IMG/VR virus record: IMGVR_UViG_3300002855_000209
Coordinates: 851-64,850 of that record
Length of the DNA stretch: 64,000 nt
Direction: 5' to 3' (one strand)
Origin: a virus
Shown: positions 1 through 64,000 of the stretch, one piece after another
Layout of the letters: each line of letters opens with the position of its first letter
Position numbering within the stretch: the stretch's first letter is position 1
Made by a program: the position numbers and the translations under genes
The notes under the pieces: model-generated
Database searches by the model: none
The model's input: the letters and a program-made list of their open reading frames with translations, nothing else
What the model was told of the DNA's origin: nothing

Positions 1-1040
1 AATGACGCAATAATTGCACCAAAGCCATACTCAGAAGCCGTATTCATCACTGCTAAAAGTGAGCCGCCAATACTGGCATTAATGCCCTCTTTAAAATTCG
101 TCACGACACGTTGGTAATCAAACAAAATTGCAGTAATAATCCCGACAATGAGCGCAAGACCAACCGCCCAGATCGCACCAGTTTTTGCTACATCTACGGT
201 GTAGTCAGCTAAACCGACAGTGGCAAAATCAAAGCCATTTGGGTACCACTCTTTGATTGCTTTAGACAAATATTTATTCATTACTGCAACAAGAATAAGG
301 GGTACAAACGCTAAAAACTGACGAGCTGTACTTCCATTATTTTGCAGAGTCATTTCGGCTTCAATTTCTTGAGATGGCGTATCGTCTACACCAAACCCAG
401 AAAACCCTTCTCCAGCTTTTGCAGCAGCGCGACGACGCCATTCTAAGTAGCTCAAACCCATACATAGAACAAAAATAGCGCCGATAATTCCGAGGAATGG
501 TGCAGCATAAATATTGGTGCCAAAGAATGTAGTTGGAATTACGTTTTGAATTTGTGGCGTACCCGGCAATGCATCCATGGTAAATGTAAATGCACCAAGC
601 GCAATGGTTCCCGGAATTAAACGTTTTGGAATATTGGCTTGTCTAAATAGCTGGTTTGCAAATGGATAAATGGCAAATACAGCAACAAATAAACTTACTC
701 CACTGTAGGTCAAAATTGCACCTAAAAGTACAACGGTTAAAATTGCCTTTTTCGCCCCAATCCATCTTACAATGGTTCTAGCGATAGACTCAGCAATTCC
801 TGACATTTCAACAACTTTACCGAAAATTGCGCCAAGCAAGAATACAAGAAAGTAATCTTTAATAAAGTTCACCATTTTGGGCATAAAAACACCCGAATAA
901 AACGGTAAAACATTGGCCGGGTTTATCAGTAAAACTGCAAGTAAGGCACAAATTGGCGCCATAAGAATGACAGAAAAGCCCTTGTAAGCTGTATACATCA
1001 ACAGCCCAAGTGAAAGTAGAATTACAAATAATTCCCACAT
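1..1040 (-). CDS. GntP family permease (host gene, 3' part outside window)
   Basis: Manual translation from ATG at 1040: MWELFVILLSLGLLMYTAYKGFSVILMAPICALLA...FLLGAIFGKVVEMSG...ALPGTPQIQNVIP; multi-TM, GntP-like motifs; open to window edge. Confidence 0.85.
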   Translation of the reverse strand, partial: MWELFVILLSLGLLMYTAYKGFSVILMAPICALLAVLLINPANVLPFYSGVFMPKMVNFIKDYFLVFLLGAIFGKVVEMSGIAESIARTIVRWIGAKKAILTVVLLGAILTYSGVSLFVAVFAIYPFANQLFRQANIPKRLIPGTIALGAFTFTMDALPGTPQIQNVIPTTFFGTNIYAAPFLGIIGAIFVLCMGLSYLEWRRRAAAKAGEGFSGFGVDDTPSQEIEAEMTLQNNGSTARQFLAFVPLILVAVMNKYLSKAIKEWYPNGFDFATVGLADYTVDVAKTGAIWAVGLALIVGIITAILFDYQRVVTNFKEGINASIGGSLLAVMNTASEYGFGAIIAS

Positions 1041-1366
1041 ATATTCTTTCTCCATAAAGAATAAATATTTTCGAAATTCCATATCTATTTGATTAATTTT
1101 AAGTTTATTAGATTTATTCCGATTTTCTGCAAAATAAATGCAAAATTCCTGCAAAACAGTTAAATCTAATAATCATTTTACTGACATAAGTGACAACATC
1201 TATTTTGAAGCATTCTATAAAGATTTCTTTTTTAAGATGTTGTAATTTTCATGTAAATAACCATCTAGACATTACATCTATTGGAGTCATTTTTGTACTG
1301 ATATTTGAGAGGAATTACAAAAGCATAAAGATATTAATTTTCTAGTTTTTATATGCTCATTACATC

Positions 1367-1389
1367 AAAAAGCCCTCCGAAGAGAGCTT
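1367..1389 (-). terminator. Intrinsic terminator (UUCG-loop hairpin)
   Basis: Minus strand AAGCTCTC-TTCG-GAGGGCTT-TTT downstream of the antirepressor gene. Confidence 0.7.
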
Positions 1390-1394
1390 CTAAA

Positions 1395-1423
1395 GACGCG
1401 GGTTCAACTCCCGCCATCGCCAC
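1395..1423 (+). other. tmRNA (ssrA) 3'-end-like fragment, candidate prophage att site
   Basis: GACGCGGGTTCAACTCCCGCCA matches the gammaproteobacterial tmRNA T-arm; acceptor part degenerate (TCGCCAC); no full-length tmRNA upstream; lies at the host/phage junction. Confidence 0.7.
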
Positions 1424-1430
1424 TGAACTA

Positions 1431-2246
1431 TTAGTTTCTATTCAGCAAATGATAACGGTCCATTGGAGGTAAATGCCAAGGATGAGTATCTATACGTTTG
1501 TGTAGCTCAGCTCTCTTATCTTTCTCAATGAATGACCAAGCAACAAAGCCACCATCATTGAAATAGTCATGGATTGCTGCGGCCATATGCGGGTTAATAC
1601 CTCTTACCGCAGGTCCAAACTGTCTCCACCACCCGCTTAACCAAGCTAGGTATATCGCCATGGCTTTAACGTTGGTATCTAATCCAGTATTACTGTTTTT
1701 ATTGCTCATAAGAGCAATGAGGTGATGAACGTATTCAACCGCCACTGGAATCATGTCGTAAGGAATCTCTTCAATGTGATCCACATTGAACCGCTGATGA
1801 ATTAATTTCCATGCATCACTTGAGCTGAGATGCTTTGTTTTAGCTACAAGAAGAGCATGTGCATCATGTAAAGAGGTACGCTCGGATTTATGGGTTTTTG
1901 CAACTGATACACCCACTTCTTTATCAAGAATATCTAAAACCCATTTACGAAATTGTTTGGCGATTTTAGTTTTAGCAAAGAAACCAATTGCATGACAACC
2001 ACGAGTATTAAAAACCCTAACCTCTTTTGCTGAGTTACCATTGCCAAACCCCTTGACACTCAAATTGAGGGTCAAGGTCATATTGCTATTAAACTCATCT
2101 TTGTTACGTTCATAAATCTGAGTTACTGCATCAGTTTTTGCATATCCAAGTGCTTTAGCTAACTCGCTTGCTGTCAGCCAGATTTGCTGATTGTGTTGAA
2201 TAGGTTGCAAATTTACATCGTTAAAGCTTAATGCTAAACTAGCCAT
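1431..2246 (-). CDS. Phage antirepressor (BRO-N-like N-terminus, P22 Ant-like C-terminus)
   Basis: N-terminal IWLTASELAKALGY motif; downstream of an Arc-family gene; C-half homologous to 42647-43507. Confidence 0.8.
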   Translation of the reverse strand: MASLALSFNDVNLQPIQHNQQIWLTASELAKALGYAKTDAVTQIYERNKDEFNSNMTLTLNLSVKGFGNGNSAKEVRVFNTRGCHAIGFFAKTKIAKQFRKWVLDILDKEVGVSVAKTHKSERTSLHDAHALLVAKTKHLSSSDAWKLIHQRFNVDHIEEIPYDMIPVAVEYVHHLIALMSNKNSNTGLDTNVKAMAIYLAWLSGWWRQFGPAVRGINPHMAAAIHDYFNDGGFVAWSFIEKDKRAELHKRIDTHPWHLPPMDRYHLLNRN

Positions 2247-2275
2247 AGTTCATATCTCACTGTTATGACTACATC

Positions 2276-2308
2276 AAAGCCCCATCCGCCAAGACTGTGG
2301 GCTTTTTT
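2276..2308 (-). promoter_or_regulatory. Hairpin/attenuator with TTGGCG loop in antirepressor leader
   Basis: Minus strand AAAGCCCACAGTC-TTGGCG-GATGGGGCTTT between arc and ant. Confidence 0.5.
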
Positions 2309-2322
2309 GTTGCCTATTGATT

Positions 2323-2475
2323 TCATGCTTTTACATTCTCTTGTTTAAGAAACTGTTCAACAGCCTTATTAATTAAATAATTCATTGAACGCTCTTCTTT
2401 TACCGCATCCTCTTTTAAACGCTTATGCATTTCAGGTGGAATACGAATTGCTACTTGTGTATCTGTACGTGCCAT
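2323..2475 (-). CDS. Arc-family ribbon-helix-helix repressor (50 aa, missing from ORF track)
   Basis: Manual translation MARTDTQVAIRIPPEMHKRLKEDAVKEERSMNYLINKAVEQFLKQENVKA; RHH pattern; divergent from a second RHH gene. Confidence 0.85.
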   Translation of the reverse strand: MARTDTQVAIRIPPEMHKRLKEDAVKEERSMNYLINKAVEQFLKQENVKA

Positions 2476-2490
2476 TCTCTTGCCTCTAAA

Positions 2491-2549
2491 TAAAGCACCG
2501 TGATCACATTAAAGCATAGTGCTTTATTGATGTAAAGCACAGTGATGCA
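2491..2549. promoter_or_regulatory. Three tandem ~17-bp operator-like sites between divergent RHH genes
   Basis: TAAAGCACCGTGATCAC (2491), perfect inverted repeat TAAAGCA-TAG-TGCTTTA (2510), TAAAGCACAGTGATGCA (2533). Confidence 0.65.
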
Positions 2550-2584
2550 ATACTATTTAATATATATTAGATAGTGGATTTCCC

Positions 2585-2950
2585 ATGGCACGTAATGACC
2601 CACAAATGAATCTTCGTGTTCCAATGGAACTTAAAGAAAAGATAGAAACTGCTGCTCTAAACAGTGGTAGAACAATTACAGCAGAAGCTGTAATTCGCTT
2701 AGAACAAAGCTTTGAACCCGATTTTTTTAGAATAACGAAGTTTAATGATCTAAAAGAACCAGCAGCTTCGATCGAAATCGGAGCTATAACAATTGGCTTG
2801 TATGAATCTCAATATAAAGAAATTGAACTCTTTCAAATGGGTATTAATTCTTGGATACTAAGTTATCATGCAGTCAGATGTTATCTTAGAGATAAGAGTG
2901 CCCAGCAGCTTATTGAATTGGGTTGTACTAACACTGGATCAAGAATCTAG
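2585..2950 (+). CDS. Arc/Mnt-family DNA-binding protein
   Basis: MARNDPQMNLRVPMELKEKIETAALNSGRTITAE is a typical Arc-like RHH N-terminus. Confidence 0.85.
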   Translation: MARNDPQMNLRVPMELKEKIETAALNSGRTITAEAVIRLEQSFEPDFFRITKFNDLKEPAASIEIGAITIGLYESQYKEIELFQMGINSWILSYHAVRCYLRDKSAQQLIELGCTNTGSRI

Positions 2951-2953
2951 ATT

Positions 2954-2977
2954 AAAAAAGCACCTTAAGGTGCTTTT
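2954..2977. terminator. Bidirectional intrinsic terminator
   Basis: AAAAAAGCACC-TTAA-GGTGCTTTT between convergent genes. Confidence 0.7.
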
Positions 2978-3956
2978 ATTTTTGTGGCAAATATTCATGT
3001 TGCCATAAAGGTTTTCTTTGGGCTTTTAGTACTCGCATAGGTACACAAGAGTATTCTTCTAACACCATTCTAAACTCAGTTTGATTGACTGGATACGAGC
3101 TAAAAATACTCAATCCAGGACCTATTGAACAAACGTACTTATCAAAACTAATGAAACGTTCATGAGAGAGTGATTTAAAGTATGTATCTGTCTTTGATAT
3201 CAAATTAATTTTGTTGAAACTTCTAGAAAGATTTGAGTTAGCTATATCTGAGAAAATTAAATCAATACCAAAATGTTCATCACTATTTTTTTCACCACCC
3301 GCAGATATAAAAGTTAAATTAAATCTTTTTTTGTATTTCAATAAAAAATTTAAAAAAACAACAACACTTGTCACTAATTTTTTCCCTGAATCCTCTCTTA
3401 AGTTTTGAAAAAAATATCGATCTAATAGAACAATATCTTTCGTATATTTTGCTAAATAATGAAATTTACTTTCCCATATTTTTTCATTATCAGTATCTTT
3501 CATAATATCTGTATTACATTCCAGCTCTGATTTTATAAAATTTTCAGAAATACTTTGGTCATCTATATCCAATATTTCAAAATTTGTCTTATTACAGAAA
3601 CTTATATAGTTAGGTAAACATTTAATCCATTCATTTGTGGTATCTTCTGTTATACCAGTTTTAAAATGCTTATGAAGATTTAACAATTCCTTATAATCTT
3701 TATAATCACAGAAATTTTTCCAATTATTTTTTGATTTAATACTAATATTTTCCTCAAAAGATTCTTTCCAATTTTGATAAACTTCAGGCGGAATTTTATT
3801 TCTTAACTGTTTAAGAATTTCGTCAACATCTTGATTTTCCCCAAGAATCAATACACCATATTTTTTCCATAATTTCAAAAACTCTCTATTTGTCGTCTTT
3901 GTCTTTAATGCATCTGATTCAAAGAAAGATTTATCTAAGGCAAATTCAGTTAACAT
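2976..3956 (-). CDS. Hypothetical protein with C-terminal PLD-like (MIT_C-type) nuclease motifs
   Basis: IVLLDRYFF and HERFISFDKYVCSIGPGLSIF resemble the DPY...HDRxIxxxxGxxxxIGRGL pattern. Confidence 0.5.
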   Translation of the reverse strand: MLTEFALDKSFFESDALKTKTTNREFLKLWKKYGVLILGENQDVDEILKQLRNKIPPEVYQNWKESFEENISIKSKNNWKNFCDYKDYKELLNLHKHFKTGITEDTTNEWIKCLPNYISFCNKTNFEILDIDDQSISENFIKSELECNTDIMKDTDNEKIWESKFHYLAKYTKDIVLLDRYFFQNLREDSGKKLVTSVVVFLNFLLKYKKRFNLTFISAGGEKNSDEHFGIDLIFSDIANSNLSRSFNKINLISKTDTYFKSLSHERFISFDKYVCSIGPGLSIFSSYPVNQTEFRMVLEEYSCVPMRVLKAQRKPLWQHEYLPQK

Positions 3957-3967
3957 ACCACTATCTC

Positions 3968-5374
3968 TTATCTTCTTTCTTTAATACGTTCTTCAAAAAA
4001 ACCTTCAGGCCAAAAATCCATAAAGTCACCATCTTCATCTAGGCGAATTTGAACTACTTCAGCTCCCATCTGCTCTTCTTCTTTATTACTAGGAATTACA
4101 TATAAAATTGATATATCTTCGGGTTTTAATTTTTTTCCATTAATGAGTTTTTTACTTCGAATTAGCTTTTGAATTCTCAACATTAAAGCTTCACTATGTG
4201 TTTCAATAATCCACTGATTATTATTGCAAGTTTCGGCAAAAAACTCAGCTAATTCAGCTTGAAGTTTTGGATGCAAATGAATTTCAGGTTGTTCAACACA
4301 GATTATTGATTCTTTTCTAACAATACCCTCAACTAGAATAGGTAAAATTTGTCCTATACCAAATCCAACATCAAGTGGAGAAACAGATACATTATTTCTT
4401 AAATCTACTAACTCAATTTGAATTAATGGTTCTGAATGTTTAGTACCAACTGGTTTTGGTGTAAATTCATATGGAATATTAAATTTCTTAAACCACTCAT
4501 TAATAAATTTTGATAAATTTTCATTATCACTTTTTAAGAAGTATGCAATATTTTCTCCTTCTTTACCTACGGAAACTTCGAACTCGCTATCAACAGAATA
4601 ATAACGTTTTGGATTACTCCTCAGCGGTCCTAAATAAGATATTTTTTTTAATTCTTTTTGAATAAAATTTGAATTACTTCGGATTTTTTCATTTAGAAAA
4701 TTGTGTATTTTAAACAAATCTTTATGAAAATTCTCTTTCTCAAGTTGTTCCCATACTTGCAAGTGCTTTCGGCCATCGACAGTTATTCGTTTAGGAATAG
4801 AAAATTCTTCTTCAGCCTCATATAAATAAACTCCCATTATTTTACTTATATATTCTTTTGGTAGATTATTTTTATTTAAAGGTAATTTAAAAGTTTTAGG
4901 TATTTCTAAGTCAAAACTCTTAGTAGAGGTTTCATCTCTACTATTGAATTTATTTTTAAAATTATATCCAAAGGAATCTCTCCGATTCTTATCCTCAAAT
5001 TCAATATTTTTTAAATAGGAAAAACCTTGCTTATCGTTATCATCATATGAATAAACAAAACTAGAATTCAATCTTTCAGATGAGCTTACTCGTCCTGTTC
5101 TATTTATAAAGTTTAAACTAAAAGAAATATCTTTTGTAATATCATGTGAGTAGACCATTGTAGAATAACTTCCTACATCTAAAATTTTTTTATCAGAGTA
5201 AATACCACTTTTTAAGTTAGAAAATAAAATAGATTGTTTTAGAACCATTAAAGCATGAATAATAGAGCTTTTACCTGATGAGTTTGCCCCATAAATTAAT
5301 GTAATTGGAGCTAAATCTATTTTTTGCAAATCAGCAAAAGCTTTAAAATTCTCAATACCTATTTGTTTTAACAT
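3968..5374 (-). CDS. ABC/AAA_15-21 ATPase with DUF3696-like C-terminus (OLD/Menshen NsnB-like)
   Basis: Walker A GANSSGKS; signature DVGFGIGQ; Walker B/D-loop VEQPEIHLHP; H-loop IETHSE; C-terminal LDEDGDFMDFWPEGFF. Confidence 0.85.
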   Translation of the reverse strand: MLKQIGIENFKAFADLQKIDLAPITLIYGANSSGKSSIIHALMVLKQSILFSNLKSGIYSDKKILDVGSYSTMVYSHDITKDISFSLNFINRTGRVSSSERLNSSFVYSYDDNDKQGFSYLKNIEFEDKNRRDSFGYNFKNKFNSRDETSTKSFDLEIPKTFKLPLNKNNLPKEYISKIMGVYLYEAEEEFSIPKRITVDGRKHLQVWEQLEKENFHKDLFKIHNFLNEKIRSNSNFIQKELKKISYLGPLRSNPKRYYSVDSEFEVSVGKEGENIAYFLKSDNENLSKFINEWFKKFNIPYEFTPKPVGTKHSEPLIQIELVDLRNNVSVSPLDVGFGIGQILPILVEGIVRKESIICVEQPEIHLHPKLQAELAEFFAETCNNNQWIIETHSEALMLRIQKLIRSKKLINGKKLKPEDISILYVIPSNKEEEQMGAEVVQIRLDEDGDFMDFWPEGFFEERIKERR

Positions 5375-5418
5375 GTAAGTTACCTAAAGTCTTAATATTA
5401 GCTTTATAAAATTCTTAA

Positions 5419-5916
5419 TTACTGAATTTGATTATTTTCTGAAAATACTAATTTAGTCATTTCATTTAAATAACTACAATCAGCATAATCAAAAACCGAA
5501 ATTGATAAGTTTAATGCATCAATAATATTTCTAATCCCTTTATCATATGTCACGATCATTTTTGCATTGTTTGCCAGTGCAATACCCAAAATCTGAATAT
5601 CCACCTTTACTTTCTGGTGAGGATTTTGAGATTTTTGATTCTTAGGAAGCTTTTTATAATCTTTATAGATACGTGCAGATATTAAAGCTGATTTAGCATC
5701 AAAATCTAGATTCTTAAATTTAGAATTTGGGCTTAAGAGCATGCTACTTCTAGATTCATTTTCATCGCCAGCAATGAACTCCGCTATTACTGGCATGGGT
5801 AAAGCAAGTGTCAAGCGTTCACATTGCTTAAGATAAGCAACCAGATTTAAATACTCAGCACTAGCCTTGTCAGCCGTCAATAATGTTATTAACGCATTAG
5901 TATCCAAGATGATCAA
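5419..5916 (-). CDS. PIN-domain ribonuclease
   Basis: Acidic quartet IILDTN, PVIAEF, KVDIQI, TYDKG; likely TTG start at 5916 overlapping upstream stop (TTGA) with AAGGAG RBS; track start is 5937. Confidence 0.8.
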   Translation of the reverse strand: MIILDTNALITLLTADKASAEYLNLVAYLKQCERLTLALPMPVIAEFIAGDENESRSSMLLSPNSKFKNLDFDAKSALISARIYKDYKKLPKNQKSQNPHQKVKVDIQILGIALANNAKMIVTYDKGIRNIIDALNLSISVFDYADCSYLNEMTKLVFSENNQIQ

Positions 5917-6731
5917 TCCTGACGCTCCTTCAGCCACTCGGCAATAGGATCATCAAATTTAGTCCAATTGGATGCCCCCTGCGCTCTAAAACTATCAATC
6001 CATTGATCAAGGCCAATATCTTCAATCACAATAAATTTAGTAATCGAGTATTTCTTGAGTTTTAATTGATAAGTGTTAGTTTTCGATGAATATGATGCTA
6101 TGCCTTCAAATCTTAGACATTTGTTAGTATTAAAGTAGGGATGTAATTCTTCTAATAATTTATGAGAACATTCTGCTGGGACTTCATCACCGTTATTTAA
6201 AATAATAGTGATGTGATCTGACTTATCTTTACCTTTTTGCAGTCGAGTTAAGTACCCATCTATTGATTCGTCTTGAGTGAAACTCTCTTCATAATCAAGT
6301 TCGGGAACAGAATACAAAATTTGAGATGGTTGGTATGGTTGCCCTTCTTTCAAATGTCCATTCGAAATTTCAGCATTGTGAAAACCATACTTACTTAATT
6401 CTTTCTGTATACGAGTAACTTGTTTCCTCTTTAATGCTGTGTCCTTAAGGACATTAGCCATAGCAATATTTTTGCAATCTTGAGGAACTGTTACTGCTAT
6501 AGTTGTCGAACCTTCTTTAATTGTTTTGAAACTAGCTTGTTTAACACCAACGATTTGACCTAGTGCAGATAATAAATTTGCAACACTCGAAATTTCTAGA
6601 TCATGAAGATGTCCGTCATGGATTTTTAAGACGAAATCAAGATTATCCTCGAGTTCTTGATGAACTGATGAATCCTCGAGATCAAGTCTATCCTGAGTAG
6701 GCTTTCTACCCTTTTTATCCAATTTTGTCAT
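5913..6731 (-). CDS. Hypothetical protein, partner of PIN gene (putative antitoxin-like)
   Basis: 272-aa ORF translationally coupled to the PIN gene; no catalytic motif recognised. Confidence 0.65.
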   Translation of the reverse strand: MTKLDKKGRKPTQDRLDLEDSSVHQELEDNLDFVLKIHDGHLHDLEISSVANLLSALGQIVGVKQASFKTIKEGSTTIAVTVPQDCKNIAMANVLKDTALKRKQVTRIQKELSKYGFHNAEISNGHLKEGQPYQPSQILYSVPELDYEESFTQDESIDGYLTRLQKGKDKSDHITIILNNGDEVPAECSHKLLEELHPYFNTNKCLRFEGIASYSSKTNTYQLKLKKYSITKFIVIEDIGLDQWIDSFRAQGASNWTKFDDPIAEWLKERQD

Positions 6732-6900
6732 TTTCGGCTATCTAAAAAAACCTTGCTTATAGTATGTTCAAAGTAATAAACAAATGAAAGCAAACTTACT
6801 AAATTAACTATTCCTCGTTTTATGACTAATATAATGATTTGTCAACCAAAATATTTGACTATTTCAAAGGTTTGTCAACTAACAACCTTAGCCCAATATA

Positions 6901-7101
6901 TCACTTACTTCTAGGGTCATTAGACGTAAATCGGCACTTATCTTTTTGAGGATCCCATGCACCTCCTGAATCAGCACAAGCATCTTTCATAGCAGCATTA
7001 TCAAAAAATTTATTTGAGATCAGTCCGGTTACGCCCAGTAATAGAACAAACATTAAAAGGATGATAATAAACCATTTCAATATTTTTTTAATGGTATACA
7101 T
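6901..7101 (-). CDS. Small membrane protein
   Basis: One N-terminal hydrophobic helix; C-terminal Cys pair (CADSGGAWD...C). Confidence 0.55.
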   Translation of the reverse strand: MYTIKKILKWFIIILLMFVLLLGVTGLISNKFFDNAAMKDACADSGGAWDPQKDKCRFTSNDPRSK

Positions 7102-7147
7102 TTCTTAAGCACCTTTAATTTATTCTTAGTAAAACGCCCTTAAAAAT

Positions 7148-7453
7148 TTAAAACAATGCGACAATTAAAAAACCAAATTCTACCAAAACAAAAAGAAGAA
7201 GAAGAGTCACCCTTGCGTACATAAGAAGGTCGTCACTATCTTCTTTAACTTCAGGAATAAGTGGAAATCTATAATTTTTTAATAATAGAAAAATATTTAA
7301 ATAGCCACAAACAGCTCCAATTGCAAAATCAATTTCAAGTACCCCTTTAAAAAAGATAGCCATCATAAAGGCTACAACAATTAAGCCCAGAGTTAATAAA
7401 ACATATCTTTTTATCAAGGAGTTATATATAAAGAATGTTTTCATTTTTAGCAA
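7148..7453 (-). CDS. Small multi-TM membrane protein
   Basis: Three hydrophobic stretches in 101 aa. Confidence 0.55.
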   Translation of the reverse strand: MLKMKTFFIYNSLIKRYVLLTLGLIVVAFMMAIFFKGVLEIDFAIGAVCGYLNIFLLLKNYRFPLIPEVKEDSDDLLMYARVTLLLLFVLVEFGFLIVALF

Positions 7454-7585
7454 CCATCCCCATGAATTTACTCAAATAAATATTTAATTTCTACAGAGAG
7501 TGACATAGGATCACACCCTTTTCCATAGTTCTAAATATTATAATTATTTATATATTCCGAGCATTTTTCGCACAAATAAAAAGTT

Positions 7586-7660
7586 TTATACAGATATCAC
7601 ATTAACATTATTATTGATCATATGAGCAGTGCATCCTGATAAATAAAACTATACAGCACT
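7586..7660 (-). pseudogene. Relic copy 3 of lysis-linked micro-lipoprotein gene
   Basis: Minus frame reads LSGCTAHMINNNVNVISV*, homologous to 12046-12141 and 14046-14143; no intact start. Confidence 0.6.
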
Positions 7661-7715
7661 GTCTACCCCTCTTTGCTATCATTTCTGCACTTCACGAAAA
7701 TAAGAAGGAATAGTT

Positions 7716-8531
7716 TTGGCAACCCCATATATAACTATTGGCTGCCCCACCACTGGCGGTGGTCAAGTAATTTCTGGGAACAGTATGTTTCTAGTCGACG
7801 GAATTCCTGTTGCGTGTGTCGGTGATAAAGCTACATGCCCAACTCATAAAGTTGTCGCCACTATTGTATCGGGCGATCCGTGCATGCAAATCTTTGGTAA
7901 AGCTGCTGCTCGAGTAAATGATTCACTCTCTTGTGGTTGTAAATTACTGCCTCAACAAAACTTAGTTGTGCAAGACAACGGCGGTAGCGCTGTATCATCT
8001 ACTAAATCTTCTTCAACTTCAATGTCACAAAAACAGCAGTCTACTGATAGTTTTAGAGAAGATAAATATGAAAACTATTACATTGAACAGTATAAAACTG
8101 ATGTCTACATTAGCCATAAAGCTGTTCTTTTAGGTGATGAAGGTGTAACACCTTTGGATGGAGCTGTGAGCTATTTTCTAAACTACAAAGTTCAAGGTAA
8201 GGAATTATTTTTAAGTGTAGTTATTAATGCAGCTCCATTGAGCCACAAGGGAACTGTTTACCCTTTTGGGACCGCAATTGTTTCACGGGAAGGTAAAGAG
8301 ATTGCCAGAACCAAGTTGAAAAGCGATCAAGGATATTGGCCAACAGATAAAAATAAGGCCCCTTTGGGAAGTTGCACTATCAAGTTGCCAGAACCAAATT
8401 TACAGCTTGTTGATGTAGAGCTTGAACTAGGATATACCGCAGTTATTTCAGATACAGTAGGTTCTGTGCATCCAATGCCCCCTATTAAAAAATATAAGTT
8501 CTCCTTAAATTCTGCGGCTCGCAAGGTATAA
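7716..8531 (+). CDS. PAAR-domain protein with C-terminal extension
   Basis: YITIGCPTTGGGQV...VACVGDKATCPTH...AAARVNDSLSCGCKL PAAR pattern; Ser-rich linker; ~170-aa extension; TTG start. Confidence 0.85.
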   Translation: MATPYITIGCPTTGGGQVISGNSMFLVDGIPVACVGDKATCPTHKVVATIVSGDPCMQIFGKAAARVNDSLSCGCKLLPQQNLVVQDNGGSAVSSTKSSSTSMSQKQQSTDSFREDKYENYYIEQYKTDVYISHKAVLLGDEGVTPLDGAVSYFLNYKVQGKELFLSVVINAAPLSHKGTVYPFGTAIVSREGKEIARTKLKSDQGYWPTDKNKAPLGSCTIKLPEPNLQLVDVELELGYTAVISDTVGSVHPMPPIKKYKFSLNSAARKV

Positions 8532-8537
8532 AAAGTT

Positions 8538-9221
8538 ATGAATAAACTATTAACGATTCTGTTATTAAGTGCTGCGGTTACTGCATGTAACAACCCTAAT
8601 AGCGCGACCAAAATTGCACAAGTGCAGAGTGAGCAATCGAATAATTCAAAAGAAGTATTAAAACCCCTTGTGGCAGAGTTTGATGAAATTATGAGTTCTC
8701 TTCAGACTGAAGCTGACATTACATCTACGCAAGCAAAATTGGAAAAACTTTTAAAGAAATTTCCAGATGACAATGACTCAAGCATACAAGTGCAAAAGTT
8801 AAAATTAAAAGTCCTGCTTCAACTAGGCTATTTAAATGAAGCGGATATTTTGGCAACAAAAATTCTTGCTTTAGATAGCACGGCAAGCATTCAAGAAACA
8901 CAGTGTTTAATTCAAAGAAAATTGCAAAAGCCAGAAAGCCAAATTAATAGCTGTTATGAAAAAGCAGCTAAGCTATATCAAGCACAATACGAAAAATTAA
9001 GTAATGATAATCCACAAAAGCAATATACTCTCTGGTCAAGTTACGCTGCCATGTACCAAGGTGGTCATACTAAATATAAACAAAAGTTGAAAGATCTAGT
9101 TAATGCTCAAACCACTGAAGATGAGAAGCATACTTTTAATACGATGTATGAGAACGTAGTGGACCCAACAGTTATTAAAGAAATTCTTGAATCTATGCCT
9201 TATAAGCAAAAAGCTCATTGA
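8538..9221 (+). CDS. Helical (TPR-like) lipoprotein, putative immunity protein
   Basis: Lipobox VTAC; 6 bp after the PAAR gene; distant paralogue of 9342-9971. Confidence 0.6.
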   Translation: MNKLLTILLLSAAVTACNNPNSATKIAQVQSEQSNNSKEVLKPLVAEFDEIMSSLQTEADITSTQAKLEKLLKKFPDDNDSSIQVQKLKLKVLLQLGYLNEADILATKILALDSTASIQETQCLIQRKLQKPESQINSCYEKAAKLYQAQYEKLSNDNPQKQYTLWSSYAAMYQGGHTKYKQKLKDLVNAQTTEDEKHTFNTMYENVVDPTVIKEILESMPYKQKAH

Positions 9222-9341
9222 AGATCATTTTTTACATCCATATATTAGAATAGCTCTAATTATTTAGGGCTTTTTATAGTGCTTTAATCTAAATGTGGTC
9301 CAGAAAAAGGCATACTCCCTAAAGTAGACTCAATCATAAGT

Positions 9342-9971
9342 ATGAAAAAGTATTTAACCATATTTATCGTTTATTCATCATTTCTTGGTGGCTGTAGCAA
9401 TGTTTCGGATAGTAAAAAACAAAGCGAAATCACAGCACCTAAGCCGATATCTGCCGAAGATCAGAAAATTATAGATAAACATAATGAGTATGTTGAAAAA
9501 TATTCTATGGAAGATAGAGAAGTCTTCCAGAAGCACATGCGGGAAATACTCCCTGAGGTCGATAAAATTACGAACAAACGTAAACGTGAACTACTTCAAA
9601 TGAATATTTATATGATTTTGAATGACTATGAGAAAGCACACGCATTGAATGATAAGCAACTTGCGGAGAAGTCAAATGACACAGCAAGACTTACATTTAG
9701 ATGTCAGTTGTTTACCATTCAAGGGAAAGAAGCAACTTTGGTTAATAAATGCTATGACCATGTTGCAGAGGTTCTAAAAATGGAACTAGGCAAACCAGAA
9801 AACAAGACCGATCCTGATTATAAGATAGGCGAGTTCTCATACTTGTATGCAAAATATAAAGCTGGACACCCTGAGTATAAAGAGAAAATGCAAGAGTACA
9901 TTGCAGAAATTAAAGATGAAAAATTAAAGGCAACTTTAACATCACTTTATAATGTGGAATTTGAAAATTAG
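9342..9971 (+). CDS. Helical lipoprotein, putative immunity paralogue
   Basis: Lipobox LGGC; shares CQL...CY(D/E) and Y..GH..YK.K motifs with 8538-9221. Confidence 0.6.
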   Translation: MKKYLTIFIVYSSFLGGCSNVSDSKKQSEITAPKPISAEDQKIIDKHNEYVEKYSMEDREVFQKHMREILPEVDKITNKRKRELLQMNIYMILNDYEKAHALNDKQLAEKSNDTARLTFRCQLFTIQGKEATLVNKCYDHVAEVLKMELGKPENKTDPDYKIGEFSYLYAKYKAGHPEYKEKMQEYIAEIKDEKLKATLTSLYNVEFEN

Positions 9972-10245
9972 ACAAAAATAGCCCTGATTCCTCAGGGCTT
10001 TTTCTTGAATCATTATTTTTACTTTTTTATAAAGACAATATTTTTCAGTAGTTTATAAAATAATAGCCTGTAATTATAGTAGATATAAAAATCATGTAAT
10101 TTAAAAATATAAAAAAACAAACGGTTATGAGTTTTTTACCAATTGATACAAAAAAGGCTTCCATAAATAAACAAAAACAAGATAAGAATATAGATTATAA
10201 AATCACTATGTAACTATTTTTAGCTTGAGAAACGAATTACCTCTT

Positions 10246-10737
10246 ATGAAAAAGAATATTATTTTACTTTCAGCTTCATTATTAATTATCACACTAAATG
10301 GATGTGATTTTAATAATTATAAATCGGAAAATTTAGAAAGAGAAAAAACATCTTCTGTAATAAATAAAAATCAAAAAAACCAACAAGATTCGTTATTTAT
10401 AGCTTCATTTCCTAATACTCAAATTGTTGATAATGTATTTTTTCTTGATAAAGAAGTGCCTATAAAAATACAAGTTAAAGATAATTGTCTATCAGTCCAC
10501 TTAGAGGATGATAGCAATAAAGATTATTTATTAATTTTAAATAAAAAACAAAAAGTTATTTACAACTCAAATGGAGGTTTAGAAGCAATTCAAGATACTA
10601 AAACGAATAAAACAATTAAGTTAAATACGAAAGCAGGCATTGGAGGTGTCTCTTTTGAAAGCTCAAAAGTAAAATTTAATATTAATCCCCCAGAAAATTG
10701 CCCGAATGAATATATTATTTTAGGAGATTTCCTTTGA
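10246..10737 (+). CDS. Lipoprotein (two-Cys/GG family, paralogue A)
   Basis: Probable ATG at 10246 (MKKNIIL); lipobox LNGC; NCL...GIGG...PENC. Confidence 0.65.
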   Translation: MKKNIILLSASLLIITLNGCDFNNYKSENLEREKTSSVINKNQKNQQDSLFIASFPNTQIVDNVFFLDKEVPIKIQVKDNCLSVHLEDDSNKDYLLILNKKQKVIYNSNGGLEAIQDTKTNKTIKLNTKAGIGGVSFESSKVKFNINPPENCPNEYIILGDFL

Positions 10738-11987
10738 AAACGTTAAGTAATAAAATAACATTATTTTTAATGAGTGGATTATTTGCTACTTGTACTTATG
10801 CAAATCCTTCTATTTCTTCTGTTGAAAAGAAATACAAACTTAGTAAATCGGAAGCAAAAAAGAGAATCGATTTACAAGAAAAAGTAATAGCTTTATCTGA
10901 GAAATTAAATCAGATGAATGATCCAAATTACGCGGACATGTATATACAGCATGTTCCTGTATATAAAATTATAGTGATGTTTTCCGACAATAAGGATCGC
11001 TTTGATTTTTTAAAATCATTAGATCCTGAGATAAGACAATTTGTTCAGGTCAAACAAGTGAAAAAATCTCGTAATGAGACCAATAAAAAATTAGATGAAA
11101 TTAACCAATTATTTACTACTTCTAATATTCCTTTTTCATCTGTGTATGATCTTGAAAAACAAAAGTTCTTAGTAACTGTAGAAAACAATAGCAATTTACA
11201 AACTCTGCAAAGATTATTTACGTCGAAACAAAATCTACTTTCCAGTCCAGATGAAATTTCCTTTAACATTGGAAACATTCCTAAAATACAAGCTGCTCCA
11301 ACGGGCGTACAACCTGGCGATAGATTATATGGTGGTAATCCTGTTTGGAGTAGCGCTGGTGCTACTGGTTATAGATGTACTTTAGGCTATGCTGTTAGTT
11401 ATATTTCGGGAGGCGTATCAAAGAAAGGAATTTTAACAGCAGGTCATTGTGATAATGCATATTTTGCCAATATGGGTAACCATGATGTGCTTCTATATAG
11501 CCCTATTATTGAAAAGCCTCATCAAGCACAAGATGGTATTGCAGATAAGTATGACTATCAGATTTGGGAAACCACTGGTCTAGTTGTTGATAATAAAATC
11601 CAATACAAAGATTTAAATGGTATTCCTGAGTTTCCTGCCTCTGGAATACTAAACTTAACTTCAATTACTACTTTCCTCAACCAAAAAAAAGGTATGTTTG
11701 TTTGTAAATCAGGAGCAGTAACAGGAATTACATGTGGTGAAATTTTAAATGGAAATGCAACGCATGACGGTGTTGCTGGATGGATTCAAGTTGGAAATAG
11801 TAGTCAGGCTAATATAAGTACAGGCGGTGATAGCGGTGGACCATGGTTCATATATCCTGGCTCCTCTTCTAACATTTCTGGTGTGGGTATTCACACAGCA
11901 GGTTCAGATAATCCTGATATAGCTATTTATATGCCTATTGATTATATTGATGATCATATTTCATCTGTAAACACAATTAAGCAATAA
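10734..11987 (+). CDS. Secreted S1 (alpha-lytic/chymotrypsin-like) serine protease with prodomain
   Basis: Signal peptide; CTLG, TAGHC, DY, GDSGGP catalytic motifs; 4-bp overlap with upstream lipoprotein. Confidence 0.85.
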   Translation: MKTLSNKITLFLMSGLFATCTYANPSISSVEKKYKLSKSEAKKRIDLQEKVIALSEKLNQMNDPNYADMYIQHVPVYKIIVMFSDNKDRFDFLKSLDPEIRQFVQVKQVKKSRNETNKKLDEINQLFTTSNIPFSSVYDLEKQKFLVTVENNSNLQTLQRLFTSKQNLLSSPDEISFNIGNIPKIQAAPTGVQPGDRLYGGNPVWSSAGATGYRCTLGYAVSYISGGVSKKGILTAGHCDNAYFANMGNHDVLLYSPIIEKPHQAQDGIADKYDYQIWETTGLVVDNKIQYKDLNGIPEFPASGILNLTSITTFLNQKKGMFVCKSGAVTGITCGEILNGNATHDGVAGWIQVGNSSQANISTGGDSGGPWFIYPGSSSNISGVGIHTAGSDNPDIAIYMPIDYIDDHISSVNTIKQ

Positions 11988-12045
11988 TTATTTCAAACTA
12001 AATCTTGATAATTATGCATGTTAACCTGCCTAAAAAGAGCCCTCA

Positions 12046-12141
12046 TTAGAGGGCTTTCAAACCAATATCTACACTAACATTGCTATTAATCGTATGAGCG
12101 GCATCGTGTAATAGAGTACATTCCAATAAGGCTTTAAACAT
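12046..12141 (-). pseudogene. Relic copy 2 of lysis-linked micro-lipoprotein gene
   Basis: MFKALLECTLLHDAAHTINSNVSVDIGLKAL*; lipobox lost; stop embedded in the same terminator hairpin as copy 1. Confidence 0.65.
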
Positions 12142-12371
12142 CGATTGGCACTATATCGACAATTTGACCAGCTACTCATAATGACATTTATCACCATTAA
12201 TCAAAAACAAATGAGATCGGTCCGCTGAGTAAAGCTTAAAGCTGTAGTCCTGTTTATTCGGGTGAAAGGAACAGCCTTAGTTAAAGGTAATGGAATCGAG
12301 CAATGTGATGAATACTATTACATGTCTACTGACGAACTTTATAATTTAGGCTTTTCATTAGTATATTAATT

Positions 12372-12800
12372 ATGAATAAAAGACGTATTTTAATCACTTT
12401 TCAAACTGGATTGATTATCTTGCTTAATGGATGTACCAATCCTCCTCAGCCTCAAAATAAAGTTATTGTGCCAAAAATTGCTTACTCAGGTGGTGCTGAT
12501 AATGCGAGCTATAGTGAAGCACAAATCAAAATTGAAGGTTCTTGTGTTTATTTAATGCATGAAAGTGATCGAGTCCTTCCTGTTTTTGCAACTAAAGATG
12601 CTCATTGGGATAGCAATAAGCATCTTTTAATTGTTGACTCAAAAGAATATAAAGATCGTGACACTATTGCTTATGGTAGTGGAGAGGCTTATCCCCTTAA
12701 TTTGAATGACTACAACTGGATCGTTAAACCTGATACTACATGTGATCTAAGTAAAGGGATTATTATCAATCAACTTATAGAACCTATTACTAAAAAGTAA
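12372..12800 (+). CDS. Lipoprotein (two-Cys/GG family, paralogue B)
   Basis: Lipobox LNGC; GSCVYL...GSG...PDTTC. Confidence 0.65.
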   Translation: MNKRRILITFQTGLIILLNGCTNPPQPQNKVIVPKIAYSGGADNASYSEAQIKIEGSCVYLMHESDRVLPVFATKDAHWDSNKHLLIVDSKEYKDRDTIAYGSGEAYPLNLNDYNWIVKPDTTCDLSKGIIINQLIEPITKK

Positions 12801-12815
12801 AGAAAAAGCCCTTAT

Positions 12816-13235
12816 ATGAAAATACAACTCTTATTATCTTTAATGACTATTAGCCTTACATCTTGCATGGTAAAGCCTACTATAGCTAACAATGAAGAGA
12901 TCTTTATTCAACCGATACTTATCACAAGCAATACGAGAAGTAATGTTTCAATGATGGCTTCAACACATGGAAAGCTTATTGCAGATAAAAATGGATGTAT
13001 CAGACTCGGCGATGAAACGGGTCCATTAATTATTTGGCGCTATGGCAGCAAATTAGAAAATCTAGGAAATAATATATTTAAAATTACCAATGGTTTTTCA
13101 AATCGATCTGCTTTAATTGGCGAAGAGGTATCAATAGGAGGTGGTTCATATGAAGTAAAATCTACACAAGTCACCCCTTCTGTTCCGGAGGCTTGCACAA
13201 ATCATGGTTACTGGCTAGCTGGACCTATGGACTAA
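12816..13235 (+). CDS. Lipoprotein (two-Cys/GG family, paralogue C)
   Basis: Lipobox LTSC; GKL...NGCIRL...IGGG...PEAC. Confidence 0.65.
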   Translation: MKIQLLLSLMTISLTSCMVKPTIANNEEIFIQPILITSNTRSNVSMMASTHGKLIADKNGCIRLGDETGPLIIWRYGSKLENLGNNIFKITNGFSNRSALIGEEVSIGGGSYEVKSTQVTPSVPEACTNHGYWLAGPMD

Positions 13236-13371
13236 TATATATAATAGTTATCACCTAGAGATTATCACAATAAAATTTGTTCTTATTAATTTTGTTTACT
13301 ATTAATTAAAATAACTATAATATTTTGCATTAATAAAAATTAATTTATAAATTCTCACTAAAGGAATAAAA

Positions 13372-13986
13372 ATGGAATTTTTACCCATCGAAAACAATGG
13401 TGAAAAGGTCTTTGCTGGTTTTTGGAAACGTCTAGGTGCTGCAATTATTGATATAATTGTATTCCTACCTGTAATGTTTATCAGTTATTACATTCAAAGT
13501 ATCTCAATGCTAACCGCAATGCTCACTACAATTATTTTAACTCCTTTATTTTATTTATATATAATTTATTTTCATTACAAATTTGGTGCGACTATCGGAA
13601 AAATGGTAGTAGCTATCCAGATAACTCTACCTAATGGTCATAAGATCGGTCTTAAAGAAGCTGTACTAAGATCTTCAGTAGAAATTGTCATTACCTGTTT
13701 TGTAGTTACAGCCCAACTCATAGCTTTAAACCATGCTGATTCAGTTATTTATCTTAATGCGGAATTGTTAGATCGGGCAAAATACTTAGTACTATTGTTA
13801 CCCACTTGGTATGGTTTAATAAACCTATTGAATCAAGCATGGTTCTGGAGTGAGTTCATAGTTTTACTTTTTAATAAAAGAAAACGTGCAATACATGACT
13901 TTATTGCAGGAACTGTGGTGATCAAAAAAAAATATTCTAAAGATCAAATCCCTAACCCATTTACCAGAAAAGTTATCGCTAGTTAA
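13372..13986 (+). CDS. RDD-family membrane protein
   Basis: FAGFWKRLGAAIID, GATIGK, RAIHDFIAGTVV RDD signatures. Confidence 0.85.
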   Translation: MEFLPIENNGEKVFAGFWKRLGAAIIDIIVFLPVMFISYYIQSISMLTAMLTTIILTPLFYLYIIYFHYKFGATIGKMVVAIQITLPNGHKIGLKEAVLRSSVEIVITCFVVTAQLIALNHADSVIYLNAELLDRAKYLVLLLPTWYGLINLLNQAWFWSEFIVLLFNKRKRAIHDFIAGTVVIKKKYSKDQIPNPFTRKVIAS

Positions 13987-14045
13987 ATTAATACGGACAA
14001 TTATGCACTAGGTTTTTCAGTTAAAAATTTTATAAAAAGCTCTCA

Positions 14046-14143
14046 TTAGAGAGCTTTCACACAAATTTCTACACTCACATTATTTTGATAGCATGAGCTG
14101 TACATCCTGATAATAGAAAGCACAGCAGTACTAAAGCTTTCAT
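14046..14143 (-). pseudogene. Micro-lipoprotein downstream of endolysin, 1-nt frameshift (copy 1)
   Basis: ATGA overlap with endolysin stop; MKALVLLCFLLSGCTAHAI then frameshift, shifted frame continues NNVSVEICVKAL*; span 98 nt; in-frame product stops at 14075 (22 aa). Confidence 0.65.
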
Positions 14144-14715
14144 AAAGAAACCCTATTAGCGATCCAACCGTAAAAGAATTGCTCTTGGCTTGAATTGCGT
14201 TCACAGATTTCAATATAGCGTTGACCTTGCATGATGTTAAGAACTCGAATTAATACCTTCTCTCCTTCTTTCCCACGTTTGGCCAGATAAGTTTTAAGTG
14301 CATTCAAAGTTGCTGGTCCATATATTCCATCTACTGATAAATCTGGCCAACCTGCCTTACCTTGATTATTAAGCAAATTTAAAGCGCGCTGTAAAAGTGG
14401 TTTCGCAAAGCCAGTACCGCAGTTCACACCAGTATCTAAAAGCTCTTCAGCTATAGCTGAAGAAATATAATTCACTTGGTCAAATCGCGGAACCGTCCAA
14501 TAGTTTTTGCGATAAATTGTTTTCGCCACATCCAGCGGCAAATCTTTCATATTGCCTTTGAATCCATTTGCTCGAGCAACTGCTTCAGTAATGCCGTACT
14601 TTGTTGCGCCGCCACGGTCCGCAGGGTTATTTACATAGCCGCCTTCACGTTTAATAAGTTCTTCAAGATATTGATCAATGTTCATTTCGGTTTCCTTTAG
14701 TCGTAAAAAAGCCAC
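14140..14715 (-). CDS. Endolysin, glycoside hydrolase family 108 with peptidoglycan-binding C-terminus
   Basis: REGGYVNNPADRGGATKYGIT catalytic motif; DGIYGPAT; FFYGW. Confidence 0.92.
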   Translation of the reverse strand: MAFLRLKETEMNIDQYLEELIKREGGYVNNPADRGGATKYGITEAVARANGFKGNMKDLPLDVAKTIYRKNYWTVPRFDQVNYISSAIAEELLDTGVNCGTGFAKPLLQRALNLLNNQGKAGWPDLSVDGIYGPATLNALKTYLAKRGKEGEKVLIRVLNIMQGQRYIEICERNSSQEQFFYGWIANRVSL

Positions 14716-14746
14716 CCGTAGGTGGCGCAGTTTTTTTCAAGTTGGT

Positions 14747-14896
14747 TCATGCTTTTATAGAAGCAATTATTACATCCAACTTCCACATTAAGATTGGTAT
14801 GGAAAACAAAAGAATAAATGCAACTATTGTTTGCCATAAGCCGTACTTTTCAATAGATACTTTCATAAGCTCCACTATTGGTTTAAAATGCTCCAT
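14747..14896 (-). CDS. 49-aa single-TM peptide behind conserved leader (unit A)
   Basis: MEHFKPIVELMKVSIEKYGLWQTIVAFILLFSIPILMWKLDVIIASIKA; AAGGAG RBS; leader hairpin 14939-14972. Confidence 0.6.
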   Translation of the reverse strand: MEHFKPIVELMKVSIEKYGLWQTIVAFILLFSIPILMWKLDVIIASIKA

Positions 14897-15082
14897 ATAG
14901 ATATATCTTCTCCTTAATCTAGCTTTGGTTAAGTTGATAAAAAAACCTCAGTGCGCCAACACTGGGGTTTTTGCTTTTTGATCATAGAAAACTTAACTAT
15001 GAGTTTCCTCCGGCCCGGTTTCCATGTAATAAAAAACCGCCCGAAGGCGGCTGTTGAAAGAAATTTGTTACTTATATAGTTT

Positions 15083-15955
15083 TTACAAAGCTACCCCGCA
15101 AATGTCCTTAGCGCCAGTAGGATAAGTAAACTGCATTTTTGACTTATCTGTAACCAACTGAAGCCCAACCGTTTTACCAGTCAAGGTAGAGTTAGCAAAG
15201 TGGTCTTGATTGATTACTCCCGTATAGCTCATATATTTTAATTTATTTTCCATAATGAGATTCGTATAACCATAGTTCATTCCATTAATGATATAACCAA
15301 CTTGTTTAGTATTCTGGTTTACATAAATACCAACTCTTACTTTTCCATCAGCAGGAACTTGTACTGGATTAGTTGTATTAGCTAAGCTTAAAGGTGCTAA
15401 CTTACCTGTACCATCGGCTTTATAACTTAATCCTAATAAATAAATAGCATCGCCATTCATTACACCAGAATAATTATTACCTTTACTAAATATCACATTT
15501 AATGTGAATTCTGCTCTATTCTGAGAAGAACCAGTAAGAAAAAAACCATATTGGTACATCTGAGAACTAGTACCAAGATTAATTTTTATATTATTTACAT
15601 CAAAAATGAATTCCTGAACAAATATATCTGATGTAGCAATAGTCTTATCGATTAAAGGAACATTATCTGGAGTATCTAACACATACTGTGTTTTAAACTG
15701 CGTATATTTTTTTGAAGCCAGATATAAATCAACATCTTTGTTTGAGTAATATTTGATAAGGTCATAACCTGATTGATTAGCGCTATTAATATTAGCAACT
15801 TGCTCAATATAGCGATAATTGGCTGAACTTCCTCCTTTTGCAGCTTCTAAAGCTTTTAAATCCTGTAGGGTTGCATCAAAGCTATATGTACATTCTGCAA
15901 AAGCACCAGTTACACTACTGAAACCCATTATTGTTGCTAAAATTATCTTTTTCAC
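15083..15955 (-). CDS. Secreted DUF4882-like protein (copy 1)
   Basis: Signal peptide then CTYSFDAT; GKVRVGIYVNQ...GYIING.NYGY; paralogue at 36382. Confidence 0.7.
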   Translation of the reverse strand: MKKIILATIMGFSSVTGAFAECTYSFDATLQDLKALEAAKGGSSANYRYIEQVANINSANQSGYDLIKYYSNKDVDLYLASKKYTQFKTQYVLDTPDNVPLIDKTIATSDIFVQEFIFDVNNIKINLGTSSQMYQYGFFLTGSSQNRAEFTLNVIFSKGNNYSGVMNGDAIYLLGLSYKADGTGKLAPLSLANTTNPVQVPADGKVRVGIYVNQNTKQVGYIINGMNYGYTNLIMENKLKYMSYTGVINQDHFANSTLTGKTVGLQLVTDKSKMQFTYPTGAKDICGVAL

Positions 15956-16073
15956 GGCGTTATCCTGTTTTTATTTTGAACATTTAGTATAAACAAGTCT
16001 CTAAATCATTTGATTAATTCCGACAGATGACAGAAATATATATGAACTATTAAAAAATACCGCCCGAAGGCGG

Positions 16074-16463
16074 TTAACTATTTTGAATATCATCTTTGGC
16101 TTTTTTAACTTCTTTAATTACTTCGACAATCGTCTTGCCTTCTTGTTTATCAATAAAGTTAAAGATCCAACGGACCAGTGCCCAACCAGGAATACCGCAT
16201 ATAAAGAAGAAGCCCCCTAAGGCAATCATTCCCCATACATCAGTAACCCATTCATGAAGTCCCCACTTCACGATAATGAATGAGCCACCAGCTAAACTAG
16301 ATACAACTGTACAAATGAGCCCTACAGCCCACTCTTGAGGTGAGCGTGGCATACGTGTCATCAATACAACTGCTGCAACTAAAGCGACCGCTAAAGTCAC
16401 CATGATTGCCGCACCGTAAAATTTTAAAAGTGCTGTTAGACCACTAGTGGAAACTGGTTCCAT
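16074..16463 (-). CDS. Putative holin
   Basis: Three TM segments and charged C-tail; position between tail genes and endolysin. Confidence 0.7.
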   Translation of the reverse strand: MEPVSTSGLTALLKFYGAAIMVTLAVALVAAVVLMTRMPRSPQEWAVGLICTVVSSLAGGSFIIVKWGLHEWVTDVWGMIALGGFFFICGIPGWALVRWIFNFIDKQEGKTIVEVIKEVKKAKDDIQNS

Positions 16464-16579
16464 TTATATCTCCAAAAATTTTAGACAATAAAAAAGCCCT
16501 GTGCTGTTAAGCAAAGGGCCAAAAGTAAAAAAATTTAGTTTCTATACTTGAATAAAAACCATAAAGTATTTTTATTCAA

Positions 16580-18451
16580 TTAATATAGATATCTTCCAAT
16601 AGCAATTACATCAAAATTGACTGTTGAACTTGTAGAAGAGCTTAAAGCAAAACCAAAAATGTTAGCTGAAGATGCTGTGATATTTTGAGCTTTAGCTGAA
16701 ATACATACATTATCAAGAGATATCGCAACTATAGTCGGTGGTTCAATGAAGGCCTTAGGAAATATCCAATTAAGGTCAGTTGTTTTATATCCGCCCGCAT
16801 GAGCTGTATTAATTGGTACGGTACCACTAATACGATGCCGACAAATCATTGTGCCATCTGCCTGTTGAATCCAAGTACCTGGTGCTCCATCTGTACGAAG
16901 ACCAGATCTATCAAATACTAGCTTACGTGTACCATCTGCAATTTTACTATTAGCGTCTGATGAAATAATTGTTATTTCACCAAGATTAGATTTAGGTCTA
17001 GTACACTGGATATAACTTGGTTTTTGAGCACCTGCTTGAACAGCATTTGATATTAATCTTGTTAAAGTTGGTGGAACTCCTTCTAAAAACTCAAAACCAT
17101 CAATAATAAAGTAGCATTGAGCGCTAGTATAATTAACCGCATTCATTAATCCAATTAATGCACTAGCTTTGCCTATTTTGACATCTTGTAATATAAATCC
17201 AAAAGGCTTTGTATTATATGATGCCGTAACAGATGATGCCCAGTTCATTAGGGAAGCAGCTAAACCACAATCAACAATATAATCTCCAATTGAATAAACC
17301 GGTCCTGAACACTCGGTAACAAAAATTGGTGAACGCACTTCATCCTTATGCATAGTGATTTTGTTTTCAATAGACTTATTATGTCTACCACCTAAACCGA
17401 CCATACCTCTAATAGTACAATTCTTATAGTGAGATTGAGTTGTATTACCATGAAAGTCAGCACAGTGAATCCCAGTATCTACCCCATTCTCTAATATTGC
17501 TTCTTCAATGTATATACGGCGGCAAGGTACACATCCATTTATATTACCTCCTCCTGTGGCTACAGCATGTCTGTACCCAAAACAGTATTTTGGTTTAGCA
17601 ATAATATCTTGACAGTTACTAAAACAAATACCGTAATCAGTTCCAGTAGTTGAATCTCCTTTTTTTATATATTTACCACCCGTAATTCTACAGTTAAAAG
17701 ACCTTTCCAATAAGAATGCATATGATGTACCAACTTTACCCGATAGAGATAGCACCTCCATGTCATTGAATACACTGTCAGCACAATAGGTAACTTTCAA
17801 ACCATATTGATAATCAGACTTAAATTTGATATTTCCTGTGATCCGTAACTTTATTGGTTCTAGCTTAAATACCTTATCCGTTGAAATACCAGTATATGTA
17901 GTTTCTAATTCATCAGTTAATTTAATAGTTGAGCCTTCAACAATGGCAACCCGTTTAATTTCTCCATCTTTATAGTAAGAGCGATACTCACTAAATGAGA
18001 AATCCAATTGATTATGAATAACAATAATATCTTCTTGTTTCAATGTACTAGGTGCTTCTGAAACAATGATTTGTCTATCGTTGGGCAATGGAGCGCTAGC
18101 TATATTACCAAGTAAAGTCAATGATCCTGAAAATGAAAATGCACCATTAATCGATTCAAATGTAATATTACCTTCTATCTCAATTGTCTTATTTACTCCA
18201 TTTACAACAATGTTCCCAACATGTTTATAAATGCTTCCTGAATAGTCATAGAACTTTGTATTATTAGCAATCATATGATCAAAGCAATTTTTAATAGCTT
18301 GTGTATCATCTGCAATACCATCACCTACTGCTCCAAACATTTTTGGATTAACAAAATTATTAATAGCCAAGTTTAAGTTGTTTTGTTCAGTATTTATTTC
18401 ATGCTGACTCTTATTACCATCAATTACATCTATTGCATTTACTGTAGTCAT
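16580..18451 (-). CDS. Tailspike/capsule depolymerase (beta-helix) with tail-fibre-type C-terminal domain
   Basis: VNPKMFGAVGDGIADDTQAI pectate-lyase-3 entry motif; beta-helix-like repeats; C-terminal WIQQADGTMIC...WIFPKAF..PP; likely ATG at 18451. Confidence 0.8.
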   Translation of the reverse strand: MTTVNAIDVIDGNKSQHEINTEQNNLNLAINNFVNPKMFGAVGDGIADDTQAIKNCFDHMIANNTKFYDYSGSIYKHVGNIVVNGVNKTIEIEGNITFESINGAFSFSGSLTLLGNIASAPLPNDRQIIVSEAPSTLKQEDIIVIHNQLDFSFSEYRSYYKDGEIKRVAIVEGSTIKLTDELETTYTGISTDKVFKLEPIKLRITGNIKFKSDYQYGLKVTYCADSVFNDMEVLSLSGKVGTSYAFLLERSFNCRITGGKYIKKGDSTTGTDYGICFSNCQDIIAKPKYCFGYRHAVATGGGNINGCVPCRRIYIEEAILENGVDTGIHCADFHGNTTQSHYKNCTIRGMVGLGGRHNKSIENKITMHKDEVRSPIFVTECSGPVYSIGDYIVDCGLAASLMNWASSVTASYNTKPFGFILQDVKIGKASALIGLMNAVNYTSAQCYFIIDGFEFLEGVPPTLTRLISNAVQAGAQKPSYIQCTRPKSNLGEITIISSDANSKIADGTRKLVFDRSGLRTDGAPGTWIQQADGTMICRHRISGTVPINTAHAGGYKTTDLNWIFPKAFIEPPTIVAISLDNVCISAKAQNITASSANIFGFALSSSTSSTVNFDVIAIGRYLY

Positions 18452-18511
18452 TTTTGTACCTTTAAAAGTTTTAATAAATAAAAAAGCACCCTTCATAGAG
18501 TGCTAATAACA

Positions 18512-21500
18512 TTAAACTGTCTGTAAGATTTTTCCTCCATTTATCATTTTAGTTGTTAGAGGTGCTACACCGACAATTGCGGTACCACCCGCACCCGGTT
18601 GACCTTCAGTTGTTCCATGGTAATTCCAGTTCCATGTTCCATCATTTATGGATTTGGTACCACGTTGGCCCCAGCCACCACCATCACCTGATAATGGCGA
18701 TCCATAGCGGTCATTTTGAGTTCGGTAACCTTTACCAGGTACTGAAGCTTCAGCATCAGTACCCTTAACCACCATAAAATAGCCAGTAAAGTACCAACGC
18801 CAGTCCTGAGTATCATTGTAAATTGGCTGACCCGTCATAACCCGTCCAAAAGGTGCACCTGCTCCACCAGGTACTCCTTGAACTCCATATGTTAGTTCAG
18901 TGTAGATACCACTCGGTGTAGCCCCGCCTCCAGAACCACCTCTAGCTAAAGTGCCTCCGTCAATAATTAGATTCAATTTGCTGTGTCGGTTCATTAAACC
19001 GGGTGCGCCTTGGAACCCATCACGGCGAGTTTTGGTGAAGTTGTAATCTGGATCACTAGACCACGCACCGAATGCAAGATGAGGCAAACCTCCATCACCT
19101 CCACGCCCAACCACAGAACCTTTAATCGTAAGATTTACAGTAAGACCAGGAGGAAACTCTCCTGTATCAATTGCTGGCAGTTCTGGTGCTGCAGGTACAA
19201 TAAACTCTTGTTTTGCTGGACTAGAGTTATAGTCAAACTTATATACCATTCTTGTTTCTGGTCGAAGTGAACTGGAACTCGAAACCAAAGCACCGGCTTC
19301 AACAATAAAGCTAATTTCACCGGTTATTGGTAGGTCGCCTCGTTGCATCTGATATAAGCGAGCTAGATTTAGGTCTAGCTGGTCATATCGAATGTAAATT
19401 GGTGAATCATCAACAGGCACATCAATAAAGTCTTTATCGTTGAGGTAATACCGAATATCGTAATTTACTGCCGTAATGGTATTAGAAAACTTATCAACCG
19501 GATCTTTTTTAGCAACCAAGTAAGGTAATGAGTCCTTTGTATCGTCATTAACAACTGTATAGATCGTATTAACAAAATCATCTGGACTTAGTTTTAAAGC
19601 TCCGTTGGGCAACCGTCCTAAAACTACTTTGTTCTTAGCAGATCCGGCAGTAACAGGAAGTAGATCAACGGTACCATCTCCCATTTGCAAATAAATCACG
19701 TAGCTCTTGCCAGCTATAAAATCTACGTCGTGGCTTAGAGTGAGAATTAAGCCCTCTTGTTTCACCACATCACCGCTTTGATGGATGCCATTTCGATAAT
19801 CCGCTACAGCAATACGGTCCCGTAATACCAATAATTCTGATTCAGGAGCCGCATCAAAAGTAATCGATTTACGCTGGAAGCGGAGCTTGTTCCAAAGCCG
19901 GTACGCATTAAAACGGGCTTGCCATTTGTTACGCACACCAACAGATTTTACTTCTTTGGGGTTTTTGACTCCTTTATCCGGTAAATATATATTGATACGG
20001 CTATCATCGGCCGGATCCGTATATTCATAGATCAACCCATCATAGTCATCCATCATTCCAAGCGTAAGATCATGCTTATAACTATCCGGAATGATATTCC
20101 TGAAGTTAAACAGCAACACCGAATTATCGGTCGGACGTTCAAAGTAGATCTTTAGCTTGTTGTTCTGACGATATGCTGTACAAAACACAGCATCACAAAG
20201 ATTAGTGACCAATTCTTCAAATGAAAGATTGGTGTCATCAATCGTCGTACAGAACTCGGCTGCTAGAGGTGTACCAAAGTAATCGACAATATCGTTATAA
20301 GTACGATAGATGTTTTCAACATCAATCTCGTCGACCGTACGGCGGCCAATCTTGTCATCCAGTGCCATCGATACCAGTGCATCTGCAAAGCTTGAAGTTG
20401 GAAACAACTCTGCTGTCATCGCTCCATTTTTATAGGTTGGCAACATCCGCTGAAGATCGAAATTGATCTTGCGCGACTTAACAGATAAAGCTCCAGTCGT
20501 TGCATATGTACGTGCACGGAAAACTGTTTCATGTTCATACATTGTGCTTTGCAATGGATAAGCACCGTATAGCGCTTGCCATTTCACTTCATCAACTACG
20601 GTTGTCACTGCTGGAGTTGGTGTTAATCGGCGAGCACGTACACTACAGCGCCCCTGAAATGTGACCATATCGAGCGTTGCACCAACAGTTTGCCGCGACT
20701 TAGCCGAACCCTTGAGAATGATCTGCTTCAGCATTGGATTACCAATAGCTGCGCCAGACTCATTCACTGGAGTTACTTCAACTTCAATCGTGACATTAAC
20801 AGCTGCCTGATTGCCTCCTGAAGAGACTGTATAAAGTCCATTATTCGCGACAAAGTTAAAGATGACGCGACTACGTTCAAGGTTGTCCAGTATAAACGGG
20901 CCGATCCACTTCTCGCCAATAGATGAAAGCTTTGGAGATATAGCACCTGTTTGCTGGTTTGTGAGTTCTTTTAGCTTTAACCAGTTCGGATTTACTGCTG
21001 CCGGGTTAGACAAAGCCATACGGTCATCAGCAACGGATAAGACGCTGTACGTACCGTTTAAATCGTAGGTTTGACCGTTATAAGTAAAAGAAGCATTAGT
21101 GATTTCAACTCGGTCATTGCTGACAAACTTAGTCGTTAAATCGGTATTGTTAGCAGCTGCTCGCAGGATCTCGTTTGGGTATGCAAATTGAAGATAATTG
21201 ATGCCTTCCAGACTTTGAGTATCAGCTGGTCGCAATATCTGGCCATTCACTGAGTTTTGATGCTGAACAGTTAAAGGCGGTATAGTAATTTCACTACCAA
21301 GCGAAAAATATGGTTGTCCAGAAACAATATCTACACCTGGTCGAAAGACCTCGACCGATGCACCTGCAATATCAACAATATTGGTTTCACCATCGTAAGC
21401 ATCTTTAATGTGATAGTAGCCGCGACCAATACACCCCACAAGATGCTCAACCTCGACGTTGTTTTCATAGACCTTGTAAGGAACTGCAATTAAATCAGGC

Positions 21501-21949
21501 GTATCCCAAGCAGCCCCATAAATATCAGCGATACGGCCATTCACCCGCATTTTATTTTCGCGATTTGAAAGCTCGTTATTTGCAGATGAGGATTGGTTGT
21601 TATTCTGAGTGGTTTGGGCAATTGACGGCGCGGGCATTAAAAATGCAATCGCCACACTTAAAACAATAGAAACGATAGCAGCAATAAGCGCAGGCATACC
21701 TTTCGGATTTTCAATCACAATGAAAGTGCCAGGTAAGAAATCAAGCTGCTTTAAGTCGTGAGCATTCTTAGGTGTAACTTCATTGGCAAAAGAGATCTCC
21801 GCATGATCCATGTTGCTTGAAGTATGAAAAATACGGACATGCTCAGGCAAATATTCATATTTTGAAGTAAGCCATTGCCCGATAGTTTCGGCATGCTCAA
21901 TTGTCTTCTCTTCAGACAAAGGATCCTGTTTATAAATAATCTTAATCAT
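18512..21949 (-). CDS. Tail tip/host specificity protein (lambda J-like)
   Basis: 1145 aa after the NlpC-like gene; RIADIYG..PDL motif; Gly-rich C-terminal domain. Confidence 0.8.
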   Translation of the reverse strand: MIKIIYKQDPLSEEKTIEHAETIGQWLTSKYEYLPEHVRIFHTSSNMDHAEISFANEVTPKNAHDLKQLDFLPGTFIVIENPKGMPALIAAIVSIVLSVAIAFLMPAPSIAQTTQNNNQSSSANNELSNRENKMRVNGRIADIYGAAWDTPDLIAVPYKVYENNVEVEHLVGCIGRGYYHIKDAYDGETNIVDIAGASVEVFRPGVDIVSGQPYFSLGSEITIPPLTVQHQNSVNGQILRPADTQSLEGINYLQFAYPNEILRAAANNTDLTTKFVSNDRVEITNASFTYNGQTYDLNGTYSVLSVADDRMALSNPAAVNPNWLKLKELTNQQTGAISPKLSSIGEKWIGPFILDNLERSRVIFNFVANNGLYTVSSGGNQAAVNVTIEVEVTPVNESGAAIGNPMLKQIILKGSAKSRQTVGATLDMVTFQGRCSVRARRLTPTPAVTTVVDEVKWQALYGAYPLQSTMYEHETVFRARTYATTGALSVKSRKINFDLQRMLPTYKNGAMTAELFPTSSFADALVSMALDDKIGRRTVDEIDVENIYRTYNDIVDYFGTPLAAEFCTTIDDTNLSFEELVTNLCDAVFCTAYRQNNKLKIYFERPTDNSVLLFNFRNIIPDSYKHDLTLGMMDDYDGLIYEYTDPADDSRINIYLPDKGVKNPKEVKSVGVRNKWQARFNAYRLWNKLRFQRKSITFDAAPESELLVLRDRIAVADYRNGIHQSGDVVKQEGLILTLSHDVDFIAGKSYVIYLQMGDGTVDLLPVTAGSAKNKVVLGRLPNGALKLSPDDFVNTIYTVVNDDTKDSLPYLVAKKDPVDKFSNTITAVNYDIRYYLNDKDFIDVPVDDSPIYIRYDQLDLNLARLYQMQRGDLPITGEISFIVEAGALVSSSSSLRPETRMVYKFDYNSSPAKQEFIVPAAPELPAIDTGEFPPGLTVNLTIKGSVVGRGGDGGLPHLAFGAWSSDPDYNFTKTRRDGFQGAPGLMNRHSKLNLIIDGGTLARGGSGGGATPSGIYTELTYGVQGVPGGAGAPFGRVMTGQPIYNDTQDWRWYFTGYFMVVKGTDAEASVPGKGYRTQNDRYGSPLSGDGGGWGQRGTKSINDGTWNWNYHGTTEGQPGAGGTAIVGVAPLTTKMINGGKILQTV

Positions 21950-22304
21950 AGTAACTGACCCGACTAAACCCCATTGCTTTAATGACGTCTTCAGCTAAAT
22001 AAGTGACTCCACTCTCCATCAGGTGTAAAACCTTCTGCCCACGAAAAAGCCCCACATGCGGGGGCTTATTTCGTTGTCTTGGATGGAAGGCGACTATGCA
22101 GCCTTCCTTGGGCATGGGCAGCGGATTTAAGAGTTTTAATCGTGAGACTTTAAATTCGATATGGCCTTTAGGTTGCATGAACAAATCCAAAGCTTCACTC
22201 CGGTCTACTCCATATAGGTCTAAAGCAGCTTCATGTGCAAAGTGAACACAGTTGTAGTGCTCTTCGTCGTATTGCTTATCAAGTAAATGATCATGACTTT
22301 TCAT
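21942..22304 (-). CDS. Tail tip assembly protein (NlpC/P60, lambda K-like)
   Basis: YNCVHF, HVGLF, VLHL motifs; position. Confidence 0.7.
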   Translation of the reverse strand: MKSHDHLLDKQYDEEHYNCVHFAHEAALDLYGVDRSEALDLFMQPKGHIEFKVSRLKLLNPLPMPKEGCIVAFHPRQRNKPPHVGLFRGQKVLHLMESGVTYLAEDVIKAMGFSRVSYYD

Positions 22305-22807
22305 ACAGCCCCCTTCAGCCCACTAAATCGATCTAATGAAAAGATGTCACCAGTTTTGGAGGTATTTAAACGAGGTGATTCAGCTTTAAATGTCACAGCT
22401 TTATGGTTCATTGAAACACCTGCAAGTTGGAGGCCTAGCAAATAATGGATTGGTGTATTCAAGTTATCTGAACTATAAAGACGGTAATTGACAGTAGGTT
22501 TCACATCCGCAAATTGGCCTTCTAAAACTCGCTCAAACTCATCCGGCAATATATCTCCAAGACCAGAAACTGAGACAGTTAAAGTCTGGTCCAGATCACC
22601 TAACATTCCGGATCTTTGAATCGTTAATGGCAAATATTCATAGTAGAACTGACCTGACCCTTCTTTGTGCTGTACATAGACACCTCGATCATCATTACGA
22701 ACAACACGATAAGTATTTAAAAAAGATGGGTGTGATAACTCAATACACTCCAGTTGATAGATATCGACTTTACGATTGAGAAAGAACTTGGCGTATTCGT
22801 TATCCAT
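22301..22807 (-). CDS. Minor tail protein (DUF1833-like)
   Basis: LECIELSHPSF motif; position after distal tail protein. Confidence 0.7.
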   Translation of the reverse strand: MDNEYAKFFLNRKVDIYQLECIELSHPSFLNTYRVVRNDDRGVYVQHKEGSGQFYYEYLPLTIQRSGMLGDLDQTLTVSVSGLGDILPDEFERVLEGQFADVKPTVNYRLYSSDNLNTPIHYLLGLQLAGVSMNHKAVTFKAESPRLNTSKTGDIFSLDRFSGLKGAV

Positions 22808-23205
22808 TAGACCTCCCAATCTTTAATCAATGCGACATCAGCTATAAGGTTTGGCTGGTTCTGAACAACTTCTATTTGAGCAGTTACCCGGTAAAGGTTG
22901 CCATTCACCTCATTGGTCTTGAAAGAATTAGGAATAAAGTTGCATTGATATTGCTGGCGTGCTCCCTGATCAATAACAAGATCCGCATAAAATGATGCTG
23001 GCTTGTTTTGGTAGACCCGCCAGAAAGCCATCATCTTATTGAAATCGGTTTTACTTAAATTCCAGTTCACATCGACAATATGGCTATTACGTTTTACATC
23101 GATGTAATAGCGTCCTCGCCCTCCATCCATTTGCTGACGCTTTACATCATCACCTGGTGTTACGCCATAGCCATTTGTTTGAGGATTTAACTTTAACTTG
23201 TACAT
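22807..23205 (-). CDS. Distal tail protein (lambda M-like)
   Basis: Position after tape measure; MDGGRGRY motif. Confidence 0.65.
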   Translation of the reverse strand: MYKLKLNPQTNGYGVTPGDDVKRQQMDGGRGRYYIDVKRNSHIVDVNWNLSKTDFNKMMAFWRVYQNKPASFYADLVIDQGARQQYQCNFIPNSFKTNEVNGNLYRVTAQIEVVQNQPNLIADVALIKDWEV

Positions 23206-23266
23206 AACTTTCCTTCAGGCAATAAAAAACCGCCCGAGGGCGGTACCAAAAGATAAAAACTATTTA

Positions 23267-23428
23267 TCAATCATCATCTTTATCTTTCCAAATTGCTTTA
23301 ATTAATTCAGGAGATTTCCACGCAAGAATGCATAGAAGCACTGAGATTAGTAAAAATATTAACATTCCAATAGGTAAACTTGATGTCATTTTGATCAATC
23401 CTGAAATTGCTATGATATAATCGGTCAC
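23267..23428 (-). CDS. 53-aa single-TM peptide behind conserved leader (unit B)
   Basis: GTG start at 23428 after AAGGAG; VTDYIIAISGLIKMTSSLPIGMLIFLLISVLLCILAWKSPELIKAIWKDKDDD. Confidence 0.6.
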   Translation of the reverse strand: MTDYIIAISGLIKMTSSLPIGMLIFLLISVLLCILAWKSPELIKAIWKDKDDD

Positions 23429-23434
23429 AAGTAG

Positions 23435-23499
23435 TTTCTCCTTAACTTTCGCTGGTTGAGTTGAATTAAAAAGCTCATGATTGCAGTCATGGGCTTTTT
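23435..23499 (-). repeat. 65-bp leader repeat (hairpin + RBS), copy B
   Basis: 62/65 identical to 41268-41332 by manual alignment. Confidence 0.85.
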
Positions 23500-23672
23500 C
23501 TTTAGGTACTAAAAAAGCCGACTTGTTAGATCGGCTTCGCATTGTTAAATCCTAAAACTTATAAATAGGATTTAAAACTTATTGATTTTGTATATAACTC
23601 ACATACAAATGTCAGATAAAAAAACATCCGAAGATGATTGCTCTTTTTCCTCTTATACGTGTACTTCTAAAA

Positions 23673-26600
23673 CTATCGATTCCGTCTTGTGGTCGTATTC
23701 TCAGTCAAAGAGCGGCTAATTAGAGAGTTTGGATTTTTAATATCCTCGCTTACTAATCTTGGTACCGCTTTTGGAAGTTGCTTATCAAGTTCTTCTTTTA
23801 CGATGATCCGGACTGTTTTCTCATCCAGTTGCTCAGCTTCAACTGTTGCTCCACTTACCTGATTCACAACTTCAATCTTGAAGTTGATAGTTGGAGCAGC
23901 TGACTCAATTGAAGGCATAATCTCAGCCTGTGGACGTGAAGATTGCCCTAAAGTAAAGTCCTGCACATCATCCAGATTTGAACGATCCTGAACTAAACCA
24001 TTTGAGGAGAAATAGACTTTTCCATCGTGGTATAGATCTGAGTTTGCTGAAGCAGTTGGATTAGTAGAACTTGTATTACCTCTATAGATAATCTGATCAT
24101 CTTGATAAGACTGATTAAAGATATTCGAGATATCTCTATTTTGATTAAATGCTCGTGAACTCTGATTAGCCCGGTTCATGATGTTTTCAAAAGTAGAATT
24201 GCTTTGAGAATAGTTAGTAATGTTCTGAACATCTCCTGATTTTGACACTGTGCTATTTCTTGGCTTGAGGGCTTTAACAATAATCTGATTCTCTCGAGTA
24301 GGTTGATTAAAAATATTCGAGATATTTTGACTATCATTAAAAGCTTTTGAGCTTAAGAAAGAACGATTAAAAACATTCTCTGTTGAAGTGTTGTTTTGAG
24401 CATGGTTATTGATAAATGCTTCAGGGCTTGCGCTCTTACGCATATTCTCAACTAAACCGACACCACCCCAACGGCGGATGTCATCCTGTGACCAGACCAC
24501 CTCGCCTTTATGGACAATACCCGCAGCTTCATACTTGCCACCAGATCCAGTGTAACCACCATCCGCAAAGCCCTGATCCTTGATTGCCCGGATGTTTGCA
24601 ATAATGCTGACACCTTGTGCAACTGCCCCAGCAATTAAAGGCAAGTTGTAAGGAAAACCAACTTTTGCAGCTGCTGCAATGTTTTGCTGAATGGCAAGAC
24701 CAGCCGCAGCGATCGCATAAGCCTTATCCGCAGCAAACATGAGCTTGTAAGCTTTGGATTGTTCACCAAACATAGAACCGAACATTGAGGTGACTGAACC
24801 CATCATTTGCCCACCAAGAGCTATTTGGGTGTTCAGTCGATCCTGTTGATATTTGTCTTCAATATCTTTAGCGTTTTGAGCATATTCAGTACCAATCTGA
24901 GTGCGTTGATCTTGAGCAGCTTGAATGATTGCAGTCTTCTGGTTTTCGAAATCTTGCTGACTAATAAGCTGCTGCTCAAACTGAGCATTGAGTGTTTCCA
25001 ATGAGTTTTGTTCATTTAAGTTCACCACTCCTTTTTGACTATCAAAAAAATTGGTCGCGGAGCTCATACGACTAGATCGCTCCTGATCCTGTCTATAAAA
25101 CTCACTAGTGCCATTCATATCAGCTTGTACGCCACCCCATGTTTGTCCAGCTTTTGTCGCCCGATCAAGTGTTTCAAGCTGCTCTTGTGATTTCGATAAA
25201 GCAATTCGCTTTCTTCTTTCTTCCTCATCCTTTACTGTTTTTTGGATTTCAAGGCGCTCTAATCTGTAACGTTCTTGCATTGCTTCTGTTTCAGATAGCA
25301 GAAAAATACGAGCCTGAAATAAACGCTGCTCTTGAGCCAATTTCATAAGCGCGTTTTCTTGCTGATATTGCTGTTCCAGTAATTCCACTGCCTGTTTCTG
25401 TTCAGACTTACTTAATTCAATGTCATGAGCTGCATTGAACTTTTTACGGTTAAAGCTCTCTTCAAGTAACTGTTCCTCGGTTTTCTGGAACTCCTTATAA
25501 TCTTCAAGTTTCGTTCTCAAAGCTTGTTTAGCGATCGCGATATCATTATCAGCACGGCGATTTATTTCCGCCTTGATTTCTGCTGTTCGCTCAGGACTAA
25601 AATTAGCTTTATCAACATCCTCCAGTCTTGCCTTTCTATTATTGTCAATCCGTCCAACTTCACTCGCTACCTCATTTTCTAGTGACCGCTGAAGGTCCTG
25701 CTGACGATCAAGTTGTGATTGAATATCACCTGAAGCCTTATCACTTCCTTTACTTGCCCCACCTTTAACCTTGCTTTGCATACTTGGTGATTGGTGAAGA
25801 AGTTTTAGGGATACACCATCTTCAAATATCACCTCACTAACATAGCCGCCACCTTTGCTGTCATATCTTGTCTTGATATCTTTCACAGCAACATTGGTTG
25901 TGATCGGCGTACCTTCAGGCATTGAGAAATCAATACCCTTATGAAATGAAGAAGCCCCTTTGGTAGGGGCTTTTCGTGGACCGTAATTTGAACTGATCTT
26001 GTAGGATGACAATGGTTTGCCACCCGCCTGCAATCTGGCCAGATGCTCATTAGAGACTTTCTGGCCAGACATTGAACCGCCATAACGGACATCAAGATGA
26101 GGGCCTGTACCAATACCTGATTGGCCTGACACACCAACTAGACGTTTCGATAGTTTTTGCTGTTTAGATAGTTCATTCGTAGTTTCCTTTAATGCTTTAT
26201 TCTTGGCATCAATTACCTTCTTGTTTTGTTCCTCTATTGAAAGAGTCTGCAAACCAATCTGATATAACTCATTAGAAACTTCTACTCCGCTTTTCCGCGC
26301 CCAGCTTGCCGTTTCTACCATTTGCTTCACTTGCTCAGGTGAGTAACCCTTTGCAAGTAAACCTTTGGTAACTAATGCTTCAAATTTACGATCTGCCAAT
26401 GAATCGGCATATTGCTTTTGCGCATTTTTAGCTGCTAATGCTGCTCTCTCATTTTCATTTAAGGACTTGGTATTTTTATCAACTCCGACAACAGCATTCT
26501 CCGCCTTATTGCCTGCAATTATTACCTCAAAACCAAATAAGCTATACGTTTGCTTAGTCTTGGCAGCAGTTTCAGCTGCTTCATCATAGGCATTCACTTG

Positions 26601-28361
26601 TTTAAGCAATGCATCCATTAAATCAGCAGGAATTTTTTGACTCTTTAATTGTTCAATCGCCTCTGTATATGAAATGGTGCCAAGTCTGGCCTTATTCGAA
26701 ATTTCAGCAACTTTAGCATTACCCACCGCATAGTTCTGGATATTGATCAATGCCGACCCGACCGACAGTTCTTGCCGCTCTAAGGCCTTGTTTTGATCTT
26801 CAATTGTCGCTGCTAAATCACCTAATTTTTCCTTACGTTGTTCATCATTCAGGGCTTTAATTTCTTCCTTAGTCAGCTTTGCAGCTTCGGCTTGCTCTTT
26901 TAGCTTTGCTGTAGCCTCAGCAGATTTACTAGAGAAATACATATAAGTCGCAGCCAAAGCAGTCACGCCTAAAGTGATTGCCCCAATTGGGCCACCAATC
27001 AATCCCCATGCTCCGCTCAATAAACCTGCCATTGAAGCGCTTTTACCTTGAGCTAACGTAACGGCCTTCGTTGCGTTCTCAACATTTTTGGCTGCAAGTA
27101 CATATCTGGCACTAGCTGCACTTGCTCCAAATTTGGCTTGAGTTTCGGCATTTGTTGCTCGTACATTAACTAAATGCGCTTCAGCTTCAGCCAGTGCTGC
27201 TTTTGCGCTTTCGATCGCCTTTTGCTTTTGTAATTGTGATGCAGCATTGTCAGCAACTAAAGCCCCTAATTTGGTATTTAAAGCTGATACTTGAGTTGCG
27301 ATTGCTTTGGTAAGTAATGCTGTACCACCGAGAATAGCTACATAAGAGATTGATTCTAAGTTTTCAGCTAAAACCTTAATTGAACCAGATAAAACGTTAG
27401 CTGCACCACTTCCTTGACTAGCCTCGCCGACAAATTTAGTAATCTCATTATTAAGAAGAGTTAATGACTGGCTGATCGTAATATCAGTTTTGCCAAATAA
27501 TGCATCTACATCAGACTCTACATTTCTTAAGGCTTTCACAATTTCTTGCGATGTGATTTTTCCTTCAGCAGCAACCGTACGCAACTCTCCTGCGGTAATA
27601 CCCATACCCTGAGCAATAGCCTTTGCTAAAGCTGGAGTTTGCTCCATGACAGAGTTCAGCTCCTCACCACGTAAGGTACCACTCGCTAATGCCTGCCCGA
27701 ACTGAACTAAAGCAGCATCTGCAGCAGAAGCACTCGCGCCACTAATCGCCACAGCTTTTGAAACTGTTTCAGTTAAACGCGCTGTATCATCCATTGTTAG
27801 ATTTAAAGTTTTAGCATTATCACTAAATCGTTGATAAACCTGTAAAACAGAATCCCATGCTGAATAGGTATTTTGAGCAATTCTGAATGTATCTTCAGTC
27901 GCCTTATTTAACTCCGTCTGGTCTTTAGTAACTAGCTTTAAACGGTTTTGTAGTCCTGTATAAGCATCTATTTGACCAATTGCAGCATTGACCGTAGCCA
28001 AGCCAGCCATATATCCAGCCAAAGCTTTAATTGAAGTACCGAAAGTGTTAGCCGTTTTATCCTGTTTATCCAGCTCATTGGTTGTGGCTTTAATTTCTTG
28101 AGCAAATTTATGATTTTGTTGAGTTGCTTGCTTAGTCACTTCAACCGTTTTTTGAACTGATGTATTGGAATTATTAACTGTGGTATTAAAGTTTTGAACA
28201 ATGTTATTGGTAACAGAAAGCTGTTTCCCCATATCTTTCGATGACTTAGATGCGGAATCACCTCGATCAGTAAATTTTGACAATTCTTCTGCCAAGGCTT
28301 TGACATTACGTTCAGCATTCTGTGAATCAATAACAATGACCAGACGAGATTCTTGTGCCAT
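23673..28361 (-). CDS. Tape measure protein with internal M23 peptidase domain
   Basis: Ala-rich helical body; AQFGQALASGTLRGEELNSVME tape-measure motif; GPHLDVRY and HKGIDF M23 motifs; likely ATG at 28361. Confidence 0.9.
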   Translation of the reverse strand: MAQESRLVIVIDSQNAERNVKALAEELSKFTDRGDSASKSSKDMGKQLSVTNNIVQNFNTTVNNSNTSVQKTVEVTKQATQQNHKFAQEIKATTNELDKQDKTANTFGTSIKALAGYMAGLATVNAAIGQIDAYTGLQNRLKLVTKDQTELNKATEDTFRIAQNTYSAWDSVLQVYQRFSDNAKTLNLTMDDTARLTETVSKAVAISGASASAADAALVQFGQALASGTLRGEELNSVMEQTPALAKAIAQGMGITAGELRTVAAEGKITSQEIVKALRNVESDVDALFGKTDITISQSLTLLNNEITKFVGEASQGSGAANVLSGSIKVLAENLESISYVAILGGTALLTKAIATQVSALNTKLGALVADNAASQLQKQKAIESAKAALAEAEAHLVNVRATNAETQAKFGASAASARYVLAAKNVENATKAVTLAQGKSASMAGLLSGAWGLIGGPIGAITLGVTALAATYMYFSSKSAEATAKLKEQAEAAKLTKEEIKALNDEQRKEKLGDLAATIEDQNKALERQELSVGSALINIQNYAVGNAKVAEISNKARLGTISYTEAIEQLKSQKIPADLMDALLKQVNAYDEAAETAAKTKQTYSLFGFEVIIAGNKAENAVVGVDKNTKSLNENERAALAAKNAQKQYADSLADRKFEALVTKGLLAKGYSPEQVKQMVETASWARKSGVEVSNELYQIGLQTLSIEEQNKKVIDAKNKALKETTNELSKQQKLSKRLVGVSGQSGIGTGPHLDVRYGGSMSGQKVSNEHLARLQAGGKPLSSYKISSNYGPRKAPTKGASSFHKGIDFSMPEGTPITTNVAVKDIKTRYDSKGGGYVSEVIFEDGVSLKLLHQSPSMQSKVKGGASKGSDKASGDIQSQLDRQQDLQRSLENEVASEVGRIDNNRKARLEDVDKANFSPERTAEIKAEINRRADNDIAIAKQALRTKLEDYKEFQKTEEQLLEESFNRKKFNAAHDIELSKSEQKQAVELLEQQYQQENALMKLAQEQRLFQARIFLLSETEAMQERYRLERLEIQKTVKDEEERRKRIALSKSQEQLETLDRATKAGQTWGGVQADMNGTSEFYRQDQERSSRMSSATNFFDSQKGVVNLNEQNSLETLNAQFEQQLISQQDFENQKTAIIQAAQDQRTQIGTEYAQNAKDIEDKYQQDRLNTQIALGGQMMGSVTSMFGSMFGEQSKAYKLMFAADKAYAIAAAGLAIQQNIAAAAKVGFPYNLPLIAGAVAQGVSIIANIRAIKDQGFADGGYTGSGGKYEAAGIVHKGEVVWSQDDIRRWGGVGLVENMRKSASPEAFINNHAQNNTSTENVFNRSFLSSKAFNDSQNISNIFNQPTRENQIIVKALKPRNSTVSKSGDVQNITNYSQSNSTFENIMNRANQSSRAFNQNRDISNIFNQSYQDDQIIYRGNTSSTNPTASANSDLYHDGKVYFSSNGLVQDRSNLDDVQDFTLGQSSRPQAEIMPSIESAAPTINFKIEVVNQVSGATVEAEQLDEKTVRIIVKEELDKQLPKAVPRLVSEDIKNPNSLISRSLTENTTTRRNR

Positions 28362-28497
28362 TTTTACTTTTCTCCAGGCAATAAAAAACCCACTCATTGA
28401 GTGGGTCTATTTAAGTTAAATATATTTACTAAGTTGGACAGTTAAACAAATTTGGTCTTGCTGCAAATCGTTGCCCAAGTGCTTTTAAATCCATTCA

Positions 28498-29042
28498 TTA
28501 ATCAATCAATTTCACACATTTAGCAACAACATCCTGTGCATACAATCCCTTATCCTTGAAATTACTGTTATATGCACGATCGATATCTTTTAAGCCTTCT
28601 TCAATTTCTGCTTTTGATGCATTTTTGTCTGTTAGTATTTCAGTCCTTAAACTTTCTTTGGAAACCCCTTTAAGCCTTGCATCCATTATGAGGGACTGAT
28701 TGTATGCATCCTTGACACAATTACTGCGATCTTTTACAGATAACTTATTCGGAGTACAGTGTGCTTCCCAAATTATTGCAAATGTTTCTGGATCAATACC
28801 CTCTGAGTCCTCCAATAAGACTGCACCCTCAATGGTTACATATTTCCTAAAGCCAACATAACCGCCATAGCTATTCTTTGAATTTACTTCTCCACAATAT
28901 CCTTTTATATTTTGGAATTGTGCTGAATCTGGATCTTTTAAGGTGTTTAAGACAGCTTCTTTGGACTCTTTCTCCACCTTTGAGCAACCGTTCCCCCCCC
29001 CACTACACCTAAAACCAAACTCAATAAAATAATCTTTTTCAT
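28498..29042 (-). pseudogene. Lipoprotein moron frameshifted at a G9 tract in the signal peptide
   Basis: ATG 29042 MKKIILLSLVLGVV is out of frame with (N)GCSKVEKE...LKDPDSAQF...CGEVNSKNSYGGYVGF; C9 at 28993-29001 on + strand. Confidence 0.7.
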
Positions 29043-29068
29043 ATTAATTAGCTCACTTAAGAGGCGCT

Positions 29069-29605
29069 TTAATTATCTAAACTTTTAACAATATCATCCA
29101 AATACCAGTCCCTTGCAAAAGTATTTAAGTCTTCCATCTGCTTACCCATTACACCCAACAAACCACCTTCCCATATAGCATAAGCATGCTCACCATCTAA
29201 CATATAAACATTCTCTGGCATGGTTCTTAGGGTATAAACAGGATTTTGAAACTCATACTCTTTTCCAAGTGTCTGGAAATACTCTCCTTTCAGATAGAAC
29301 TTATCATCCCCTCTAAAACCGAGATAAACTTTGTTAAACTCCTTATCTTTTATTTTCTCAGCAAATTGTAGTAGAACCCTGTTTACATCTATTGGGCTAT
29401 TTTTCCCTGATACATCCCGCAAATCATATTTAAGCTCTGTCGGATTAATAAACCACTTATAGTGAACCCAGACTTCAACCCCTTTATTTCTGGGATCCTC
29501 TAGCAATACTGTATTCATATGCCGTTGAAGCAAGTAATAATTTAGTGAAAAAACAATAGCAACAAAACCAACTAATACCACAATGAATTTATATACCTTA
29601 GACAT
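29069..29605 (-). CDS. Membrane-anchored periplasmic moron protein
   Basis: N-terminal TM helix; 178 aa; no family recognised. Confidence 0.6.
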   Translation of the reverse strand: MSKVYKFIVVLVGFVAIVFSLNYYLLQRHMNTVLLEDPRNKGVEVWVHYKWFINPTELKYDLRDVSGKNSPIDVNRVLLQFAEKIKDKEFNKVYLGFRGDDKFYLKGEYFQTLGKEYEFQNPVYTLRTMPENVYMLDGEHAYAIWEGGLLGVMGKQMEDLNTFARDWYLDDIVKSLDN

Positions 29606-29607
29606 AG

Positions 29608-30180
29608 TTAAATCACTTTCTCTGCATTATTAAACTTTGAAGTATCAAACTTGAATTGACGAGTTCCATTCGAATAAAAAGGTAGCTCAACCATTAGTGA
29701 ATTAACTTTTCGAATATTGTCTAAAAAAGCTTTAGAATTTTCAGTAAAAATTAATATAGTGCCATCACTACCAGATGTCTCATATTTTTGGAAATTAAGA
29801 TATTGAATTGGGCTATTTCCAAACTTAACTGCTGTATAACAGTAATCATTACAGTCATACTGGCCTTTATCTATTGTTAGAAATATTTTTGGGTCATCTG
29901 ATTTAGAGTCAAGAATATCAAATTGGAGTTTATTCTCCCCGTCATAAGGAAAGTTTAGATCAGCATTATTCTCAGAACGCAAAGCAAGCCACTTAGACTC
30001 TGTGTTCCGCATTTCATCTTTGCTAACTACAGTTCGCCATTTCCCTGTTTGAGATTCAAGACTTGAGTCATTTGTATTGCTACTAACGCTTGAGGCTTTT
30101 TTAGCATTATCACTATTACTACAGCCGATCAAACCCAAAAGAACACTTAAAAATAATATTTTTTTCAAGTTTTTCACCAT
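29608..30180 (-). CDS. Lipoprotein moron
   Basis: Lipobox LIGC; Ser-rich linker. Confidence 0.65.
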   Translation of the reverse strand: MVKNLKKILFLSVLLGLIGCSNSDNAKKASSVSSNTNDSSLESQTGKWRTVVSKDEMRNTESKWLALRSENNADLNFPYDGENKLQFDILDSKSDDPKIFLTIDKGQYDCNDYCYTAVKFGNSPIQYLNFQKYETSGSDGTILIFTENSKAFLDNIRKVNSLMVELPFYSNGTRQFKFDTSKFNNAEKVI

Positions 30181-30271
30181 TTGTTATAAAATGTACTAAC
30201 TTTAACAAAGTGGTTACTAATTGTCACATAAAGAAAAACCACCAGAAGGTGATTATTTATTGTTTAAAAAT

Positions 30272-30640
30272 TCATTTAGAAGCTTCATAGCCTATTATGC
30301 ATTTATTGAAAAACATTGATGAATAATCTTTCCTGTATACTTTTCTTTCCCTTTCATTCACAGGAAATGGTATATAGTCGTAGGCAAAATCAATTAATTT
30401 CTTACTAAAAACAATCCCCACTTCATCTTGGATCTTTTCTTCGACTAAATTATATTGCTCCTCTCGACTTTGACCATTGAAATAATTATCCCAATAGACC
30501 AATGCTAGCTCTGTATATAATTCACACCTTTTCTTTATTTCCATATTTTCCAATGATTTGGCTTGAACCGTACCTATCAATGTAAACATAAGTGTAAATA
30601 GATAAAGCCTTTTCATTAGATTTCTCTTAGATTTTGTCAT
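30272..30640 (-). CDS. Secreted moron protein
   Basis: Signal peptide ending VQA; 122 aa in track. Confidence 0.55.
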   Translation of the reverse strand: MTKSKRNLMKRLYLFTLMFTLIGTVQAKSLENMEIKKRCELYTELALVYWDNYFNGQSREEQYNLVEEKIQDEVGIVFSKKLIDFAYDYIPFPVNERERKVYRKDYSSMFFNKCIIGYEASK

Positions 30641-30674
30641 TTTATAAATCAGTGTCTATTAAATTAATAATATT

Positions 30675-31313
30675 CTAGTAGTGAAGAGTAGAAAACTTAG
30701 TTAACGTTAAATTTGTAGTATCCCTAATCGGATAAGATTTGCCGTTAATTATCAAAGGGAAAAATTTTGCTTTTTTACGGAATTCATCTAAAACAAAATT
30801 ATCTAATTCTTGAAAGCCGGTACTTATTTGAATCTTTGCAACTGTGATATTGCCATTCTCATCTGCTTCTGAATAAATACTCATATATCTGATTTGCCCT
30901 TTAAGATCATCTTTATTCACCTTAATTTCAGGAAAAAATTCAAATATTGGCTTTCTAGAAACATCAAAACTGAATGGCTGCTTACCATAAAATCCAACAT
31001 AAAAACCATTTTCTTGATAAGGGTAAAAGCTAGCATTCTTCATGGCTTTTAAGCTTTTTCTATCTAGAGATTCAATACCACTACTTTTAATGATTGTCGT
31101 ATCTATTACTTTACCCTTTTCATTCGCTAAAAAACCTACAACAACCTCTCTGTCATATCCTTGAAGCTCCTGATCGCTAATATTAATTTTAGGGATTTGC
31201 TTCCAGTGTAAATTTGGAGGCATTACTTCGATTAAATTTTTAGGATCACTAGCATACACATTAAGCGCAAAACAAAATGATAAACTTAATAAAATTTTTA
31301 AGAGAATTTTCAT
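30675..31313 (-). CDS. Secreted protein with two TonB C-terminal-like domains
   Basis: Signal peptide (VYA); GKVIDTTIIKSSG..LD...KAM...FYPY.ENG and GNI..AKIQISTG..ELD...FFP..ING. Confidence 0.7.
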   Translation of the reverse strand: MKILLKILLSLSFCFALNVYASDPKNLIEVMPPNLHWKQIPKINISDQELQGYDREVVVGFLANEKGKVIDTTIIKSSGIESLDRKSLKAMKNASFYPYQENGFYVGFYGKQPFSFDVSRKPIFEFFPEIKVNKDDLKGQIRYMSIYSEADENGNITVAKIQISTGFQELDNFVLDEFRKKAKFFPLIINGKSYPIRDTTNLTLTKFSTLHY

Positions 31314-31560
31314 ATTAATCCAAGATTTAAAATATTTTTTGAAAGTATAGAAAGTGATTAAATTATAAATGATTTCAACCGCAATTAACGACAAAAGTTT
31401 TTTGTAGAAATTAATTACAGCATCAAAATCTCTAGTTAAAGTTTGCTCGGTTTATTCATGCTGTGAAAGCTTGAATAGAGCTGGCATGTACTGTTTTTTG
31501 AAGACTTTAGAGTATGTGTGACGCAATAACTAAAATAGCCATCACGTAGATAGCTATTTA

Positions 31561-31896
31561 TTACTTTTTGAATTTAGTAGAAATCTTCTTATGAGCCTCT
31601 TCAATAAATAGATTATCCAAGGCAAATATAGAGTCATTAAAGATATGAGCATCAACAGGCAAATCATTATGCTCAGCATATACATTGATAGCCTGCTGAT
31701 CTAAAGATAATGGAATGCCCTGCTCATATCGTCTAGATCTGATAATCGTGCTAAAGGCTGCAAGAATTGATTCAGCCGCATAAGAATATTCTGGTGGGTC
31801 TGGAACATGACCACCTAAGAACTTGATTTGTTCGATTTCGTGCGGCGTTTTCGACGCATACGTTTTCTGGTATTTGTAGAGCTCGATGACTTTCCC
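31561..31896 (-). CDS. Tail assembly chaperone, -1 frameshift extension (gpGT-like)
   Basis: -1 frame from GGGAAAG reads GKVIELYKYQKTYAS...ISTKFKK* and is open to 31561. Confidence 0.75.
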   Translation of the reverse strand, partial: GKVIELYKYQKTYASKTPHEIEQIKFLGGHVPDPPEYSYAAESILAAFSTIIRSRRYEQGIPLSLDQQAINVYAEHNDLPVDAHIFNDSIFALDNLFIEEAHKKISTKFKK

Positions 31897-32324
31897 AGTA
31901 TTGTCGCCTTGTCCTTATCAGCTTCCTCCTGAATCTTTTGCGCCTGCTCTTTAATAAATGACCAGATAACAATACCTATATCACCAAGATTAAGAAGCTT
32001 TGACGCATTTTCAGGTGTATACGGTTTTTCAGTTTCAACTGTTTCGCCTTCAACCACCTCAGCAAAAACAACACCTTTCCAGTCTTCAATTAAATGCGCT
32101 CCAGCCGCATCTAATAAAAGCTCATGATAAAGCTTTCCGTTTTCATCTTTTGCCATCACATCATAGCCTTTAGACGAGATCTGATTGCCAGCCTTTTCCA
32201 ACGCAACTTGAAAAGGTTTATAACCGATCCCACGAATTTTAAACTCTGCCTGTCCAGCTGCAGTTTCAAACGTGTACCACTTAGATACTTCTGAACTTCG
32301 TACAATTCCAACTTTTAAAGCCAT
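31815..32324 (-). CDS. Tail assembly chaperone (gpG-like)
   Basis: Between major tail protein and tape measure; in-frame slippery G GGA AAG at 31890-31896. Confidence 0.8.
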   Translation of the reverse strand: MALKVGIVRSSEVSKWYTFETAAGQAEFKIRGIGYKPFQVALEKAGNQISSKGYDVMAKDENGKLYHELLLDAAGAHLIEDWKGVVFAEVVEGETVETEKPYTPENASKLLNLGDIGIVIWSFIKEQAQKIQEEADKDKATILGKSSSSTNTRKRMRRKRRTKSNKSSS

Positions 32325-32394
32325 ACCTACCTCTGAAATTTAGAAAATAAAAAAGCCCATGGGATTCCATAGGCTTAAGGTTTCATGATTTGAA

Positions 32395-33312
32395 TTACAC
32401 AAGTGCACGCACAATCGTAGGGGCTGTACGAACTTGGGCAAAGTTGATATCTACAGTAATAATATCGTCTCCACCGCCATCGGGATGATTTGCTTCCATG
32501 ACTTCTAATTGAGGGAAGTTAAACGAGTATTTACTGCCTTTGCTGTCTTTAATATCAAAGGCCAGCGTAAATACATCTCGGGTTTTAATGGCATCAATCC
32601 AGCCTGCCGCAGTAGCTGAGAACATGAATGATGCATTAGCTTCGATATCCATCATCTTCTCTAAGTAAAACTCTGGCGTGTACTTACCTGAACCAATACA
32701 GCGAATAGCTTCAAGATTATTATTAATTGATAGTGTGAGTGACTGCATACATGCCTTACCTTGAATGGATTGACCATTCACAAGTAAGTTTTCAACGTTA
32801 GGCATACTGACCAGTGGGCGGCTTGATGCTGCTACTGGATTGGTAACCGGATTGACCTGTTGACGGGTAAATGAATTACCAACCAAGCCAAAGTTACCAG
32901 TAATCTTTCCTGTGGTCTGAATTGTAATTTCACCCGTATTTACCTGAACACCTCGGTAAATAAAAACCTGTCCAACATCTTCAAAGACTTTAACCACGGT
33001 AAATGATTTACGTACGGTTCCTCCAAAGCTAAGTGCATTTGCTGCCCAGTTATTAAATGCGAGCGCACTTAAGAATAAGTCAAATGTACCAACTGACAAT
33101 TCAAACTCTAACTGACCAGCCACCTCAGCTTCAGTAACCACTCCACCTTGTCGGAAGCGAGAATCAACAACTTCACTACTTTCTTCTGTAGAAACATTTT
33201 CAGATAAGCCATCTGAAACACGGCGAACGGTATACCAGATCGGGTTTGCCGGAGTAGTTCCTAGTACTGCTTCTTCACAAGCGTATAATCGAATTTTTGC
33301 GCCTGAACTCAT
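32395..33312 (-). CDS. Major tail tube protein
   Basis: Position and size; upstream of chaperone; beta-rich composition. Confidence 0.8.
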   Translation of the reverse strand: MSSGAKIRLYACEEAVLGTTPANPIWYTVRRVSDGLSENVSTEESSEVVDSRFRQGGVVTEAEVAGQLEFELSVGTFDLFLSALAFNNWAANALSFGGTVRKSFTVVKVFEDVGQVFIYRGVQVNTGEITIQTTGKITGNFGLVGNSFTRQQVNPVTNPVAASSRPLVSMPNVENLLVNGQSIQGKACMQSLTLSINNNLEAIRCIGSGKYTPEFYLEKMMDIEANASFMFSATAAGWIDAIKTRDVFTLAFDIKDSKGSKYSFNFPQLEVMEANHPDGGGDDIITVDINFAQVRTAPTIVRALV

Positions 33313-33364
33313 TTATGGTTCTCCAAAATTTTGGTAATAAAAAACCCGCTGATTTAGCGGGTTA

Positions 33365-34462
33365 TTAAAGTGTTTCATGTGTATTTGAGATTTCAGGCGG
33401 TTCAACACCAGCCAATGCTGCAGCTACTGCTTCAGATAAGTTGGTAGGCTGAAAATCAACGGGTGTTTCACTCCCTGGTTCCTCAGGCTCTGATTCGGGT
33501 TCTTCATGCAATCGAATATCAATCCAGCGGGATTCAGGGATATCTACCGGATTATCGAAATCAGGAACAATTGAGGCTGTCTCGATATCGAACTTTTTCT
33601 TGTAGGTTTTTACTGAAATGTCTCCATCTTCAAGCTGCTCATAAGACACAGCTACAACAACATTGCCGTTAGCATCCTTCGGCATTTCGATATACCAGCC
33701 TTCTTTAGCAAAACCCAACGAGTCTTTAATCAGGTAGTCACCAACATCTAATTTTTCAAAACTGATTGGCTGTTTTGAAGCATCTTCATTCAGTTCAAGT
33801 GAATCAGCAAACAGTCTTGCAATCGGTGAAGCTGCTTTATAAACCCCGTTAGAATCGACAGTAAAGCCTTTTGAACTCAGTTCGCCTGTATTAGCCACAG
33901 TAACCAACTTCCCACTTGTGGCACTATTATCAGTGGCATAAACAATATTGTTCTTACTTGTATAAACAATTTGCTCGGTTTTACTAAGATTTCCAGTAGA
34001 AGAGTTATAACTCCATGCGATTACTGCCATGTTATTGGCACGAGTTGAGGTATAATACGGTAAGAATAACTCCGTTCCAGTAAGACCTCCACGTGTAATC
34101 ACAATTGAAGGTCCATAACCTGCAACAAACGGATTGGCATATATATTGGAGGGTGCATTTTTAAAACGTGTTTTTTGAGTACCAGACTTATAAACTAAAT
34201 CCAAATCTGTCTCCGGTTCAGATACTGGTGAAGCTCCATATCCAAAATCAGCAACACCGTAAGGACCAAAAGTTGCAACCTCTCCATTTCCAGTACCGAC
34301 ATTTTTTGTGGCCGCTGTACCGAGTCCTGTTACTTGAGACCAATCTGGCGTTAAATTTGGAATACCTGAGGCAAAAGGAAGCATAAACTGCCGCTTTCCT
34401 TGAGCAGAGTTATATTGAAAGGGCCGATGATCCCATGAAAATTTAAAAACTAGATTTGCCAT
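33365..34462 (-). CDS. Tail fibre-like protein
   Basis: GLGTAAT..VGT fibre-shaft motif; KAASPIARLF...WIDIRL fibre C-terminal motif. Confidence 0.55.
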   Translation of the reverse strand: MANLVFKFSWDHRPFQYNSAQGKRQFMLPFASGIPNLTPDWSQVTGLGTAATKNVGTGNGEVATFGPYGVADFGYGASPVSEPETDLDLVYKSGTQKTRFKNAPSNIYANPFVAGYGPSIVITRGGLTGTELFLPYYTSTRANNMAVIAWSYNSSTGNLSKTEQIVYTSKNNIVYATDNSATSGKLVTVANTGELSSKGFTVDSNGVYKAASPIARLFADSLELNEDASKQPISFEKLDVGDYLIKDSLGFAKEGWYIEMPKDANGNVVVAVSYEQLEDGDISVKTYKKKFDIETASIVPDFDNPVDIPESRWIDIRLHEEPESEPEEPGSETPVDFQPTNLSEAVAAALAGVEPPEISNTHETL

Positions 34463-34812
34463 TATGCTGTTACTCCATCAATTACTTGGAATGTCAGAGT
34501 TTCAGTATGTTGAATTACTCCACCTACAACTGCTTTGATATCCATCTGGCATAGACCCAAAGGCCATGCAACAGTGCTGGCAGTTGATTTCACGTTCAAC
34601 CATCCTTTCTGAGTCGCTTGGCTCAGTGCGGCGCAAGTTAATGTTGCTACAGCGGTACCATCCAAAGTTTTGACCTGAGAAGTAAAGGTATAACCCGTTA
34701 AATCAATCGCTCGACGTACATCATTGGCTGGATATTGCAGGGCATCATCAGTATCGACCAACTGCAAATTTAAGTTAAATGTGTCACCACGCTTAAAGAC
34801 ATGATTGCTCAT
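34462..34812 (-). CDS. Virion-associated protein (BppU N-terminal-like)
   Basis: FKRGDTF...IDLTGYTFTSQVK pattern; coupled to fibre-like gene. Confidence 0.45.
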   Translation of the reverse strand: MSNHVFKRGDTFNLNLQLVDTDDALQYPANDVRRAIDLTGYTFTSQVKTLDGTAVATLTCAALSQATQKGWLNVKSTASTVAWPLGLCQMDIKAVVGGVIQHTETLTFQVIDGVTA

Positions 34813-34907
34813 AAGTGATTCCTATAGACATAAAAAAACCACCGATGAGGTGGTAGTGAATATGAAGTCAAAAAACCGCCTATTAGCGGTCATTTAATTA
34901 AAGAGAA

Positions 34908-35126
34908 TTAGGGTTTGTAATCTAGATCAACACTTACTCCAGTAACAATATTGTGTTTACTTCCACCAATACTATTTATATTGGCCAATCGAATATTCAC
35001 ATCAGAAACACATAGCTTATTTTCACTTTGCCATTTGCTCAGCTCTACAGACATAACATCCTCAAGATGTCGTTCCAGTTCTTGCCGTTTAATTTCGATT
35101 TCTTCTAAAGTCAGCATACATGACAT
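34908..35126 (-). CDS. Phage hypothetical protein
   Basis: 72-aa ORF co-oriented in tail cluster, bracketed by terminator-like hairpins. Confidence 0.55.
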   Translation of the reverse strand: MSCMLTLEEIEIKRQELERHLEDVMSVELSKWQSENKLCVSDVNIRLANINSIGGSKHNIVTGVSVDLDYKP

Positions 35127-35182
35127 TTCAATTCACCTTGTTTTGTTCAAATTATTCACTAAATGCACCACTAAACTTATCA

Positions 35183-35557
35183 TTATTGTTGTTTTGGCTC
35201 ATTTTTAGCTCTCAAACATTCCTCCTCCACTTGGCGTGGAAAATTCACCATAGCAAGCATGCTATTTTCATCTTTTTCGCTTACTTCAGGAAAATCATAG
35301 ACCTTATCTACCGCATCACTCACATCATCTCTATAATCGTCACCCAAAAAACTTGTAAAAACTAATTTTATTGCATCCTTACTAACATTAGCCCACTTGG
35401 CGTTAAAAGTAGAAAAAGCAACTTTACCAATGTTCTCACAATATATTCCATTAGATATTTGGATAGGCGTAGGTGCAGTTTCTGGAATAGCAAACGCATT
35501 GCTCGATAAACATAATAATAGTGCAATAAATAGGCTTTTACTTTTCATGATTTTCAA
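35183..35557 (-). CDS. Secreted moron protein
   Basis: Signal peptide ending AFA; overlaps upstream stop by 4 bp. Confidence 0.55.
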   Translation of the reverse strand: MKIMKSKSLFIALLLCLSSNAFAIPETAPTPIQISNGIYCENIGKVAFSTFNAKWANVSKDAIKLVFTSFLGDDYRDDVSDAVDKVYDFPEVSEKDENSMLAMVNFPRQVEEECLRAKNEPKQQ

Positions 35558-35952
35558 TTAACTCTAAATTGTACTGATACATTGTACTGGATAAAATCGC
35601 TATCATTGCCTGCATTGATGGCTTGCCCCTGCAAACACTCCAGATGATCAATAATGAAATATTCGAAATGAGCGAGTAATGCATCGCTGAGCTCGGTAAT
35701 CGCTTTCTCTCCAGTATGAAGCCGATCGAAGCATTGGATCATGATATTACCCGTTCGTCGGGTGCAAGGTTTATCCGCAATGCCCGAGGTAAAACTCGGA
35801 CCACCTGCAATTGTTAAACGGCACCATATGCCGTCCTTTGGCACCTTAAAATCCGGAGCATTTGGATACTGAATTCTGTCTTGGGCAATACCTGTAAAGC
35901 TTTGCATACGGCTGATAATAGCTTGCCTTGTCTGCTCTAAAGTCATTGCCAT
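35554..35952 (-). CDS. Tail terminator protein
   Basis: IQYPNAP.F; position after HK97 gp10-like gene; likely start MAMTLEQ at 35952. Confidence 0.7.
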   Translation of the reverse strand: MAMTLEQTRQAIISRMQSFTGIAQDRIQYPNAPDFKVPKDGIWCRLTIAGGPSFTSGIADKPCTRRTGNIMIQCFDRLHTGEKAITELSDALLAHFEYFIIDHLECLQGQAINAGNDSDFIQYNVSVQFRVN

Positions 35953-35953
35953 T

Positions 35954-36334
35954 CTAGCCACCATACTTTTGAGAAATATAAGTAAACGTAGTGCTGTAAA
36001 TACCTTGCGGTGCTTGATCAGACCAGCCATTTTCTAAGCGTTCAGCATATGGCTGGTTGTTTTGTATGTAGACCAAATTGCCGAGCTTAAACTTCACAGC
36101 TTGAATAGCAGCATCCTGAACGGCGTTTGTTTCTGGTCCACGTACCCCATAGTCACCAGATCCAATCGATACAATATGGGAAGCACGATAAACACCCGTA
36201 TCAACTGGACTTGAAACAACTAATGATTGCACTGTATCCATCGTAATTTTCTTTACCTTATCTTCTGCTGCTTTAGAGACATCAAGACTAAAACTAGTCG
36301 GTTTTTTTCCCTTCCACCCCATAAATTTCTCCAT
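35954..36334 (-). CDS. HK97 gp10-like tail completion protein
   Basis: SPVDTG..RAS and NN.PYA.RLE.GWS.QAP.G motifs. Confidence 0.8.
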   Translation of the reverse strand: MEKFMGWKGKKPTSFSLDVSKAAEDKVKKITMDTVQSLVVSSPVDTGVYRASHIVSIGSGDYGVRGPETNAVQDAAIQAVKFKLGNLVYIQNNQPYAERLENGWSDQAPQGIYSTTFTYISQKYGG

Positions 36335-36381
36335 TAAAAAACCACTCAGATAAGAGTGGTTTTTTCTTTTTCAAAAGGTTC

Positions 36382-37257
36382 TTAATTAGCGCTTCCACAA
36401 ATATCAGTAGTACCTGTTGGATATGTAAACTGCATATTTGCTTTATTAGTAATTAACTGGACTGAAACAGTTTTACCTAGAAATTTAGAATTAGGATTTG
36501 GTGATTGTATACCCGCCCCTTTAAAACCAATACTTTTTAAAGAGTTTTCCGTAAGTAAGTTAAGGTATCCATAATTTGTACCATTGATGATATACCCCAT
36601 TTGTTTACTAACCTGATTAAAATAAAGACCTACTCTAACTTTGCCATCTGTTGGCACCGTAACAGGGATTACCTTGCGATCAAGCTCCTTTGCAACTACT
36701 GAACCGGAACTATCTCTTTTAGTACTTGCTCCAGTGAGTGTCACATAACTTCCATCAGCATAATTTGCATCTTTATTAGATAACCCATAACCAAGATCTA
36801 AACTAATTTCATTTTTTAAATTAGAAGCTCCTAATATATTGAAGGCTAGCTGTTGAGTTTCATGGCTATCTCCTAATGCGATGTTTTTAATATTTAAAAC
36901 ATCAAATATAAACTCTGCTGCTATAATATTTGTTCCTATTACTGATTTATCAACTAAAGTAGTCTGAATAGAAGGTAAACTTATCATTTTACCGGAAGTT
37001 ACAATTTGGTCAGCTGGTGTACTTCCTATATAACCAATTGTTGCCGTACCTTTTTGCTCAGCAATACTAATTGGAGACATTAATTTAATCGGCCTTCCTC
37101 CTGCTGCATTTACCGCATCGACTTGAGACTGAGTTGCATCAAAACTATAAGTACAGGCAGCATAAGTATTTACTGAAACTCCACTGCTGATTAATAAACC
37201 CAAAATAATTTTATTCATGTAATCTTCCTTTTTTATTTGAGCAAACAGTATAGCCAA
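36382..37257 (-). CDS. Secreted DUF4882-like protein (copy 2)
   Basis: ACTYSFDAT...GKVRVGLYFNQ...GYIINGTNYGY...MQFTYPTG..DICG shared with 15083-15955. Confidence 0.7.
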   Translation of the reverse strand: MAILFAQIKKEDYMNKIILGLLISSGVSVNTYAACTYSFDATQSQVDAVNAAGGRPIKLMSPISIAEQKGTATIGYIGSTPADQIVTSGKMISLPSIQTTLVDKSVIGTNIIAAEFIFDVLNIKNIALGDSHETQQLAFNILGASNLKNEISLDLGYGLSNKDANYADGSYVTLTGASTKRDSSGSVVAKELDRKVIPVTVPTDGKVRVGLYFNQVSKQMGYIINGTNYGYLNLLTENSLKSIGFKGAGIQSPNPNSKFLGKTVSVQLITNKANMQFTYPTGTTDICGSAN

Positions 37258-37452
37258 GCATATAAAAAGATTGATTAAAAACTGACAAGTGGTAATTTTT
37301 ATTTCTTTAAAAACTTTTTCTTATTTAACTTCTAACCAGCGTGTACTGCACATGTTGAAATGGAGAGATATGCCATAAGGGAATGTAATCTGTACTTATC
37401 ATTCACACTCCTAAATTATGGTCAATAAAAAACCCGCCGAAGCGAGTTAGAA

Positions 37453-38112
37453 TCACCTATCAGTAACTTTTAACGTTATTGCCTCTTCATTCAAATTATT
37501 AATCTTTTCTATTACTTCATTGATTTTTTGATCAATTTCATGAAAGTTAGGAACGTAGATAGAAATTTCATGATCGGTATTCATTTGAAACTCTTTATCT
37601 AACATATAAATATCACCAATAATACTTTTAAGTTTACCGGTAATTTCTTTAGCCAAATTTATAAAATTATCGATATTAATGTTAGTTTTCTTAATTCGGT
37701 TCATGTCACCTACAACTGCGGATACTCTCATTAATAATATATTCTTTGTATTATTAATTGCTAATCCTCGCTTTTCATCATTCTTTTCACCTGCGCAACA
37801 ATTGCTATAGAAATCCATAATCGCATACATAATTTGGTTTAATTCTTTTATAACTGCTTCACTCTCACTTTCTAACTTTTTTTCTAAGTGTTCCTTTCTC
37901 CAATCACTAAAGACTAGCCATGCTATCGCAGGTGCTAAAAAATATGCCAACAATGTTAAAGAATCTCTTAATACAACATAAAAATCTTTGTATTCAATAG
38001 TTTTTTTAAGATCAGAGTTTGTAATAAATCCCATAATAAAAAAAGATAAACAAAACATGCATAACCAAAAAATTGTGAGTTCTGTTTTTGCTTTTAATGT
38101 TGATTTAGTCAT
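37453..38112 (-). CDS. Membrane moron protein (2 TM + helical domain)
   Basis: AT-rich insertion among neck genes; two N-terminal TM segments. Confidence 0.6.
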   Translation of the reverse strand: MTKSTLKAKTELTIFWLCMFCLSFFIMGFITNSDLKKTIEYKDFYVVLRDSLTLLAYFLAPAIAWLVFSDWRKEHLEKKLESESEAVIKELNQIMYAIMDFYSNCCAGEKNDEKRGLAINNTKNILLMRVSAVVGDMNRIKKTNINIDNFINLAKEITGKLKSIIGDIYMLDKEFQMNTDHEISIYVPNFHEIDQKINEVIEKINNLNEEAITLKVTDR

Positions 38113-38149
38113 ATATCCCCCTATTTTAGAAGGATATTAGACCAAGTAT

Positions 38150-38518
38150 TTAAACCTTCCTCAACTGACATTTCCAAATAGTTGCAGCCGGATCTTGTTG
38201 AATATGAATAACTCTGAATGAACCTGATGTTGTTACCCATTCATCATCTATTTTAAGGGCCATAGACACTTCATTTTGAAGTACGGTCGCTTTCTTATCT
38301 GTGGCCAGTACTCCAAGCGTTTGTATTTCATATTGACTGTATGAGCCAAATAGAACGCCACGACCCGTATAGTTTTCTTTAACTTCAACATAAGTTTCTG
38401 TCTTAGGATCCCAATTTGATTTAGTGACTCGCTCACACGTAAATGTATGAACGGCGTCTGCTAAATCTTCATTAAATGCTTCAGCAACTTCTGCCTGAAT
38501 TTCTTCACGTAAGCCCAT
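38150..38518 (-). CDS. Head closure/head-tail joining protein
   Basis: Position in neck cluster; IHIQQDPAAT.WKCQLR. Confidence 0.6.
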   Translation of the reverse strand: MGLREEIQAEVAEAFNEDLADAVHTFTCERVTKSNWDPKTETYVEVKENYTGRGVLFGSYSQYEIQTLGVLATDKKATVLQNEVSMALKIDDEWVTTSGSFRVIHIQQDPAATIWKCQLRKV

Positions 38519-38898
38519 TAAATTTTCCTGACAAAAAATACACGTTTACGTTTGCAATATGGCTTGATCAAATCAAGAATAAACTGCTCAGTTGCCGTTA
38601 GTTTTACCAATCCGTCTTGATATTCTGTTTCCGTCTCAACCGTATCAGCCTTTACTTTCTTGCGCTTTAATGCCTGTTCCTGACCTTGGTATAACTCCCC
38701 TTTCATGATGCCCTTGATGATCTGATAAGAGGCTGTTTTCAGGGGCTCAGGAACCAGAGTGACATCTTCATAAGGTTTAACATTACGTGCTAATAGATAA
38801 GCTTCTGACATCTGAAGGTATTGAGCCTTATCACTGGCAGATAAAGCATCAAAGCCTTCAACATGTTCTATCGCTTCTTGTTCAGTGATAAAGCTCAT
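38518..38898 (-). CDS. Head-tail connector (DnaT-like ssDNA-binding family)
   Basis: SFIT..EA start, VPEPLK.A, KVKADTVETEY; position after capsid. Confidence 0.65.
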   Translation of the reverse strand: MSFITEQEAIEHVEGFDALSASDKAQYLQMSEAYLLARNVKPYEDVTLVPEPLKTASYQIIKGIMKGELYQGQEQALKRKKVKADTVETETEYQDGLVKLTATEQFILDLIKPYCKRKRVFFVRKI

Positions 38899-38901
38899 GG
38901 T

Positions 38902-39228
38902 TTATTCCTTTGGAATTAATGCTAAAAGTTCGTCTTTTTTAGCGCCTGATTCAAATACAATGCCTTTTTCAGTTAAAACAGCACGAAGCTCATCAACTTT
39001 AAGCCCTGCGTAGTTGATTGGTTGAACTTCATTAGACTTTTGATCACCTTCAGGGTTCTGACTACCTTCACCAGATTCAAGCTCAGCAATACGTGCTTTC
39101 ATTGCCTCAGGATCATTCTGAAAGGCAATAAACTCACCTTTCAGTGTTGCCAGTTGTTCTGCGATTTCAGTTACTTTTGCTTGTGTCATTTGACGTTCTC
39201 TCATGCGGTTAAATGCGGATAGGCCCAT
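38902..39228 (-). CDS. Phage protein with C-terminal HeH/LEM-like motif
   Basis: LKVDELRAVLTEKGIVF...AKKDELLALI. Confidence 0.65.
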   Translation of the reverse strand: MGLSAFNRMRERQMTQAKVTEIAEQLATLKGEFIAFQNDPEAMKARIAELESGEGSQNPEGDQKSNEVQPINYAGLKVDELRAVLTEKGIVFESGAKKDELLALIPKE

Positions 39229-39270
39229 TGATTTATCTCCAAAAGAAAAGGCGGATAATTCCGCCCGTCT

Positions 39271-40221
39271 TTATTTAACTTTGTGCTTGAACGCCACAAT
39301 ACGAATCTGCTTTGGATCGTAGACGCGTTCCCAGTTGGTATCAGATGAAAGACCAGCATTGTTCGGTGCAACGCCCATTGCACCAGCCCATTTGATGCCA
39401 CGAGGATGCAAGACAAAGTGACGGCGGTTAATGAGAATGTCAGAACCTGCTAGGCTGTCTCGGTCAGTCTCAACCCCTACAGGAGCACCGATATCCTGAA
39501 AGCCGATAGCGCCTTGCCCGAACAGGAATGATGTGAATACATCACCATCAACTGGCATACCGTCGTCGACAATCACACGGCGATCCATGAAGGTTTTGTA
39601 GAGCACCACGCCATCTGCATCACGTACGGTTTCAATCAAGCCCTGTTTGGCTAGTGCAGCCATGGTTGCTGAATGCATAGCAATAGCCGTTAATTTATCG
39701 ACTGCATCCCCTAGCTTGTATGAGGCATCGATAAATGAAACACCATCAATAACTGCCGCAGCTCCAGTACCAGCAGAGATATCATGTGTATTACTTGCCA
39801 TACTTGTAGAACCAAATACACCTTTAAGCGTATTTACGGTAAATCCTTGAAACTCACGTGCCCAGTAATCTGCAACCAGATCACCCACCGCACCAAGTGG
39901 ATCGTCACCAGATAAAGCTTTTGCAAGATCATTGGCACCCCATGCCTTACCACGTGCATGCAAAATGGCAATATCCTGACCCGCAGCAATGTTGTTTACG
40001 GTTAGAGGCGTCGCATCTGATAGTACTTCAGATTCCCCGTCCAAATCGTTCCAGAACGGGATATTTACGGTTGAACCGCCTTGTGTTCCGAAAGCAACTT
40101 CGACATCCAGCTCACCTACAATGCCCGACTGCCATAAGGCAGATTTCTTGGCAGTTTTATTTAAAACGTACTGAGTGAATAACTCGGGTACGATTACATC
40201 AGCAATTTTTGTCTCAGCCAT
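39271..40221 (-). CDS. Major capsid protein
   Basis: 316 aa directly after scaffold; GGSTVNIPFWNDLDG, HARGKAW. Confidence 0.85.
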   Translation of the reverse strand: MAETKIADVIVPELFTQYVLNKTAKKSALWQSGIVGELDVEVAFGTQGGSTVNIPFWNDLDGESEVLSDATPLTVNNIAAGQDIAILHARGKAWGANDLAKALSGDDPLGAVGDLVADYWAREFQGFTVNTLKGVFGSTSMASNTHDISAGTGAAAVIDGVSFIDASYKLGDAVDKLTAIAMHSATMAALAKQGLIETVRDADGVVLYKTFMDRRVIVDDGMPVDGDVFTSFLFGQGAIGFQDIGAPVGVETDRDSLAGSDILINRRHFVLHPRGIKWAGAMGVAPNNAGLSSDTNWERVYDPKQIRIVAFKHKVK

Positions 40222-40234
40222 TAGGCTTTACTCC

Positions 40235-41032
40235 TTAAAGATTAATACCGTGTTTTGCAGCCAGCTCTTTAGCTAGCTGTGGATTTTCATTTCGTAATTG
40301 GGCAAGTTTGGTCAGGTTCACCGAACCGTCTGGCTTGGTAATATCGACCTGTCCTTTTGTATTGGTACTACCTGGTGAACCTGTTCCATTTGCTTTAGGC
40401 CAGAAATAAGGCTTTTGCTCACGTAAGGTTTCGACCCATTCTTTTGGTGATAACGCCGTCTTACCGTCTTTACCAATGATCACTTCGCCTTGGGTATCGA
40501 CTGCTACGGCCTTGCCGTTTTCATCGAGTACAAATTTAGAATGGGCAAGAAATGCGATATCTGCTGTTGCTTCTGGCAAAGCCTCCAGTTCAAGAGCAGC
40601 TTGTACAATCTGACTCTGAACAACCGACTGCTTGAACTTGTTGGCATAAGCTTCTGCTTTATCAGCTCGTTCTTTTTCGGCATTGAGTAACTTGTCATGC
40701 TGTTCACGCATCTTTTCGGTACGCTTCTGGATGACTTCACTCACCTTACCTTCCGCAATTAATTTTGCATCTTCATCCTGTTCCAGTTGGGCAAACAGTT
40801 TTTTGACTGTTTCAGGATCAATACCTTCATACTGTTTTTGAAGCTTCTGGAGTTCCTGCTTTGCTGTCTTGACGGCATCACGCTCGCTTTGAAGTGCAGT
40901 TTTAAGGCCCTTCGGATCTTCGTAGCCATCCAGATCAAGGCGAAACTTCCCGTCTTCCTCGACATACAGGCTACGATGTTCTTCTTTAACGTCTTCCAGT
41001 GAATCAACAATAAATGGCAGTGACATGTTCAA
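40235..41032 (-). CDS. Capsid scaffolding protein
   Basis: Coiled-coil ORF immediately upstream of capsid. Confidence 0.75.
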   Translation of the reverse strand: MNMSLPFIVDSLEDVKEEHRSLYVEEDGKFRLDLDGYEDPKGLKTALQSERDAVKTAKQELQKLQKQYEGIDPETVKKLFAQLEQDEDAKLIAEGKVSEVIQKRTEKMREQHDKLLNAEKERADKAEAYANKFKQSVVQSQIVQAALELEALPEATADIAFLAHSKFVLDENGKAVAVDTQGEVIIGKDGKTALSPKEWVETLREQKPYFWPKANGTGSPGSTNTKGQVDITKPDGSVNLTKLAQLRNENPQLAKELAAKHGINL

Positions 41033-41110
41033 ACCTCTCGTTTGATTAAGTTGAGCCTTATCTCAAGGCAATAAAAAACCGCCCGAAGGCGGTACGTTGT
41101 AAGAGTGCGA

Positions 41111-41260
41111 TTATTTCAGTGCCAAAATAATCGCGATAACAATGATTCCTAAGGCTAAGCCCAAATTAGTAATTGCCTGCATTAGGCCTGCACGATCAGC
41201 ACCTTTCTCGCTCATTTTTCCATCTACCTTTAACTCAGTTTTTGATGTATGCTTATGCAC
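41111..41260 (-). CDS. 49-aa C-terminal-TM peptide behind conserved leader (unit C)
   Basis: GTG after AAGGAG; VHKHTSKTELKVDGKMSEKGADRAGLMQAITNLGLALGIIVIAIILALK; internal ATG at 41215 is an alternative start. Confidence 0.55.
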   Translation of the reverse strand: MHKHTSKTELKVDGKMSEKGADRAGLMQAITNLGLALGIIVIAIILALK

Positions 41261-41267
41261 AGAGATA

Positions 41268-41332
41268 TTTCTCCTTAACTTTCACCGGTTGAGTTGAATT
41301 AAAAAGCTCATGATTGCCGTCATGGGCTTTTT
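41268..41332 (-). repeat. 65-bp leader repeat, copy C
   Basis: 62/65 identical to 23435-23499. Confidence 0.85.
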
Positions 41333-41413
41333 GCTTTTTTGAACTTCAGGTTTGTTGTGTAATTTCGGGTATAAAAAACCACCCTAGTGTTAAGGTGGTT
41401 TTCATTTACTCAT

Positions 41414-41953
41414 CTAGATTAAAAGAGGTTGTATCTTGAGCTTTAACTCTTCAACTTTATGTTTTGCTTTAGGCTTATATTGCTTACCGACTAAACATAA
41501 GGTTCGACCTGCTTTAGATGCAATATCCGTCAAGTTCTCAAAGTCTAATACCGCTCGATTAAACTGATCTATTAAGCTAAAAGCAGATTGGCGTAATACT
41601 TTTTCACATTGGATAAAGTAACGACGTGCGATTCGCCCCTGATCATTGTTTTCCACCATTGATAGTTCTTTGGCAACATCTAAGGTTAAAAGATAATCCG
41701 TTTGTCTTGCCTTACCTTTTTGGCCATCTTTTCTTTGGGTTTCGGAAATTGCCGAAAGGCAAGCAAAGTCTTCATTTTCAATGAATCCATATGTTTTGAT
41801 TCGCTTCTTTATCCAATCAGCAAAACGATCTCCACTTTTCAGCCATTGATGTAAAGTACGGGCGTCAACACAAGGTTGAACCTCTCCACCAATTGTGGCA
41901 TCCACAACTGGAATTAAAGAATTGTGTAATGTATGGGGTTTATGCATATGCAA
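41414..41953 (-). CDS. AntA/AntB-family antirepressor
   Basis: VDARTLHQWLKSGDRFADWIKKRI..YGF.EN.DF; LTLDVAKELSMVE; RRYFI.CEK. Confidence 0.85.
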   Translation of the reverse strand: MHMHKPHTLHNSLIPVVDATIGGEVQPCVDARTLHQWLKSGDRFADWIKKRIKTYGFIENEDFACLSAISETQRKDGQKGKARQTDYLLTLDVAKELSMVENNDQGRIARRYFIQCEKVLRQSAFSLIDQFNRAVLDFENLTDIASKAGRTLCLVGKQYKPKAKHKVEELKLKIQPLLI

Positions 41954-42188
41954 GTCCTCTTATAAAGAGTTCCGCTACGCTACAAAATCAAGGAAATAAA
42001 ACGAAAAAATAAATTTTATTAGTTAGTTATAAATTAGGAAAAGAGAAACCTACCAAACGAAATGTTTAGTGGATTAAACCAAAGGTTTAATAAAGTAAAC
42101 AAAATGTTTACTTACATAAACCTCTAGACTAATATTTACTAACTAAAGTTAGTAAAGCATGCTTTACTAAAGTTAATTTTTAACCGTT

Positions 42189-42319
42189 TTACATGTTAAG
42201 TATCCTTAATTTGTGCTGGTCAGCAGCGGTTAGAAATTAAGGTCTCTCGTGATTGCAGTTACGAGAAACCACCTGAACCACAAAAAAGATCAAGTATTGC
42301 AGTACTTGGTCTTTTTTTT
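42189..42319 (-). promoter_or_regulatory. Tandem CTGCAA-loop hairpins, RBS and start-stop (ATG-TAA) element
   Basis: Hairpins 42282-42319 and 42241-42270 both with CTGCAA loops; AAGGA RBS then ATG TAA at 42194-42189. Confidence 0.45.
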
Positions 42320-42646
42320 ATCCACAAAGTTAACAAGCTGGTTAAAACAGTTTTCTATATGGAAGAGTTCTGGCTTTTACTTTATAAGAGTTGCACTTAA
42401 ATAACTAGATGTTTACTAAACAACTGCTGTATTTTGTAACATCCCAATTATTCATATATAAATAACTTTGTTATTAAATAAATTATAAAATTCATTATCT
42501 AACTTATAACTTACCTTGTATGAAACTAAAGTCATAATCTAAGTTATAAATTAATAACGCAGTTATTATTCATTTATGAATATTTGATTCTTTATAGAAA
42601 TATTTAATTACAAAATTACCGCCCTTACGAGCGGTAAAAATTAAAA

Positions 42647-43507
42647 TTAAGAATGAATTATTCCTGAGCCAGCACAGTCATTTAGGTCTTTAAATCCCAT
42701 CCCTCCTTTATGCCAGTCATGAGTTTTAGCTAATTCAAATATAGGCATGTAGACGTTTCGCCCTACCAACTGTCTTGCATCTTCAGCACCGAACTTAAAA
42801 TGGTCGTGGATGCCATGTCCCACAGATGGGCCAAGTTTTCGGATAGACTCACCAAACTCAGACCACCAGTGATTAAGCCAAAGCATGTGACGAGCTATAG
42901 AATCCACATGCTTAGACTCATATTGCTGTTTCTTATCTGCTTGGCTGTATAAAACTATTAAGTGATGCACATACTCAACGGCGACTGGAACCACATCGTA
43001 CGAAATTTCGTCGATGCTTTTAACATTGAACCGTTGATGAACTAATTTATATGCTTCGCTATAGTTCAAGTGCTTGGTTTTAGACACAAGCATATTTACT
43101 GCGCTGGTGAGTGGTTCACGTTCTGATTTATGGGTTTTGGCTAAGATTTCTTTTCGGTGAAAGTAGCAATCTTCAAGTTGCTCAAACACTTCCCATGCTT
43201 GATCCGTGTCTAGCATCTTGGCATGACGTGCAGCACCACGTTCTGTCCAGAGTGTTAATGCTCGTGCATTTGGACTGACTATCTTTAAGCTAGTTAGTGC
43301 TTTTTTAAAATTTCTTAATTCTTCACCAACTAATTTAAAAAAATGTTTACCTTCAATAAAACGTTCCAAATTTCTTATGTGGTTTTGTTGGATACGAATA
43401 TTTTCAGTTCCATATAAGTCTGCCAGCATTTCAGTAGTGACCACTGGAATAGCCTTATAGTTAATAACGGAAATTTCTTTATCATTTATATTTGCAATAG
43501 TATTCAT
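42647..43507 (-). CDS. ORF6N-domain antirepressor with P22 Ant-like C-terminus
   Basis: VVTTEMLADLYG, FIEGKHFFKL, LWTERGAARHAKMLDTDQAW ORF6N motifs. Confidence 0.85.
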   Translation of the reverse strand: MNTIANINDKEISVINYKAIPVVTTEMLADLYGTENIRIQQNHIRNLERFIEGKHFFKLVGEELRNFKKALTSLKIVSPNARALTLWTERGAARHAKMLDTDQAWEVFEQLEDCYFHRKEILAKTHKSEREPLTSAVNMLVSKTKHLNYSEAYKLVHQRFNVKSIDEISYDVVPVAVEYVHHLIVLYSQADKKQQYESKHVDSIARHMLWLNHWWSEFGESIRKLGPSVGHGIHDHFKFGAEDARQLVGRNVYMPIFELAKTHDWHKGGMGFKDLNDCAGSGIIHS

Positions 43508-43606
43508 ATATCACCCTACGGATATAAGCCGCCCCTAGTGAGCATGCTTCACATTGCAATAATGTACCTAAATTAAGGTACAAGTCAATATTATTCCTAC
43601 TTATGC

Positions 43607-43870
43607 TTAATTTTTTATTGAATCAAATACCTGTTGCAAGTTTTCAGCATATGCTGCGGTATTTTTACTATTAGAATTTAATAGCTCTATAACTTCAGTC
43701 CACAAACCTTTTGGAATGGGTCTATCACCAGAGAGCCATTGACGAACGCGTCTAGCATCTACATCGATAGCTCTTGCAAAATCAGTCTGCCATTGAGTGC
43801 CATATAGCAACTCACCAGCTTGTCGTAACTGTTCTGGAGTCATATGAGTGCTATCGATTTGTTCAGACAT
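43607..43870 (-). CDS. Small HTH DNA-binding protein
   Basis: WQTDFARAIDVDARRVRQWLSGDRPIP. Confidence 0.7.
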   Translation of the reverse strand: MSEQIDSTHMTPEQLRQAGELLYGTQWQTDFARAIDVDARRVRQWLSGDRPIPKGLWTEVIELLNSNSKNTAAYAENLQQVFDSIKN

Positions 43871-44062
43871 AGTGACGAAAATTCCAAAATATAAACAGGC
43901 TATATAAATATAGGCAAAAACCTATAAATTTATAGCCCATTTTATGCGTAAACGTATAAAAATTAGAGAAAATATACATAAACGTATAAAAAAATTAGGT
44001 AAAGATAGTTTTTTCTTTATTTTTTTAGAAAAAACTTTTATATCCATTTATATTTTGGATAT

Positions 44063-44088
44063 AAAAAAGCAGCCTTAGGCTGCTTTTT
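44063..44088. terminator. Bidirectional intrinsic terminator
   Basis: AAAAAAGCAGCC-TTA-GGCTGCTTTTT. Confidence 0.7.
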
Positions 44089-44106
44089 ACTATCTGGAGT
44101 CAATCA

Positions 44107-44245
44107 CTAGAAACTTTTGGGTTCTTGCCCATCTGTTAAAAAATTAGTTCTCATAACCCCATTTTCTGTATCTGCTTCACACTCTATTTTAGCTGGAACA
44201 TTGGTATACAAAAATACATTTTCCGACTGCTTAAGATACTCAAAA
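44107..44245 (-). pseudogene. Start-less ORF remnant downstream of KAP NTPase
   Basis: Open frame ...EYLKQSENVFLYTNVPAKIECEADTENGVMRTNFLTDGQEPKSF* with no start codon; inferred 3' remnant of a displaced gene. Confidence 0.3.
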
Positions 44246-44246
44246 T

Positions 44247-46085
44247 CTATGTACCATCATATGCTGAAGTACTAATTTCACTAAATAAAGGTAATATTCG
44301 TTGTTCAATTTTTGCTTTCTTTAAGCGCTCAGATTGCGGTAATATTACAATATTTATATTTTCAACAACTTGATCAAGCCAATCTTTTTCTTTTGGATAA
44401 ATAGGGTCTTGCATTATGAGTTGATAACGTTTTCTTAATGCAGGCAAAATACTTGACAGTTCAGATTTAGATAGATTACATAACTCCTCTGAAAATTTTA
44501 GAGGTTCAATTTCTTTTAATACTGGAACGTCATAGAATAAATTATCACTATTATTTGTCAAATTTATTCTATGATAAAACAAGCTAGGATTACTTTTCAT
44601 TAAAGCTACTAACTCATTAGCTTTTTCCTTTAAATTACTGTTATATTTATTCTCATATATAGTATTTATTTCATTTAAAAAATCATTAAAGTAATCAATT
44701 CCTCTTGCGAAATAACTATATCCTGAAGAATGCTCTTTATACTCTATTTCTCTTAAGCTTTTTAAATTATCTACAACGGGAAAAACTTTATCAAATGATC
44801 GCAAAGCATGAGTCTTTAAGACCTCTAAATCAATTTCAATAATAGAAATATTATTAAAATATACTAACATACTAAAAGTATGTATAACATCAGCCCAATT
44901 TTCAAAATTTTCTTGTTCAAGAGCATACTTTGCTTGATCAATTAAGCTATCAAATTCAACCTCTGCCATATCAAAGTAATTCATTAGTTTAAACCAAATT
45001 GGTTTCTCAATTTCAGTTCTAAAGTATCCTTCATTAAGTTCCTTATTTATTAATTCTTTTTCAATGATTCTATTCAATAATATATTAGTCCAATTTTCTT
45101 TACTAAATACCATATCAGTTATAGATAAATTATATTTATTATAAAATTCACTGGCTTCTTTACCATTTATTCCTCTACAACTTGCTGCTATTTTTTTACT
45201 CAATTCGACGTCTTGAAAAAAACTATCATCAGGATTAAAATTTAAAATACCATTTTTAAAAACTCCTCTCTTATTTTCCAATGAAAGAATTAAATATATT
45301 TTAAAAGTTTTTAAAAATACATCATTATAAAATAAATCATTCCTAGTAAAAAAATCCTTACTATAAAAATGTTCAAAACTGTATATAGATTGTTTTAAGC
45401 TTCTTAAATTTTTATATCCTGCAAGTGTAAATAAATTCATAATTTCTTCTTTATTTGACTCAAGCATTGATCTTAGATGATCATCAGCAACTCCTTCTAT
45501 AATAGAATCAATAACAACTAAAGTATCTTCAGTGTATGTAAAAGTGGCATCTATTAGTTTTTCTTTAATTTTTAAATACGCACCTTCTTCGATTTGATTT
45601 TCATCAGCAATTACTACAGTTTTAATACCAATATTTTCGACAAAGTTATTTATGTGACCAAATAATTCTTCTGTATTAATTTTACATCGCTCCATATCAT
45701 CAATAAAAATAATAACAGAGTCCTTAATTCTATAAAATCTCTCAAAATCAAATCCTGTAAGATCTACTTTCATACCTTTTAACAAAGTCCCTATTCCCTT
45801 TGTTAAGAATTTACTAGTTTTACCATTAACAATAGGATATAACTCTGAGTATATTAAACCATCCAGTTGTTCAAAACCTTTAATCCCATTCAGGCTTATA
45901 TAAACAACTTTTTTATTCTCAAGTTTCAATTTTTCAATATATTGATTAACGAACCACGTTTTTCCACACCCCCAAGCTCCATTAATCATAATTGCATAAT
46001 TGAGTTTCTTCTTATCATCATTAAAGTAATAATCCAAATAATCTTCAATATGCTTGTTAGATTCTGATATATATTTAGTTATCAT
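44247..46085 (-). CDS. KAP-family P-loop NTPase
   Basis: YAIMINGAWGCGKT Walker A; IIFIDDMERC Walker B; LKIKEKLI; KNLRSLKQ. Confidence 0.85.
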   Translation of the reverse strand: MITKYISESNKHIEDYLDYYFNDDKKKLNYAIMINGAWGCGKTWFVNQYIEKLKLENKKVVYISLNGIKGFEQLDGLIYSELYPIVNGKTSKFLTKGIGTLLKGMKVDLTGFDFERFYRIKDSVIIFIDDMERCKINTEELFGHINNFVENIGIKTVVIADENQIEEGAYLKIKEKLIDATFTYTEDTLVVIDSIIEGVADDHLRSMLESNKEEIMNLFTLAGYKNLRSLKQSIYSFEHFYSKDFFTRNDLFYNDVFLKTFKIYLILSLENKRGVFKNGILNFNPDDSFFQDVELSKKIAASCRGINGKEASEFYNKYNLSITDMVFSKENWTNILLNRIIEKELINKELNEGYFRTEIEKPIWFKLMNYFDMAEVEFDSLIDQAKYALEQENFENWADVIHTFSMLVYFNNISIIEIDLEVLKTHALRSFDKVFPVVDNLKSLREIEYKEHSSGYSYFARGIDYFNDFLNEINTIYENKYNSNLKEKANELVALMKSNPSLFYHRINLTNNSDNLFYDVPVLKEIEPLKFSEELCNLSKSELSSILPALRKRYQLIMQDPIYPKEKDWLDQVVENINIVILPQSERLKKAKIEQRILPLFSEISTSAYDGT

Positions 46086-46214
46086 TAATAAATTTCCTTA
46101 TCAAATAATATAATTAAATTTCCCCCGCCCTGACACATCATACAAAAAAACTTCAATTTTTCAATACTTAACATCACGATTACTGAACCATTTTAATTAA
46201 TACTTATGTATATT

Positions 46215-47333
46215 CTATTCTTTACTCTTCCTAAAAGGTGGAAACAAAAAAGCCTTCTCATCCAACTTTTTTAACTCATCCAAAGTATAAAAACGCCCCT
46301 CCGGATCAAAGAACTTATCAAAATCAAACTTTCCTTCTTTATAAAGTTTGTACCGCTTTGGTCCTAGCCATTCTTTCTGAAAAAACTCATCTGTTTTCTT
46401 AAAGAACTCTCTGAATGTTGTATTGGCATCCAGTTGGCCGATGAGTTGACTTCGCTCATCTTTCGGAATGTCTTTTACTCGTCGTTCATCCATCACAAAC
46501 GGGCGTTCACCGACTAATTGTCCATCTTTACCAACTCCAACCAGAATACTGCGACAATTCGGGTGCAACGGCGGTACACGTTTTGCTGGATCGTTAATCT
46601 CCCACACAGTGCCATCTAAAGATGCACATAGTTTTGATGTTCTTCCATCCAGCGTTGCAACCAATCGAACATATTCAAAACCAATCTGGTTAAAGCTATT
46701 AAGATAAGCTTGATTCGCGACATGGCTACGTACAGTCCTCACGGTACGATCGATATCAGATTTAGATGTACTTAATAGACCATCCTCAAAATTAAGACGC
46801 TTGGTACCACGAATACGCTGAACAATCTCTTGATTGGTTTTACCTGAGCTAATCCCATCCCGAATGGCATATTCAACCTTTTGGCGGGCGCTTTCAGCTA
46901 TTTTAGAAAGAAGTTCATCAACCAGTGCACCACCAACTAAAGGGATCTTCTTAGCGGCAATAAAAAGCTTTTCACCGTTAGGTTTCTTAATCTTGCCTCC
47001 ATAAAGCTTCGCCGAGTAATTAGCTTCATAAACAGCTAAAGCAGTTGCTGAAACAGCGAATGCTTCAGGTAACGAAGTATTAATTGCCGTAAACCACTGA
47101 GAGATTAAATCCCGAATCTCCTTGAGATTGGTTGTAGTGTAGTGACCGCCTGCAAGTGCCACTTTTTCAGAATCATTTAACTCATCCAGCAAGTCCCGAA
47201 GCTTTGCCAGCATCAAAACCGACTCATTATTAAATATCTTTAGTAACTCATTCACTGAATGAGAAGAAGCCCGATATAAGTACGCCTGGTGTTGTGTAAG
47301 TACTTCGATCAACGTTTTATCTTTTGAAGTCAT
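46215..47333 (-). CDS. Minor head morphogenesis protein (SPP1 gp7/Mu F-like)
   Basis: ATLDGRTSKLC..LDG and PPLHPNCRS motifs; follows portal. Confidence 0.9.
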   Translation of the reverse strand: MTSKDKTLIEVLTQHQAYLYRASSHSVNELLKIFNNESVLMLAKLRDLLDELNDSEKVALAGGHYTTTNLKEIRDLISQWFTAINTSLPEAFAVSATALAVYEANYSAKLYGGKIKKPNGEKLFIAAKKIPLVGGALVDELLSKIAESARQKVEYAIRDGISSGKTNQEIVQRIRGTKRLNFEDGLLSTSKSDIDRTVRTVRSHVANQAYLNSFNQIGFEYVRLVATLDGRTSKLCASLDGTVWEINDPAKRVPPLHPNCRSILVGVGKDGQLVGERPFVMDERRVKDIPKDERSQLIGQLDANTTFREFFKKTDEFFQKEWLGPKRYKLYKEGKFDFDKFFDPEGRFYTLDELKKLDEKAFLFPPFRKSKE

Positions 47334-47342
47334 TTAACACCT

Positions 47343-48689
47343 CTAAAGCGGCATGCTATCTCGCTCACCTTCAACCCGTTTCAACTCTTCCTTGAAATCA
47401 TGAACTGGCAGCTTTCCAGTAGCGATATATTCCCAATACGTCTGGAACGAATTCTTTCCAGCAATAGCACCTTCATAAAGTTGTTTAGCAAGATTGATAT
47501 CGTATTGTTCAACAATAAACTCAGGCTCTACCGTGAATGCATACTTAGATGATTCTAGCTTTAACCACTGGGCTGCATATTTAATGGACTGCTCAATAGC
47601 AGCAGCTGCACACATCACAATGCTATGTAAACTTGCATGCTGATCATCTTGACGTGCACGGCGTGCTTCACCTGATTCCTGTGAATTTGTATCAACCACC
47701 TTTGCGCCTGCTTCTAATGCTGCATTTTTTTGTGCATCCATTTCACTCTTAGTAAGTTCTATGCCATTACCTGAAATTTCTAAGTAACCGCATTGAGATT
47801 CACCAGGAAGGCTCCAGACTGCCATCACACCAGTAACACTAATATCTGGATCATCATCATTGTCGATGCCATTTATCCAAGGTTGCGGATGTGCTGTATG
47901 GTGAAGTGACTGAAAGTAATCCGCACTGAGCTGGTAACTCTTAAGAGCTGTTTTCGCCATAGTCAAAAGCGGAATAGTTCCTACACTAGGGGAATTATCC
48001 GTGGCACCACAAAATACAAATGGTGTGAATGAAAGCTGATTACCTCCAAGATCTGGAGTTTTATCTTCTTCACTAGAGCCATCAAACAAGCGGACAGTTA
48101 AAGCACCTTCCTGCATAGCTAAAACGCGGTGAACCGTTTTAGTATCGTGCCCGAATTCATCTTCGCTATTATCAAATTGCTCCTCGAGCACTAACAGCTT
48201 CAGATCCTTACGGCCACCAATACTGTTTTCCTTCCAGTTAATAATGGATAACGCATCATAGAGCGCGAAGTAAGGCACGCCTTTAGCATCTACATCAACC
48301 AGCAAGCCACAGCGACCATATTCCAGTAATTCTAAGCAAATTCGGATAAAAAGCTGTTTAAGCCCAAATCCGTCATTGGTTGCATTCTCTATAAGCCCTT
48401 TTAATAAAGAACTTTCAATCACGATGTTTGGTTCAAGCTTAGAGACCAGACCAATCATCGTGCGAAGAGAATCTTGAACCCATAATGGATACTGAGCACG
48501 ACTGAGATAAGCTTTATAAATTTCTCCGGTCTTATCTCCCTGCTTCTCTGCTTCGATCATTCCAGCCGACTTAGGAAGATACTTGGTTTGTGCCTGTTTA
48601 ATCTGCTCTTCACCGGCAACGGCGTCGCGCATAATCAACCAGCTTTTTTGTGCAGCACTATACTGCGGATGTTTATCCGTAACTGCCAT
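47343..48689 (-). CDS. Portal protein (DUF4055-like)
   Basis: 448 aa directly after terL; HPQY start; position. Confidence 0.85.
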   Translation of the reverse strand: MAVTDKHPQYSAAQKSWLIMRDAVAGEEQIKQAQTKYLPKSAGMIEAEKQGDKTGEIYKAYLSRAQYPLWVQDSLRTMIGLVSKLEPNIVIESSLLKGLIENATNDGFGLKQLFIRICLELLEYGRCGLLVDVDAKGVPYFALYDALSIINWKENSIGGRKDLKLLVLEEQFDNSEDEFGHDTKTVHRVLAMQEGALTVRLFDGSSEEDKTPDLGGNQLSFTPFVFCGATDNSPSVGTIPLLTMAKTALKSYQLSADYFQSLHHTAHPQPWINGIDNDDDPDISVTGVMAVWSLPGESQCGYLEISGNGIELTKSEMDAQKNAALEAGAKVVDTNSQESGEARRARQDDQHASLHSIVMCAAAAIEQSIKYAAQWLKLESSKYAFTVEPEFIVEQYDINLAKQLYEGAIAGKNSFQTYWEYIATGKLPVHDFKEELKRVEGERDSMPL

Positions 48690-48728
48690 AAAAACACCAA
48701 TAAAAAAGCACCTGTAAGGGTGCGTTGT

Positions 48729-50030
48729 TTAAGCCATACCCCGAATCCGTCTGACCTGAACAATCCGTTTAATAATCGGGAACCGTTTCGCTAATGGATA
48801 ACCACCTGCATCACCTACGTGGTCGAGTCCTGATTTCTTGTCAGGCATTCCAAAGTCATCATAAATCTGCTGTTCCAATGTCTCGGTAAACCGTGGGCAC
48901 TTATAAGTATTAACCTTTAACGTCCGTTCTCCATCACCATTCAGGATCAAAGCATTCACGGCATTTAAACGGTCTTTAATGGTCGGGTTAGTGTTATTTA
49001 CCTCTACCCGTAAACCATGCTGCCTTAAGATGGCATGATCCGATTCACTGCTATTTTTTGATGAAGTAGATTGTCCGGCAGCATCAGGAATAATCGTAAT
49101 TTCATGACCAGGGAAACGTTCAATAATCAGTTTGGCCATAGTTGGCGTATCACGAACTCCTACCAGCTCATCCAGCGCCAGAGGTTTACCGTCACGAATC
49201 ACATATACCACGGCGGCCATTTTCAGAACGTTAAAGTCCATACCGATAATTAACGGCTCATTCGGCTTAATCTCTTCATCGGTATGGTTGAGCCTACGGT
49301 CAAAGTCAGGATAAACAGCACCACTGGTTAAGTTAACGAACTGCCCACGTAAATATGCCTCAATGAGCTGAGGTGGATAGGATTCCCGTAAAGATGCAAT
49401 ATAGTCATCTGGTAGATTGGCCTCATTGTCATAGGTTGAAGCCTGAATCATTCCATAGAGCTTTCGCTTGGCCTCTGATTTATTCGCCTCTTTAACGAAT
49501 TGCTCGTACGTAAATTTAAAACCTTCCGGTGTAGTCGCTACATCAATACCATTCAGCAAACCTCCCTGTTTAAAGCGCATACGTGCGATGATCTTACGCC
49601 ACGCTTGCTGAGCCTTGTGGGTAGCCATAACATCGAGCTCATCAATCAGTGCATGACCAATCTTGAAACCGACAATTGTTGCCGGCTTCTCCATAGACCG
49701 GCAGATAATCGTGCTTCGATACTGACGACCGTAATAAAGATCGACCTCTTTATTCGATTCATAGATTTTGGTCTTTAAACCCCAGTCAAAAGCAACCTCA
49801 TCGACTGTTGGATAAAAGATATCCCGAATCTGAGGATATGTCGGTGCAAAGTAGCCCAGCCTAACTTTGGGGAATTCCCAAGCCTTATGGCATAAAGAAC
49901 CACAACCTACCCAAGTTTTTCCTCCACCAAATCCAGATATAAATGCCCTGAATTTGTTTTCCATTTGAAGAAATCTAGCCTGAGGCACATTCAGTGTCGG
50001 ATTGATATTCGGCATCTTTTTTACTCGCAT
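48729..50030 (-). CDS. terL: Terminase large subunit
   Basis: GFGGGKT Walker A; LIDE Walker B; TTPEG; IGMDFN and DH..DA nuclease motifs. Confidence 0.92.
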   Translation of the reverse strand: MRVKKMPNINPTLNVPQARFLQMENKFRAFISGFGGGKTWVGCGSLCHKAWEFPKVRLGYFAPTYPQIRDIFYPTVDEVAFDWGLKTKIYESNKEVDLYYGRQYRSTIICRSMEKPATIVGFKIGHALIDELDVMATHKAQQAWRKIIARMRFKQGGLLNGIDVATTPEGFKFTYEQFVKEANKSEAKRKLYGMIQASTYDNEANLPDDYIASLRESYPPQLIEAYLRGQFVNLTSGAVYPDFDRRLNHTDEEIKPNEPLIIGMDFNVLKMAAVVYVIRDGKPLALDELVGVRDTPTMAKLIIERFPGHEITIIPDAAGQSTSSKNSSESDHAILRQHGLRVEVNNTNPTIKDRLNAVNALILNGDGERTLKVNTYKCPRFTETLEQQIYDDFGMPDKKSGLDHVGDAGGYPLAKRFPIIKRIVQVRRIRGMA

Positions 50031-50496
50031 CTACAACTTGAATGGTTACCTTGACCGGTGTTGGATCATCTGCACCCTCACCATCGCCTGTCCTGATCTT
50101 TTCAATCTCAAGTTGTTTTAACTCAATATTCAGCAGTGTTAAGTCATGGCCCTGCATTTCTTCCCGAACCTGTTTAATCACACCTTGCTTCATTAGCCGG
50201 TTGTTCTTCCAGCCTTCATAAATTTTCTGAAGTTCTTTAATGCGATAGGCTTTATTAGCAAGTGGAATGTCATAAACATTTTTTTGAAAATCTGCTCTGG
50301 TTTTATTAAACAAAGTCACCAGTTTCTTACTTAGGTTTTTTCCCGTTGCTTTTGTTGGGTCATATAAAGCGACCTGCTGACGTTCAATTTCAATGTTAAA
50401 TTCTTGCTTTACAGCATCTGCCACCTGTTGAGGGGTTTCAAAGCAGGCAAGAGACTGAACTATAAAGATTTTTACAGGCTCTCTTAGTGTTGCCAT
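49975..50496 (-). CDS. terS: Terminase small subunit (DUF2280-like)
   Basis: KIFIVQSLACFETPQQVADAVKQEF, YDPTK; immediately upstream of terL. Confidence 0.8.
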   Translation of the reverse strand: MATLREPVKIFIVQSLACFETPQQVADAVKQEFNIEIERQQVALYDPTKATGKNLSKKLVTLFNKTRADFQKNVYDIPLANKAYRIKELQKIYEGWKNNRLMKQGVIKQVREEMQGHDLTLLNIELKQLEIEKIRTGDGEGADDPTPVKVTIQVVDASKKDAEYQSDTECASG

Positions 50497-50555
50497 ACTT
50501 GCCCCTTCGTAAAGCTACGTAAAGCAAAACAGGCAAAAAAAAGAGCCTTTTGGGC

Positions 50556-51203
50556 TCAATTGATTACGCAGTTTCCGCAGCATTTGGAAATATCTAGATT
50601 TGAAACAAACGGCGGATTCTTCGCAACCTCAACAAGACGTTTTACGCTCTTACTTGCTCCCCACCGTTTGGTTACACCAATAAATTCTTCAACATCATGA
50701 CCAGCTAAATAATGCTTAGGTAATCCAGTTGAGCTGCTAAAGATCATCTCACCGTCTTCATCACGTTCTACGCCTATATGATAAAGCTCATGCTCAAGCA
50801 AAGCGCAGAATTCACTATCGTTGGCTTTATCGCTAAAGGAAGCATCGATCGTAATCAGGTAAGTTGGTACAAATCCGAACCAGTCCCGCATCTGTTGTTC
50901 TTGTCTAGCTTTACGCCAGCCACCGACATTAAACATTACTTTCTCACACTGACCAAGAACCATGGCCTGTTTGCTTTTAAATGCTGACGAAGCCCACGCA
51001 AAAGCTAAGAATTCTTCATTATCATGAAGCAGCTCAGCAATATGGTCATGATCTGGATTGTGAAGTAGTCCACCAAGCGTTAGAAAGTTTGCTATAACCC
51101 ATTCCTTTAATTCTGGTGCAGGTTTTAAACGAATTGCTTCATCTTCTTCGGCTTTATCAATCAAGTCCTGTGGAGGAAATGGTCTGATCTGTTCCATTTT
51201 CAA
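50556..51203 (-). CDS. Phage putative metallopeptidase
   Basis: LLEHELYHIG HExxH motif; HDVEEF. Confidence 0.8.
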   Translation of the reverse strand: MKMEQIRPFPPQDLIDKAEEDEAIRLKPAPELKEWVIANFLTLGGLLHNPDHDHIAELLHDNEEFLAFAWASSAFKSKQAMVLGQCEKVMFNVGGWRKARQEQQMRDWFGFVPTYLITIDASFSDKANDSEFCALLEHELYHIGVERDEDGEMIFSSSTGLPKHYLAGHDVEEFIGVTKRWGASKSVKRLVEVAKNPPFVSNLDISKCCGNCVIN

Positions 51204-51594
51204 TTCTCGCTAATTCGCTTCTTATCCAGTTGATTGCATAACCTGATTCAATTTGATGAGGTTCAAGACGCTCAAATTTATAACCCTTATCTAAAGCTAG
51301 GTCATATTTTCCTAATGCATTAGCAATCTTTCTTCCGCCACGACCAACTGCCCAAGGACTTCCAGCAATTTCGATAAGAATATTCAACTTCACAATATAA
51401 AAATCGAACCGCCAATTTTTGGTTGAATCAAATTGAAATTTCCGTCGATAACCAATTAGATGCTCTTCTAGTTCTTGAAATAATGTTTCTTCAGCCTCTA
51501 AGTACTTCTGTGTTGCTTTAGGAAGTGGTCTACTCTTGGGTTTGGTTTTAGGTTCTTTTTTTCTTGTAAGCCAAAAATAATTTTTATCGTCCAT
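51157..51594 (-). CDS. PD-(D/E)XK/DUF559-like endonuclease-domain protein
   Basis: WRFDFYI...ILIEIAG. Confidence 0.6.
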   Translation of the reverse strand: MDDKNYFWLTRKKEPKTKPKSRPLPKATQKYLEAEETLFQELEEHLIGYRRKFQFDSTKNWRFDFYIVKLNILIEIAGSPWAVGRGGRKIANALGKYDLALDKGYKFERLEPHQIESGYAINWIRSELARIENGTDQTISSTGLD

Positions 51595-51631
51595 ATTTCA
51601 CCCATAAAAAAACCCACCGAAGTGGGCTTTT

Positions 51632-51847
51632 TTATTCATCAATTTGATCATGAAGTTTTTTGATGAACTCTAGCAATCTTTCTCTATTCTGATCATTGAT
51701 TGCAACCAAACCGCTACTAGCTGCGTTATTTAAAACAGCTACAGTTATTGCTGCTTTAGCCTTAATAATTTCGCTTTCAATAATTGTTTCAGTTTCAATC
51801 TTATTCATTACCATTAATTGGTTTCTCATTTTATAAAGTGAAAACAA
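51632..51847 (-). CDS. Small hypothetical protein
   Basis: Co-oriented ORF followed by terminator-like hairpin. Confidence 0.45.
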   Translation of the reverse strand: MFSLYKMRNQLMVMNKIETETIIESEIIKAKAAITVAVLNNAASSGLVAINDQNRERLLEFIKKLHDQIDE

Positions 51848-51901
51848 TTAATAGTATGTAAATAAAAATTAATCAAGCATATACTTAAAACTTTCAGTTG
51901 A

Positions 51902-52141
51902 TCATAATATCTGTGGAGCAAACGCAAGTAAATCTTTATAAAGCTTCTCTTCCGCTGCTCCACTTAATTTTTTATTACAATAGATGTAATAAAACGCATC
52001 CGGATATTCAAATCGATGAAGGTAATGTTTTCCATTAGTTGTATCTATCTCTGGAGCTGCATTACAAGGCAATGAAACTTCGAATTTATACTCTTCATAT
52101 TGTGGTTGGTATGTGGCAATAAAATAGTGTGAAGCTCTCAT
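51902..52141 (-). CDS. Small hypothetical protein
   Basis: 79-aa co-oriented ORF. Confidence 0.5.
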   Translation of the reverse strand: MRASHYFIATYQPQYEEYKFEVSLPCNAAPEIDTTNGKHYLHRFEYPDAFYYIYCNKKLSGAAEEKLYKDLLAFAPQIL

Positions 52142-52250
52142 TTTTTTATACTCAAGTTCTAGAACATTGAATATATCAAAATAAATCCTGATCTTTAAGA
52201 GTTAACAATCTCCCTCTTAAGAAAACAAAAGCCTCACCAATAATAGAGAT

Positions 52251-52478
52251 TTAGGCAATTTGGTCTAAACATGTTCCAATTTGCATTTCATTAAGTAATG
52301 CCAAATCCTTAATACTCATTTCTTCAATATTTTTATCAAAGTGTTTCTCAATATATGACAATCGCTCAGGATCTAAATCCAGATTACGGCTAAGATCTTT
52401 TATGAGATTATTGGTGTTAATAAGATGCTCTTTTACTATTTCTTCTTGTGTCATTGAAGTTGTCATTGGTATCTCCAA
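52251..52478 (-). CDS. Small hypothetical protein
   Basis: 75-aa co-oriented ORF with GGAG RBS. Confidence 0.5.
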   Translation of the reverse strand: MEIPMTTSMTQEEIVKEHLINTNNLIKDLSRNLDLDPERLSYIEKHFDKNIEEMSIKDLALLNEMQIGTCLDQIA

Positions 52479-52511
52479 ATTATTAGATACAAATATATAT
52501 CAAAAAAATGT

Positions 52512-52540
52512 AAAAAGCCCATCTTTCGATGAGCTCTTTT
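52512..52540 (-). terminator. Terminator after tandem peptide genes
   Basis: Imperfect hairpin GAGCTCATC-GAAA-GATGGGCTTTTT on minus strand. Confidence 0.55.
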
Positions 52541-52545
52541 AAAGA

Positions 52546-52650
52546 TTATCTTGGTTTCTTGATTAATTTTTCTGGCATTGAATCGCCAACAATCTTAATG
52601 GGTGGTGTTGGAGCTGGTGGCGGTACTGGCTTAGATGCACTTATACCCAT
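52546..52650 (-). CDS. 34-aa Pro-rich peptide 2
   Basis: MGISASKPVPPPAPTPPIKIVGDSMPEKLIKKPR; GGAG RBS; 1 nt after peptide 1 stop. Confidence 0.6.
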   Translation of the reverse strand: MGISASKPVPPPAPTPPIKIVGDSMPEKLIKKPR

Positions 52651-52651
52651 A

Positions 52652-52753
52652 TTATTTATGCTCCAGTTTACTTTTATCACTTCTTTCTTCAATAACTATT
52701 GGTGGTCTATCAACCTCTGGAGGAACAGGCTTATTAAATCGAATCTTTTCCAT
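52652..52753 (-). CDS. 33-aa Pro-rich peptide 1
   Basis: MEKIRFNKPVPPEVDRPPIVIEERSDKSKLEHK; 5 nt after stop of TM gene. Confidence 0.6.
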   Translation of the reverse strand: MEKIRFNKPVPPEVDRPPIVIEERSDKSKLEHK

Positions 52754-52758
52754 ATAAC

Positions 52759-53283
52759 TTAAATGATCAAAATATCAACTATAATCAATAATACAGTTAA
52801 CACAAACATTAATCCACAGAATTTTATCTCCATAAAAGCCTTATTCAAATAATTAACTTTTATAGTATTTCTATCTTCATATGTTTTAATAACCTCAGCC
52901 ATATCGATGGAAAGATAATAATAGATAGTTGGTAGCTCATTCTGTGTAAAGTAATTTACCATATCCTTATTATTTTCTAGTTTCCCCACCTTACTAACTT
53001 CTAGAACATGAAATAAATTTCTAGCTATACTGGATAATGACAAAAAAACAAAAATCATCAAAACGACAATTAAGTAAAATATAAAAGATTTTTTTTCAAC
53101 ATCAAACAAATACTGTTTTGAAAATATACTCATAGCCGCAATAATTATTGATGTAAATGTTAGATATTTAGCAGCTTTATCTTCATGTTTTGCATGTAAT
53201 GCCTTTACACTTTCAAGCCCTTTCAATTGAAACTCATAAAGTGTTTTATAAACTTCTTTATCAAATTGATCTTCGGCAGTCAT
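52759..53283 (-). CDS. 3-TM membrane protein (Pycsar-effector-like topology)
   Basis: N-terminal helix, TM hairpin, soluble loop, C-terminal TM; likely ATG at 53283 with GGAG RBS. Confidence 0.65.
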   Translation of the reverse strand: MTAEDQFDKEVYKTLYEFQLKGLESVKALHAKHEDKAAKYLTFTSIIIAAMSIFSKQYLFDVEKKSFIFYLIVVLMIFVFLSLSSIARNLFHVLEVSKVGKLENNKDMVNYFTQNELPTIYYYLSIDMAEVIKTYEDRNTIKVNYLNKAFMEIKFCGLMFVLTVLLIIVDILII

Positions 53284-53297
53284 TAAAAACTCCAAAT

Positions 53298-53320
53298 AAA
53301 AACCCCGCATTGCGAGGTTT
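53298..53320 (-). terminator. tR'-like terminator
   Basis: AAACCTCGC-AAT-GCGGGGTTTTT about 30 nt downstream of the late promoter. Confidence 0.65.
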
Positions 53321-53347
53321 ATCCAATGGTTTACTTACACTTCGACC

Positions 53348-53387
53348 ACTATAACGCAAAAATAGCATTTACCCTGTACAGGGTCAA
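53348..53387 (-). promoter_or_regulatory. Late promoter pR'-like with palindromic Q-binding candidate and -10-like pause element
   Basis: TTGACC-17 nt-TATTTT; palindrome ACCCTGTACAGGGT (53371-53384) in spacer; TATAGT near +1. Confidence 0.6.
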
Positions 53388-53416
53388 GTTCTGAAGCCCT
53401 AAACGATTCAATTATC

Positions 53417-54325
53417 TCAAACACCTAAGATTTTTTTAACTACAAGAGCATCATCTAAATATCCAACAATATAATGTGGTTGGAAATATTGTGTTTTTGC
53501 CCTTAAATTCTGAATTTCTGGTTTAACATTATAGGGAGGATTCGTTAACAAATAAGCCGAAACAAAGTCATCCGTGTCATAAAAGTTAAACCAATCTCCT
53601 TTTAATGAAGAGGGTTTAGTACGATCTTTGAAATAATCATAAAATACAGGGATGCCCAAAGGAGAGCCTAAAGTTACTAACCGAGAAATCTTATAAGAGG
53701 AATTTAAATGCTGTAGAGCATCTAGACAAACAGCACTACCAAGAGAATGCCCAACCAATACAATTTCTTTCTTAGAATCCTCTTTTATCTTACTTAATAA
53801 TCTTTCCCTCACTTTGGATCTATATTGCTCATTCTCAAGAAATAGATTTGCCTCTTTAGCAAATATCTTAAGCACCCATGTATGAAGCTTTTGAAATCTA
53901 CTCGTAATTTTAATTAATGCCTTCGCACCTTTATCTATAAAAGAATATGGAGTTAAAGTACTTTTTAAATTAACAGGAATTCCTTCAATCGGTAATGTTC
54001 CCATCTGATCAGTAGTATCTCCCTCCATCGAATCAGCAATATTGATTAAAATATCCTGCTCATCTAATGACAAATCATTAAAGTTTTTTTCAAAAGCATG
54101 AAATCCACTGGTCTGTAAATCAAACAAGACTTTATTAGAAGTTGGTGTATTTAAATAATCCTTTACTAGATCTCCATAATAAATAAACTCAAATTCTGTT
54201 GTCGCTGGAACATTCGGTATATGTGCCTGAAATACTCCCTCTAAGAAGGCCTCTATCCATATTTTTTTCAATGTTTCAGGATCCTTATCAGTCTGGTTGA
54301 TCCCGTGTACCATTATTATTTTCAT
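53417..54325 (-). CDS. Alpha/beta hydrolase (lipase-like)
   Basis: IMVHGI; GHSLG nucleophile elbow; VTLGSPL; N.YD.DD.V; C-terminal His. Confidence 0.8.
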   Translation of the reverse strand: MKIIMVHGINQTDKDPETLKKIWIEAFLEGVFQAHIPNVPATTEFEFIYYGDLVKDYLNTPTSNKVLFDLQTSGFHAFEKNFNDLSLDEQDILINIADSMEGDTTDQMGTLPIEGIPVNLKSTLTPYSFIDKGAKALIKITSRFQKLHTWVLKIFAKEANLFLENEQYRSKVRERLLSKIKEDSKKEIVLVGHSLGSAVCLDALQHLNSSYKISRLVTLGSPLGIPVFYDYFKDRTKPSSLKGDWFNFYDTDDFVSAYLLTNPPYNVKPEIQNLRAKTQYFQPHYIVGYLDDALVVKKILGV

Positions 54326-54439
54326 GACTTTATCCTTTTAATTATATTGAAATTTTATTATATTCTTTTAAATATTAAGTGCAAACATAAGCCAGTTCAA
54401 AGCATAATATTTATATTGAACTCATCTAAAATATTTTGC

Positions 54440-54850
54440 ATGAAATCTCTAGAAGTCGTTGCCGCAGTCATCCAACACCAGGATAAAATCTTATGTGCCC
54501 TTAAAGGTGAGCATAAGTATCCCTATCTATCGAATAAGTATGAATTCCCGGGCGGCAAAGTCGAAGCTGAAGAAACACTCGAGCAAGCGCTCATTCGAGA
54601 AATTAAAGAAGAGCTCAATCTTGATATTGAAGTAACAGAGTATCTATTAACTGTAGAGCACGCCTACCCCAACTTTAATATCGAGCTGGCCACTTTTATG
54701 TGCGTGACTAAGACTATCGAAGAATTGGCTTTAAGTGAGCACCAGGATGTACAATGGTGCACAATCGATGAATTAGATCAGCTCGACTGGGCTGCTGCTG
54801 ATATCCCCATCGTGAAATACTTACTTGATAATAAGACTGCAGCATGTTGA
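54440..54850 (+). CDS. NUDIX hydrolase (MutT/NudG-like dNTP pyrophosphohydrolase)
   Basis: EFPGGKVEAEETLEQALIREIKEEL Nudix box; VEHAYP; LDWAAADIP; ATG at 54440. Confidence 0.9.
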   Translation: MKSLEVVAAVIQHQDKILCALKGEHKYPYLSNKYEFPGGKVEAEETLEQALIREIKEELNLDIEVTEYLLTVEHAYPNFNIELATFMCVTKTIEELALSEHQDVQWCTIDELDQLDWAAADIPIVKYLLDNKTAAC

Positions 54851-55677
54851 AAGATTTTAGACAATTAAAACCAGGTACCATTTTAGATAATGATGGATTA
54901 CGTGATTACTTCCTTTGCTCACCTCAGGGCGGAATGCGTCGGTCTCACAAGACCAACACCCTCATCATCGTTTCAAACCATGTAGAGTCCGTCTATGAAG
55001 ATCGATGGATTGGCGATGAGCTACACTACACCGGCATGGGCCAGCTCGGTGACCAGGGATTAACAAGTCAAAATAGAACATTAGCTGAAAGTCATACTAA
55101 CGGCGTTTCAGTTCATCTTTTTGAAGTATTTGTCGATAAAGAATATATCTATCAAGGTCCAGTTACTCTCGTAGCAGATCCATATCAAAAAATTCAACCT
55201 GATGCTAATAAACAAGATCGGTTAGTCTGGATATTCCCCGTTAAATTATCTGATTCCAATACGGCGATTAGTGTAGAGACCATAGAGCGCACTAGTCAGA
55301 AAAAGCAGCGTAAGTATAAGAAGAAATCGATTGAGCAGTTGATGGCAGATGCTCATGCTACAGCACAAACGCAAGTCAGCTACCGTAATACCAAAACAAA
55401 ATACTTTATTCGTTCCGATGCTATTGCCCAGCTTGCTAAGCGTTTAGCTAATGGCATTTGTCAGCTCTGTGAACAGCCTGCCCCTTTTAAAGACAAAAGT
55501 GGTGAGCCTTACCTGGAAACTCACCATATTGAATGGTTGGCACATGGTGGACCAGATACCGCTGAAAATACGGTAGCACTTTGCCCGAATTGCCATAAGA
55601 AAATGCATGTTGTGAATGCTGAGGCAGATCGGAAAAAGCTTTTATTAAATACAAGAAATTTACAAACACATTCTTAA
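54844..55677 (+). CDS. SRA-like domain + HNH endonuclease (McrA-like, modification-dependent)
   Basis: QGGMR, YEDRW, HYTGMGQLGDQ, QNRTL SRA-like motifs; CQLC...LETHHIEWL..GG.D...N.VALCPNCH HNH. Confidence 0.8.
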   Translation: MLKDFRQLKPGTILDNDGLRDYFLCSPQGGMRRSHKTNTLIIVSNHVESVYEDRWIGDELHYTGMGQLGDQGLTSQNRTLAESHTNGVSVHLFEVFVDKEYIYQGPVTLVADPYQKIQPDANKQDRLVWIFPVKLSDSNTAISVETIERTSQKKQRKYKKKSIEQLMADAHATAQTQVSYRNTKTKYFIRSDAIAQLAKRLANGICQLCEQPAPFKDKSGEPYLETHHIEWLAHGGPDTAENTVALCPNCHKKMHVVNAEADRKKLLLNTRNLQTHS

Positions 55678-55714
55678 AACATACTCATTTCATAGAAAAT
55701 TTAATGGATAAATA

Positions 55715-56395
55715 ATGGAACAGTTTTTAAAACGTATATCTTTTTTTCTTATCTACTTACCCGCATTAGTATATGCCTGTCAATTTGCCTATTATGCAGG
55801 ATTAGGCGAGCCTTTAAATATTCACGTTACTTCTTTGGGTTTAAATTACCCAGAAGTAGTGTTAATGGGATATTTATATATTTCTCTACCAGTTCTTGAA
55901 TCTATTTTTTGGTTGGCAATATCAATAACTTTCATCTTATGCCTTGTGTTTGTGACTTTCAGTATTCGCTGGTTACAAAAGCATAAAGGTACTGAAATAG
56001 AATATCGTGAATATATTGAAAAAAGTTTCAGAAGAGTAAGAATCTGTTTATATAAACAAAAAAAGGATTTAATAAAAGCAATTAATTCTTTCATTGGAGT
56101 TTTAGGCTTATATTTTGTCATATTTGTTTTTACTTTTTTATTAATTTTATTTTACTACAAATTAGGGACAAAAGAGATTGAAAATAAAGTTCAAGATATT
56201 TTAAATTCACAGACTTGTAATACTTCAGATGGATATATAACTTCCAACAATATAAAAGTACGAGTCAAAACTATTTTATGCGGTTACAACAAATGCTATG
56301 GAATTTCTTTAGATAATAAAGAAGCTATAATTTATCCACCAGAACAATCTGCACAACCGATTGATGAATCAAAGTTTAAAAATAAAGTACCATAA
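55715..56395 (+). CDS. Multi-TM membrane protein
   Basis: About 4 hydrophobic segments and a small C-terminal Cys-containing domain. Confidence 0.6.
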   Translation: MEQFLKRISFFLIYLPALVYACQFAYYAGLGEPLNIHVTSLGLNYPEVVLMGYLYISLPVLESIFWLAISITFILCLVFVTFSIRWLQKHKGTEIEYREYIEKSFRRVRICLYKQKKDLIKAINSFIGVLGLYFVIFVFTFLLILFYYKLGTKEIENKVQDILNSQTCNTSDGYITSNNIKVRVKTILCGYNKCYGISLDNKEAIIYPPEQSAQPIDESKFKNKVP

Positions 56396-56432
56396 GGTAC
56401 TTTATTTTATCTATATAGTCCTTATTTTTAAA

Positions 56433-57224
56433 CTAAATATCAGTTAATATTCCTTGTAAGCCAGCACTTATCAAAATACCATATACAATAATTACCAGAA
56501 TAAAAATTACTATACCAGGAGTATTAATCTTATTATCAGCAAAAATATTCAAACTATATATACTTGAGAAAACATATGCACCAATTAAACTGCAATTAAA
56601 AATCATTATTAACCCCATTTGTATTGTAGCTGAAATGCTTAAATATATAACTTCATGTTGCTTGCATAAAAAATATGCATAGTAACTACACAAAAATATG
56701 AGTAATACTCCGCTAAAAAACAGCATATAGTTTTTTAGTTTTTTATCGTATATATACAAAATTAAGAAAACTACTAACAAATAACCCGAAAATAGGCTAT
56801 AATCGAAAAATTCCACATATTTATATTTTTTTAAAATAATTTTAGCAAAAATAATTGTCGTAATATATAATGCCAATAAAGTTGATTGACTTAAAATAAA
56901 AGAAAACACTTCTCTTTTTAAATCAAAACGCTTTTTTTCATCATGTATCTTATTGATATTTAATCTAGATACATCATCTTGAAGACTGATTAATTCTTCA
57001 GAATTTATTTCATAAATATTTCCATCTTTTTTCCAGAGTCTTTCATCAAATTTTTTTAAAATATCGCTTGAATTACTTTGACTTATATCTATACATGTCA
57101 CAAGTCTAGCTCTTAACTCACTAGCTTTACTTTTATGACAACATTTTCCATCTAATAAAGACACCTCATACAACCAAGTTTTTATGGCATTCTTTTCATT
57201 GTTCTGGTTGAATTGTTCTTGCAT
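56433..57224 (-). CDS. Multi-TM membrane protein with soluble N-terminus
   Basis: About 5 C-terminal TM segments; AT-rich. Confidence 0.6.
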   Translation of the reverse strand: MQEQFNQNNEKNAIKTWLYEVSLLDGKCCHKSKASELRARLVTCIDISQSNSSDILKKFDERLWKKDGNIYEINSEELISLQDDVSRLNINKIHDEKKRFDLKREVFSFILSQSTLLALYITTIIFAKIILKKYKYVEFFDYSLFSGYLLVVFLILYIYDKKLKNYMLFFSGVLLIFLCSYYAYFLCKQHEVIYLSISATIQMGLIMIFNCSLIGAYVFSSIYSLNIFADNKINTPGIVIFILVIIVYGILISAGLQGILTDI

Positions 57225-57424
57225 GTCTAAATTCTCTAATTTATAAGTAAAAAATAAACAAAATATTATACATTAAAATATATTGTTTTAAAAATCAGAC
57301 ATGTAATCGCTATTAAAAATTTAATAAAACCACCTAAAGGTGGCTTACTATTTAATTGGTGTATTAAACTAGTCTGGATTAGTTTCTAACCTCCCCCATT
57401 TGAAAAAATACCAACAGCATGTTA

Positions 57425-57943
57425 CTAATACCCAATAAACCCATATCGACAATGCAACACCGCTAACCCACACTTAACATCGCTACGTGCATCTGATTGC
57501 GAGCGATCTTCTCTCACCATTTCAGACCATGACTGCCCGCGAAAGTAACGGTCAATAATCGCCCCCATCCATTCATCCATGACTTCACTCTGCCCCATTA
57601 AATCTAAAACTAAGCGCTGTACTGCACGTGCTTCATTGTCATCAATCTGGCACTGGGTTTTAGATTTGGTTTTACGAAACGGATCTGATTCGCTCACGAA
57701 GTAATTGGCAATAATTTCCCGTTGTTTCTTCTTACCTAACCGCTTTAAACGGCGCTGCTTTTCAGCCTGAACCATTGCTGAGGCAATCGGATTACTGTAA
57801 GCACCTGAAGGAATGCCCGTAAAACTCTTTTGATCTAACCATGCACCGAACTGATATAACCAGCCCTCTAGATCGAATCGTGTCCACTCCACTGAGTGCA
57901 TAACATGCTTCTTATCGATCATTAGTGTCATTCGTTCCCCCAA
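57425..57943 (-). CDS. Late antitermination protein Q
   Basis: LEGWLYQFGAW, IDDNEARAVQRL, VKCGLAVL; last early gene; cognate pR'-like element present. Confidence 0.7.
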   Translation of the reverse strand: MGERMTLMIDKKHVMHSVEWTRFDLEGWLYQFGAWLDQKSFTGIPSGAYSNPIASAMVQAEKQRRLKRLGKKKQREIIANYFVSESDPFRKTKSKTQCQIDDNEARAVQRLVLDLMGQSEVMDEWMGAIIDRYFRGQSWSEMVREDRSQSDARSDVKCGLAVLHCRYGFIGY

Positions 57944-58334
57944 TCATTTTCTCTATCTGCTGAACCGCTAAACCTGACTTCACTTGCTCTGTGCTGAACC
58001 GTAAAACTGTAAAACCCATCATTGCCGCCGAGTTATATTTCTCCATATCCCCCATATAACCTTTGCCCCTTGTGTGACGTCCACCACCTGCCATCCAGAT
58101 ACCGCCCTCTACCTCAACCAGAATCCTTGTTCCCGTAATCACAAAATCAGCTCTCCATTTGCGTTTCGGGTGGAATTTATATTCCTGCTCAAAACTGATC
58201 TTGCATGCTCTTAAGTGTGTTGCCAGTACGGTCTCGCCTTCACTTGGCTGTCTAGTACCTTGCTTTGCTGAACAGCGTTTCTTTGTCTTCACTGGAAATA
58301 ATTCACGGTATTCAGCAAGGCTCATTGATGTCAT
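57912..58334 (-). CDS. DUF559/RusA-like endonuclease
   Basis: EYKFHPKRKWRADF, VEVEGG, DMEKYN; ATGA overlap with replication gene. Confidence 0.75.
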   Translation of the reverse strand: MTSMSLAEYRELFPVKTKKRCSAKQGTRQPSEGETVLATHLRACKISFEQEYKFHPKRKWRADFVITGTRILVEVEGGIWMAGGGRHTRGKGYMGDMEKYNSAAMMGFTVLRFSTEQVKSGLAVQQIEKMIGGTNDTNDR

Positions 58335-59272
58335 GCTGCCCCCTGCAATGTGCCTTTGAACCCAACTTGCTTGAGATACGGTTCCCATTGTTTAGCCTGA
58401 ACTGGATCGCTAAGTTTTACGGCGATACGTGCTGCGAGTTGATCGTAGCTTTCCCCTGCAGCTGCAAACTGACTTGCGAACTCAGGATGTTGTGAGAGTT
58501 TTTGAGCGAAGGTGTGAACCTGTTTATCGCTCAACTGGTGCGGTGCGCCCGGCGAGCACCGAACTGATGACCCTGAATTTCGGAAACCTGTCTGTTCACG
58601 AGCTTGGTATTTGCCACTTGCGTTGATTAACCAATCTGCAAAGTGGTAATGCTTGAGTTCATCACAAAGATTCTTATCGGCGTTGTAGAGTTCAAATGCT
58701 CGAAGCTCCCGATCAAACCAAGTTGCGTTTTTGATCTGCTCGTAAGTTTCCTGATCAGTTGCCAAACGAATTTCTTCACCAAGTTTTTTCAAACTCAACC
58801 ATGTTTTTTTATTTTTAGATTCATCTGATAGATTCCCTGATAGGTTCTGTGTCCCAATATTGGGACTGGTCTCGGTACCGTTTTTGGGACTGGTTGCGGT
58901 CCCATTATTGGTACTAGTACCGTTTTTGGAACCAGTACCGAAATTGGAACTAGTTCCGTTATTGGTACTAGTCCCCTTTTTGGGACTGGTTAAGTCATTT
59001 TCTTCACGGCCCATTACACCAATTAACTGGTAAACCTTCACACCATTTCCTGTGATTTCACCTGTAAATCTAATTAATGAAATTGCTTCAAGCTCATCTA
59101 ATACTTTGATCACTGTTTTACGGTTAAGGACAGTGTCTTTAACCATTCGTTTAATGCTTGGGTAGCACTTGTGAGATTCTCCCGCTCTATCAGCTAAGGC
59201 CAATAAAACGAGTCTTTGACTTGAGGTTTTAACCTCTGCTTTGAAAGCCCAAATGGTTGCGTCCAGACTCAT
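58331..59272 (-). CDS. Replication initiator (HTH N-terminus, lambda O-like)
   Basis: RLVLLALADRA..CYPSI; central xNGT repeats encoded by iterons. Confidence 0.85.
   Translation of the reverse strand: MSLDATIWAFKAEVKTSSQRLVLLALADRAGESHKCYPSIKRMVKDTVLNRKTVIKVLDELEAISLIRFTGEITGNGVKVYQLIGVMGREENDLTSPKKGTSTNNGTSSNFGTGSKNGTSTNNGTATSPKNGTETSPNIGTQNLSGNLSDESKNKKTWLSLKKLGEEIRLATDQETYEQIKNATWFDRELRAFELYNADKNLCDELKHYHFADWLINASGKYQAREQTGFRNSGSSVRCSPGAPHQLSDKQVHTFAQKLSQHPEFASQFAAAGESYDQLAARIAVKLSDPVQAKQWEPYLKQVGFKGTLQGAA
58852..58990. repeat. Iteron-like repeats (putative phage origin) inside initiator gene
   Basis: TTGGGACTGGT x3, ATTGGTACTAGT x2, GTACCGTTTTTGG x2. Confidence 0.65.
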
Positions 59273-59565
59273 TACTCACCAACCTTAGGCTTTACATATC
59301 CGCCCATGTATTCAATCTTTTGAGCCTTATACAAACTCGTTTCTATTTCCCCCGCCAAATACAAAGTAATGCGGCCACGACGAGCAAGTTCTTGTCTAAA
59401 CTCTTCGCGTGTAATGGCTGCATTCTTTTCGTTGTATCCACGCTTACGGAGATTTGCTTTGTTTCGTTCAAGCATTTTGTTTAAAAGATTGAGAGCGGGT
59501 TCATACCAAGATTGAATACCTTCTCTCTGCTTATGTTCAGGAAGGTGTTTAAATTGCTGATTCAT
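59272..59565 (-). CDS. Phage hypothetical protein
   Basis: Coupled early ORF. Confidence 0.65.
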   Translation of the reverse strand: MNQQFKHLPEHKQREGIQSWYEPALNLLNKMLERNKANLRKRGYNEKNAAITREEFRQELARRGRITLYLAGEIETSLYKAQKIEYMGGYVKPKVGE

Positions 59566-59837
59566 GACACCTCCGCCCGAGCTAATTCTTCTGCAGTTAA
59601 ACGACGTTTTGCTTCTAACTCGGCAATTGATGCCGATCTAAAGAATTGAACCGGTAAAGCTAACTGCTTTCCGCATACTGACTTAACAAAAAGTCGTATA
59701 GGTGTGCTGTAGTAAAAACCAAATACTTCAAAAATTTCGTTATGATCCAGTTCATTAATAACCACCATGTCACCTATTACAAATTCTTGTGAGTTGAGTT
59801 CGATTAGTTGTTCTGATAAATTAGTTTGCATATTCAT
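59562..59837 (-). CDS. Phage hypothetical protein
   Basis: Coupled early ORF. Confidence 0.6.
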   Translation of the reverse strand: MNMQTNLSEQLIELNSQEFVIGDMVVINELDHNEIFEVFGFYYSTPIRLFVKSVCGKQLALPVQFFRSASIAELEAKRRLTAEELARAEVS

Positions 59838-59893
59838 GGGTTCCTAAATTTGTGAATTGAAACCACTCCTGTTTAGCGCAGGTAGTGGTTTTT

Positions 59894-60178
59894 TTAATGC
59901 TCTGAATTTGACTGTGTATTCTCATGGCATCCTCTGGCATCTCTTGTTTCCTTAGGATGACCCCATACCTTTCGCATACGATTGAACTTGCGTCTCTCCA
60001 CCAAGAGTTTTTCAATGCAAGCTTCTCGTATCCAGTCTGCTTTCGTCATGTCGCTGGCATTGGCCACACCTTCGATGGATTCATCGGTCAAGTCATTAAA
60101 TTTGACCGTTACAGGGTTATCGAGCTTTCCACCTAAAAAGCCCAATTCTCTTGCTTCATTCATTTCATCGGTTCTCAT
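59894..60178 (-). CDS. CII-like/RHH regulator
   Basis: After cro; LDNPVTVKF...KADWIREAC. Confidence 0.5.
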   Translation of the reverse strand: MRTDEMNEARELGFLGGKLDNPVTVKFNDLTDESIEGVANASDMTKADWIREACIEKLLVERRKFNRMRKVWGHPKETRDARGCHENTQSNSEH

Positions 60179-60207
60179 GAAAAGAGCAGCTCCCTTGCCT
60201 ATTAAAT

Positions 60208-60462
60208 TTACGTCTGAGCTACTTCATTACTATTTTGGTTGGATAGATTTGAGTCTGGATATAACCCGAAATGTTGTAATACTTCTCGCTCTGAAACTTT
60301 TCCATCACTATATTCAGCTAAAGCTTTACGTAAATTTTTACGTGGTTCTTTATATCCATATAAAAGATGAGTCTTTAGATAACCACTTGTTGTACCAGCA
60401 GCTTTTGCATATTGCTCTAATTCATCTGGAGTCATATTCAGGATGAAATCACGAAATCGCAT
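60208..60462 (-). CDS. cro: Cro-like repressor
   Basis: YAKAAGTTSGYL HTH; divergent from cI; ATG at 60462 with GAGG RBS. Confidence 0.75.
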   Translation of the reverse strand: MRFRDFILNMTPDELEQYAKAAGTTSGYLKTHLLYGYKEPRKNLRKALAEYSDGKVSEREVLQHFGLYPDSNLSNQNSNEVAQT

Positions 60463-60486
60463 AAGTTGATCCTCATTAACCAACAC

Positions 60487-60578
60487 AATATTACCTTATT
60501 GGTAATATTTAATACAACCTTTTTTCTTGTTTACCTTAAAGGTGATAAAGATAAAATACTTAAGTAAGTACTTACTTA
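60487..60578. promoter_or_regulatory. Immunity operator region
   Basis: AATATTACC-TTATT-GGTAATATT (60487-60509); TTACC-TTAAA-GGTGA (60531); perfect palindrome TAAGTAAGTACTTACTTA (60561-60578). Confidence 0.6.
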
Positions 60579-60663
60579 TTAATTACGAACTTGTTTTTCT
60601 ATTAAGAGATTCAGAAACAATAACTTACATGATCAGTATTAACTGATAATTTTTGAGAGTTTT

Positions 60664-61329
60664 ATGGACAGTAAAAGTATCCGCTACATTAATACCCGTT
60701 TTCTTGTAGACCAAGTTGGTGGCGTATCGAACTTTGCTGATAAAATTAATAAAGGGCAATCTCAAACTAGCCAATTTGCAGGTACAAACCCCATAAAAGG
60801 GATTGGTAATAAAGTAGCGCGTGAAATTGAAGATGCTTTTGGTAAACCGCATGGTTGGTTAGATATTCCCCATGCTGAAACAGAATTAGACAATAATATT
60901 GATCTGCAAAGAAGAATAAATGTTGAAGGAAAACTGATTCCTGTTATTTCATGGATTAGAGCTGGTACGTGGACAACTATTGATAGTATTCCTATGGATA
61001 CTGAATTTGCAGAATGGTTACCCCCCAATCCTAAATGTGGCAAAAATGGTTATGGACTAATTGTACGAGGCGAATCTATGTCTCCAAGATTTGAACCAGA
61101 AGATCGAATTTATGTAAACCCAGATATCCCTGTAAGTGATTTAAAAACCGGAGATCTTGTTATTGTTGCGTGTGAGGGAGAAAAAGAGGCAACTTTTAAA
61201 AAGTTAGTTATAGAAACTGATGGAATGTATTTAGAAGCACTGAACCCTAAGTGGCATGAAAAAATTATGGAGCTACACGAGGGCTGTAAACTAGTAGGAA
61301 AAGTTGTGGGATTATATCGTGAAGTATAG
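60664..61329 (+). CDS. cI: CI repressor (HTH + S24 autopeptidase)
   Basis: IPVISWIRAG cleavage region; VRGESM Ser; ATFKKL Lys. Confidence 0.92.
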   Translation: MDSKSIRYINTRFLVDQVGGVSNFADKINKGQSQTSQFAGTNPIKGIGNKVAREIEDAFGKPHGWLDIPHAETELDNNIDLQRRINVEGKLIPVISWIRAGTWTTIDSIPMDTEFAEWLPPNPKCGKNGYGLIVRGESMSPRFEPEDRIYVNPDIPVSDLKTGDLVIVACEGEKEATFKKLVIETDGMYLEALNPKWHEKIMELHEGCKLVGKVVGLYREV

Positions 61330-61419
61330 TCCTTCAAAGCAAACAGAACTTAGATAAAACTGATATCTATGTTAATCTTAATAGGCAAAAATCACCTTAT
61401 GTCTTTGGAGTTTCATTAA

Positions 61420-62382
61420 TTGGCTACAGCAGAACAAATTAAAATGCTTATAAAAAGCCATGGTGAAAATGATCACCAAAGATTCTATTCAACAGCACTT
61501 CAAATCGCAGCGAGAGAGGCACGCCTAGGGCATAATAAGCTTGCCACTGATATTAAAAATTTAATCGAATCATACCAATTTAAAGCCCCGTCTACTAACG
61601 ATCTTTTTCAAAACTATACTAATCAAAAAGATTTAGATGGACTTTTTGATTTTTCGATGCCTCATGTTAACAAACAGACCTTAGTTTTGGACAATGTAAC
61701 TATAGAAAGAGTTAACATCATTATTCATGAGCAAAAACAAAAAAATCTTTTAAAAAAATTTGATTTGAAGCCCCGTAATAAAATCTTATTTGTAGGAGCC
61801 CCAGGTACAGGAAAAACTTTAACAGCCAGTATTCTTGCTTCTGAATTAAAAATGCCTCTATATAAAGTGATTTTAGAATCTTTAATTTCTAAGTTTATGG
61901 GGGATACAGCAACAAAGTTACGTAGTATTTTTGAATTTATGTCAAATAATATTGGCGTTTATCTTTTTGATGAATTCGATGCTATTGGCTCACAAAGAAA
62001 CCTTACAAATGATGTAGGTGAGATTAGAAGAATATTAAATTCTTTTTTAATTCTATTAGAACAAACTACAACTGAAAGTATAATTATTGCAGCAACAAAT
62101 CATCCTGAACTATTAGATGCAGCATTAAATAGAAGATTTGATGACATCATAAAATTTGAAAAACCTAGTGAAATTGAAATTAAGAAATTTATTAAGACTA
62201 AAATAAATATTTTTGAACATGAAGAAATACTTTGGGAAAAAATCATAGAAATAGCATCTAATTTAAGCCTTGGAGATATTTCAAAAGCATTTGACGACGC
62301 AGCAAAAGAGTCTATACTTTATAATAATAGTTACTTTACGAATAAAATTTTTCTTTCTTCACTTTCTCGTAGAAAGAAATAA
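61420..62382 (+). CDS. ietA: AAA+ ATPase of IetAS system
   Basis: MATAEQIK.LI start; GAPGTGKT; LFDEFDAI; ATNHPELLDAAL.RRFD; upstream of S8 protease. Confidence 0.82.
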   Translation: MATAEQIKMLIKSHGENDHQRFYSTALQIAAREARLGHNKLATDIKNLIESYQFKAPSTNDLFQNYTNQKDLDGLFDFSMPHVNKQTLVLDNVTIERVNIIIHEQKQKNLLKKFDLKPRNKILFVGAPGTGKTLTASILASELKMPLYKVILESLISKFMGDTATKLRSIFEFMSNNIGVYLFDEFDAIGSQRNLTNDVGEIRRILNSFLILLEQTTTESIIIAATNHPELLDAALNRRFDDIIKFEKPSEIEIKKFIKTKINIFEHEEILWEKIIEIASNLSLGDISKAFDDAAKESILYNNSYFTNKIFLSSLSRRKK

Positions 62383-62415
62383 TTACTTTTATTTTTTTGT
62401 TATATGGAGGGAAGT

Positions 62416-64000
62416 ATGAGCAATAGGCCTCATATTAATTTTATATGTTCAAACCATGCTTTTAGTTATACTTCAAAAAATAGTCCTCCAAAATCTTCTA
62501 TACCTTCACGTGATTATTATAAGCATGCAAGAAACTTATTGATTGAATTCTCTGATGCTGAAATGCTTTTTAATGAAAAAAAATATGAAGTTTTATCTAC
62601 TAATGAAGTAGTAGAGAATCAAGGAATTTACTTATCTATTACTAGTGCTCCTCACCATCAACTTCCTTTAGAATCCTTTGATACAAAAGATATTCATTTA
62701 GCAAAAGTTCAATATAATACAATTTCAGAAACTGAAGAAGCGGTCATCTTCATTCCTGACAGTAAAAGAAGTATTTTTTTAAATAAATTTAGCGAATATT
62801 TAAAAACAATTAGCAAAGATCCAAATAAGAATCCATCAAATAAAAGTTTTGTGAATAGTATTGAAAGTATAAAATTATCTAACTTAAAAGACTTCTGGAC
62901 AGATGATAAAAAGCTTTATCCACAAGATAAAAATGCTCCAATTTGGTGGGAAGTTTGGATCAAAAAAGTTGAAGATAATGCAGAATACACTTTTGAAAAA
63001 GTAAAAGAGTTTTCAAACAATATTAAAGCTGAATTAGGTAATCATTATTTAAACTTCTTTAATAATATGGTTTTCCTTATTAGAACTAGTGAAAACAATC
63101 TAGAAAAATCTCTTTTCCTTATGACAAATCTTTTAGAACTGAGATATGTTCCCGAAACCCCATCTTTTTTCGTAAATCTAAACAGTAAAGAACAAAAAGA
63201 ATGGGTAAAAGATTTTTCAGCGAGATTAACTATTAATAATAATCCTAAAACATCCATATGTATATTGGATACAGGAATTAACTATAATCACCCCCTACTT
63301 ACATATATTTCTTCTGAAGAAAACTCTTTATCATATGATCCTAAATGGCCTAAATATGATATCAAACCTACTAGTTATTCTAGAGAGCCTTATACTCCCC
63401 ACGGATCAATGCAAGCAGGAATAGCTGGGTTTGGTAATCTAAAGAAATGTTTAGAAAGCGAAGCTAACATTTATGTACCTCATATTTTAGAGTCTGGAAG
63501 AATCTTACCGCCCAAAGGTTATAATAAGCCAGAGTTATATGGTGCGATCGTTACTGAGACCTCTTATAAAGTAGAAATACAAAACACACAAATACAAAAC
63601 CGGATCTTCTCATTAGCTGTTTCTGCCAACTCTGAAAATACAGGAGTTCCTTCTTCATGGTCCTCAGAAATAGACCGGTTTACATTTGGAGAGTTTTCTG
63701 ATTCCTACAAAAGACTTTTTATAATTTCTACTGGAAATAACATCAATTTAAATTCCAATCTTGATCTTTGGGATCAAGCTCATTTAGCAAAAATTGAAGA
63801 TCCTGCTCAAAGTTGGAATGCAATAACTGTAGGTTCAATAACTCATTTAACCACCATTACAGATCCTAATTTCGATCAATGGCAACCATGGAGCAGTAAA
63901 GGAAATATTTCCCCTTCTGCAAGATCCTCAGTAAATTGGGAATGGAAAAAACAAGCTCCTCTCAAACCTGAATTTGTAGTTGAAGGTGGAAATAGGCTTT
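62416..64000 (+). CDS. ietS: S8 (subtilisin-like) peptidase of IetAS system, truncated by window edge
   Basis: Manual translation from ATG 62416: WWEVW, ICILDTGIN..HPLL, PHGS.QAG, STGN, DPAQSWNAITVGS, KPEFVVEGGN. Confidence 0.85.
   Translation, partial: MSNRPHINFICSNHAFSYTSKNSPPKSSIPSRDYYKHARNLLIEFSDAEMLFNEKKYEVLSTNEVVENQGIYLSITSAPHHQLPLESFDTKDIHLAKVQYNTISETEEAVIFIPDSKRSIFLNKFSEYLKTISKDPNKNPSNKSFVNSIESIKLSNLKDFWTDDKKLYPQDKNAPIWWEVWIKKVEDNAEYTFEKVKEFSNNIKAELGNHYLNFFNNMVFLIRTSENNLEKSLFLMTNLLELRYVPETPSFFVNLNSKEQKEWVKDFSARLTINNNPKTSICILDTGINYNHPLLTYISSEENSLSYDPKWPKYDIKPTSYSREPYTPHGSMQAGIAGFGNLKKCLESEANIYVPHILESGRILPPKGYNKPELYGAIVTETSYKVEIQNTQIQNRIFSLAVSANSENTGVPSSWSSEIDRFTFGEFSDSYKRLFIISTGNNINLNSNLDLWDQAHLAKIEDPAQSWNAITVGSITHLTTITDPNFDQWQPWSSKGNISPSARSSVNWEWKKQAPLKPEFVVEGGNRL

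Follow-up and report, generated by a model that had tools for sequence, protein, structure and literature searches.

INTRODUCTION

Several known systems, among them PARIS (AriA-AriB), Septu (PtuA-PtuB), AbiL, and Gabija, place an OLD/AAA_15-type ABC ATPase beside a nuclease-type effector, and their likely logic is that an ATPase oligomer holds the effector and then releases it. In PARIS, infection is sensed by AriA, and the complexes of both PARIS and Septu have been structurally solved. Nucleases of the PLD (HKD) type carry an HxK(x)4D motif, and proteins with a single such motif dimerize, thereby forming one active site.

Menshen joins an ATPase, NsnB, and an effector, NsnC, to the sensor NsnA, whose gene directly precedes that of NsnB and which consists of ParB-DUF262 and ParBDB domains; its anti-phage activity was validated experimentally by Millman 2022, as that work is cited in Li et al. 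2025 (PMC12065111). The latter study described motif deviations of NsnB, which we used for comparison, as well as an NsnC architecture termed 'inPIN + PB-PLD1', whose PB-PLD1 effector is predicted to be a nuclease. It also provided an NsnB4-NsnC2 model, the literature basis for the NsnB-NsnC arrangement, and reported that Menshen swaps sensor and effector parts. Since the published Menshen census used the DUF262 sensor as its search seed, NsnA-less pairs are invisible to it.

Here, we describe four genes in a window of 64,000 nucleotides, the whole stretch of viral DNA that was analyzed (positions 851 to 64,850 of IMG/VR record IMGVR_UViG_3300002855_000209). In an Acinetobacter prophage, the locus occupies a variable cargo (moron) slot at the end of the element, beside an Arc/Bro regulatory module, and the same slot holds SieB-like and other exclusion genes.

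RESULTS

Positions 2976-6731 of the window carry four co-oriented minus-strand genes for proteins of 272, 165 or 172, 468, and 326 amino acids (aa), with the following features.

6850-6885, minus strand: promoter-like region, the left boundary of the gene 1-PIN cassette
5913-6731, minus strand: gene 1 (P0001), 272-aa ORF
5419-5916 (165 aa, from TTG) or 5419-5937 (172 aa, from GTG), minus strand: PIN gene
5454-5467, no strand assigned: junction of the two modules, where homology stops in loci with gene 1 and PIN only
3968-5374, minus strand: ATPase gene, 468-aa ORF
2976-3956, minus strand: gene 4 (P0004), 326-aa ORF
3519-3956, minus strand: gene 4 N-terminal domain, residues 1-146, PIN-like fold (from structure matches and conservation)
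2976-3518, minus strand: gene 4 C-terminal domain, residues 147-326, MIT_C/PLD fold (from the model, structure matches, and conservation)
2956-2977, no strand assigned: bidirectional terminator hairpin, common to gene 4 and a convergent Arc-like gene

Conserved homologues of all four ORFs exist elsewhere, so that the ORFs are real genes rather than chance frames. Judging from its sequence context, the PIN gene more likely starts at TTG 5916 than at GTG 5937, because AGGAG lies 6 to 10 nt upstream and TTGA overlaps the gene 1 stop; this start, which matches the gene calls in relatives, gives an overlap with gene 1 of 4 nt, versus 25 nt for GTG. Exactly 44 nt separate PIN from the ATPase gene (5375-5418), and exactly 11 nt separate the latter from gene 4 (3957-3967). 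Directly 3' of the gene 4 stop lies the hairpin at 2956-2977 with a T-run behind it, and no hairpin was found in the PIN-ATPase interval. As there is no terminator between them, PIN and the ATPase gene are probably on one transcript, and all four genes are probably cotranscribed from the gene 1 promoter; the locus was not found in any RNA run. The promoter-like region combines TTGACA-17-AATATT, a 10/12 match to sigma-70 at 6878-6850, with two copies of GTTGACAAA. The GC content is 27.3% for the ATPase gene and gene 4, 33.9% for gene 1 and PIN, and 36.1% for the window.

The PIN protein matches Pfam PIN (6.8e-8), and there is no variation at D5, E46, D106, and D125 among 11 homologues; it is a PIN-domain nuclease and the toxin-like component of its pair. 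Against the NCBIfam VapC equivalog, it scored 15.8 bits, far under the 80-bit cutoff. Across 12 lineages, including a metagenome-assembled genome with only 28% identity, PIN always follows gene 1. The product of gene 1 belongs to the function-unknown family phrog_19868 and found no match in Pfam, PADLOC, or NCBIfam. In its AF2 model (pLDDT 75), a disordered basic N-terminal tail (residues 1-27) precedes an alpha/beta domain (31-113), an OB-fold spans residues 150-237 approximately, and the helices at the C terminus finish with a conserved DPIxEWLKER tail. The OB-fold resembles SSB, PriB, and RPA, with a best Z of 9.6, a value that exceeds the background noted for the tool by a modest margin only. 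In profile and structure comparisons, gene 1 did not fall into any known antitoxin fold or family.

Structure prediction of the gene 1-PIN complex supports binding of PIN by the 272-aa protein: the ipSAE was 0.82, compared to 0.00 for the best of three controls, and 58 of 80 solved complexes reach the mark passed by the pair, as do 2 of 110 mismatched pairs. Contacts agreed between runs to at least 92%, with a partner pLDDT of at least 82. The predicted interface joins residues 234-272 of gene 1 to PIN residues 6-7, 46, 105, and 124-125, which are at or beside the catalytic acids. The pair is thus reminiscent of VapBC, with a complete D-E-D-D PIN toxin, an overlapping upstream partner gene indicative of translational coupling, and a partner whose C-terminal region is predicted to lie over the PIN active site. 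In contrast to VapBC, the partner is a 272-aa protein with OB-fold and alpha/beta domains, covered by no antitoxin family, rather than a small AbrB-, RHH-, or Phd-type DNA-binding antitoxin. Gene 1 looks like an antitoxin-like partner of PIN.

The third gene encodes an ABC ATPase of the NsnB type that ends in a DUF3696 tail. The protein matches Pfam AAA_15 (5.6e-27) and DUF3696 (1.5e-5, a C-terminal helix at residues 416-462), and NsnB is its best PADLOC match (6.8e-58). Its motifs include Walker A G29-x4-GKS (GANSSGKS), GPLR249, GFGIGQ337, IICVEQPE357, and ETHSE391. As in Menshen, an AAA_15 ABC fold is combined with a DUF3696 tail, an E-amide Walker B (EQ, not DE), GxG instead of SGG, and R for Q. 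The AriA, PtuA, GajA, and AbiLi profiles of PADLOC also match. PDC-M55 and HEC-03 are uncharacterized PADLOC candidates, and their ATPase profiles strongly match the C-terminal half of the protein (PDC-M55A, 1.7e-53; HEC-03B, 1.6e-41); no match to their partner profiles was found in gene 4 or 60 of its relatives. Compared to PARIS, Septu, AbiL, and Gabija, the ATPase bears a DUF3696 tail, and the effector has a PLD/MIT_C fold with a PIN-like adaptor instead of Toprim or HNH.

Gene 4, located directly downstream of the NsnB-like ATPase as NsnC is, was modeled as two domains (AF2, pLDDT 97.3). The N-terminal domain resembles PIN folds (3tix_D, Z 5.6; 7f3e_E, Z 5.1; SMG5 PIN, Z 4.4; Nmd4, Z 4.0), with just two acidic positions conserved, D8 and E127. 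Like the PB-PLD1 subset of NsnC, it lacks the full acidic tetrad, and by analogy with that subset it is predicted to be an 'inPIN'-type adaptor that docks on the DUF3696 tails. The C-terminal domain is closest to the MIT_C domain of MITD1 (2ymb_A, Z 10.6, rmsd 3.4, 134 residues aligned over 146-300; E 1.2e-5 in the structure search), followed by SauUSI, NgoAVII, Zucchini, NucT, Nuc, BfiI, and Tdp1; phospholipases D and phosphatidylserine synthase also match structurally. It carries D179-R-Y and H265-x-R267-x4-D272-x6-G-x-G281, such that a PLD fold is combined with an HxR(x)4D(x)6GxG motif in which R replaces K. Within the family, D179 is invariant, H-[DE]-R is conserved with an invariant R in place of K, and D272 is present in about 80% of sequences; in the Menshen subset, too, the PLD domain is MIT_C-like and has H-[DE]-R as well as an acidic residue that follows a beta-strand. 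Pfam MIT_C matches 13 of 60 family members, PADLOC NsnC profiles match 4 or 5, and BrxL matches 1, while P0004 itself matches none of the NsnC profiles. The fold of residues 146-300 and the HDR-type motif are shared with MITD1 MIT_C and the BrxL C-terminal domain. MITD1, however, is a eukaryotic ESCRT-III- and membrane-binding protein with no ATPase partner and no catalysis shown; to our knowledge, no catalytic activity has been demonstrated for MIT_C.

These data bear out the original prediction of four co-oriented AT-rich genes with an overlap, 44- and 11-nt gaps, and one terminator, encoding an intact PIN domain, a DUF3696-type ATPase, and a PLD-like protein bearing an HxR motif. The predicted Menshen-like pair without NsnA was also recovered: no DUF262 match was found in the four proteins with Pfam, and a search of the 70.9-kb provirus record for PF03235 gave no match. 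The four-gene juxtaposition was, as stated then, not recognizable as a described architecture, but this does not hold for the domain architecture of gene 4, which is described in PMC12065111.

We fetched 52 loci of related ATPases, from Pseudomonadota, Myxococcota, Actinomycetota, Chloroflexota, Latescibacterota, Planctomycetota, Bacillota, and other phyla, 51 of which were used for downstream and upstream counts. A gene 4-family gene lies directly downstream of the ATPase in about 42 of the 51, and stand-alone pairs occur in L014 and L015/16. The genes upstream are unrelated, with 10 ORFs in this position belonging to unrelated families (proB, pyruvate kinase, catalase, MFS, UvrD, ResIII, methylase), and the DUF262 motifs DGxQR and QRxxxW were absent from the ORFs upstream of the 51 ATPases. 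NsnA is thus missing here and in about 50 related loci, in contrast to Menshen, and PADLOC or DefenseFinder rules that require all three genes would miss such two-gene operons. The suggestion that a PIN pair substitutes for NsnA is not borne out, as the ATPase-effector pair is widespread without any conserved upstream partner. Two loci (L026, from A. lwoffii, and L013) fall inside the Acinetobacter ATPase clade and yet lack PIN.

Conversely, gene 1 and PIN occur without the ATPase pair in 7 of 12 lineages and adjoin it in 4; in addition, PIN is followed by a remnant of the ATPase in L020. The window, L001, L005, and L008 share the four-gene order; elsewhere, the slot after PIN holds a 363-aa unknown protein (L017) or a 507-aa SEC-C protein (L023). 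Homology with nearly all compared related loci begins at window positions 6882-6885, and it stops at 5456 in L017, 5454 in L023, and 5467 in L006 but runs on through gene 4 in L001 and L005. Identities co-vary for both genes of each pair. Between the window and L017, which lacks the ATPase pair, they are 96% for gene 1 and 88% for PIN; between the window and L001, 72% (gene 1), 59% (PIN), 85% (ATPase), and 75% (gene 4); and between L005 and L008, 94%, 90%, 41%, and 29%, respectively. In Acinetobacter soli, gene 1 and PIN sit beside an ATPase pair deeply divergent from that of the window (43%/30%), and the locus forms a small island between housekeeping genes. Each gene pair is autonomous, and the two have separate histories.

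DISCUSSION

The original prediction left a choice between a new composite system and two stacked ones. The occurrence of each pair alone, the discordant identities, the separate boundaries, and the GC difference all point to stacking and speak against a composite. We therefore favor, with a probability of about 0.68, the juxtaposition of two autonomous two-gene conflict modules: a toxin-antitoxin-like pair of gene 1 and PIN, and a sensor-less relative of Menshen formed by the ATPase and gene 4.

In this model, gene 1 and PIN would function as a toxin-antitoxin pair of type II or in abortive infection. Gene 1 would keep the PIN RNase inactive by covering the catalytic groove of PIN with the OB-fold and the conserved C-terminal helices, and once gene 1 is lost or titrated, PIN could start cleaving RNA. 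Either a nucleic acid or a phage protein might serve as the trigger by binding to the OB-fold or the N-terminal domain. By analogy with the NsnB4-NsnC2 model, PARIS, and Septu, an ATPase oligomer may clamp the PIN-like N-terminal domain of gene 4 between its DUF3696 tails, and a phage cue leading to ATP binding or hydrolysis may release or activate the single-HxR PLD-fold domain. This domain would have to dimerize to form one active site and would most likely cut nucleic acid.

Gene 1 is an undescribed OB-fold partner of PIN that could couple nucleic acid sensing to toxin release; a rather doubtful further possibility is that it represents a new class of large, ligand-sensing OB-fold antitoxins, making a PIN toxin-antitoxin pair a phage sensor. 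The ATPase and gene 4 belong to a large, phylogenetically wide family of two-gene NsnB/NsnC-like operons without a DUF262 sensor, which current PADLOC and DefenseFinder rules also do not see. If such pairs are defensive, it must be the ATPase itself that detects infection, like AriA. Current concepts are not overturned, and the value of the locus lies in cataloguing, in well-defined constructs for testing, and in being a clean example of defense-type cassettes stacked and shuffled in an Acinetobacter prophage slot.

The ATPase-gene 4 pair might be organized as proposed and nevertheless use an effector other than a nuclease, in that an MIT_C-type PLD domain would act on or bind membranes or phospholipids and thus cause membrane damage. 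The best structural match, MITD1 MIT_C, is membrane binding with no nuclease activity shown, phospholipases D and phosphatidylserine synthase are among the other matches, and the K of the HKD motif is replaced by R. We nonetheless regard a membrane effector as unlikely, given that matches of similar Z are often single-HKD nucleases, that gene 4 has no transmembrane or lipid-anchoring segment, and that Li et al. (PMC12065111) predict a nuclease; the PIN-like fold of the N-terminal domain furthermore suggests nucleic acid recognition. It is very unlikely that both pairs are selfish addiction modules that stabilize the prophage or island by postsegregational killing rather than acting against phages. 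The ATPase is closest to profiles of defense systems or candidates (NsnB, PDC-M55A, HEC-03B, and AriA), Menshen is anti-phage by the cited account, and the block shares its moron slot with exclusion genes, even though gene 1 and PIN have a classic toxin-antitoxin anatomy, with an overlapping upstream partner and a predicted interface covering the active site. Addiction would also fit the location at a prophage end, the persistence as a small island in A. soli, and an A. soli strain (L009) in which PIN is split and gene 1 intact, as expected of a dispensable or costly toxin; toxin-antitoxin and abortive-infection roles are, however, not mutually exclusive.

That all four genes form one integrated system, with gene 1 and PIN replacing NsnA as the sensor and/or serving as a second effector arm, is quite improbable, as both halves occur alone, even within the Acinetobacter ATPase clade (L026 and L013) and with a 96%-identical gene 1 allele (L017). 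Unrelated genes fill the slot after PIN elsewhere, some 42 ATPase-effector pairs from many phyla stand alone and do without an upstream partner, and the halves differ in GC content. The tight packing without an internal terminator would be expected of such a system, as would a gene order kept in four loci despite divergence of the ATPase pair to 43%/30%, the ATPase remnant after PIN in L020, and the sensor and effector swaps of Menshen (PMC12065111). A related and still rather doubtful scenario is that the OB-fold-PIN and NsnA-less ATPase-PLD pairs became a cooperating four-gene unit in Acinetobacter prophages, where gene 1 might, for example, sense phage single-stranded DNA or RNA and thereby permit the action of both PIN and the PLD effector held by the ATPase. 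Such a unit would account for the presence of two deeply divergent ATPase pairs, each directly behind gene 1 and PIN.

Polymorphic systems like Menshen shuffle components within one system, and for this reason discordant identities do not exclude cooperation. The adjacency in 4 of 12 lineages, the remnant in L020, and the divergent A. soli pair may stem from functional synergy as well as from a shared hotspot.

Organization of the four-gene block

The block consists of two modules, gene 1 with a PIN gene (module A) and an ATPase gene with gene 4 (module B), laid out with their neighbors as follows.

Gene 1: 5913-6731, minus strand, ORF of 272 aa
PIN: 5419-5937, minus strand, ORF of 172 aa if the GTG start is used
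ATPase: 3968-5374, minus strand, ORF of 468 aa
Gene 4: 2976-3956, minus strand, ORF of 326 aa
Hairpin with T-run: 2956-2977, 3' of gene 4 and common to the convergent Arc-like gene
Arc-like repressor: 2585-2950, on one flank of the block
Bro-N/Ant antirepressor: 1431-2246, on the same flank as the Arc-like repressor

As originally predicted, the four genes are co-oriented, with intergenic gaps of 44 nt and 11 nt, and end at one terminator, the hairpin at 2956-2977; a hairpin scan of the block found none at the PIN/ATPase junction. The block is also AT rich, with a GC content of 33.9% for gene 1 and PIN and 27.3% for the ATPase and gene 4 versus 36.1% for the window. For PIN, the sequence makes a TTG start at 5916 (165 aa) more likely than GTG, since it has an AGGAG upstream and overlaps the gene 1 stop codon in a TTGA; gene calls in relatives agree with this start. 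The top promoter-like match of the scanned region lies at 6878-6850 (10/12 positions). Upstream of gene 1 (window 6840-6885) there are two direct copies of GTTGACAAA, approximately 30 nt apart, each including a TTGACA -35-like box; they may represent tandem promoters or autoregulatory operator sites. Among the sequencing runs searched for the locus, which included no RNA runs, the best contained at most 6% of the sampled words.

Two separately inherited modules

The original prediction left a choice between a composite system and two stacked systems. Related loci gathered with ATPase and gene 1 alignments favor stacking, as the two halves each occur alone and their identities are discordant. 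PIN lies directly behind gene 1 in all 12 lineages found, including a MAG at 28% identity, and module A occurs without the ATPase pair in seven of them (L006/7, L010-12, L017/18, L019, L022, L023, and L024), some of these loci adjoining integrases or a P4-like island. In Acinetobacter lactucae (L017:8319-9410), an unrelated 363-aa ORF of no family begins 6 nt past the PIN stop codon, and in A. gyllenbergii (L023:8498-10021), PIN is followed by a 507-aa SEC-C-motif protein and then by Arc-like and Bro-N genes. This other cargo indicates that the position behind PIN is a variable slot, and both genes are candidate alternative defense genes.

Identity between the window and related loci, and between two related loci, gene by gene

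Window / L017: gene 1, 96%; PIN, 88%; ATPase, absent; gene 4, absent
Window / L001: gene 1, 72%; PIN, 59%; ATPase, 85%; gene 4, 75%
L005 / L008: gene 1, 94%; PIN, 90%; ATPase, 41%; gene 4, 29%

Identities covary between the two genes inside each pair. In almost every locus, DNA homology starts near 6882, and it ends either at about 5454-5467, the 3' end of PIN, or past gene 4. The discordant identities, the homology boundaries, and the GC step together show, at the level of sequence comparison, that modules A and B are separately inherited cassettes, and the best reading of the block is that the two were stacked in a prophage hotspot. All four genes stand together in 4 of the 12 gene 1 lineages. 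That adjacency is an argument against stacking, as are the ATPase remnant in A. rongchengensis, where a 141-aa N-terminal ATPase fragment behind gene 1 and PIN (L020:8333-8758) appears to be a degraded version of the four-gene arrangement, and A. soli, where the ATPase pair beside gene 1 and PIN is very divergent. The ATPase tree leaves one versus two origins of the adjacency undecided because support for the Acinetobacter clade is only 85/81. On balance, the evidence favors stacking, and a single composite system is not supported.

Module B was followed in a sample of 52 ATPase neighborhoods from many phyla. A gene 4-family gene lies immediately 3' of the ATPase in about 42 of 51 loci, while a DUF262-like ORF upstream of the ATPase was found in none of the 51 related loci checked; 10 upstream ORFs tested belong to unrelated families. 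Among the ATPase loci compared, the PIN pair is present only in Acinetobacter prophage loci, and two members of the window's ATPase clade are without PIN: L026 (A. lwoffii, behind proB) and L013, in which 184 nt upstream are free of ORFs.

Module A: a PIN nuclease and its predicted partner

The PIN protein (Pfam PIN, 6.8e-8) proved intact, as had been proposed: none of its four catalytic acids, D5, E46, D106, and D125 (165-aa numbering), varies among 11 homologues with identities down to 35%. For gene 1, the only profile match is a PHROG of unknown function, a Protein Atlas search returned hypothetical clusters only, and an AFDB cluster search returned uncharacterized proteins only. Its model (pLDDT 75) has a disordered basic N-terminal tail, an alpha/beta domain, an SSB/PriB/RPA-like OB-fold at about 150-237 (best Z 9.6), and C-terminal helices that finish in a conserved DPIxEWLKER tail.

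The predicted gene 1-PIN complex scores 0.82, versus 0.00 for the best of three controls, passing a mark that 58 of the 80 solved complexes reached, as did 2 of the 110 mismatched pairs; three runs share at least 92% of contacts, with a partner pLDDT of at least 82. The interface comprises residues 149-158, 207-223, and 234-272 of gene 1 and, on the PIN side, includes 6-7, 46, 105, and 124-125, at or beside the catalytic acids. This prediction supports binding of PIN by gene 1 and fits a scenario in which gene 1 would act as an antitoxin-like occluder of the PIN active site, with a phage cue perhaps sensed by its OB-fold or N-terminal domain. Module A resembles a VapBC pair, but the partner is an undescribed 272-aa OB-fold protein; a literature search for a PIN with an OB-fold antitoxin returned nothing relevant beyond PMC12065111.

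In A. soli GCA_900406795.1 (L009:6795-7313), PIN is split into ORFs of 81 aa and 76 aa, with gene 1, the ATPase, and a 348-aa gene 4 homologue intact and PIN whole in the sister strain L008; this is a natural knockout of the putative toxin. A 3.1-kb contig from a "Clostridium sp." MAG (L018, DALZNT010000224.1) carries gene 1 and PIN 96% identical to those of the window and is probably a misbinned or contaminating Acinetobacter or phage contig.

Module B: a Menshen-related ATPase-effector pair

The DUF3696-type ABC ATPase was correctly recognized (AAA_15, 5.6e-27; DUF3696, 1.5e-5). Its best PADLOC profiles are NsnB (6.8e-58), PDC-M55A (1.7e-53), and HEC-03B (1.6e-41), followed by AriA, AbiLi, PtuA, and GajA. 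Walker A is intact, Walker B reads E-Q rather than D-E, GFGIGQ replaces SGG, and an Arg (GPLR) replaces the Q-motif, matching the departures reported for NsnB by Li et al. 2025 (PMC12065111). Membership in Septu, PARIS, Gabija, or AbiL was rejected, since the ATPase profiles of these systems score much lower than that of NsnB and their effectors have another fold. A literature search for PDC-M55 or HEC-03 returned nothing relevant beyond PMC12065111.

Searches of Pfam, PADLOC, NCBIfam, and PHROG gave no match for gene 4 itself, and a word-based search gave 5 clusters only. An exhaustive profile search (E≤1e-3) retrieved 306 representatives, mostly full-length at about 320 aa. Across 60 aligned sequences, no substitutions occur at D179, R267, or G281, and H265 is 97% conserved (consensus IxDRY ... 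HDRxIRFD); Pfam MIT_C is matched by 13 of the 60 (best, 6.3e-7), PADLOC NsnC by 4 to 5, and BrxL by one. The AF2 model (pLDDT 97.3, pTM 0.92) bears out the predicted PLD-like fold with an HxR motif (H265/R267): residues 146-326 are modeled as a PLD fold nearest to MITD1 MIT_C (Foldseek, 1.2e-5; VIA Z 10.6, rmsd 3.4, 134 aligned), after which come the single-HKD nucleases SauUSI, NgoAVII, Zucchini, NucT, Nuc, BfiI, and Tdp1. Gene 4 is more likely a nuclease than, alternatively, a protein acting on membrane or lipid. Each chain has a single HxR motif, from which it follows that the effector has to dimerize.

The first 146 residues form a PIN-like domain (Z 4.0-5.6 to the PIN domains of Chp1, HARP, SMG5, and Nmd4), with D8 and E127 as the only conserved acidic positions (97% and 100% D/E in the 60 sequences). 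D8 lies at the end of beta-1, where the first catalytic Asp of PIN domains sits. A residual metal-binding or interface role for D8/E127 in this "inactive" PIN-like domain is possible. Gene 4 thereby has the "inPIN + PB-PLD1" architecture of NsnC (PMC12065111).

In the model of Li et al., paired DUF3696 tails of an NsnB tetramer clamp the NsnC inPIN domain (PMC12065111), an arrangement like that of the solved PARIS and Septu assemblies. As the same parts are present, our best guess is that the ATPase tails of module B would clamp the PIN-like domain of gene 4 in the same way, and with no NsnA present, sensing would fall to the ATPase itself. Of the proposed Menshen-like system without NsnA, the NsnB/NsnC-type pair and the missing NsnA stood: module B is a sensor-less two-gene variant of Menshen, but since it lacks the defining NsnA, we do not file it as Menshen proper. 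The published Menshen census was seeded on ParB-DUF262 (PMC12065111), so NsnA-less ATPase-gene 4 loci would have been invisible to it.

Prophage setting

The window is part of a 70.9-kb IMG/VR provirus record, with the block near one end; the flank opposite the Arc-like and Bro-N genes holds small membrane ORFs and a PAAR protein. An ORF at 3-1154, running off the window start, is multipass membrane transporter-like and probably host flank, which would place the Bro/Arc module (1431-2950) and the four genes right at the provirus boundary. Identity of this prophage with the P2-like phage of L001 was rejected, as no gpU, gpD, or tail X matches were found and only Bro matches, at 30%. The Arc and Bro pair also borders the block in L001, L005, L008, and L023, despite differing phages. 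In A. soli (L008:3998-12236), small ORFs, the four genes, Arc, and Bro make up an islet of about 8 kb bordered by liv-type ABC transporter genes and an MFS gene, which, from its gene content, looks like a prophage remnant keeping only the regulatory and defense-type end.

Follow-up and report, generated by a model that had tools for sequence, protein, structure and literature searches.

The gene for a secreted serine protease in this stretch of viral DNA overlaps that of a lipoprotein, lipA, and the two constitute a mobile two-gene cassette in which lipA is the only conserved lipoprotein partner of the protease. Judging from a controlled prediction of the complex, lipA is probably a cognate, membrane-tethered inhibitor of the protease active site. 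The window is the whole stretch that was analyzed, 64,000 nt corresponding to positions 851 to 64,850 of IMG/VR virus record IMGVR_UViG_3300002855_000209. The host element is an Acinetobacter prophage that extends beyond the window, and comparison of the left and far ends of the window for att-like direct repeats returned only one 16-mer, which was uninformative. The part in lysogenic conversion proposed earlier (receptor clipping, biofilm or competition) is hypothetical: the lipA-protease pair does lie in the accessory arm of the provirus record, but elsewhere it is found on chromosomes or next to Tn7-like transposition genes.

Four ORFs predicted earlier between positions 10246 and 13235 were confirmed at the same coordinates, all on the plus strand. 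The first, lipA (10246..10737), encodes a 163-aa lipoprotein, characterized by ORF, profile, structure and complex prediction, that is the predicted cognate inhibitor; its start was placed at the ATG at 10246, giving MKKNIILLSASLLIITLNGC, and the longest ORF begins at 10225. The second (10734..11987) encodes a 417-aa serine protease of the S1E (alpha-lytic/streptogrisin) type, assigned from its ORF, homologues and AF2 and Foldseek analyses, and its TTG start shares 4 nt (TTGA) with the lipA stop. Upstream, a G+C-rich hairpin with T tracts on both strands (9980..9999; terminator scan and sequence) divides the lipA-protease unit from a PAAR/immunity-like cassette. Downstream, a second hairpin found by terminator scan 3' of the protease gene (12034..12055) is followed by a variable spacer (12101-12368), in place of which related contigs have 26 nt. 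The lipB-lipC unit has its own promoter-like site (12317-12345) and comprises lipB (12372..12800), a 142-aa lipoprotein and divergent member of the lipA family, and lipC (12816..13235), a 139-aa lipoprotein of the same family, both identified by ORF and profile. The next gene, on the same strand, encodes an RDD-family membrane protein (13372..13986).

The protease represents a divergent S1E subfamily of proteins of approximately 420 aa found in Moraxellaceae, Sphingomonadales and Thermoanaerobaculia. It consists of a signal peptide (approximately residues 1-23), a pro-region (approximately 24-188, about 165 aa) and a catalytic domain (approximately 189-417). The original prediction of an alpha-lytic-like S1 protease with catalytic triad, signal peptide and prodomain was borne out by an alignment of 27 homologues and by PDB matches. 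His238 (codon 11445-11447), Asp274 (11553-11555) and Ser367 (11832-11834) are invariant in the 27 homologues and occur in the order His/Asp/Ser, with TAGHC and GDSGG motifs present, and Cys215/Cys239 and Cys324/Cys334 are likewise invariant in the same set. The best PDB matches by both sequence and fold are S1E enzymes, namely Thermobifida TFPA (2pfe), alpha-lytic protease, Lysobacter L1/L5 and Glu-SGP (1hpg). The AF2 model (pLDDT 86) is a chymotrypsin-type double beta-barrel whose nearest structures by Foldseek are S1E enzymes, with 2pfe, 2oua, 2sfa, 5mrr, 2lpr and 1hpg as top matches (target TM 0.70-0.78, E 1e-11 to 1e-10), and the pro-region is conserved and confidently folded as an alpha/beta domain. 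The protease scores below the cut-offs of two curated models, reaching 13.3 bits with Pfam Trypsin (20.6 required) and 30.1 bits with NCBIfam Rv1815_serprot (175 required), and the Pfam alpha-lytic pro-domain model did not match the pro-region. Classic S1E enzymes (Lysobacter alpha-lytic protease and L1/L5, Thermobifida TFPA, and Streptomyces SGPA/B and Glu-SGP) share with the present protease the triad order, the Cys pairs, the signal peptide, the long N-terminal pro-region and a catalytic domain of approximately 230 aa, but are only about 20-25% identical to it, and no lipoprotein partner such as it possesses was found described for them. The protease may serve in nutrition, in surface remodeling or, like the Lysobacter enzymes, in bacteriolysis.

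A lipobox-type signal is present in all three lipoproteins of the window (LNGC in lipA, with the Cys codon at 10303; LLNGC in lipB; LTSC in lipC) and in nearly all relatives found. In lipA, structure prediction confidently places an OB-like beta core of approximately 100 aa (core pLDDT 81-95) after the lipobox Cys and a disordered linker of about 44 aa; the core cysteines are Cys62 and Cys133 in mature numbering. Since pairwise BLAST among the three proteins was too weak to decide on homology (lipA-lipC, E 2e-4; lipA-lipB, mostly signal peptide; lipB-lipC, no match), a core-only profile was built from the C-terminal ~110 aa of relatives from other genomes, with signal peptides and the window proteins themselves excluded. 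This profile matched lipA (3.5e-9), lipB (1.5e-6) and lipC (9.8e-5) and no other of the 2144 ORFs, and thus upheld the earlier claim that the three are homologous. The two-Cys pattern noted previously is likewise real in the alignment of mature proteins, where conservation is complete at the first core Cys and at least 90% at the second core Cys and at one Gly of the GG motif. The family comprises approximately 2,800 clusters at 50% identity. Pfam, NCBIfam, PHROG and the ESM Atlas supplied no family name for it, a Foldseek search of the PDB with the lipA model returned nothing at E <= 1e-3, and matches to the model among AFDB clusters were uncharacterized lipoproteins and DUF5666. Among the best fold matches of lipA were potempin D (Z 5.4-5.7, rmsd 3.9-4.0, 80-86 residues aligned) and potempin A (Z 4.7-4.8), but Rpb7/S1-type OB folds scored equally well. 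Ten long family members were searched for a fused protease domain, which was present in 0 of 10.

Linkage between lipA and the protease was surveyed from both directions. On the protease side, 39 loci were scanned with an iterative profile whose seeds were lipA-like ORFs, and in 31 of these, representing approximately 23 distinct lineages, a family member lay directly beside the protease gene on the same strand. The paired loci include Acinetobacter, Moraxella, many Sphingomonadales, one Chloroflexota and one Actinomycetota, and the final profile round returned 0 ORFs distant from the protease gene at E 1e-3. Starting from the lipoprotein, six representatives were drawn from the matches to a search across 1.84 billion proteins, yielding five contigs with informative flanks, and in four of the five a gene of this protease family (A1) overlaps or abuts the lipoprotein gene (E 4.6e-181 to 6.2e-11). 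The 4-nt overlap between the lipA stop and the protease start recurs in loci L121, L122 and L119, and adjacency with overlap is retained across phyla, whichever of the two genes comes first. Within five whole genomes the lipoprotein family occurs nowhere but at the protease locus, apart from one additional copy, and when ORFs up to 3 kb from the protease gene were clustered, no third conserved neighbor emerged. Literature searches returned no description of this protease-lipoprotein pair. The lipA and protease genes also occur together on one contig of 2.1-2.2 kb, at approximately 95% identity, in two runs of a single soil metatranscriptome study; contigs from RNA libraries are not proof of transcription.

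The lipB and lipC genes, which encode distant paralogues of lipA, form a different and older prophage-linked pair. As a pair they are conserved, with no protease alongside, in related Acinetobacter prophages, where they are followed by the RDD gene and lie beside the endolysin gene, and at one chromosomal site. Orthologues of lipC (74-96% identity) occur in the A. calcoaceticus-baumannii group, always with a lipB orthologue directly before them. The protease is thus surrounded by three lipoprotein genes, as first described, but that description implies a closer link of lipB and lipC to it than the data bear out, and a conserved three-lipoprotein module did not hold up. Co-occurrence of the lipoprotein family with S1E proteases, also proposed originally, stands as same-strand adjacency across phyla but does not extend to most family members in Moraxellaceae, because the family is present in 112 of 401 genomes surveyed, in arrays of up to 8, and full-length proteases of this family (A1-type) in only about four. 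Protease-free members adjoin unrelated or housekeeping genes, for example those for a HemN-like radical SAM protein, enolase, SHMT and TolB. At several Moraxellaceae loci an intact lipoprotein gene lies beside broken or fragmentary protease genes, the pattern expected if a protective partner outlives its enzyme.

For complex prediction, protease residues 186-417 were paired with lipA residues 45-144, alongside three controls, using alignments that we supplied. The score, which is the model's own confidence, was 0.84, against 0.00 for the best of the three controls; 58 of 80 solved complexes attained the same mark, as did 2 of 110 mismatched pairs, a calibration that is only approximate here because our own alignments were used. 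Runs agreed in at least 82% of contacts, with partner pLDDT of at least 80. In the predicted interface (72-77 contacts), protease His238, Ser367 and residues 362-367 and 387-391 face lipA residues 45-53, 114-115 and 141-142, and Gly115 of lipA, at least 90% conserved in the family, falls within it. Residues 45-53 of lipA are placed in the catalytic cleft in the manner of a substrate, with residues 47-49 contacting protease 388-390, residue 48 contacting His238, residue 49 contacting Ser367 and 364-366, and residues 50-51 contacting 214-215. These predicted contacts fit an extended segment running through S3-S2', as in a standard-mechanism serine protease inhibitor. The predicted P1 residue is accordingly Asp49 (codon 10447-10449), and the putative reactive segment sits at the junction of linker and core; in classic standard-mechanism inhibitors, by contrast, it occupies a disulfide-clamped loop. 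The original prediction had left open whether the lipoproteins were inhibitors or chaperones; because this controlled prediction puts lipA over the active site (0.84 versus 0.00), an inhibitor is favored and a chaperone less so.

Variation at the predicted P1 column suggests a basis for specificity. An acidic residue occupies this column in 8 of 13 lineages whose protease carries His at column 387 and in 0 of 7 with another residue there (Fisher p = 0.015, uncorrected for phylogeny), and in the lipB-lipC pair the column holds Ala and Met. His387 may be equivalent to chymotrypsin position 213, and may thus parallel His213 in the S1 pocket of Glu-SGP, as judged from the predicted contact list in a region where sequence alignments disagree. 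The identity of P1 and a preference of the protease for acidic residues would follow from the same model.

In the mechanism that we propose, the protease would be exported through Sec, fold with the help of its own pro-region of approximately 165 aa, and be released as an S1E enzyme of approximately 230 aa. The lipoprotein would be anchored in the membrane through its lipid and the flexible linker of about 44 residues, so positioned that its OB-like, disulfide-braced beta core may dock onto the catalytic domain. The segment Val45-Pro53, just ahead of the first strand (F47-L48-D49 | K50-E51), would then fill the cleft as a substrate would, with Asp49 as P1 opposite Ser367 and the conserved GG motif of the family against the oxyanion-hole region. 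The enzyme would thereby be blocked near the envelope of the producer, as by a self-protection or latency inhibitor, to the presumed benefit of the lysogen.

The substrate-like pose is as compatible with a dedicated substrate as with an inhibitor. There is accordingly a smaller but real chance that lipA inhibits nothing and serves instead as a substrate, cleaved at about D49-K50 so that the beta domain is freed from the membrane, or as a surface tether for the enzyme. The pose lies exactly where the disordered tether meets the folded core, and an acidic P1 column that tracks a pocket residue of the protease would fit a co-evolving cleavage site equally well. The predicted interface, however, with its inclusion of GG 114-115 and the C-terminal strand, exceeds what a cleavage site needs, and intact lipoproteins beside decayed proteases, together with the expansion of protease-free members, are hard to square with a pure substrate. 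It is improbable that the lipoproteins are general envelope or OB-fold proteins unrelated to proteolysis, with adjacency reflecting shared mobile cargo and the complex a false positive: the unrelated neighbors of most Moraxellaceae members, the movement of lipB-lipC without a protease and the two mismatched pairs that passed the complex test would fit, but overlapping adjacency held across phyla in both gene orders, the controls scored 0.00, and the family is essentially limited to the protease locus in the five whole genomes. Equally improbable is a pilot or chaperone function in protease export or maturation, which would suit the tight translational coupling and the need of S1E enzymes for folding assistance, established for alpha-lytic protease, but not the presence in the protease itself of a conserved pro-region, normal in size and confidently folded, or a predicted contact with the mature active site rather than with the pro-region or folding intermediates.

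The inhibitor reading of lipA has precedents in other systems. In Tannerella forsythia, potempins are small beta-barrel lipoproteins (OB-type in PotA, PotC and PotD) encoded directly beside secreted peptidases; they serve the T9SS KLIKK peptidases of this one Bacteroidota species, and the main functional loops of the OB-fold potempins are inserted between strands 4 and 5 (PMC9890683). All three lipoproteins of the window share a lipobox signal with them, and lipA, but not lipB or lipC, also shares a directly adjacent, co-directional gene for a secreted peptidase. The predicted lipA segment instead precedes strand 1, and the lipA family occurs in Proteobacteria and other phyla with S1E enzymes as partners. 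A search of all PDB sequences, including the potempin entries 8ehb and 8b2n, with the lipoprotein-family profile returned no match at E <= 10. Inhibitors of the Inh/AprI type (PF02974) are encoded beside the secreted protease that they target, a metalloprotease in the case of AprI, and ecotin acts as a dimer against a broad range of S1 enzymes. Both have in common with lipA, as predicted, an envelope location and the neutralization of a protease near its producer, but their folds differ; of 28 lipoprotein-family members none significantly matched the Inh profile, the best being one at E 0.094, and none matched ecotin. The best reading is that lipA may be analogous to potempins or AprI and unrelated to them in sequence.

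A broader conjecture, which we hold only tentatively, is that two-Cys OB-like lipoproteins constitute a large, hitherto unrecognized family of immunity-like S1 inhibitors, whose protease-free copies, including the lipB-lipC pair and the Moraxellaceae tandem arrays, which reach eight genes, might be orphan, prophage-spread shields of the envelope against proteases of competitors or hosts.

If lipA inhibits the protease, it would define a new family of S1E serine protease inhibitors, one without a Pfam, NCBIfam or PHROG model, and would provide a simple specificity rule linking the P1 residue to the one that occupies pocket column 387. As reagents, proteins that inhibit alpha-lytic-type proteases tightly and specifically would also be useful. 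The design of a secreted protease with an adjacent lipoprotein inhibitor, so far detailed for the potempins of Tannerella, would prove to be widespread and mobile in Proteobacteria and beyond, and a function would be suggested for common hypothetical lipoproteins of Acinetobacter, some of them carried on prophages of the A. calcoaceticus-baumannii group.

Acinetobacter DNA makes up the window (bases 851-64850 of a 70.9-kb IMG/VR provirus record), and its plus strand carries at 7716-13986 a block encoding, in order, a PAAR protein, two paralogous helical lipoproteins (E 2e-9), the lipoprotein LipA (lipA, 10246-10737), the protease (10734-11987), two further lipoproteins (lipB, 12372-12800; lipC, 12816-13235) and an RDD membrane protein (13372-13986). 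Accessory and defence-type genes (PIN, AAA_15/DUF3696 ATPase, Arc-like and Bro-N) lie left of 7500, a GntP-type permease gene sits at the very edge of the window, and late phage genes, including DUF4882 and tail fibre genes, occupy the minus strand from the GH108 endolysin gene (14140-14715) onward; given this flanking content, the block was placed within the accessory arm that lies between the lysis genes and the prophage end. At 7716-9971 the PAAR-domain protein carries a C-terminal extension of ~190 aa (PHROG 23203) and its gene stands ahead of the helical lipoprotein pair, an arrangement that looks like an effector with duplicated immunity genes. At 60664-63999 an S24 (CI-like) repressor gene is adjoined by a possible defence-type pair, one gene encoding a 320-aa AAA ATPase and the other an S8 subtilase of more than 532 aa that continues beyond the window.

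Relatedness of LipA, LipB and LipC is not decided by pairwise BLAST. All 2144 ORFs of 39 loci containing protease relatives were searched iteratively with a profile started from LipA and its nearest relatives; LipC was recruited in the first round (E 8e-6), LipB not until the fourth. As a guard against signal-peptide-driven drift, a control profile was built from the C-terminal ~110 residues only, with every window protein omitted, and it recovered LipA at 3.5e-9, LipB at 1.5e-6 and LipC at 9.8e-5, with no further ORF among the 2144 at E <= 10. The original prediction of a secreted protease with three paralogous lipoproteins at 10246-13235 is borne out. Nearly all family members have a lipobox, and the core follows the motif G-x-L-x(4)-C-L ... 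GG ... P-x(2)-C-P ... G, in which the first Cys is invariant and the second Cys and one Gly of the GG motif are conserved in at least 90%. The family is nameless in Pfam, NCBIfam, PHROG and Atlas, and a search of the accessible literature library found no description of it. Against 1.84 billion representative proteins its profile matched 2811 clusters at E <= 1e-3 (218 at 1e-10), many with two to four tandem domains.

The 417-aa protease scored under Pfam and NCBIfam cut-offs, and its top PDB sequence matches were Thermobifida protease A (E 2e-6) and alpha-lytic protease. A database search returned 133 homologues of ~420 aa each, labelled mostly 'S1 family peptidase' or 'hypothetical', the named ones coming from Acinetobacter, Moraxella, Sphingomonadales and Thermoanaerobaculia. 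His238, Asp274, Ser367 and two Cys pairs were invariant in a 27-sequence alignment, in which the N-terminal 165 residues past the signal peptide were also well conserved. The AlphaFold model (pLDDT 86) comprises an alpha/beta pro-region and a catalytic domain whose best PDB fold matches all belong to MEROPS family S1E (TFPA, NAPase, SFase, Lysobacter L1/L5, alpha-lytic protease and Glu-SGP; target TM 0.70-0.78). The protease is a divergent subfamily of this well-known kind. Stand-alone pro-region-only ORFs of ~200-230 aa (genome:contig:positions G104:C19:1650-2081, G177:C1:722279-722689, G184:C29:41874-42260 and G144:C1:1515608-1516006) matched the protease-family profile at positions ~42-185 only.

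A same-strand lipoprotein family member immediately flanked the protease gene, on its upstream or downstream side and often with overlap, in 31 of 39 loci found through the protease (~23 distinct lineages after merging identical copies); the final profile round placed no ORF elsewhere in these 13-kb loci at E 1e-3, and no third conserved neighbour of the protease gene was found in them. The reverse test used six family representatives drawn from the global search, five of whose contigs had informative flanks, and in four of these a protease of the same family as that of the window abutted or overlapped the lipoprotein gene. Across five whole genomes the lipoprotein family was restricted to the protease locus except for one extra copy. 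The 4-nt overlap of lipA and the protease gene is retained in the closest relatives of the protease. A 97%-identical relative of the cassette (locus L121) again adjoins a PAAR cassette, and a 71%-identity relative adjoins the tniQ, tniB and transposase genes of a Tn7-like element. Loci from six Sphingomonas/Sphingobium assemblies and a Devosia MAG (L013-L018, L029), in which the protease and lipoprotein genes are near-identical, indicate recent horizontal spread; together, these settings and identical copies mark the pair as a mobile two-gene cassette. A second family member lies downstream in at least two of these seven loci. Expression evidence consists solely of RNA-library contigs from one soil study, in which lipA and the protease gene occur in one piece.

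Mature LipA was modelled as a 44-residue disordered tether and an OB-like beta core (core pLDDT 81-95). The family has no detected sequence similarity to any solved structure; top fold matches included potempin D (Z 5.4-5.7) and potempin A (Z 4.7-4.8), level with unrelated OB folds, so this likeness is analogy and no evidence of kinship. For complex prediction, the catalytic domain (186-417) and LipA core (45-144) were given separate alignments and run with three controls. The pair scored 0.84, a level attained by 58/80 solved complexes and 2/110 mismatched pairs, and the best control 0.00; runs shared at least 82% of contacts, with partner pLDDT of at least 80. On the protease side the predicted interface comprises His238, Ser367, 362-367, 387-391, 212-215, 396 and 398. 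LipA residues 47-49 are predicted to contact 388-390, 48 His238, 49 Ser367 and 364-366, and 50-51 214-215, and the conserved GG motif (114-115) also contacts 364. From this contact list, LipA would bind as a substrate-like strand, with F47-L48-D49 at P3-P1 and K50-E51 at P1'-P2'. Where the protease has His at column 387, 8/13 lineages show an acidic residue at the predicted P1 column; with any other residue at 387, 0/7 do (p = 0.015, uncorrected for shared ancestry). Glu-specific S1E enzymes carry His at a pocket position that may be equivalent to column 387, and the title of the fold match 1hpg accords with this. LipA is very probably the physical partner of the protease, and most likely its inhibitor.

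Family members also occur apart from proteases. Among 401 sampled Moraxellaceae genomes, 112 carry the lipoprotein family, in up to eight copies and in tandem arrays, and about four carry full-length proteases of the window type. Arrays of up to 7-8 genes without an S1E protease (e.g. G271:C1:199409-207705 and G267:C10:142417-145900) resemble orphan immunity gene arrays. Genes found beside unlinked members include housekeeping genes and, in one case, a serpin gene: at L066:1246-3203, in an Acinetobacter-family genome, the gene immediately after a member encodes a 448-aa serpin (Pfam Serpin, E 1e-114). Intact lipoprotein genes also stand next to stop-interrupted or fragmentary proteases (L045/L079, L068, L069, L071 and L078), the A. 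lwoffii protease copy (L045/L079) being broken by a stop codon.

The A. calcoaceticus-baumannii group commonly carries lipC orthologues (74-96% identity), and a lipB orthologue always precedes them. In related Acinetobacter prophages lipB-lipC followed by the RDD gene forms a conserved unit at the GH108 endolysin, and at one chromosomal site the pair occurs without RDD (L109-L113 for the two settings together). Because lipB-lipC occurs without protease, the arrangement in the window is read as two joined units, one the cassette of lipA and protease and the other a resident unit of lipB, lipC and RDD, a layout that agrees with hairpins before lipA (9980-9999) and after the protease gene (12034-12055) and with a promoter-like site ahead of lipB (12317-12345). 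The protease-lipB spacer is a variable insertion point. In contigs from two soil runs, 266 nt of this spacer (12101-12368) are swapped for 26 unrelated nt, and a further metagenome contig lacks 12282-12679 and thus most of lipB.

Potempins are lipoproteins whose genes lie immediately ahead of those for secreted peptidases; built as OB-type or eight-stranded barrels, they occlude the cleft of their linked enzyme, with Ki values in the nanomolar range (PMC9890683). AprI/Inh and ecotin are periplasmic analogues. The present family follows the same logic, perhaps on the same type of scaffold, but differs in sequence, taxon, protease class and position of the (predicted) inhibitory segment. The proposed protease-lipoprotein inhibitor or chaperone module is partly supported: linkage and complex prediction favour LipA as very probable partner and most likely inhibitor. 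LipB and LipC are paralogues with an independent history; no protease lay within 6 kb of the lipB-lipC pairs in the related prophages or at the chromosomal site. A role in lysogenic conversion would be plausible from where the genes lie.

Follow-up and report, generated by a model that had tools for sequence, protein, structure and literature searches.

Among the described systems closest to the locus analysed here are antisense RNAs that cover the 5' end of their target, as well as small conserved blocks and accessory genes of phages. The SymR promoter lies inside the symE coding sequence, transcription of the sar RNA of phage P22 begins within the 5' end of the target gene so that the RNA covers the ribosome-binding site, and phage morons of the HK97 gp15 type encode small inner-membrane proteins. 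SymR is encoded in cis and lies opposite its target's 5' end (PMC1891008), which is also the arrangement of the sRNA predicted below; sar is treated in a review as an inhibitor of anti-repression (PMC5415839), and the PeSLs of T4-type phages are short conserved stem-loop regulatory blocks bordering variable small ORFs (PMC2839356, PMC4122927). The "group I (C4-similar)" sRNAs of Kröger 2018 (100-250 nt) are a different family. No description of the cassette was found in the literature on Acinetobacter prophage sRNAs and type I toxin-antitoxin (TA) systems, none of the motif strings turned up in the supplements of two sRNA catalogues, and PMC11472050 holds nothing on prophages.

The window, i.e., the whole 64,000-nt stretch of DNA that was analysed, had been reported in an earlier note to contain three hairpin-leader/membrane-peptide units (14747-14972, 23267-23499, and 41111-41332), and all of them (units A, B, and C) are present at these coordinates; they lie on the minus strand, within the late operon of a lambda-like Acinetobacter provirus. 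Each unit begins at its 5' side with an A-run, a hairpin, and a T-run, followed by TCAACTYAACC, a gap of 7 to 8 nt, the Shine-Dalgarno (SD) block TTAAGGAGAA, a further 9 to 13 nt, and the start codon (ATG in unit A, GTG in units B and C) of an ORF of 49 (A), 53 (B), or 49 (C) codons, and ends at its 3' side with a terminator of the ACCGCCYTCGGGCGGT type or of the form GCCACC...GGTGGC. Motif counts across the window place exact TCAACTYAACC at the three units only and reveal four occurrences of TTAAGGAGAA against 0.30 expected (at least four in 0/100 shuffles). The near-identity of leaders B and C is reproduced (62/65 positions, 95%, family D2), as are the loops TTGGCG (A), CTGCAA (B), and CGGCAA (C). 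Absent from the earlier note were an extra, ordinary terminator upstream of the hairpin in each unit and the finding that the unit hairpin is bidirectional.

The best reading of hairpin, TCAACTYAACC, and SD block is found on the plus strand, where together they would form a gene for a cis-antisense sRNA of 75 to 85 nt (Table 1). Each cassette is probably a two-gene unit, with a membrane peptide on the minus strand and a predicted cis-antisense sRNA on the plus strand. Across 36 distinct leaders and 20 base pairs, 99.4% of cells are standard pairs in the plus orientation versus ~86% in the peptide-sense orientation, and 98 of the 720 helix cells are G-U wobbles on the plus strand that would be C-A mismatches in a peptide-sense RNA. 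Leader minimum free energies are -24 to -29 kcal/mol on the plus strand versus -14 to -18 kcal/mol on the sense strand, with z-scores of -4.3 to -4.5 and -1.7 to -2.3, respectively, for the units in the window. Inclusion of divergent copies from other species gives 39 distinct rows, in which pairing holds in 96% of cells and compensatory changes are seen in 13/20 pairs (5/7 in SL1), a level of covariation that none of the shuffles and slid registers approaches. Both helices are kept with compensatory changes, and full pairing is predicted only for a plus-strand transcript. A T tail of at least five T is present on the sRNA strand in 35/36 copies and is uniform (TTTTTGCTTT); on the peptide strand, a run of this length is present in 25/36 copies, with degenerate forms (TTTTCAATT or TCTTCAATT). 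The comparative evidence points to the hairpin, previously described as terminator-like, being the predicted sRNA's own terminator, and the putative SL1 pairs CTTAAYY with GGTTRAG, the complement of part of TCAACTYAACC, which offers a fairly probable explanation of why that motif is conserved. Counting against the sRNA are the A4 alignment, which had been fitted to the model's structure, the TCUAN1-type copies, whose hairpins pair equally on both strands, and variant L034, in which a wobble lies on the sense side.

Table 1. Features of units A, B, and C, in window coordinates (sRNAs, their promoters, and their stem-loops are predictions)
Feature	Position	Strand	Details
Unit A peptide gene	14747..14896	-	49 aa; one TM helix, residues 24-40; phrog_35629
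Unit A SD block, TTAAGGAGAA	14908..14917	-	Motif count
Predicted sRNA-A promoter	14862..14889	+	-35 TTCATA 14862-14867; 16-nt spacer; -10 TAAAAT 14884-14889; within peptide A codons 3-12
Predicted antisense sRNA-A	14896..14979	+	~84 nt; fold and covariance model R1; plus strand -24.1 kcal/mol, z -4.48; sense strand -16.9 kcal/mol, z -1.75; 98.2 bits against R1 (plus strand)
sRNA-A SL1 (predicted)	14913-14919 paired with 14927-14933	+	
sRNA-A terminator SL2 (predicted)	14941-14953 paired with 14960-14972	+	Then tail TTTTTGCTTTTT
Terminator closing unit A	14711..14726	-	Endolysin gene next
Unit B peptide gene	23267..23428	-	53 aa; GTG start; TM helix, residues 20-36; acidic KDKDDD tail
Unit B SD block	23436..23445	-	Motif count
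Predicted sRNA-B promoter	23391..23421	+	Extended -10 TGATATAAT 23413-23421; weak -35 TTGATC or TGATCA 23391-23397
Predicted antisense sRNA-B	23428..23503	+	~76 nt; fold and covariance model; plus strand -24.8 kcal/mol, z -4.26; sense strand -14.6 kcal/mol, z -2.31; 78.4 bits against R1
sRNA-B SL1 (predicted)	23441-23447 paired with 23454-23460	+	
sRNA-B terminator (predicted)	23468-23481 paired with 23486-23499	+	
Terminator closing unit B	23229..23244	-	Shared with the following tail gene's 5' region
Unit C peptide gene	41111..41260	-	49 aa; GTG; hydrophilic N-terminus; C-terminal TM helix, residues 32-48; phrog_12997
Unit C SD block	41269..41278	-	Motif count
Predicted sRNA-C promoter	41223..41253	+	Weakest of the three; -10 TATGCT 41248-41253; TCTACC 41223-41228; 19-nt spacer
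Predicted antisense sRNA-C	41260..41340	+	~81 nt; fold and covariance model; plus strand -26.4 kcal/mol, z -4.37; sense strand -15.8 kcal/mol, z -1.65; 90.6 bits against R1
sRNA-C SL1 (predicted)	41274-41280 paired with 41287-41293	+	
sRNA-C terminator (predicted)	41300-41314 paired with 41319-41333	+	
Terminator closing unit C	41078..41093	-	

Furthermore, unrelated peptide families carry promoter-like boxes at one and the same position. In the 24 nt that precede the complement of the start codon, TAnnnT is present in all 12 peptide families and TGnTAnnnT in 8 of them (control rates at 360 ORF starts from the same loci, 43% and 6.7%), with binomial P values overstating independence because the peptide families are partly related. 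The predicted -10 box of the sRNA, often extended (TGnTAnnnT), falls inside peptide codons 2-4; the -35 boxes are weak (3 to 4 matches out of 6), and the TG extension is absent from units A and C. N-terminal residues such as D/E-F/Y/I-I have AT-rich codons that are able to mimic -10 boxes. With respect to substitution rates, four families with equal dN show a dS of 0.12 to 0.26 in codons 2-12 versus 0.63 to 0.98 in the rest of the ORF, a 4- to 5-fold suppression of synonymous change. The conservation footprint starts exactly at AAAAAGC, the T tail of the predicted sRNA, and is deepest over codons 1-12, while the leader (JC distance, 0.10 to 0.16) evolves 4 to 5 times more slowly than synonymous sites of the ORF (dS, 0.53 to 0.79). 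Comparison of homologues thus shows extra nucleotide-level constraint on the leader and the first ~12 codons. Low synonymous change at gene starts could also be caused by constraint on translation initiation or by gene conversion of the leader block.

No conserved sense -35/-10 pair was found upstream of the hairpin in ~70 contexts. At least five unrelated upstream contexts precede the hairpin, and in TCUAN1-type copies it lies ~10 nt past the upstream terminator. The loop TTGACG was considered as the -35 box of a sense promoter and rejected, because a correctly spaced -10 box is missing and homologues carry the loop in inverted form. A run search returned three metatranscriptome or MDA runs with 5 to 6% of the words and no RNA-seq of a carrier strain, and the prophage of ATCC 17978, a strain for which dRNA-seq exists, is without the element.

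Each of the three peptides has one strongly hydrophobic 17-residue window (mean Kyte-Doolittle hydropathy, 2.3 to 3.1). Peptides B and C, described earlier as unrelated, give no BLASTP alignment with each other, and C falls into a separate family, phrog_12997. BLASTP gives no alignment of A with B, and weak matches of both to phrog_8452 (E 0.018 for A, 5.4e-5 for B) make a distant kinship of these two possible. A Pfam search of all peptides at E <= 1 yielded no match, Hok_Gef (PF01848) included. Peptide-family dN/dS values of 0.10 to 0.36 (0.10 for family A, 0.12 for family C) show, at the level of sequence comparison, that genuine genes encode the cassette peptides and that purifying selection acts on them. 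The PHROGs label of family A is "moron ... membrane protein", a protein atlas search with peptide A gave "hypothetical protein" clusters only, and the homologue of peptide B in L024 starts with ATG. Candidate roles are membrane toxicity, modulation of lysis timing, and exclusion of incoming phage. Peptide A was considered as a holin because its gene lies directly ahead of the endolysin gene, and this is unlikely; a 129-aa protein (16074-16463) with several hydrophobic segments and a charged tail is the conserved endolysin neighbour in other phages, the cassette being inserted between them.

The same leader stands ahead of at least 12 families of small membrane peptides on ~80 viral contigs. 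Building a covariance model and searching Rfam and phage genomes with it had been proposed at the outset: the model, R1, finds copies in 40/151 Acinetobacter species genomes, an independent test set (roughly a quarter of the sample), often several per prophage, and no Rfam family is matched at gathering score. At most of the divergent R1 matches, new peptide families among them, model positions 1-3 mark the start of a small hydrophobic ORF on the other strand. When the leaders served as short blastn queries against the phage collection, only 1 to 5 records came back, and an IUPAC pattern scan and the covariance model did far better. Hairpin types and peptide families combine freely (a TTGGCG hairpin accompanies the B peptide in L024, and the C peptide occurs with three hairpin types), and the same peptide is found in several slots. 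Judged from these comparisons, the cassette moves as a unit among a few late-operon slots, and its description as a portable cassette for small membrane peptides stands. The slot between the tape-measure gene and a minor tail gene, occupied by unit B in the window, is empty in PhabP_R1 (terminator only) and holds a 195-aa lipoprotein gene in LPAB65; the next tail gene's 5' region, with the unit B terminator, is constant in phages without the cassette. The annotation of phage Attikon1 has a spurious 55-aa ORF that spans the hairpin.

In the mechanism that we propose, the minus strand would encode a small single-pass membrane peptide behind a strong SD, and the plus strand an sRNA of 75 to 85 nt whose 5' portion is the complement of the SD and start codon of the peptide gene. 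Made in the lysogen, the sRNA would pair with any peptide mRNA, occluding SD and start codon in a duplex that is probably marked for RNase III, and would so keep a potentially membrane-damaging peptide off. Since no conserved sense promoter was found, the peptide would be made only when antiterminated late transcription gets through the hairpin, imperfect on the sense strand, and exceeds the sRNA in number. Functionally, the cassette may resemble a type I TA pair or P22 sar/ant; a classical type I role in post-segregational killing is doubtful because the search for a conserved promoter of the peptide mRNA gave none. As leaders are near-identical between cassettes and phages, a resident prophage's sRNAs might also turn off late membrane peptides of related phages that share the cell or superinfect it. 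We regard it as quite unlikely that one antisense "gate", reused by at least 12 unrelated peptides, acts in this way as an RNA-based layer of cross-immunity or lysis-timing interference between temperate Acinetobacter phages.

RNA-controlled expression had already been suggested by the earlier note, through a trans-acting RNA of the P4 CI/P1 C4 kind that recognizes distinct loops. Antisense control at the RNA level is the best reading of our data as well, and it is the trans-acting, loop-specific part that is not supported. The loops can all be assigned to a single family (TTGNCG or CGNCAA), and close homologues carry them in either orientation (TTGGCG versus CGCCAA, TTGACG versus CGTCAA), an inversion that would abolish recognition by a fixed trans RNA, and they track neither peptide family nor slot. 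Rfam searches at gathering score and at E <= 5 gave no C4, CI, or sar match, and Rfam likewise gave none to Sok, SymR, or Sib. The TTGGCG-loop hairpin said to precede ant was not found; ~300 nt upstream of the Ant gene (41414-41953) lie two hairpins (~42243-42270 and ~42286-42312) that share unit B's 8-nt loop ACTGCAAT on different stems, a point in favor of a trans RNA that is tempered by the mild enrichment of ACTGCAAT in the window (7 versus 3.7 expected). Such an RNA would also fit the cross-pairing of the predicted sRNAs with the other leaders (-50 to -58 kcal/mol for B/C, -30 to -35 kcal/mol with A) and the YUNR-like UUGR carried by many loops, the YUNR motif being of importance for antisense recognition. 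We consider it very improbable that a trans immunity RNA, or one cassette's RNA acting by loop-loop pairing, co-controls the peptides and the antirepressor.

Less improbable, and still unlikely, is an element that works on the sense strand only, with the hairpin as an insulating or partial terminator or 5' stabilizer and CAACUYAACC as an unstructured A/C-rich translational enhancer ahead of a strong SD; the block would then be kept because it gives high late expression and a homology patch for cargo swaps, as in PeSLs, from which it is known that conserved motifs with a terminator are capable of mediating the exchange of modules (PMC2839356, PMC4122927). It would suit the terminator, TTTTTTATTRCC, and SD found ahead of nearly all late genes in this phage, the similar motif TCAACTTAATC ahead of the scaffold gene after the unit C terminator, the shuffled hairpin and peptide types, and the presence of one peptide in several slots. 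However, it leaves unexplained the 98/720 opposite-strand G-U cells, the compensatory changes in SL1 seen in the plus orientation only, the extended -10 boxes at one position in unrelated ORFs, and the 4 to 5 times stronger synonymous conservation of codons 2-12, and the sense-side T run is degenerate in 11/36 copies. Fainter than any of these is the chance of a DNA-level element without an RNA gene, in which a strand-specific single-stranded DNA fold serves as a recombination or insertion site, like the bottom-strand hairpins of integron attC. Cassettes are mobile among slots with the hairpin as left homology boundary, folded DNA also tolerates G-T wobbles, and the loop inversions suggest hairpin dynamics at the DNA level; yet no dedicated recombinase accompanies the cassettes, there is one element per cassette and not a flanking pair, and promoter boxes, T tail, and SD-centred complementarity would go unexplained.

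If the predicted antisense sRNA is real, it would represent a previously unannotated RNA family, absent from Rfam and not found in the Acinetobacter sRNA literature searched, and the first sizeable type I TA-like or sar-like system described for Acinetobacter phages. It would be a compact antisense "safety catch", coupled to many small membrane peptides and movable around the phage genome, whose peptides and sRNAs annotation pipelines overlook or call wrongly. The ~120-bp promoter-to-terminator block may serve as a portable translational off-switch, and the peptides are candidates for roles in lysis timing, exclusion, or toxicity in phages of a clinically important genus.

Set against the known systems, the plus strand of unit C can be aligned with RF02278 (Betaproteobacteria toxic small RNA) along all 64 positions of the model, with a CU-rich anti-SD 5' end, a short hairpin, and a terminator; its 22.9 bits lie below the gathering score of 50, so that it does not count as a member, and it differs in coming from another phylum-level group and in being, as predicted, cis-antisense to a specific gene. 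As with PeSLs, the same block is combined with unrelated cargo, suggesting recombination at the block, but PeSLs belong to lytic myoviruses and combine a terminator with a sense-strand early promoter, whereas here promoter-like boxes and RNA structure are antisense, in temperate siphoviruses. Like morons, the cassette is an extra gene between conserved neighbours (tail or lysis genes) that is missing from related phages, with a downstream terminator; in place of an own sense promoter, of which no conserved example was found, it has a predicted antisense RNA gene. P22 sar is likewise an antisense RNA of a temperate phage, of ~70 to 80 nt, but its target is an antirepressor and not a membrane peptide, the predicted sRNA is mobile and present in three copies per prophage, and there is no Rfam sar match. 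Type I TA systems (symE/symR, hok/sok, aapA/isoA) differ in that the cassettes show no relationship to Pfam Hok_Gef (PF01848) or to Rfam Sok, SymR, or Sib, lack a conserved toxin promoter, the peptide gene lying between terminators in a phage late operon, and would use one conserved antisense RNA for at least 12 peptide families. They are nonetheless similar in that the predicted sRNA, like their antitoxin RNA, would cover the 5' end of its target, in the small, hydrophobic, single-TM peptides (39 to 61 aa; 49, 53, and 49 aa in units A, B, and C), in a predicted sRNA of ~80 nt with a single-stranded 5' part, one internal stem-loop, and an intrinsic terminator, and in being carried on a mobile element.

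All three units are present on the minus strand exactly where the earlier note had placed them, and the exact TCAACTYAACC sequence occurs at these three sites and nowhere else in the window, in which TTAAGGAGAA is found four times against 0.3 expected. Its description of the units also held: the leaders of B and C are identical at 62 of 65 positions, the ORFs encode 49, 53, and 49 residues (A, B, and C) with one strongly hydrophobic segment apiece, and peptides B and C are unrelated to one another. For peptides A and B, phrog_8452 points to a possible distant relationship. Each unit carries an additional ordinary terminator upstream of its hairpin, which makes the hairpin dispensable for terminating the preceding gene.

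The window makes up the greater part of a 70.9-kb IMG/VR provirus record and shares ~82-83% identity over long stretches with lambda-like temperate Acinetobacter siphoviruses such as LPAB65 and Ab105-2phi. Its minus-strand late genes occupy the region between about 50.5 and 14.1 kb, and nearly each of them is followed by an intrinsic terminator, TTTTTTATTRCC, a Shine-Dalgarno (SD) sequence, and the next start codon. A near-identical terminator family (ACCGCCYTCGGGCGGT, then TTTTTTATTRCC) is repeated at gene boundaries (15035-15052, 16059-16074, 23229-23244, 41078-41093, and many related loci) and could serve as a patch of homology for exchanging cassettes on the 3' side. At 58851-58991, within a 313-aa ORF (58331-59272), at least seven GTMCCNTTTTTGGDAC-like repeats at 18-nt spacing look like replication-origin iterons inside a replication-initiator gene.

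Several independent observations suggest that the functional RNA of the leader lies on the opposite (+) strand. A C-A mismatch conserved in the sense-RNA hairpin corresponds to a G-U wobble on the antisense RNA. The same holds for a second helix, the first stem-loop (SL1) of the predicted antisense RNA; its two arms are CTTAAYY, which overlaps the anti-SD, and GGTTRAG, which is complementary to the conserved CAACTYAACC between hairpin and SD. Among 36 distinct leaders, the + orientation pairs 99.4% of helix cells, with G-U in 98 of 720 cells, which leaves the sense RNA about 86% paired. Minimum free energies are -24 to -29 kcal/mol for the + strand versus -14 to -18 for the sense strand, with z scores for the three window units of -4.3 to -4.5 versus -1.7 to -2.3. 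Both helices are kept with different sequences in divergent copies from other species, where an alignment that was fitted to the covariance model shows compensatory change in 13 of 20 pairs (5 of 7 in SL1) and 96% of cells paired, far above shuffled and slid controls. The T tail on the + strand is a uniform TTTTTGCTTT, 35 of 36 copies having five T or more; its counterpart on the peptide strand is degenerate in 11 of 36.

In all peptide families, a + strand -10 box is located inside codons 2-4, at 14-18 nt upstream of TTCTCCTTAA (TGATATAAT in B, TAAAAT in A, and TATGCT in C; elsewhere TGCTATAAT, TGATAAAAT, and TGTTAAAAT). Among 12 families, some of them related to each other, TAnnnT is found in all 12 and TGnTAnnnT in 8, compared with frequencies of 43% and 6.7% at 360 control ORF starts; the accompanying -35 boxes are weak. 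Synonymous divergence in four families is 0.12-0.26 over codons 2-12 versus 0.63-0.98 downstream, with equal dN, and the conservation footprint begins exactly at AAAAAGC, the U tail of the predicted sRNA. The leader evolves 4-5 times more slowly than neighbouring synonymous sites.

Features of the three units, the lysis region, and the antirepressor region (window positions)
Feature	Position	Strand	Remarks
Unit A	14747-14972	-	hairpin leader and peptide ORF
Unit B	23267-23499	-	hairpin leader and peptide ORF
Unit C	41111-41332	-	hairpin leader and peptide ORF
Predicted sRNA-A	14896-14979	+	
Predicted sRNA-B	23428-23503	+	
Predicted sRNA-C	41260-41340	+	
Endolysin	14140-14685	-	GH108 + PG_binding_3
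129-aa protein	16074-16463	-	phrog_1024 (unknown function); several hydrophobic segments, charged C-terminal tail
Ant179	41414-41953		
Ant286	42647-43507		
First adjacent hairpin	42243-42270		about 300 nt upstream of Ant gene (41414-41953)
Second adjacent hairpin	42286-42312		about 300 nt upstream of Ant gene (41414-41953)

We lean towards reading the units as cis-antisense sRNA cassettes, in which the sRNA, by its full complementarity to the peptide mRNA across 5' UTR, SD, and start codon, would block ribosome binding. No conserved sense promoter for the peptide was found and the hairpin is weaker in its sense-strand form, so that the peptide would be expected solely from antiterminated late transcripts; the sRNA would then be a safety catch during lysogeny and early infection. 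Computed pairing of the sRNAs with other leaders reaches -50 to -58 kcal/mol between B and C, and in this model the B and C sRNAs could cross-regulate, and A partly. That the leader acts purely on the sense strand, or is a recombination block, appears unlikely given the strand bias in pairing. Part of the 5'-end conservation could come from constraints on translation initiation or from gene conversion.

Recognition through the leader loops by a trans-acting RNA of the P4 CI or P1 C4 type, as the earlier note had proposed, is disfavoured because homologues carry the loops in either orientation and the loops are not tied to particular cargo. We see only a slight chance of trans-loop control or of a DNA-level site, with a small opening for trans effects in the ACTGCAAT-loop hairpins upstream of Ant. 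The loop and hairpin top are inverted between near-identical leaders (TTGGCG/CGCCAA, TTGACG/CGTCAA, and TTAGCG/CGCTAA; loci L005, L009, L017, L023, L034, L040, L044, and L059 in other phages or genomes, compared with close homologues), and such small hairpin-mediated inversions have arisen repeatedly.

A TTGGCG loop claimed before ant was looked for and not found. The two adjacent hairpins there have different stems and the same 8-nt loop, ACTGCAAT, as the unit B hairpin; both sit within a 693-nt non-coding stretch (41954-42646), and the second is a bidirectional terminator. This region at 42.2-42.3 kb may exert antisense or attenuator control of ant. Long AT-rich non-coding stretches (43871-44246 and 41954-42646) flank the two-gene antirepressor insert, whose position in the middle of the head-gene region is unusual for an immI-like module.

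With respect to distribution, the pattern CAACTYAACC-N5-11-TTAAGGAGAA matched 86 viral contigs along with about 9 contigs of Acinetobacter genomes; nearly all of the Acinetobacter matches are preceded by the hairpin and followed by a hydrophobic ORF of 39-61 aa. The covariance-model search that the earlier note had called for, built on the 36 distinct leaders, recovered exactly 3 copies in this provirus and had hits in 40 of the 151 Acinetobacter species genomes. Peptide family and hairpin subtype are shuffled relative to each other, and the same peptide family turns up in different slots: between the holin-like gene and the endolysin gene, between the tape-measure and minor tail genes, or ahead of either the tape-measure or the scaffold gene. 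In PhabP_R1, the slot that follows the tape-measure gene holds a terminator alone; LPAB65 has a lipoprotein gene there. The portable cassette of the earlier note is therefore real, mobile, and moron-like. Peptide dN/dS values of 0.10-0.36 argue that the peptides are genuine genes.

MPEIIAVI-type cassettes (Attikon1, L001 1576-1838; TCUAN1, L003 1572-1837) carry a second, 35-aa peptide gene in ATGA overlap with the first, its product being a relative of the unit A peptide's C-terminal half (phrog_35629, E 2.8e-6). In phage Attikon1, an annotated 55-aa ORF crossing the hairpin on the other strand is probably spurious. In a C-type cassette at L040 (about 1233-1330), a 1-nt deletion truncates the ORF after 9 codons and leaves the sRNA-like element intact (92 bits). 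C-type peptides share a conserved internal Met16 with AAGGTAGA in front, a possible alternative start. The phrog_1024 and endolysin genes adjoin in related phages, often with a peptide cassette inserted between them; peptide A is probably not the holin, since the 129-aa multi-TM protein looks like one and is the better candidate.

In Pfam and Rfam, no family matched the peptides or the leader RNAs, every family-membership test run being negative; the Rfam search, also proposed earlier, gave RF02278 as the sole near-match, at 22.9 bits versus a gathering score of 50. The cassettes would resemble in function type I toxin-antitoxin systems of the symE/symR type (PMC1891008) as well as P22 sar/ant (PMC5415839); they differ from type I pairs in being without a toxin promoter. 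In being modular and mobile they are reminiscent of morons and of the PeSL cassettes found in T4-type phages (PMC2839356, PMC4122927).

Follow-up and report, generated by a model that had tools for sequence, protein, structure and literature searches.

A conserved prophage unit of a PycTM/SLATT-like membrane protein and two proline-rich micro-proteins apparently derived from the tail of its own family

On the minus strand of a provirus we found a compact unit in which the gene of a three-helix membrane protein is closely followed by two genes for proline-rich micro-proteins, pep1 and pep2. Comparison with relatives indicates that these micro-proteins are detached and duplicated copies of the C-terminal tail of the membrane protein's own family. 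The window, i.e. the whole stretch of 64,000 nucleotides which was analysed, is part of a 70.9-kb provirus record (IMGVR_UViG_3300002855_000209), and from the names of homologues and from related genomes the host of the prophage is judged to be Acinetobacter. The data presented below support the view that the membrane gene, pep1 and pep2 form one conserved, translationally coupled unit which is bounded by a terminator. By analogy with known systems we consider the chances even that this operon combines a PycTM/SLATT-like effector with two free copies of its family's own tail in a peptide-gated device used in phage conflict.

The unit and its two micro-genes

The membrane gene occupies positions 52759-53283 (minus strand, as all elements of the unit) and encodes a three-helix inner-membrane protein of 174 amino acids which matches phrog_23273 across its full length (E 3e-82), thereby fixing the true start of the gene. 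Five nucleotides past its TAA stop codon begins pep1 (52652-52753; 33 amino acids, proline-rich, core KPVPPEVDRPPIVIEERS), which is devoid of a Shine-Dalgarno sequence and probably translated by termination-reinitiation. One nucleotide past the stop codon of pep1 follows pep2 (52546-52650; 34 amino acids, proline-rich and basic, core KPVPPPAPTPPIKIVGDS), with a GGAG located 11 nt ahead of its ATG. The unit ends with an intrinsic terminator (52512-52539) composed of a 12-pair stem, a GAAA loop and a T-run. A hairpin with a T-run closes every related unit, the terminator sequence being different each time. An earlier note, prepared from the DNA sequence alone, had described this architecture of a gene with three transmembrane segments and ORFs of 33 and 34 codons, including both gaps, the GGAG and the terminator, and each of these elements was recovered on the minus strand at the coordinates given here.

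When compared by BLAST with a phage record collection, which may lack close records, neither the region nor the membrane protein produced a match, and Rfam returned chance-level matches only for the region. Contigs from RNA libraries of four studies contain an approximately 95% relative of exactly 52537-53311, the similarity ending at 52537 by the terminator. Since these contigs, which carry no strand information and may contain DNA, show neither strand nor transcription, we did not count them as evidence of expression.

Both micro-ORFs accompany the membrane gene over a wide range of divergence. They are retained in nine related viral contigs whose membrane protein is 88-95% identical to that of the window, and also at loci where this identity amounts to 72, 60, 58, 55, 52 and 50%. 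In most loci of the 50-72% range the start of pep2 and the stop of pep1 overlap as ATGA, an arrangement that is maintained in diverged loci. Relatives at 25-33% identity harbour one to four proline-rich ORFs which lie downstream of the membrane gene or overlap it. Altogether, peptide ORFs or tails are found in one to four copies next to every family member with readable DNA, i.e. in about 20 lineages ranging from 95% to about 25% identity. A family member is present in eight of 151 Acinetobacter species genomes; all eight contain the peptides, one of them four in tandem, and pep1 is kept by all homologues of the Acinetobacter clade.

The substitution pattern points in the same direction. At near-saturated synonymous divergence pN/pS amounts to 0.35 for pep1 and 0.40 for pep2, and in the alignments of both peptides third codon positions show about twice the differences; by these measures pep1 and pep2 are under purifying selection. 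Profile-profile comparison of the two peptide families by hhalign (E 1.4e-9, probability 96%) identifies them as paralogues. The motif KPVPP-x4-PPIxI, which the earlier note had noticed in both peptides, is hence shared to a degree beyond chance, and both ORFs are retained beside every homologue examined. In the homologues P0024 to P0027 pep1 is even fused in frame to the membrane protein after helix 3, while pep2 remains a free ORF (L020). It is extremely improbable that the small ORFs are untranslated and owe their conservation to an RNA element or to chance open frames in a 3' UTR rich in proline codons: pep1 does lack a Shine-Dalgarno sequence and proline-rich regions tend to be open in several frames, but the codon-position bias, the low pN/pS values at near-saturated synonymous divergence, the retention of the ATGA overlaps in diverged loci, the in-frame fusion of pep1, the persistence of the protein motif despite DNA divergence across about 20 lineages and the failure of Rfam to find a match all speak against it. 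Judged by these comparisons, both micro-ORFs are conserved coding genes.

According to the earlier note, both peptides had been missed by the ORF track in favour of an ORF on the opposite strand. Such an antisense ORF of 77 codons does exist on the plus strand (52529-52762); it is open in close relatives only and broken in diverged loci and thus, as far as the alignments indicate, not conserved. The peptides, however, have not been missed universally, as their exact sequences are already annotated as "hypothetical protein" in other assemblies. The exact pep1 sequence is on record on 50 contigs.

Two loci with unusual arrangements may be mentioned here. In the Acinetobacter genome G133 (L041, 778-1163) four tandem proline-rich micro-ORFs of 29, 27, 22 and 28 amino acids are situated behind the family member. 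All of them contain KPEYVPPPPP and the last one ends like pep2 of the window (IKIGDS...KK), linking the peptide types. In Acinetobacter gerneri (L026, 2968-3661) a frameshift splits the membrane gene into parts of 59 and 101 amino acids, and both peptide ORFs are intact.

Relation of the micro-proteins to the tails of the family

A profile search yielded 275 cluster representatives of the family, which fall into two length classes. In the longer class (about 225-260 amino acids) helix 3 is followed by a low-complexity linker, a motif of the type KPNPN-h-x-PP-x-YD-x-h-TEGYDPSK and a lysine-rich end, and some members carry this tail motif twice. The Acinetobacter peptides share the layout of these tails, with L028, L029, L034, L041, L042, L045 and P0042 as intermediates. 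Aligned by hhalign with the distant "TEGYDP" tails the Acinetobacter peptides adopt the expected register at an E of 0.015-0.02, which is not significant; the presumed homology to these distant tails, statistically not significant, rests on position, register and intermediates.

In 52 of the 58 fused sequences an in-frame Met is present at the start of the tail. In both of the two fused distant loci with readable DNA this Met is preceded, at a distance of 6-7 nt, by AAGGAG or AAAGGAG, and one of the two possesses, in addition, a further free ORF with two copies of the motif. It is this conserved in-frame Met at the start of the tail, together with its Shine-Dalgarno sequence and the natural fusion of pep1, which leads us to regard the peptides as detached tails and not as foreign ligands. 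The simplest reading of the compared loci would be that the family as a whole produces a free tail peptide, the upstream frame stopping before the tail, overlapping it or running through it. The earlier note had envisaged an effector combined with a peptide-ligand module. The membrane protein is indeed effector-like by profile and fold (see below), but the peptides appear to be the family's own tail rather than a separate ligand.

Across the alignments of peptides and tails the conserved positions are mostly prolines, which are followed by a conserved hydrophobic-x-hydrophobic stretch and then by acidic or Ser residues. In L031 (1168-1344), P0083 and P0200 the tail motif occurs twice within one peptide or tail, besides the fused copy; as these doubled motifs suggest, its multiplicity arises both from gene duplication and from internal repeats.

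Two other identities of the peptides were considered and rejected. An assignment as spanin (o-spanin, i.e. a proline-rich lipoprotein of the Rz1 type) is not compatible with the absence of cysteine, lipobox and hydrophobic N-terminus, and a role of the peptide ORFs as leader peptide or attenuator does not agree with their location after the gene and before the terminator.

Late control and genomic settings

Upstream of the membrane gene lies a leader of the late-promoter type (53284-53400, minus strand, 117 nt). It contains a promoter-like site TTGACC-17-TATTTT (53387-53359), a 12-bp perfect palindrome CCCTGTACAGGG (53383-53372) between the promoter hexamers, a terminator hairpin (53320-53300) and a GGAG (53293-53290), all of them on the minus strand, the hairpin being placed 7 nt before the GGAG and 17 nt before the ATG. 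In the window there is no room for a separate promoter between this hairpin and the start codon of the membrane gene. Conservation of the terminator hairpin includes one compensatory pair, and this hairpin is the only element in the consensus fold of the leader; a further hairpin upstream, seen by eye, was not recovered.

In relatives the conserved leader directly follows a Q-like gene. The window encodes a Q-like antitermination protein too (57425-57943, minus strand; phrog_79 "anti-termination protein Q-like", E 2.3e-30). With the products of the Q-like genes directly upstream of the leader in relatives it shares 28-34% identity, and it is presumed to regulate the leader. Comparison of the region upstream of the membrane gene between the window and the loci L002, L008, L009, L021 and L025 reveals that the promoter palindrome exists in four versions (CCCTGTACAGGG, CTGTAAATACAG, GTGTGCGCAC and TTGTGTACACAA) which differ in sequence but are all palindromic and which track four Q allele groups, making it a candidate Q-binding element of allele-specific type. 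The pattern of a Q-dependent late unit is thus found, consisting of a Q gene, a promoter with a Q-tracking element, a terminator and late genes, with antitermination being putative. The location of the unit in relatives, directly behind Q gene, promoter and terminator hairpin, supports late, Q-dependent expression. What the earlier note had claimed in this respect, namely that the unit is the first behind tR' and depends on Q, is hence backed by the leader and by the adjacency of Q in relatives, but in the window itself Q is 4 kb away from the leader with a defence island in between.

The prophage genes are arranged, in the direction of the minus strand, in the order cro-like gene, replication initiator, Q-like gene and a gene for a 263-aa unknown protein; then come three plus-strand genes (membrane protein, SRA-HNH nuclease, NUDIX), an alpha/beta hydrolase gene, the leader and the unit, and then small ORFs, terminase and portal. 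The 4-kb island (53417-57224) encodes the alpha/beta hydrolase (Lipase_3-like), the NUDIX protein (PADLOC PDC-S07, E 9e-48), the SRA-HNH type IV restriction nuclease, a 226-aa membrane protein and the 263-aa unknown protein, and three of its five genes are oriented against the late operon. We considered the alpha/beta hydrolase (53417-54325) as a possible part of the unit, in the sense of a defence pair of hydrolase plus three-transmembrane protein, and rejected this assignment as the gene is absent upstream of every other copy; PADLOC gave one chance-level match only for the hydrolase (CARF_m5, E 0.0028).

Elsewhere the unit is located between tail genes (L017, L019), behind replication genes or, in the chromosome, next to a transposase, and in these other settings it is bracketed by unrelated terminators. 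Distant fused members have a serine recombinase and defence-type ATPases as neighbours. Wherever the unit was seen in a phage, it points in the same direction as the late genes. It is cargo that passes between the late operons of phages and other mobile elements. It resembles the late cargo of lambdoid phages, such as the stx genes of Shiga-toxin phages, which are late-operon cargo behind pR'-tR', and terminator-bounded morons like HK97 gp15, in that its place is behind a promoter and terminator under Q control, or else between tail genes, and that it possesses its own terminator, whereas the content of the cargo is unrelated.

Other parts of the window are worth recording in this context. The gene of a 612-aa P-loop NTPase of the KAP family (44247-46085, minus strand; PF07693, E 7e-18) is flanked by head-morphogenesis and anti-repressor genes in that part of the window where the GC content is lowest (26%), and looks like another cargo or defence-type insertion. 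Two paralogous endonuclease-like genes of the phrog_503/DUF559 type (51157-51594 and 57912-58388, minus strand), one of which overlaps the start of Q while the other lies just before the terminase region, may be homing-endonuclease-like elements. Finally, two anti-repressor (Ant-like) genes (41414-43507, minus strand) lie among the structural genes, on the downstream side of the head genes.

Kinship of the membrane protein and possible functions

The AF2 model of the membrane protein (pLDDT 78.6) comprises helices at residues 9-61, 67-94, 106-114 and 117-173. Three long hydrophobic helices are discernible, two of them very long and each ending in a membrane segment, with the hairpin partner between them. 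This membrane helical hairpin with flanking long helices is a feature of the SLATT type. Foldseek matches the model to AFDB clusters named SLATT or DUF4231 (probability 1.0, TM 0.63-0.82), which we take as moderate evidence for a SLATT-type fold since the helical fold is a simple one. One homologue bears the UniRef name "SMODS and SLOG-associating 2TM effector", and in the nearest ESM Atlas cluster 13% of the members contain PF18967 PycTM. The PADLOC PycTM model PDLC02365 covers positions 8-161 of 165 in a weak match (E 1.5e-4, 20.2 bits), and 16 of 69 relatives match PycTM models, the best with 9.8e-8. Searches of these 69 family members against Pfam at E up to 1 revealed no SLATT family, the sub-threshold matches being DUF2207_C and 8xMP only (the meaning of the latter was not found in the literature searched), and the Pfam copy used gave no PycTM match. 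Neither Foldseek against solved structures nor a profile search of PDB sequences returned anything meaningful. No PycC cyclase or cyclase domain was found among the neighbours in the window or the called genes of related loci, and no SMODS, SLOG, RT or TIR partner gene in any locus read. Taken together, the weak PycTM match, the SLATT-type fold and the lack of a signalling enzyme nearby suggest a remote stand-alone relative of PycTM/SLATT which, by sequence and model, cannot be shown to belong to either family.

With PycTM (Pfam PF18967; PADLOC PDLC02363-5) the protein shares its size (about 165-175 amino acids), a weak but near full-length profile match and the all-helical membrane fold class. 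It differs from PycTM in that the cyclase partner is absent and a third, C-terminal membrane helix is present; furthermore, the family of the window protein is always provided with a proline-rich tail or micro-protein, which the PycTM profiles (160-165 positions) lack. The likeness to SLATT 2TM effectors, such as those of CBASS 2TM or the SLATT partner of DRT10/UG17, consists in the Foldseek fold matches and the one UniRef name. In contrast to them, the window protein has no Pfam SLATT match and no partner enzyme and stands alone apart from its peptides. In the literature on SLATT or PycTM with peptides, antitoxins or prophages we found no description of such a pairing. New are the lambdoid Acinetobacter unit behind tR', the natural fusion of pep1, the conserved nested start and the co-variation of Q and palindrome.

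PycTM disrupts the inner membrane once a small ligand switches it on, and in Panoptes the effector OptE is kept inactive by a bound ligand that is supplied all the time, a cyclic dinucleotide from the mCpol enzyme (PMC13712596). As nucleotides switch PycTM on and hold OptE off, we propose, by analogy, that the present effector is gated by peptide. The free peptide would be the working form, for "fused" genes too keep the internal start. Its docking site might be on the cytoplasmic side of the effector, where it could extend the conserved loop after helix 2 by a beta-strand, and once docked it would gate the effector. The most likely direction would be that bound peptides quiet the effector and that their loss or displacement leads to oligomerisation and membrane permeabilisation. 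Such a device could serve in phage-phage or phage-host conflict, either by abortive infection or by exclusion, and it would be expressed strongly in the late phase of lytic growth and, in the lysogen, at no more than a leaky level. The likeness to OptE is limited to the proposed logic of an effector which is held off by a constantly supplied partner and released upon its loss, the direction assumed here being a guess; compared by this logic, the partner is a cyclic dinucleotide from mCpol in one case and a gene-encoded micro-protein in the other.

Structure prediction provides a hint of such docking. For a fused relative, AF2 predicts just two strands, one formed by the loop after helix 2 (106-108) and the other by the hydrophobic core of the tail motif (225-227). 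The pLDDT of the membrane domain is above 90 and that of the tail about 50, for which reason strand docking is only a hint. Prediction of a complex of the membrane protein with pep1 and pep2 gave a score of 0.01 for pep2 as partner, which speaks neither for nor against binding. A problem for the gating explanation arises from the predicted topology. Both the positive-inside rule and the model predict a periplasmic C-terminus behind helix 3, which would place a fused tail on the side opposite to the free cytoplasmic peptide and the docking loop.

Strong late expression of a lethal pore-former would harm the phage unless it were tightly gated, and it would fit a role in lysis as well. In that case the membrane protein would be a holin- or pinholin-like lysis accessory, with the peptides as antiholin-type timers, by which the lysis timing of the carrier phage is tuned. 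The membrane gene is, like gene S of lambda, the first gene behind a Q-dependent terminator, it is co-oriented with the late genes in every phage context seen, Foldseek also finds clusters named "Holin-X, holin superfamily III" (TM 0.70-0.75), and pairs of a holin with a small regulator exist (P1 LydA/LydB, T4 T with RI/RIII). Yet, this phage possesses its own lysis module 38 kb away, with an endolysin (14140-14715) and small membrane ORFs (14747-14896 and 16074-16463), the unit never adjoins an endolysin in the loci read, and distant members reside in non-phage elements beside recombinases and defence-type ATPases. The holin families of PHROGs and Pfam gave no match for the membrane protein. 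We regard a lysis role as distinctly unlikely.

The predicted topology would suit a non-lethal exclusion at the envelope, in which the tail motif is periplasmic and the membrane protein with its proline-rich, lysine-tipped tails blocks the entry of superinfecting phage DNA. Fused tails follow helix 3, whose C-terminal end is predicted to be periplasmic, and on the same predicted side lies the short conserved loop joining helices 1 and 2, whose sequence KQYLFD does not vary within the clade. In L017 and L019 the unit is flanked by tail genes, and membrane morons of tail operons which block DNA entry are known, HK97 gp15 being one of them. The free peptides, however, have no signal peptide, hydrophobic stretch or lipobox, the conserved internal start of fused genes points to a cytoplasmic free form, and within the family it is the cytoplasmic helices adjoining helices 1 and 3 that are conserved most strongly. 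On balance, exclusion at the envelope seems improbable to us.

Di- and tri-proline runs could, moreover, render synthesis of the peptides dependent on EF-P and the ribosome, so that their output would report the health of translation to the effector. Stalling at poly-proline and its relief by EF-P are established, the most conserved positions of peptides and tails are mostly prolines, and the copy number varies from one to four. However, the hydrophobic-x-hydrophobic stretch and the acidic or Ser residues are conserved as well, as for a binding strand, and nothing links the family to EF-P. In addition, the terminator directly follows the peptides, leaving no downstream gene which stalling could regulate. 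Such a sensor of translation stress is, in our opinion, very doubtful.

Returning to peptide gating of a PycTM-like effector, this proposal can be extended to a sensing function, which we put forward as an unlikely possibility. By analogy, the gene-encoded micro-protein would replace the cyclic-nucleotide ligand, and the free tail peptide, whose cytoplasmic synthesis would begin at an in-frame start that is separate, overlapping or nested, would keep the effector closed. As the peptide is tiny, proline-rich and probably short-lived, its supply would report host translation, and a shutdown of translation, or binding of the peptide by a phage, would open the pore.

For annotation, the unit illustrates that real micro-genes of about 30 codons can be lost while antisense ORFs are called instead, and that such genes can hide as nested reading frames inside "fused" genes. 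For experiments, the position of the unit behind a presumably Q-controlled terminator would offer a defined on-switch. Few killing devices of bacterial immunity are as poorly understood as membrane effectors of the SLATT/PycTM type, including the manner in which they are restrained and activated. The 275 cluster representatives constitute a large stand-alone branch which is always accompanied by a tiny proline-rich protein. The latter occurs in one to four copies and may be free, overlapping, nested or fused. Such a proline-rich tail or micro-protein would be a purely protein-encoded control handle that is accessible to simple genetics. If the sensing function were true, the unit would represent a one-operon translation-sensing switch for abortive infection, carried as phage cargo in many bacterial groups.
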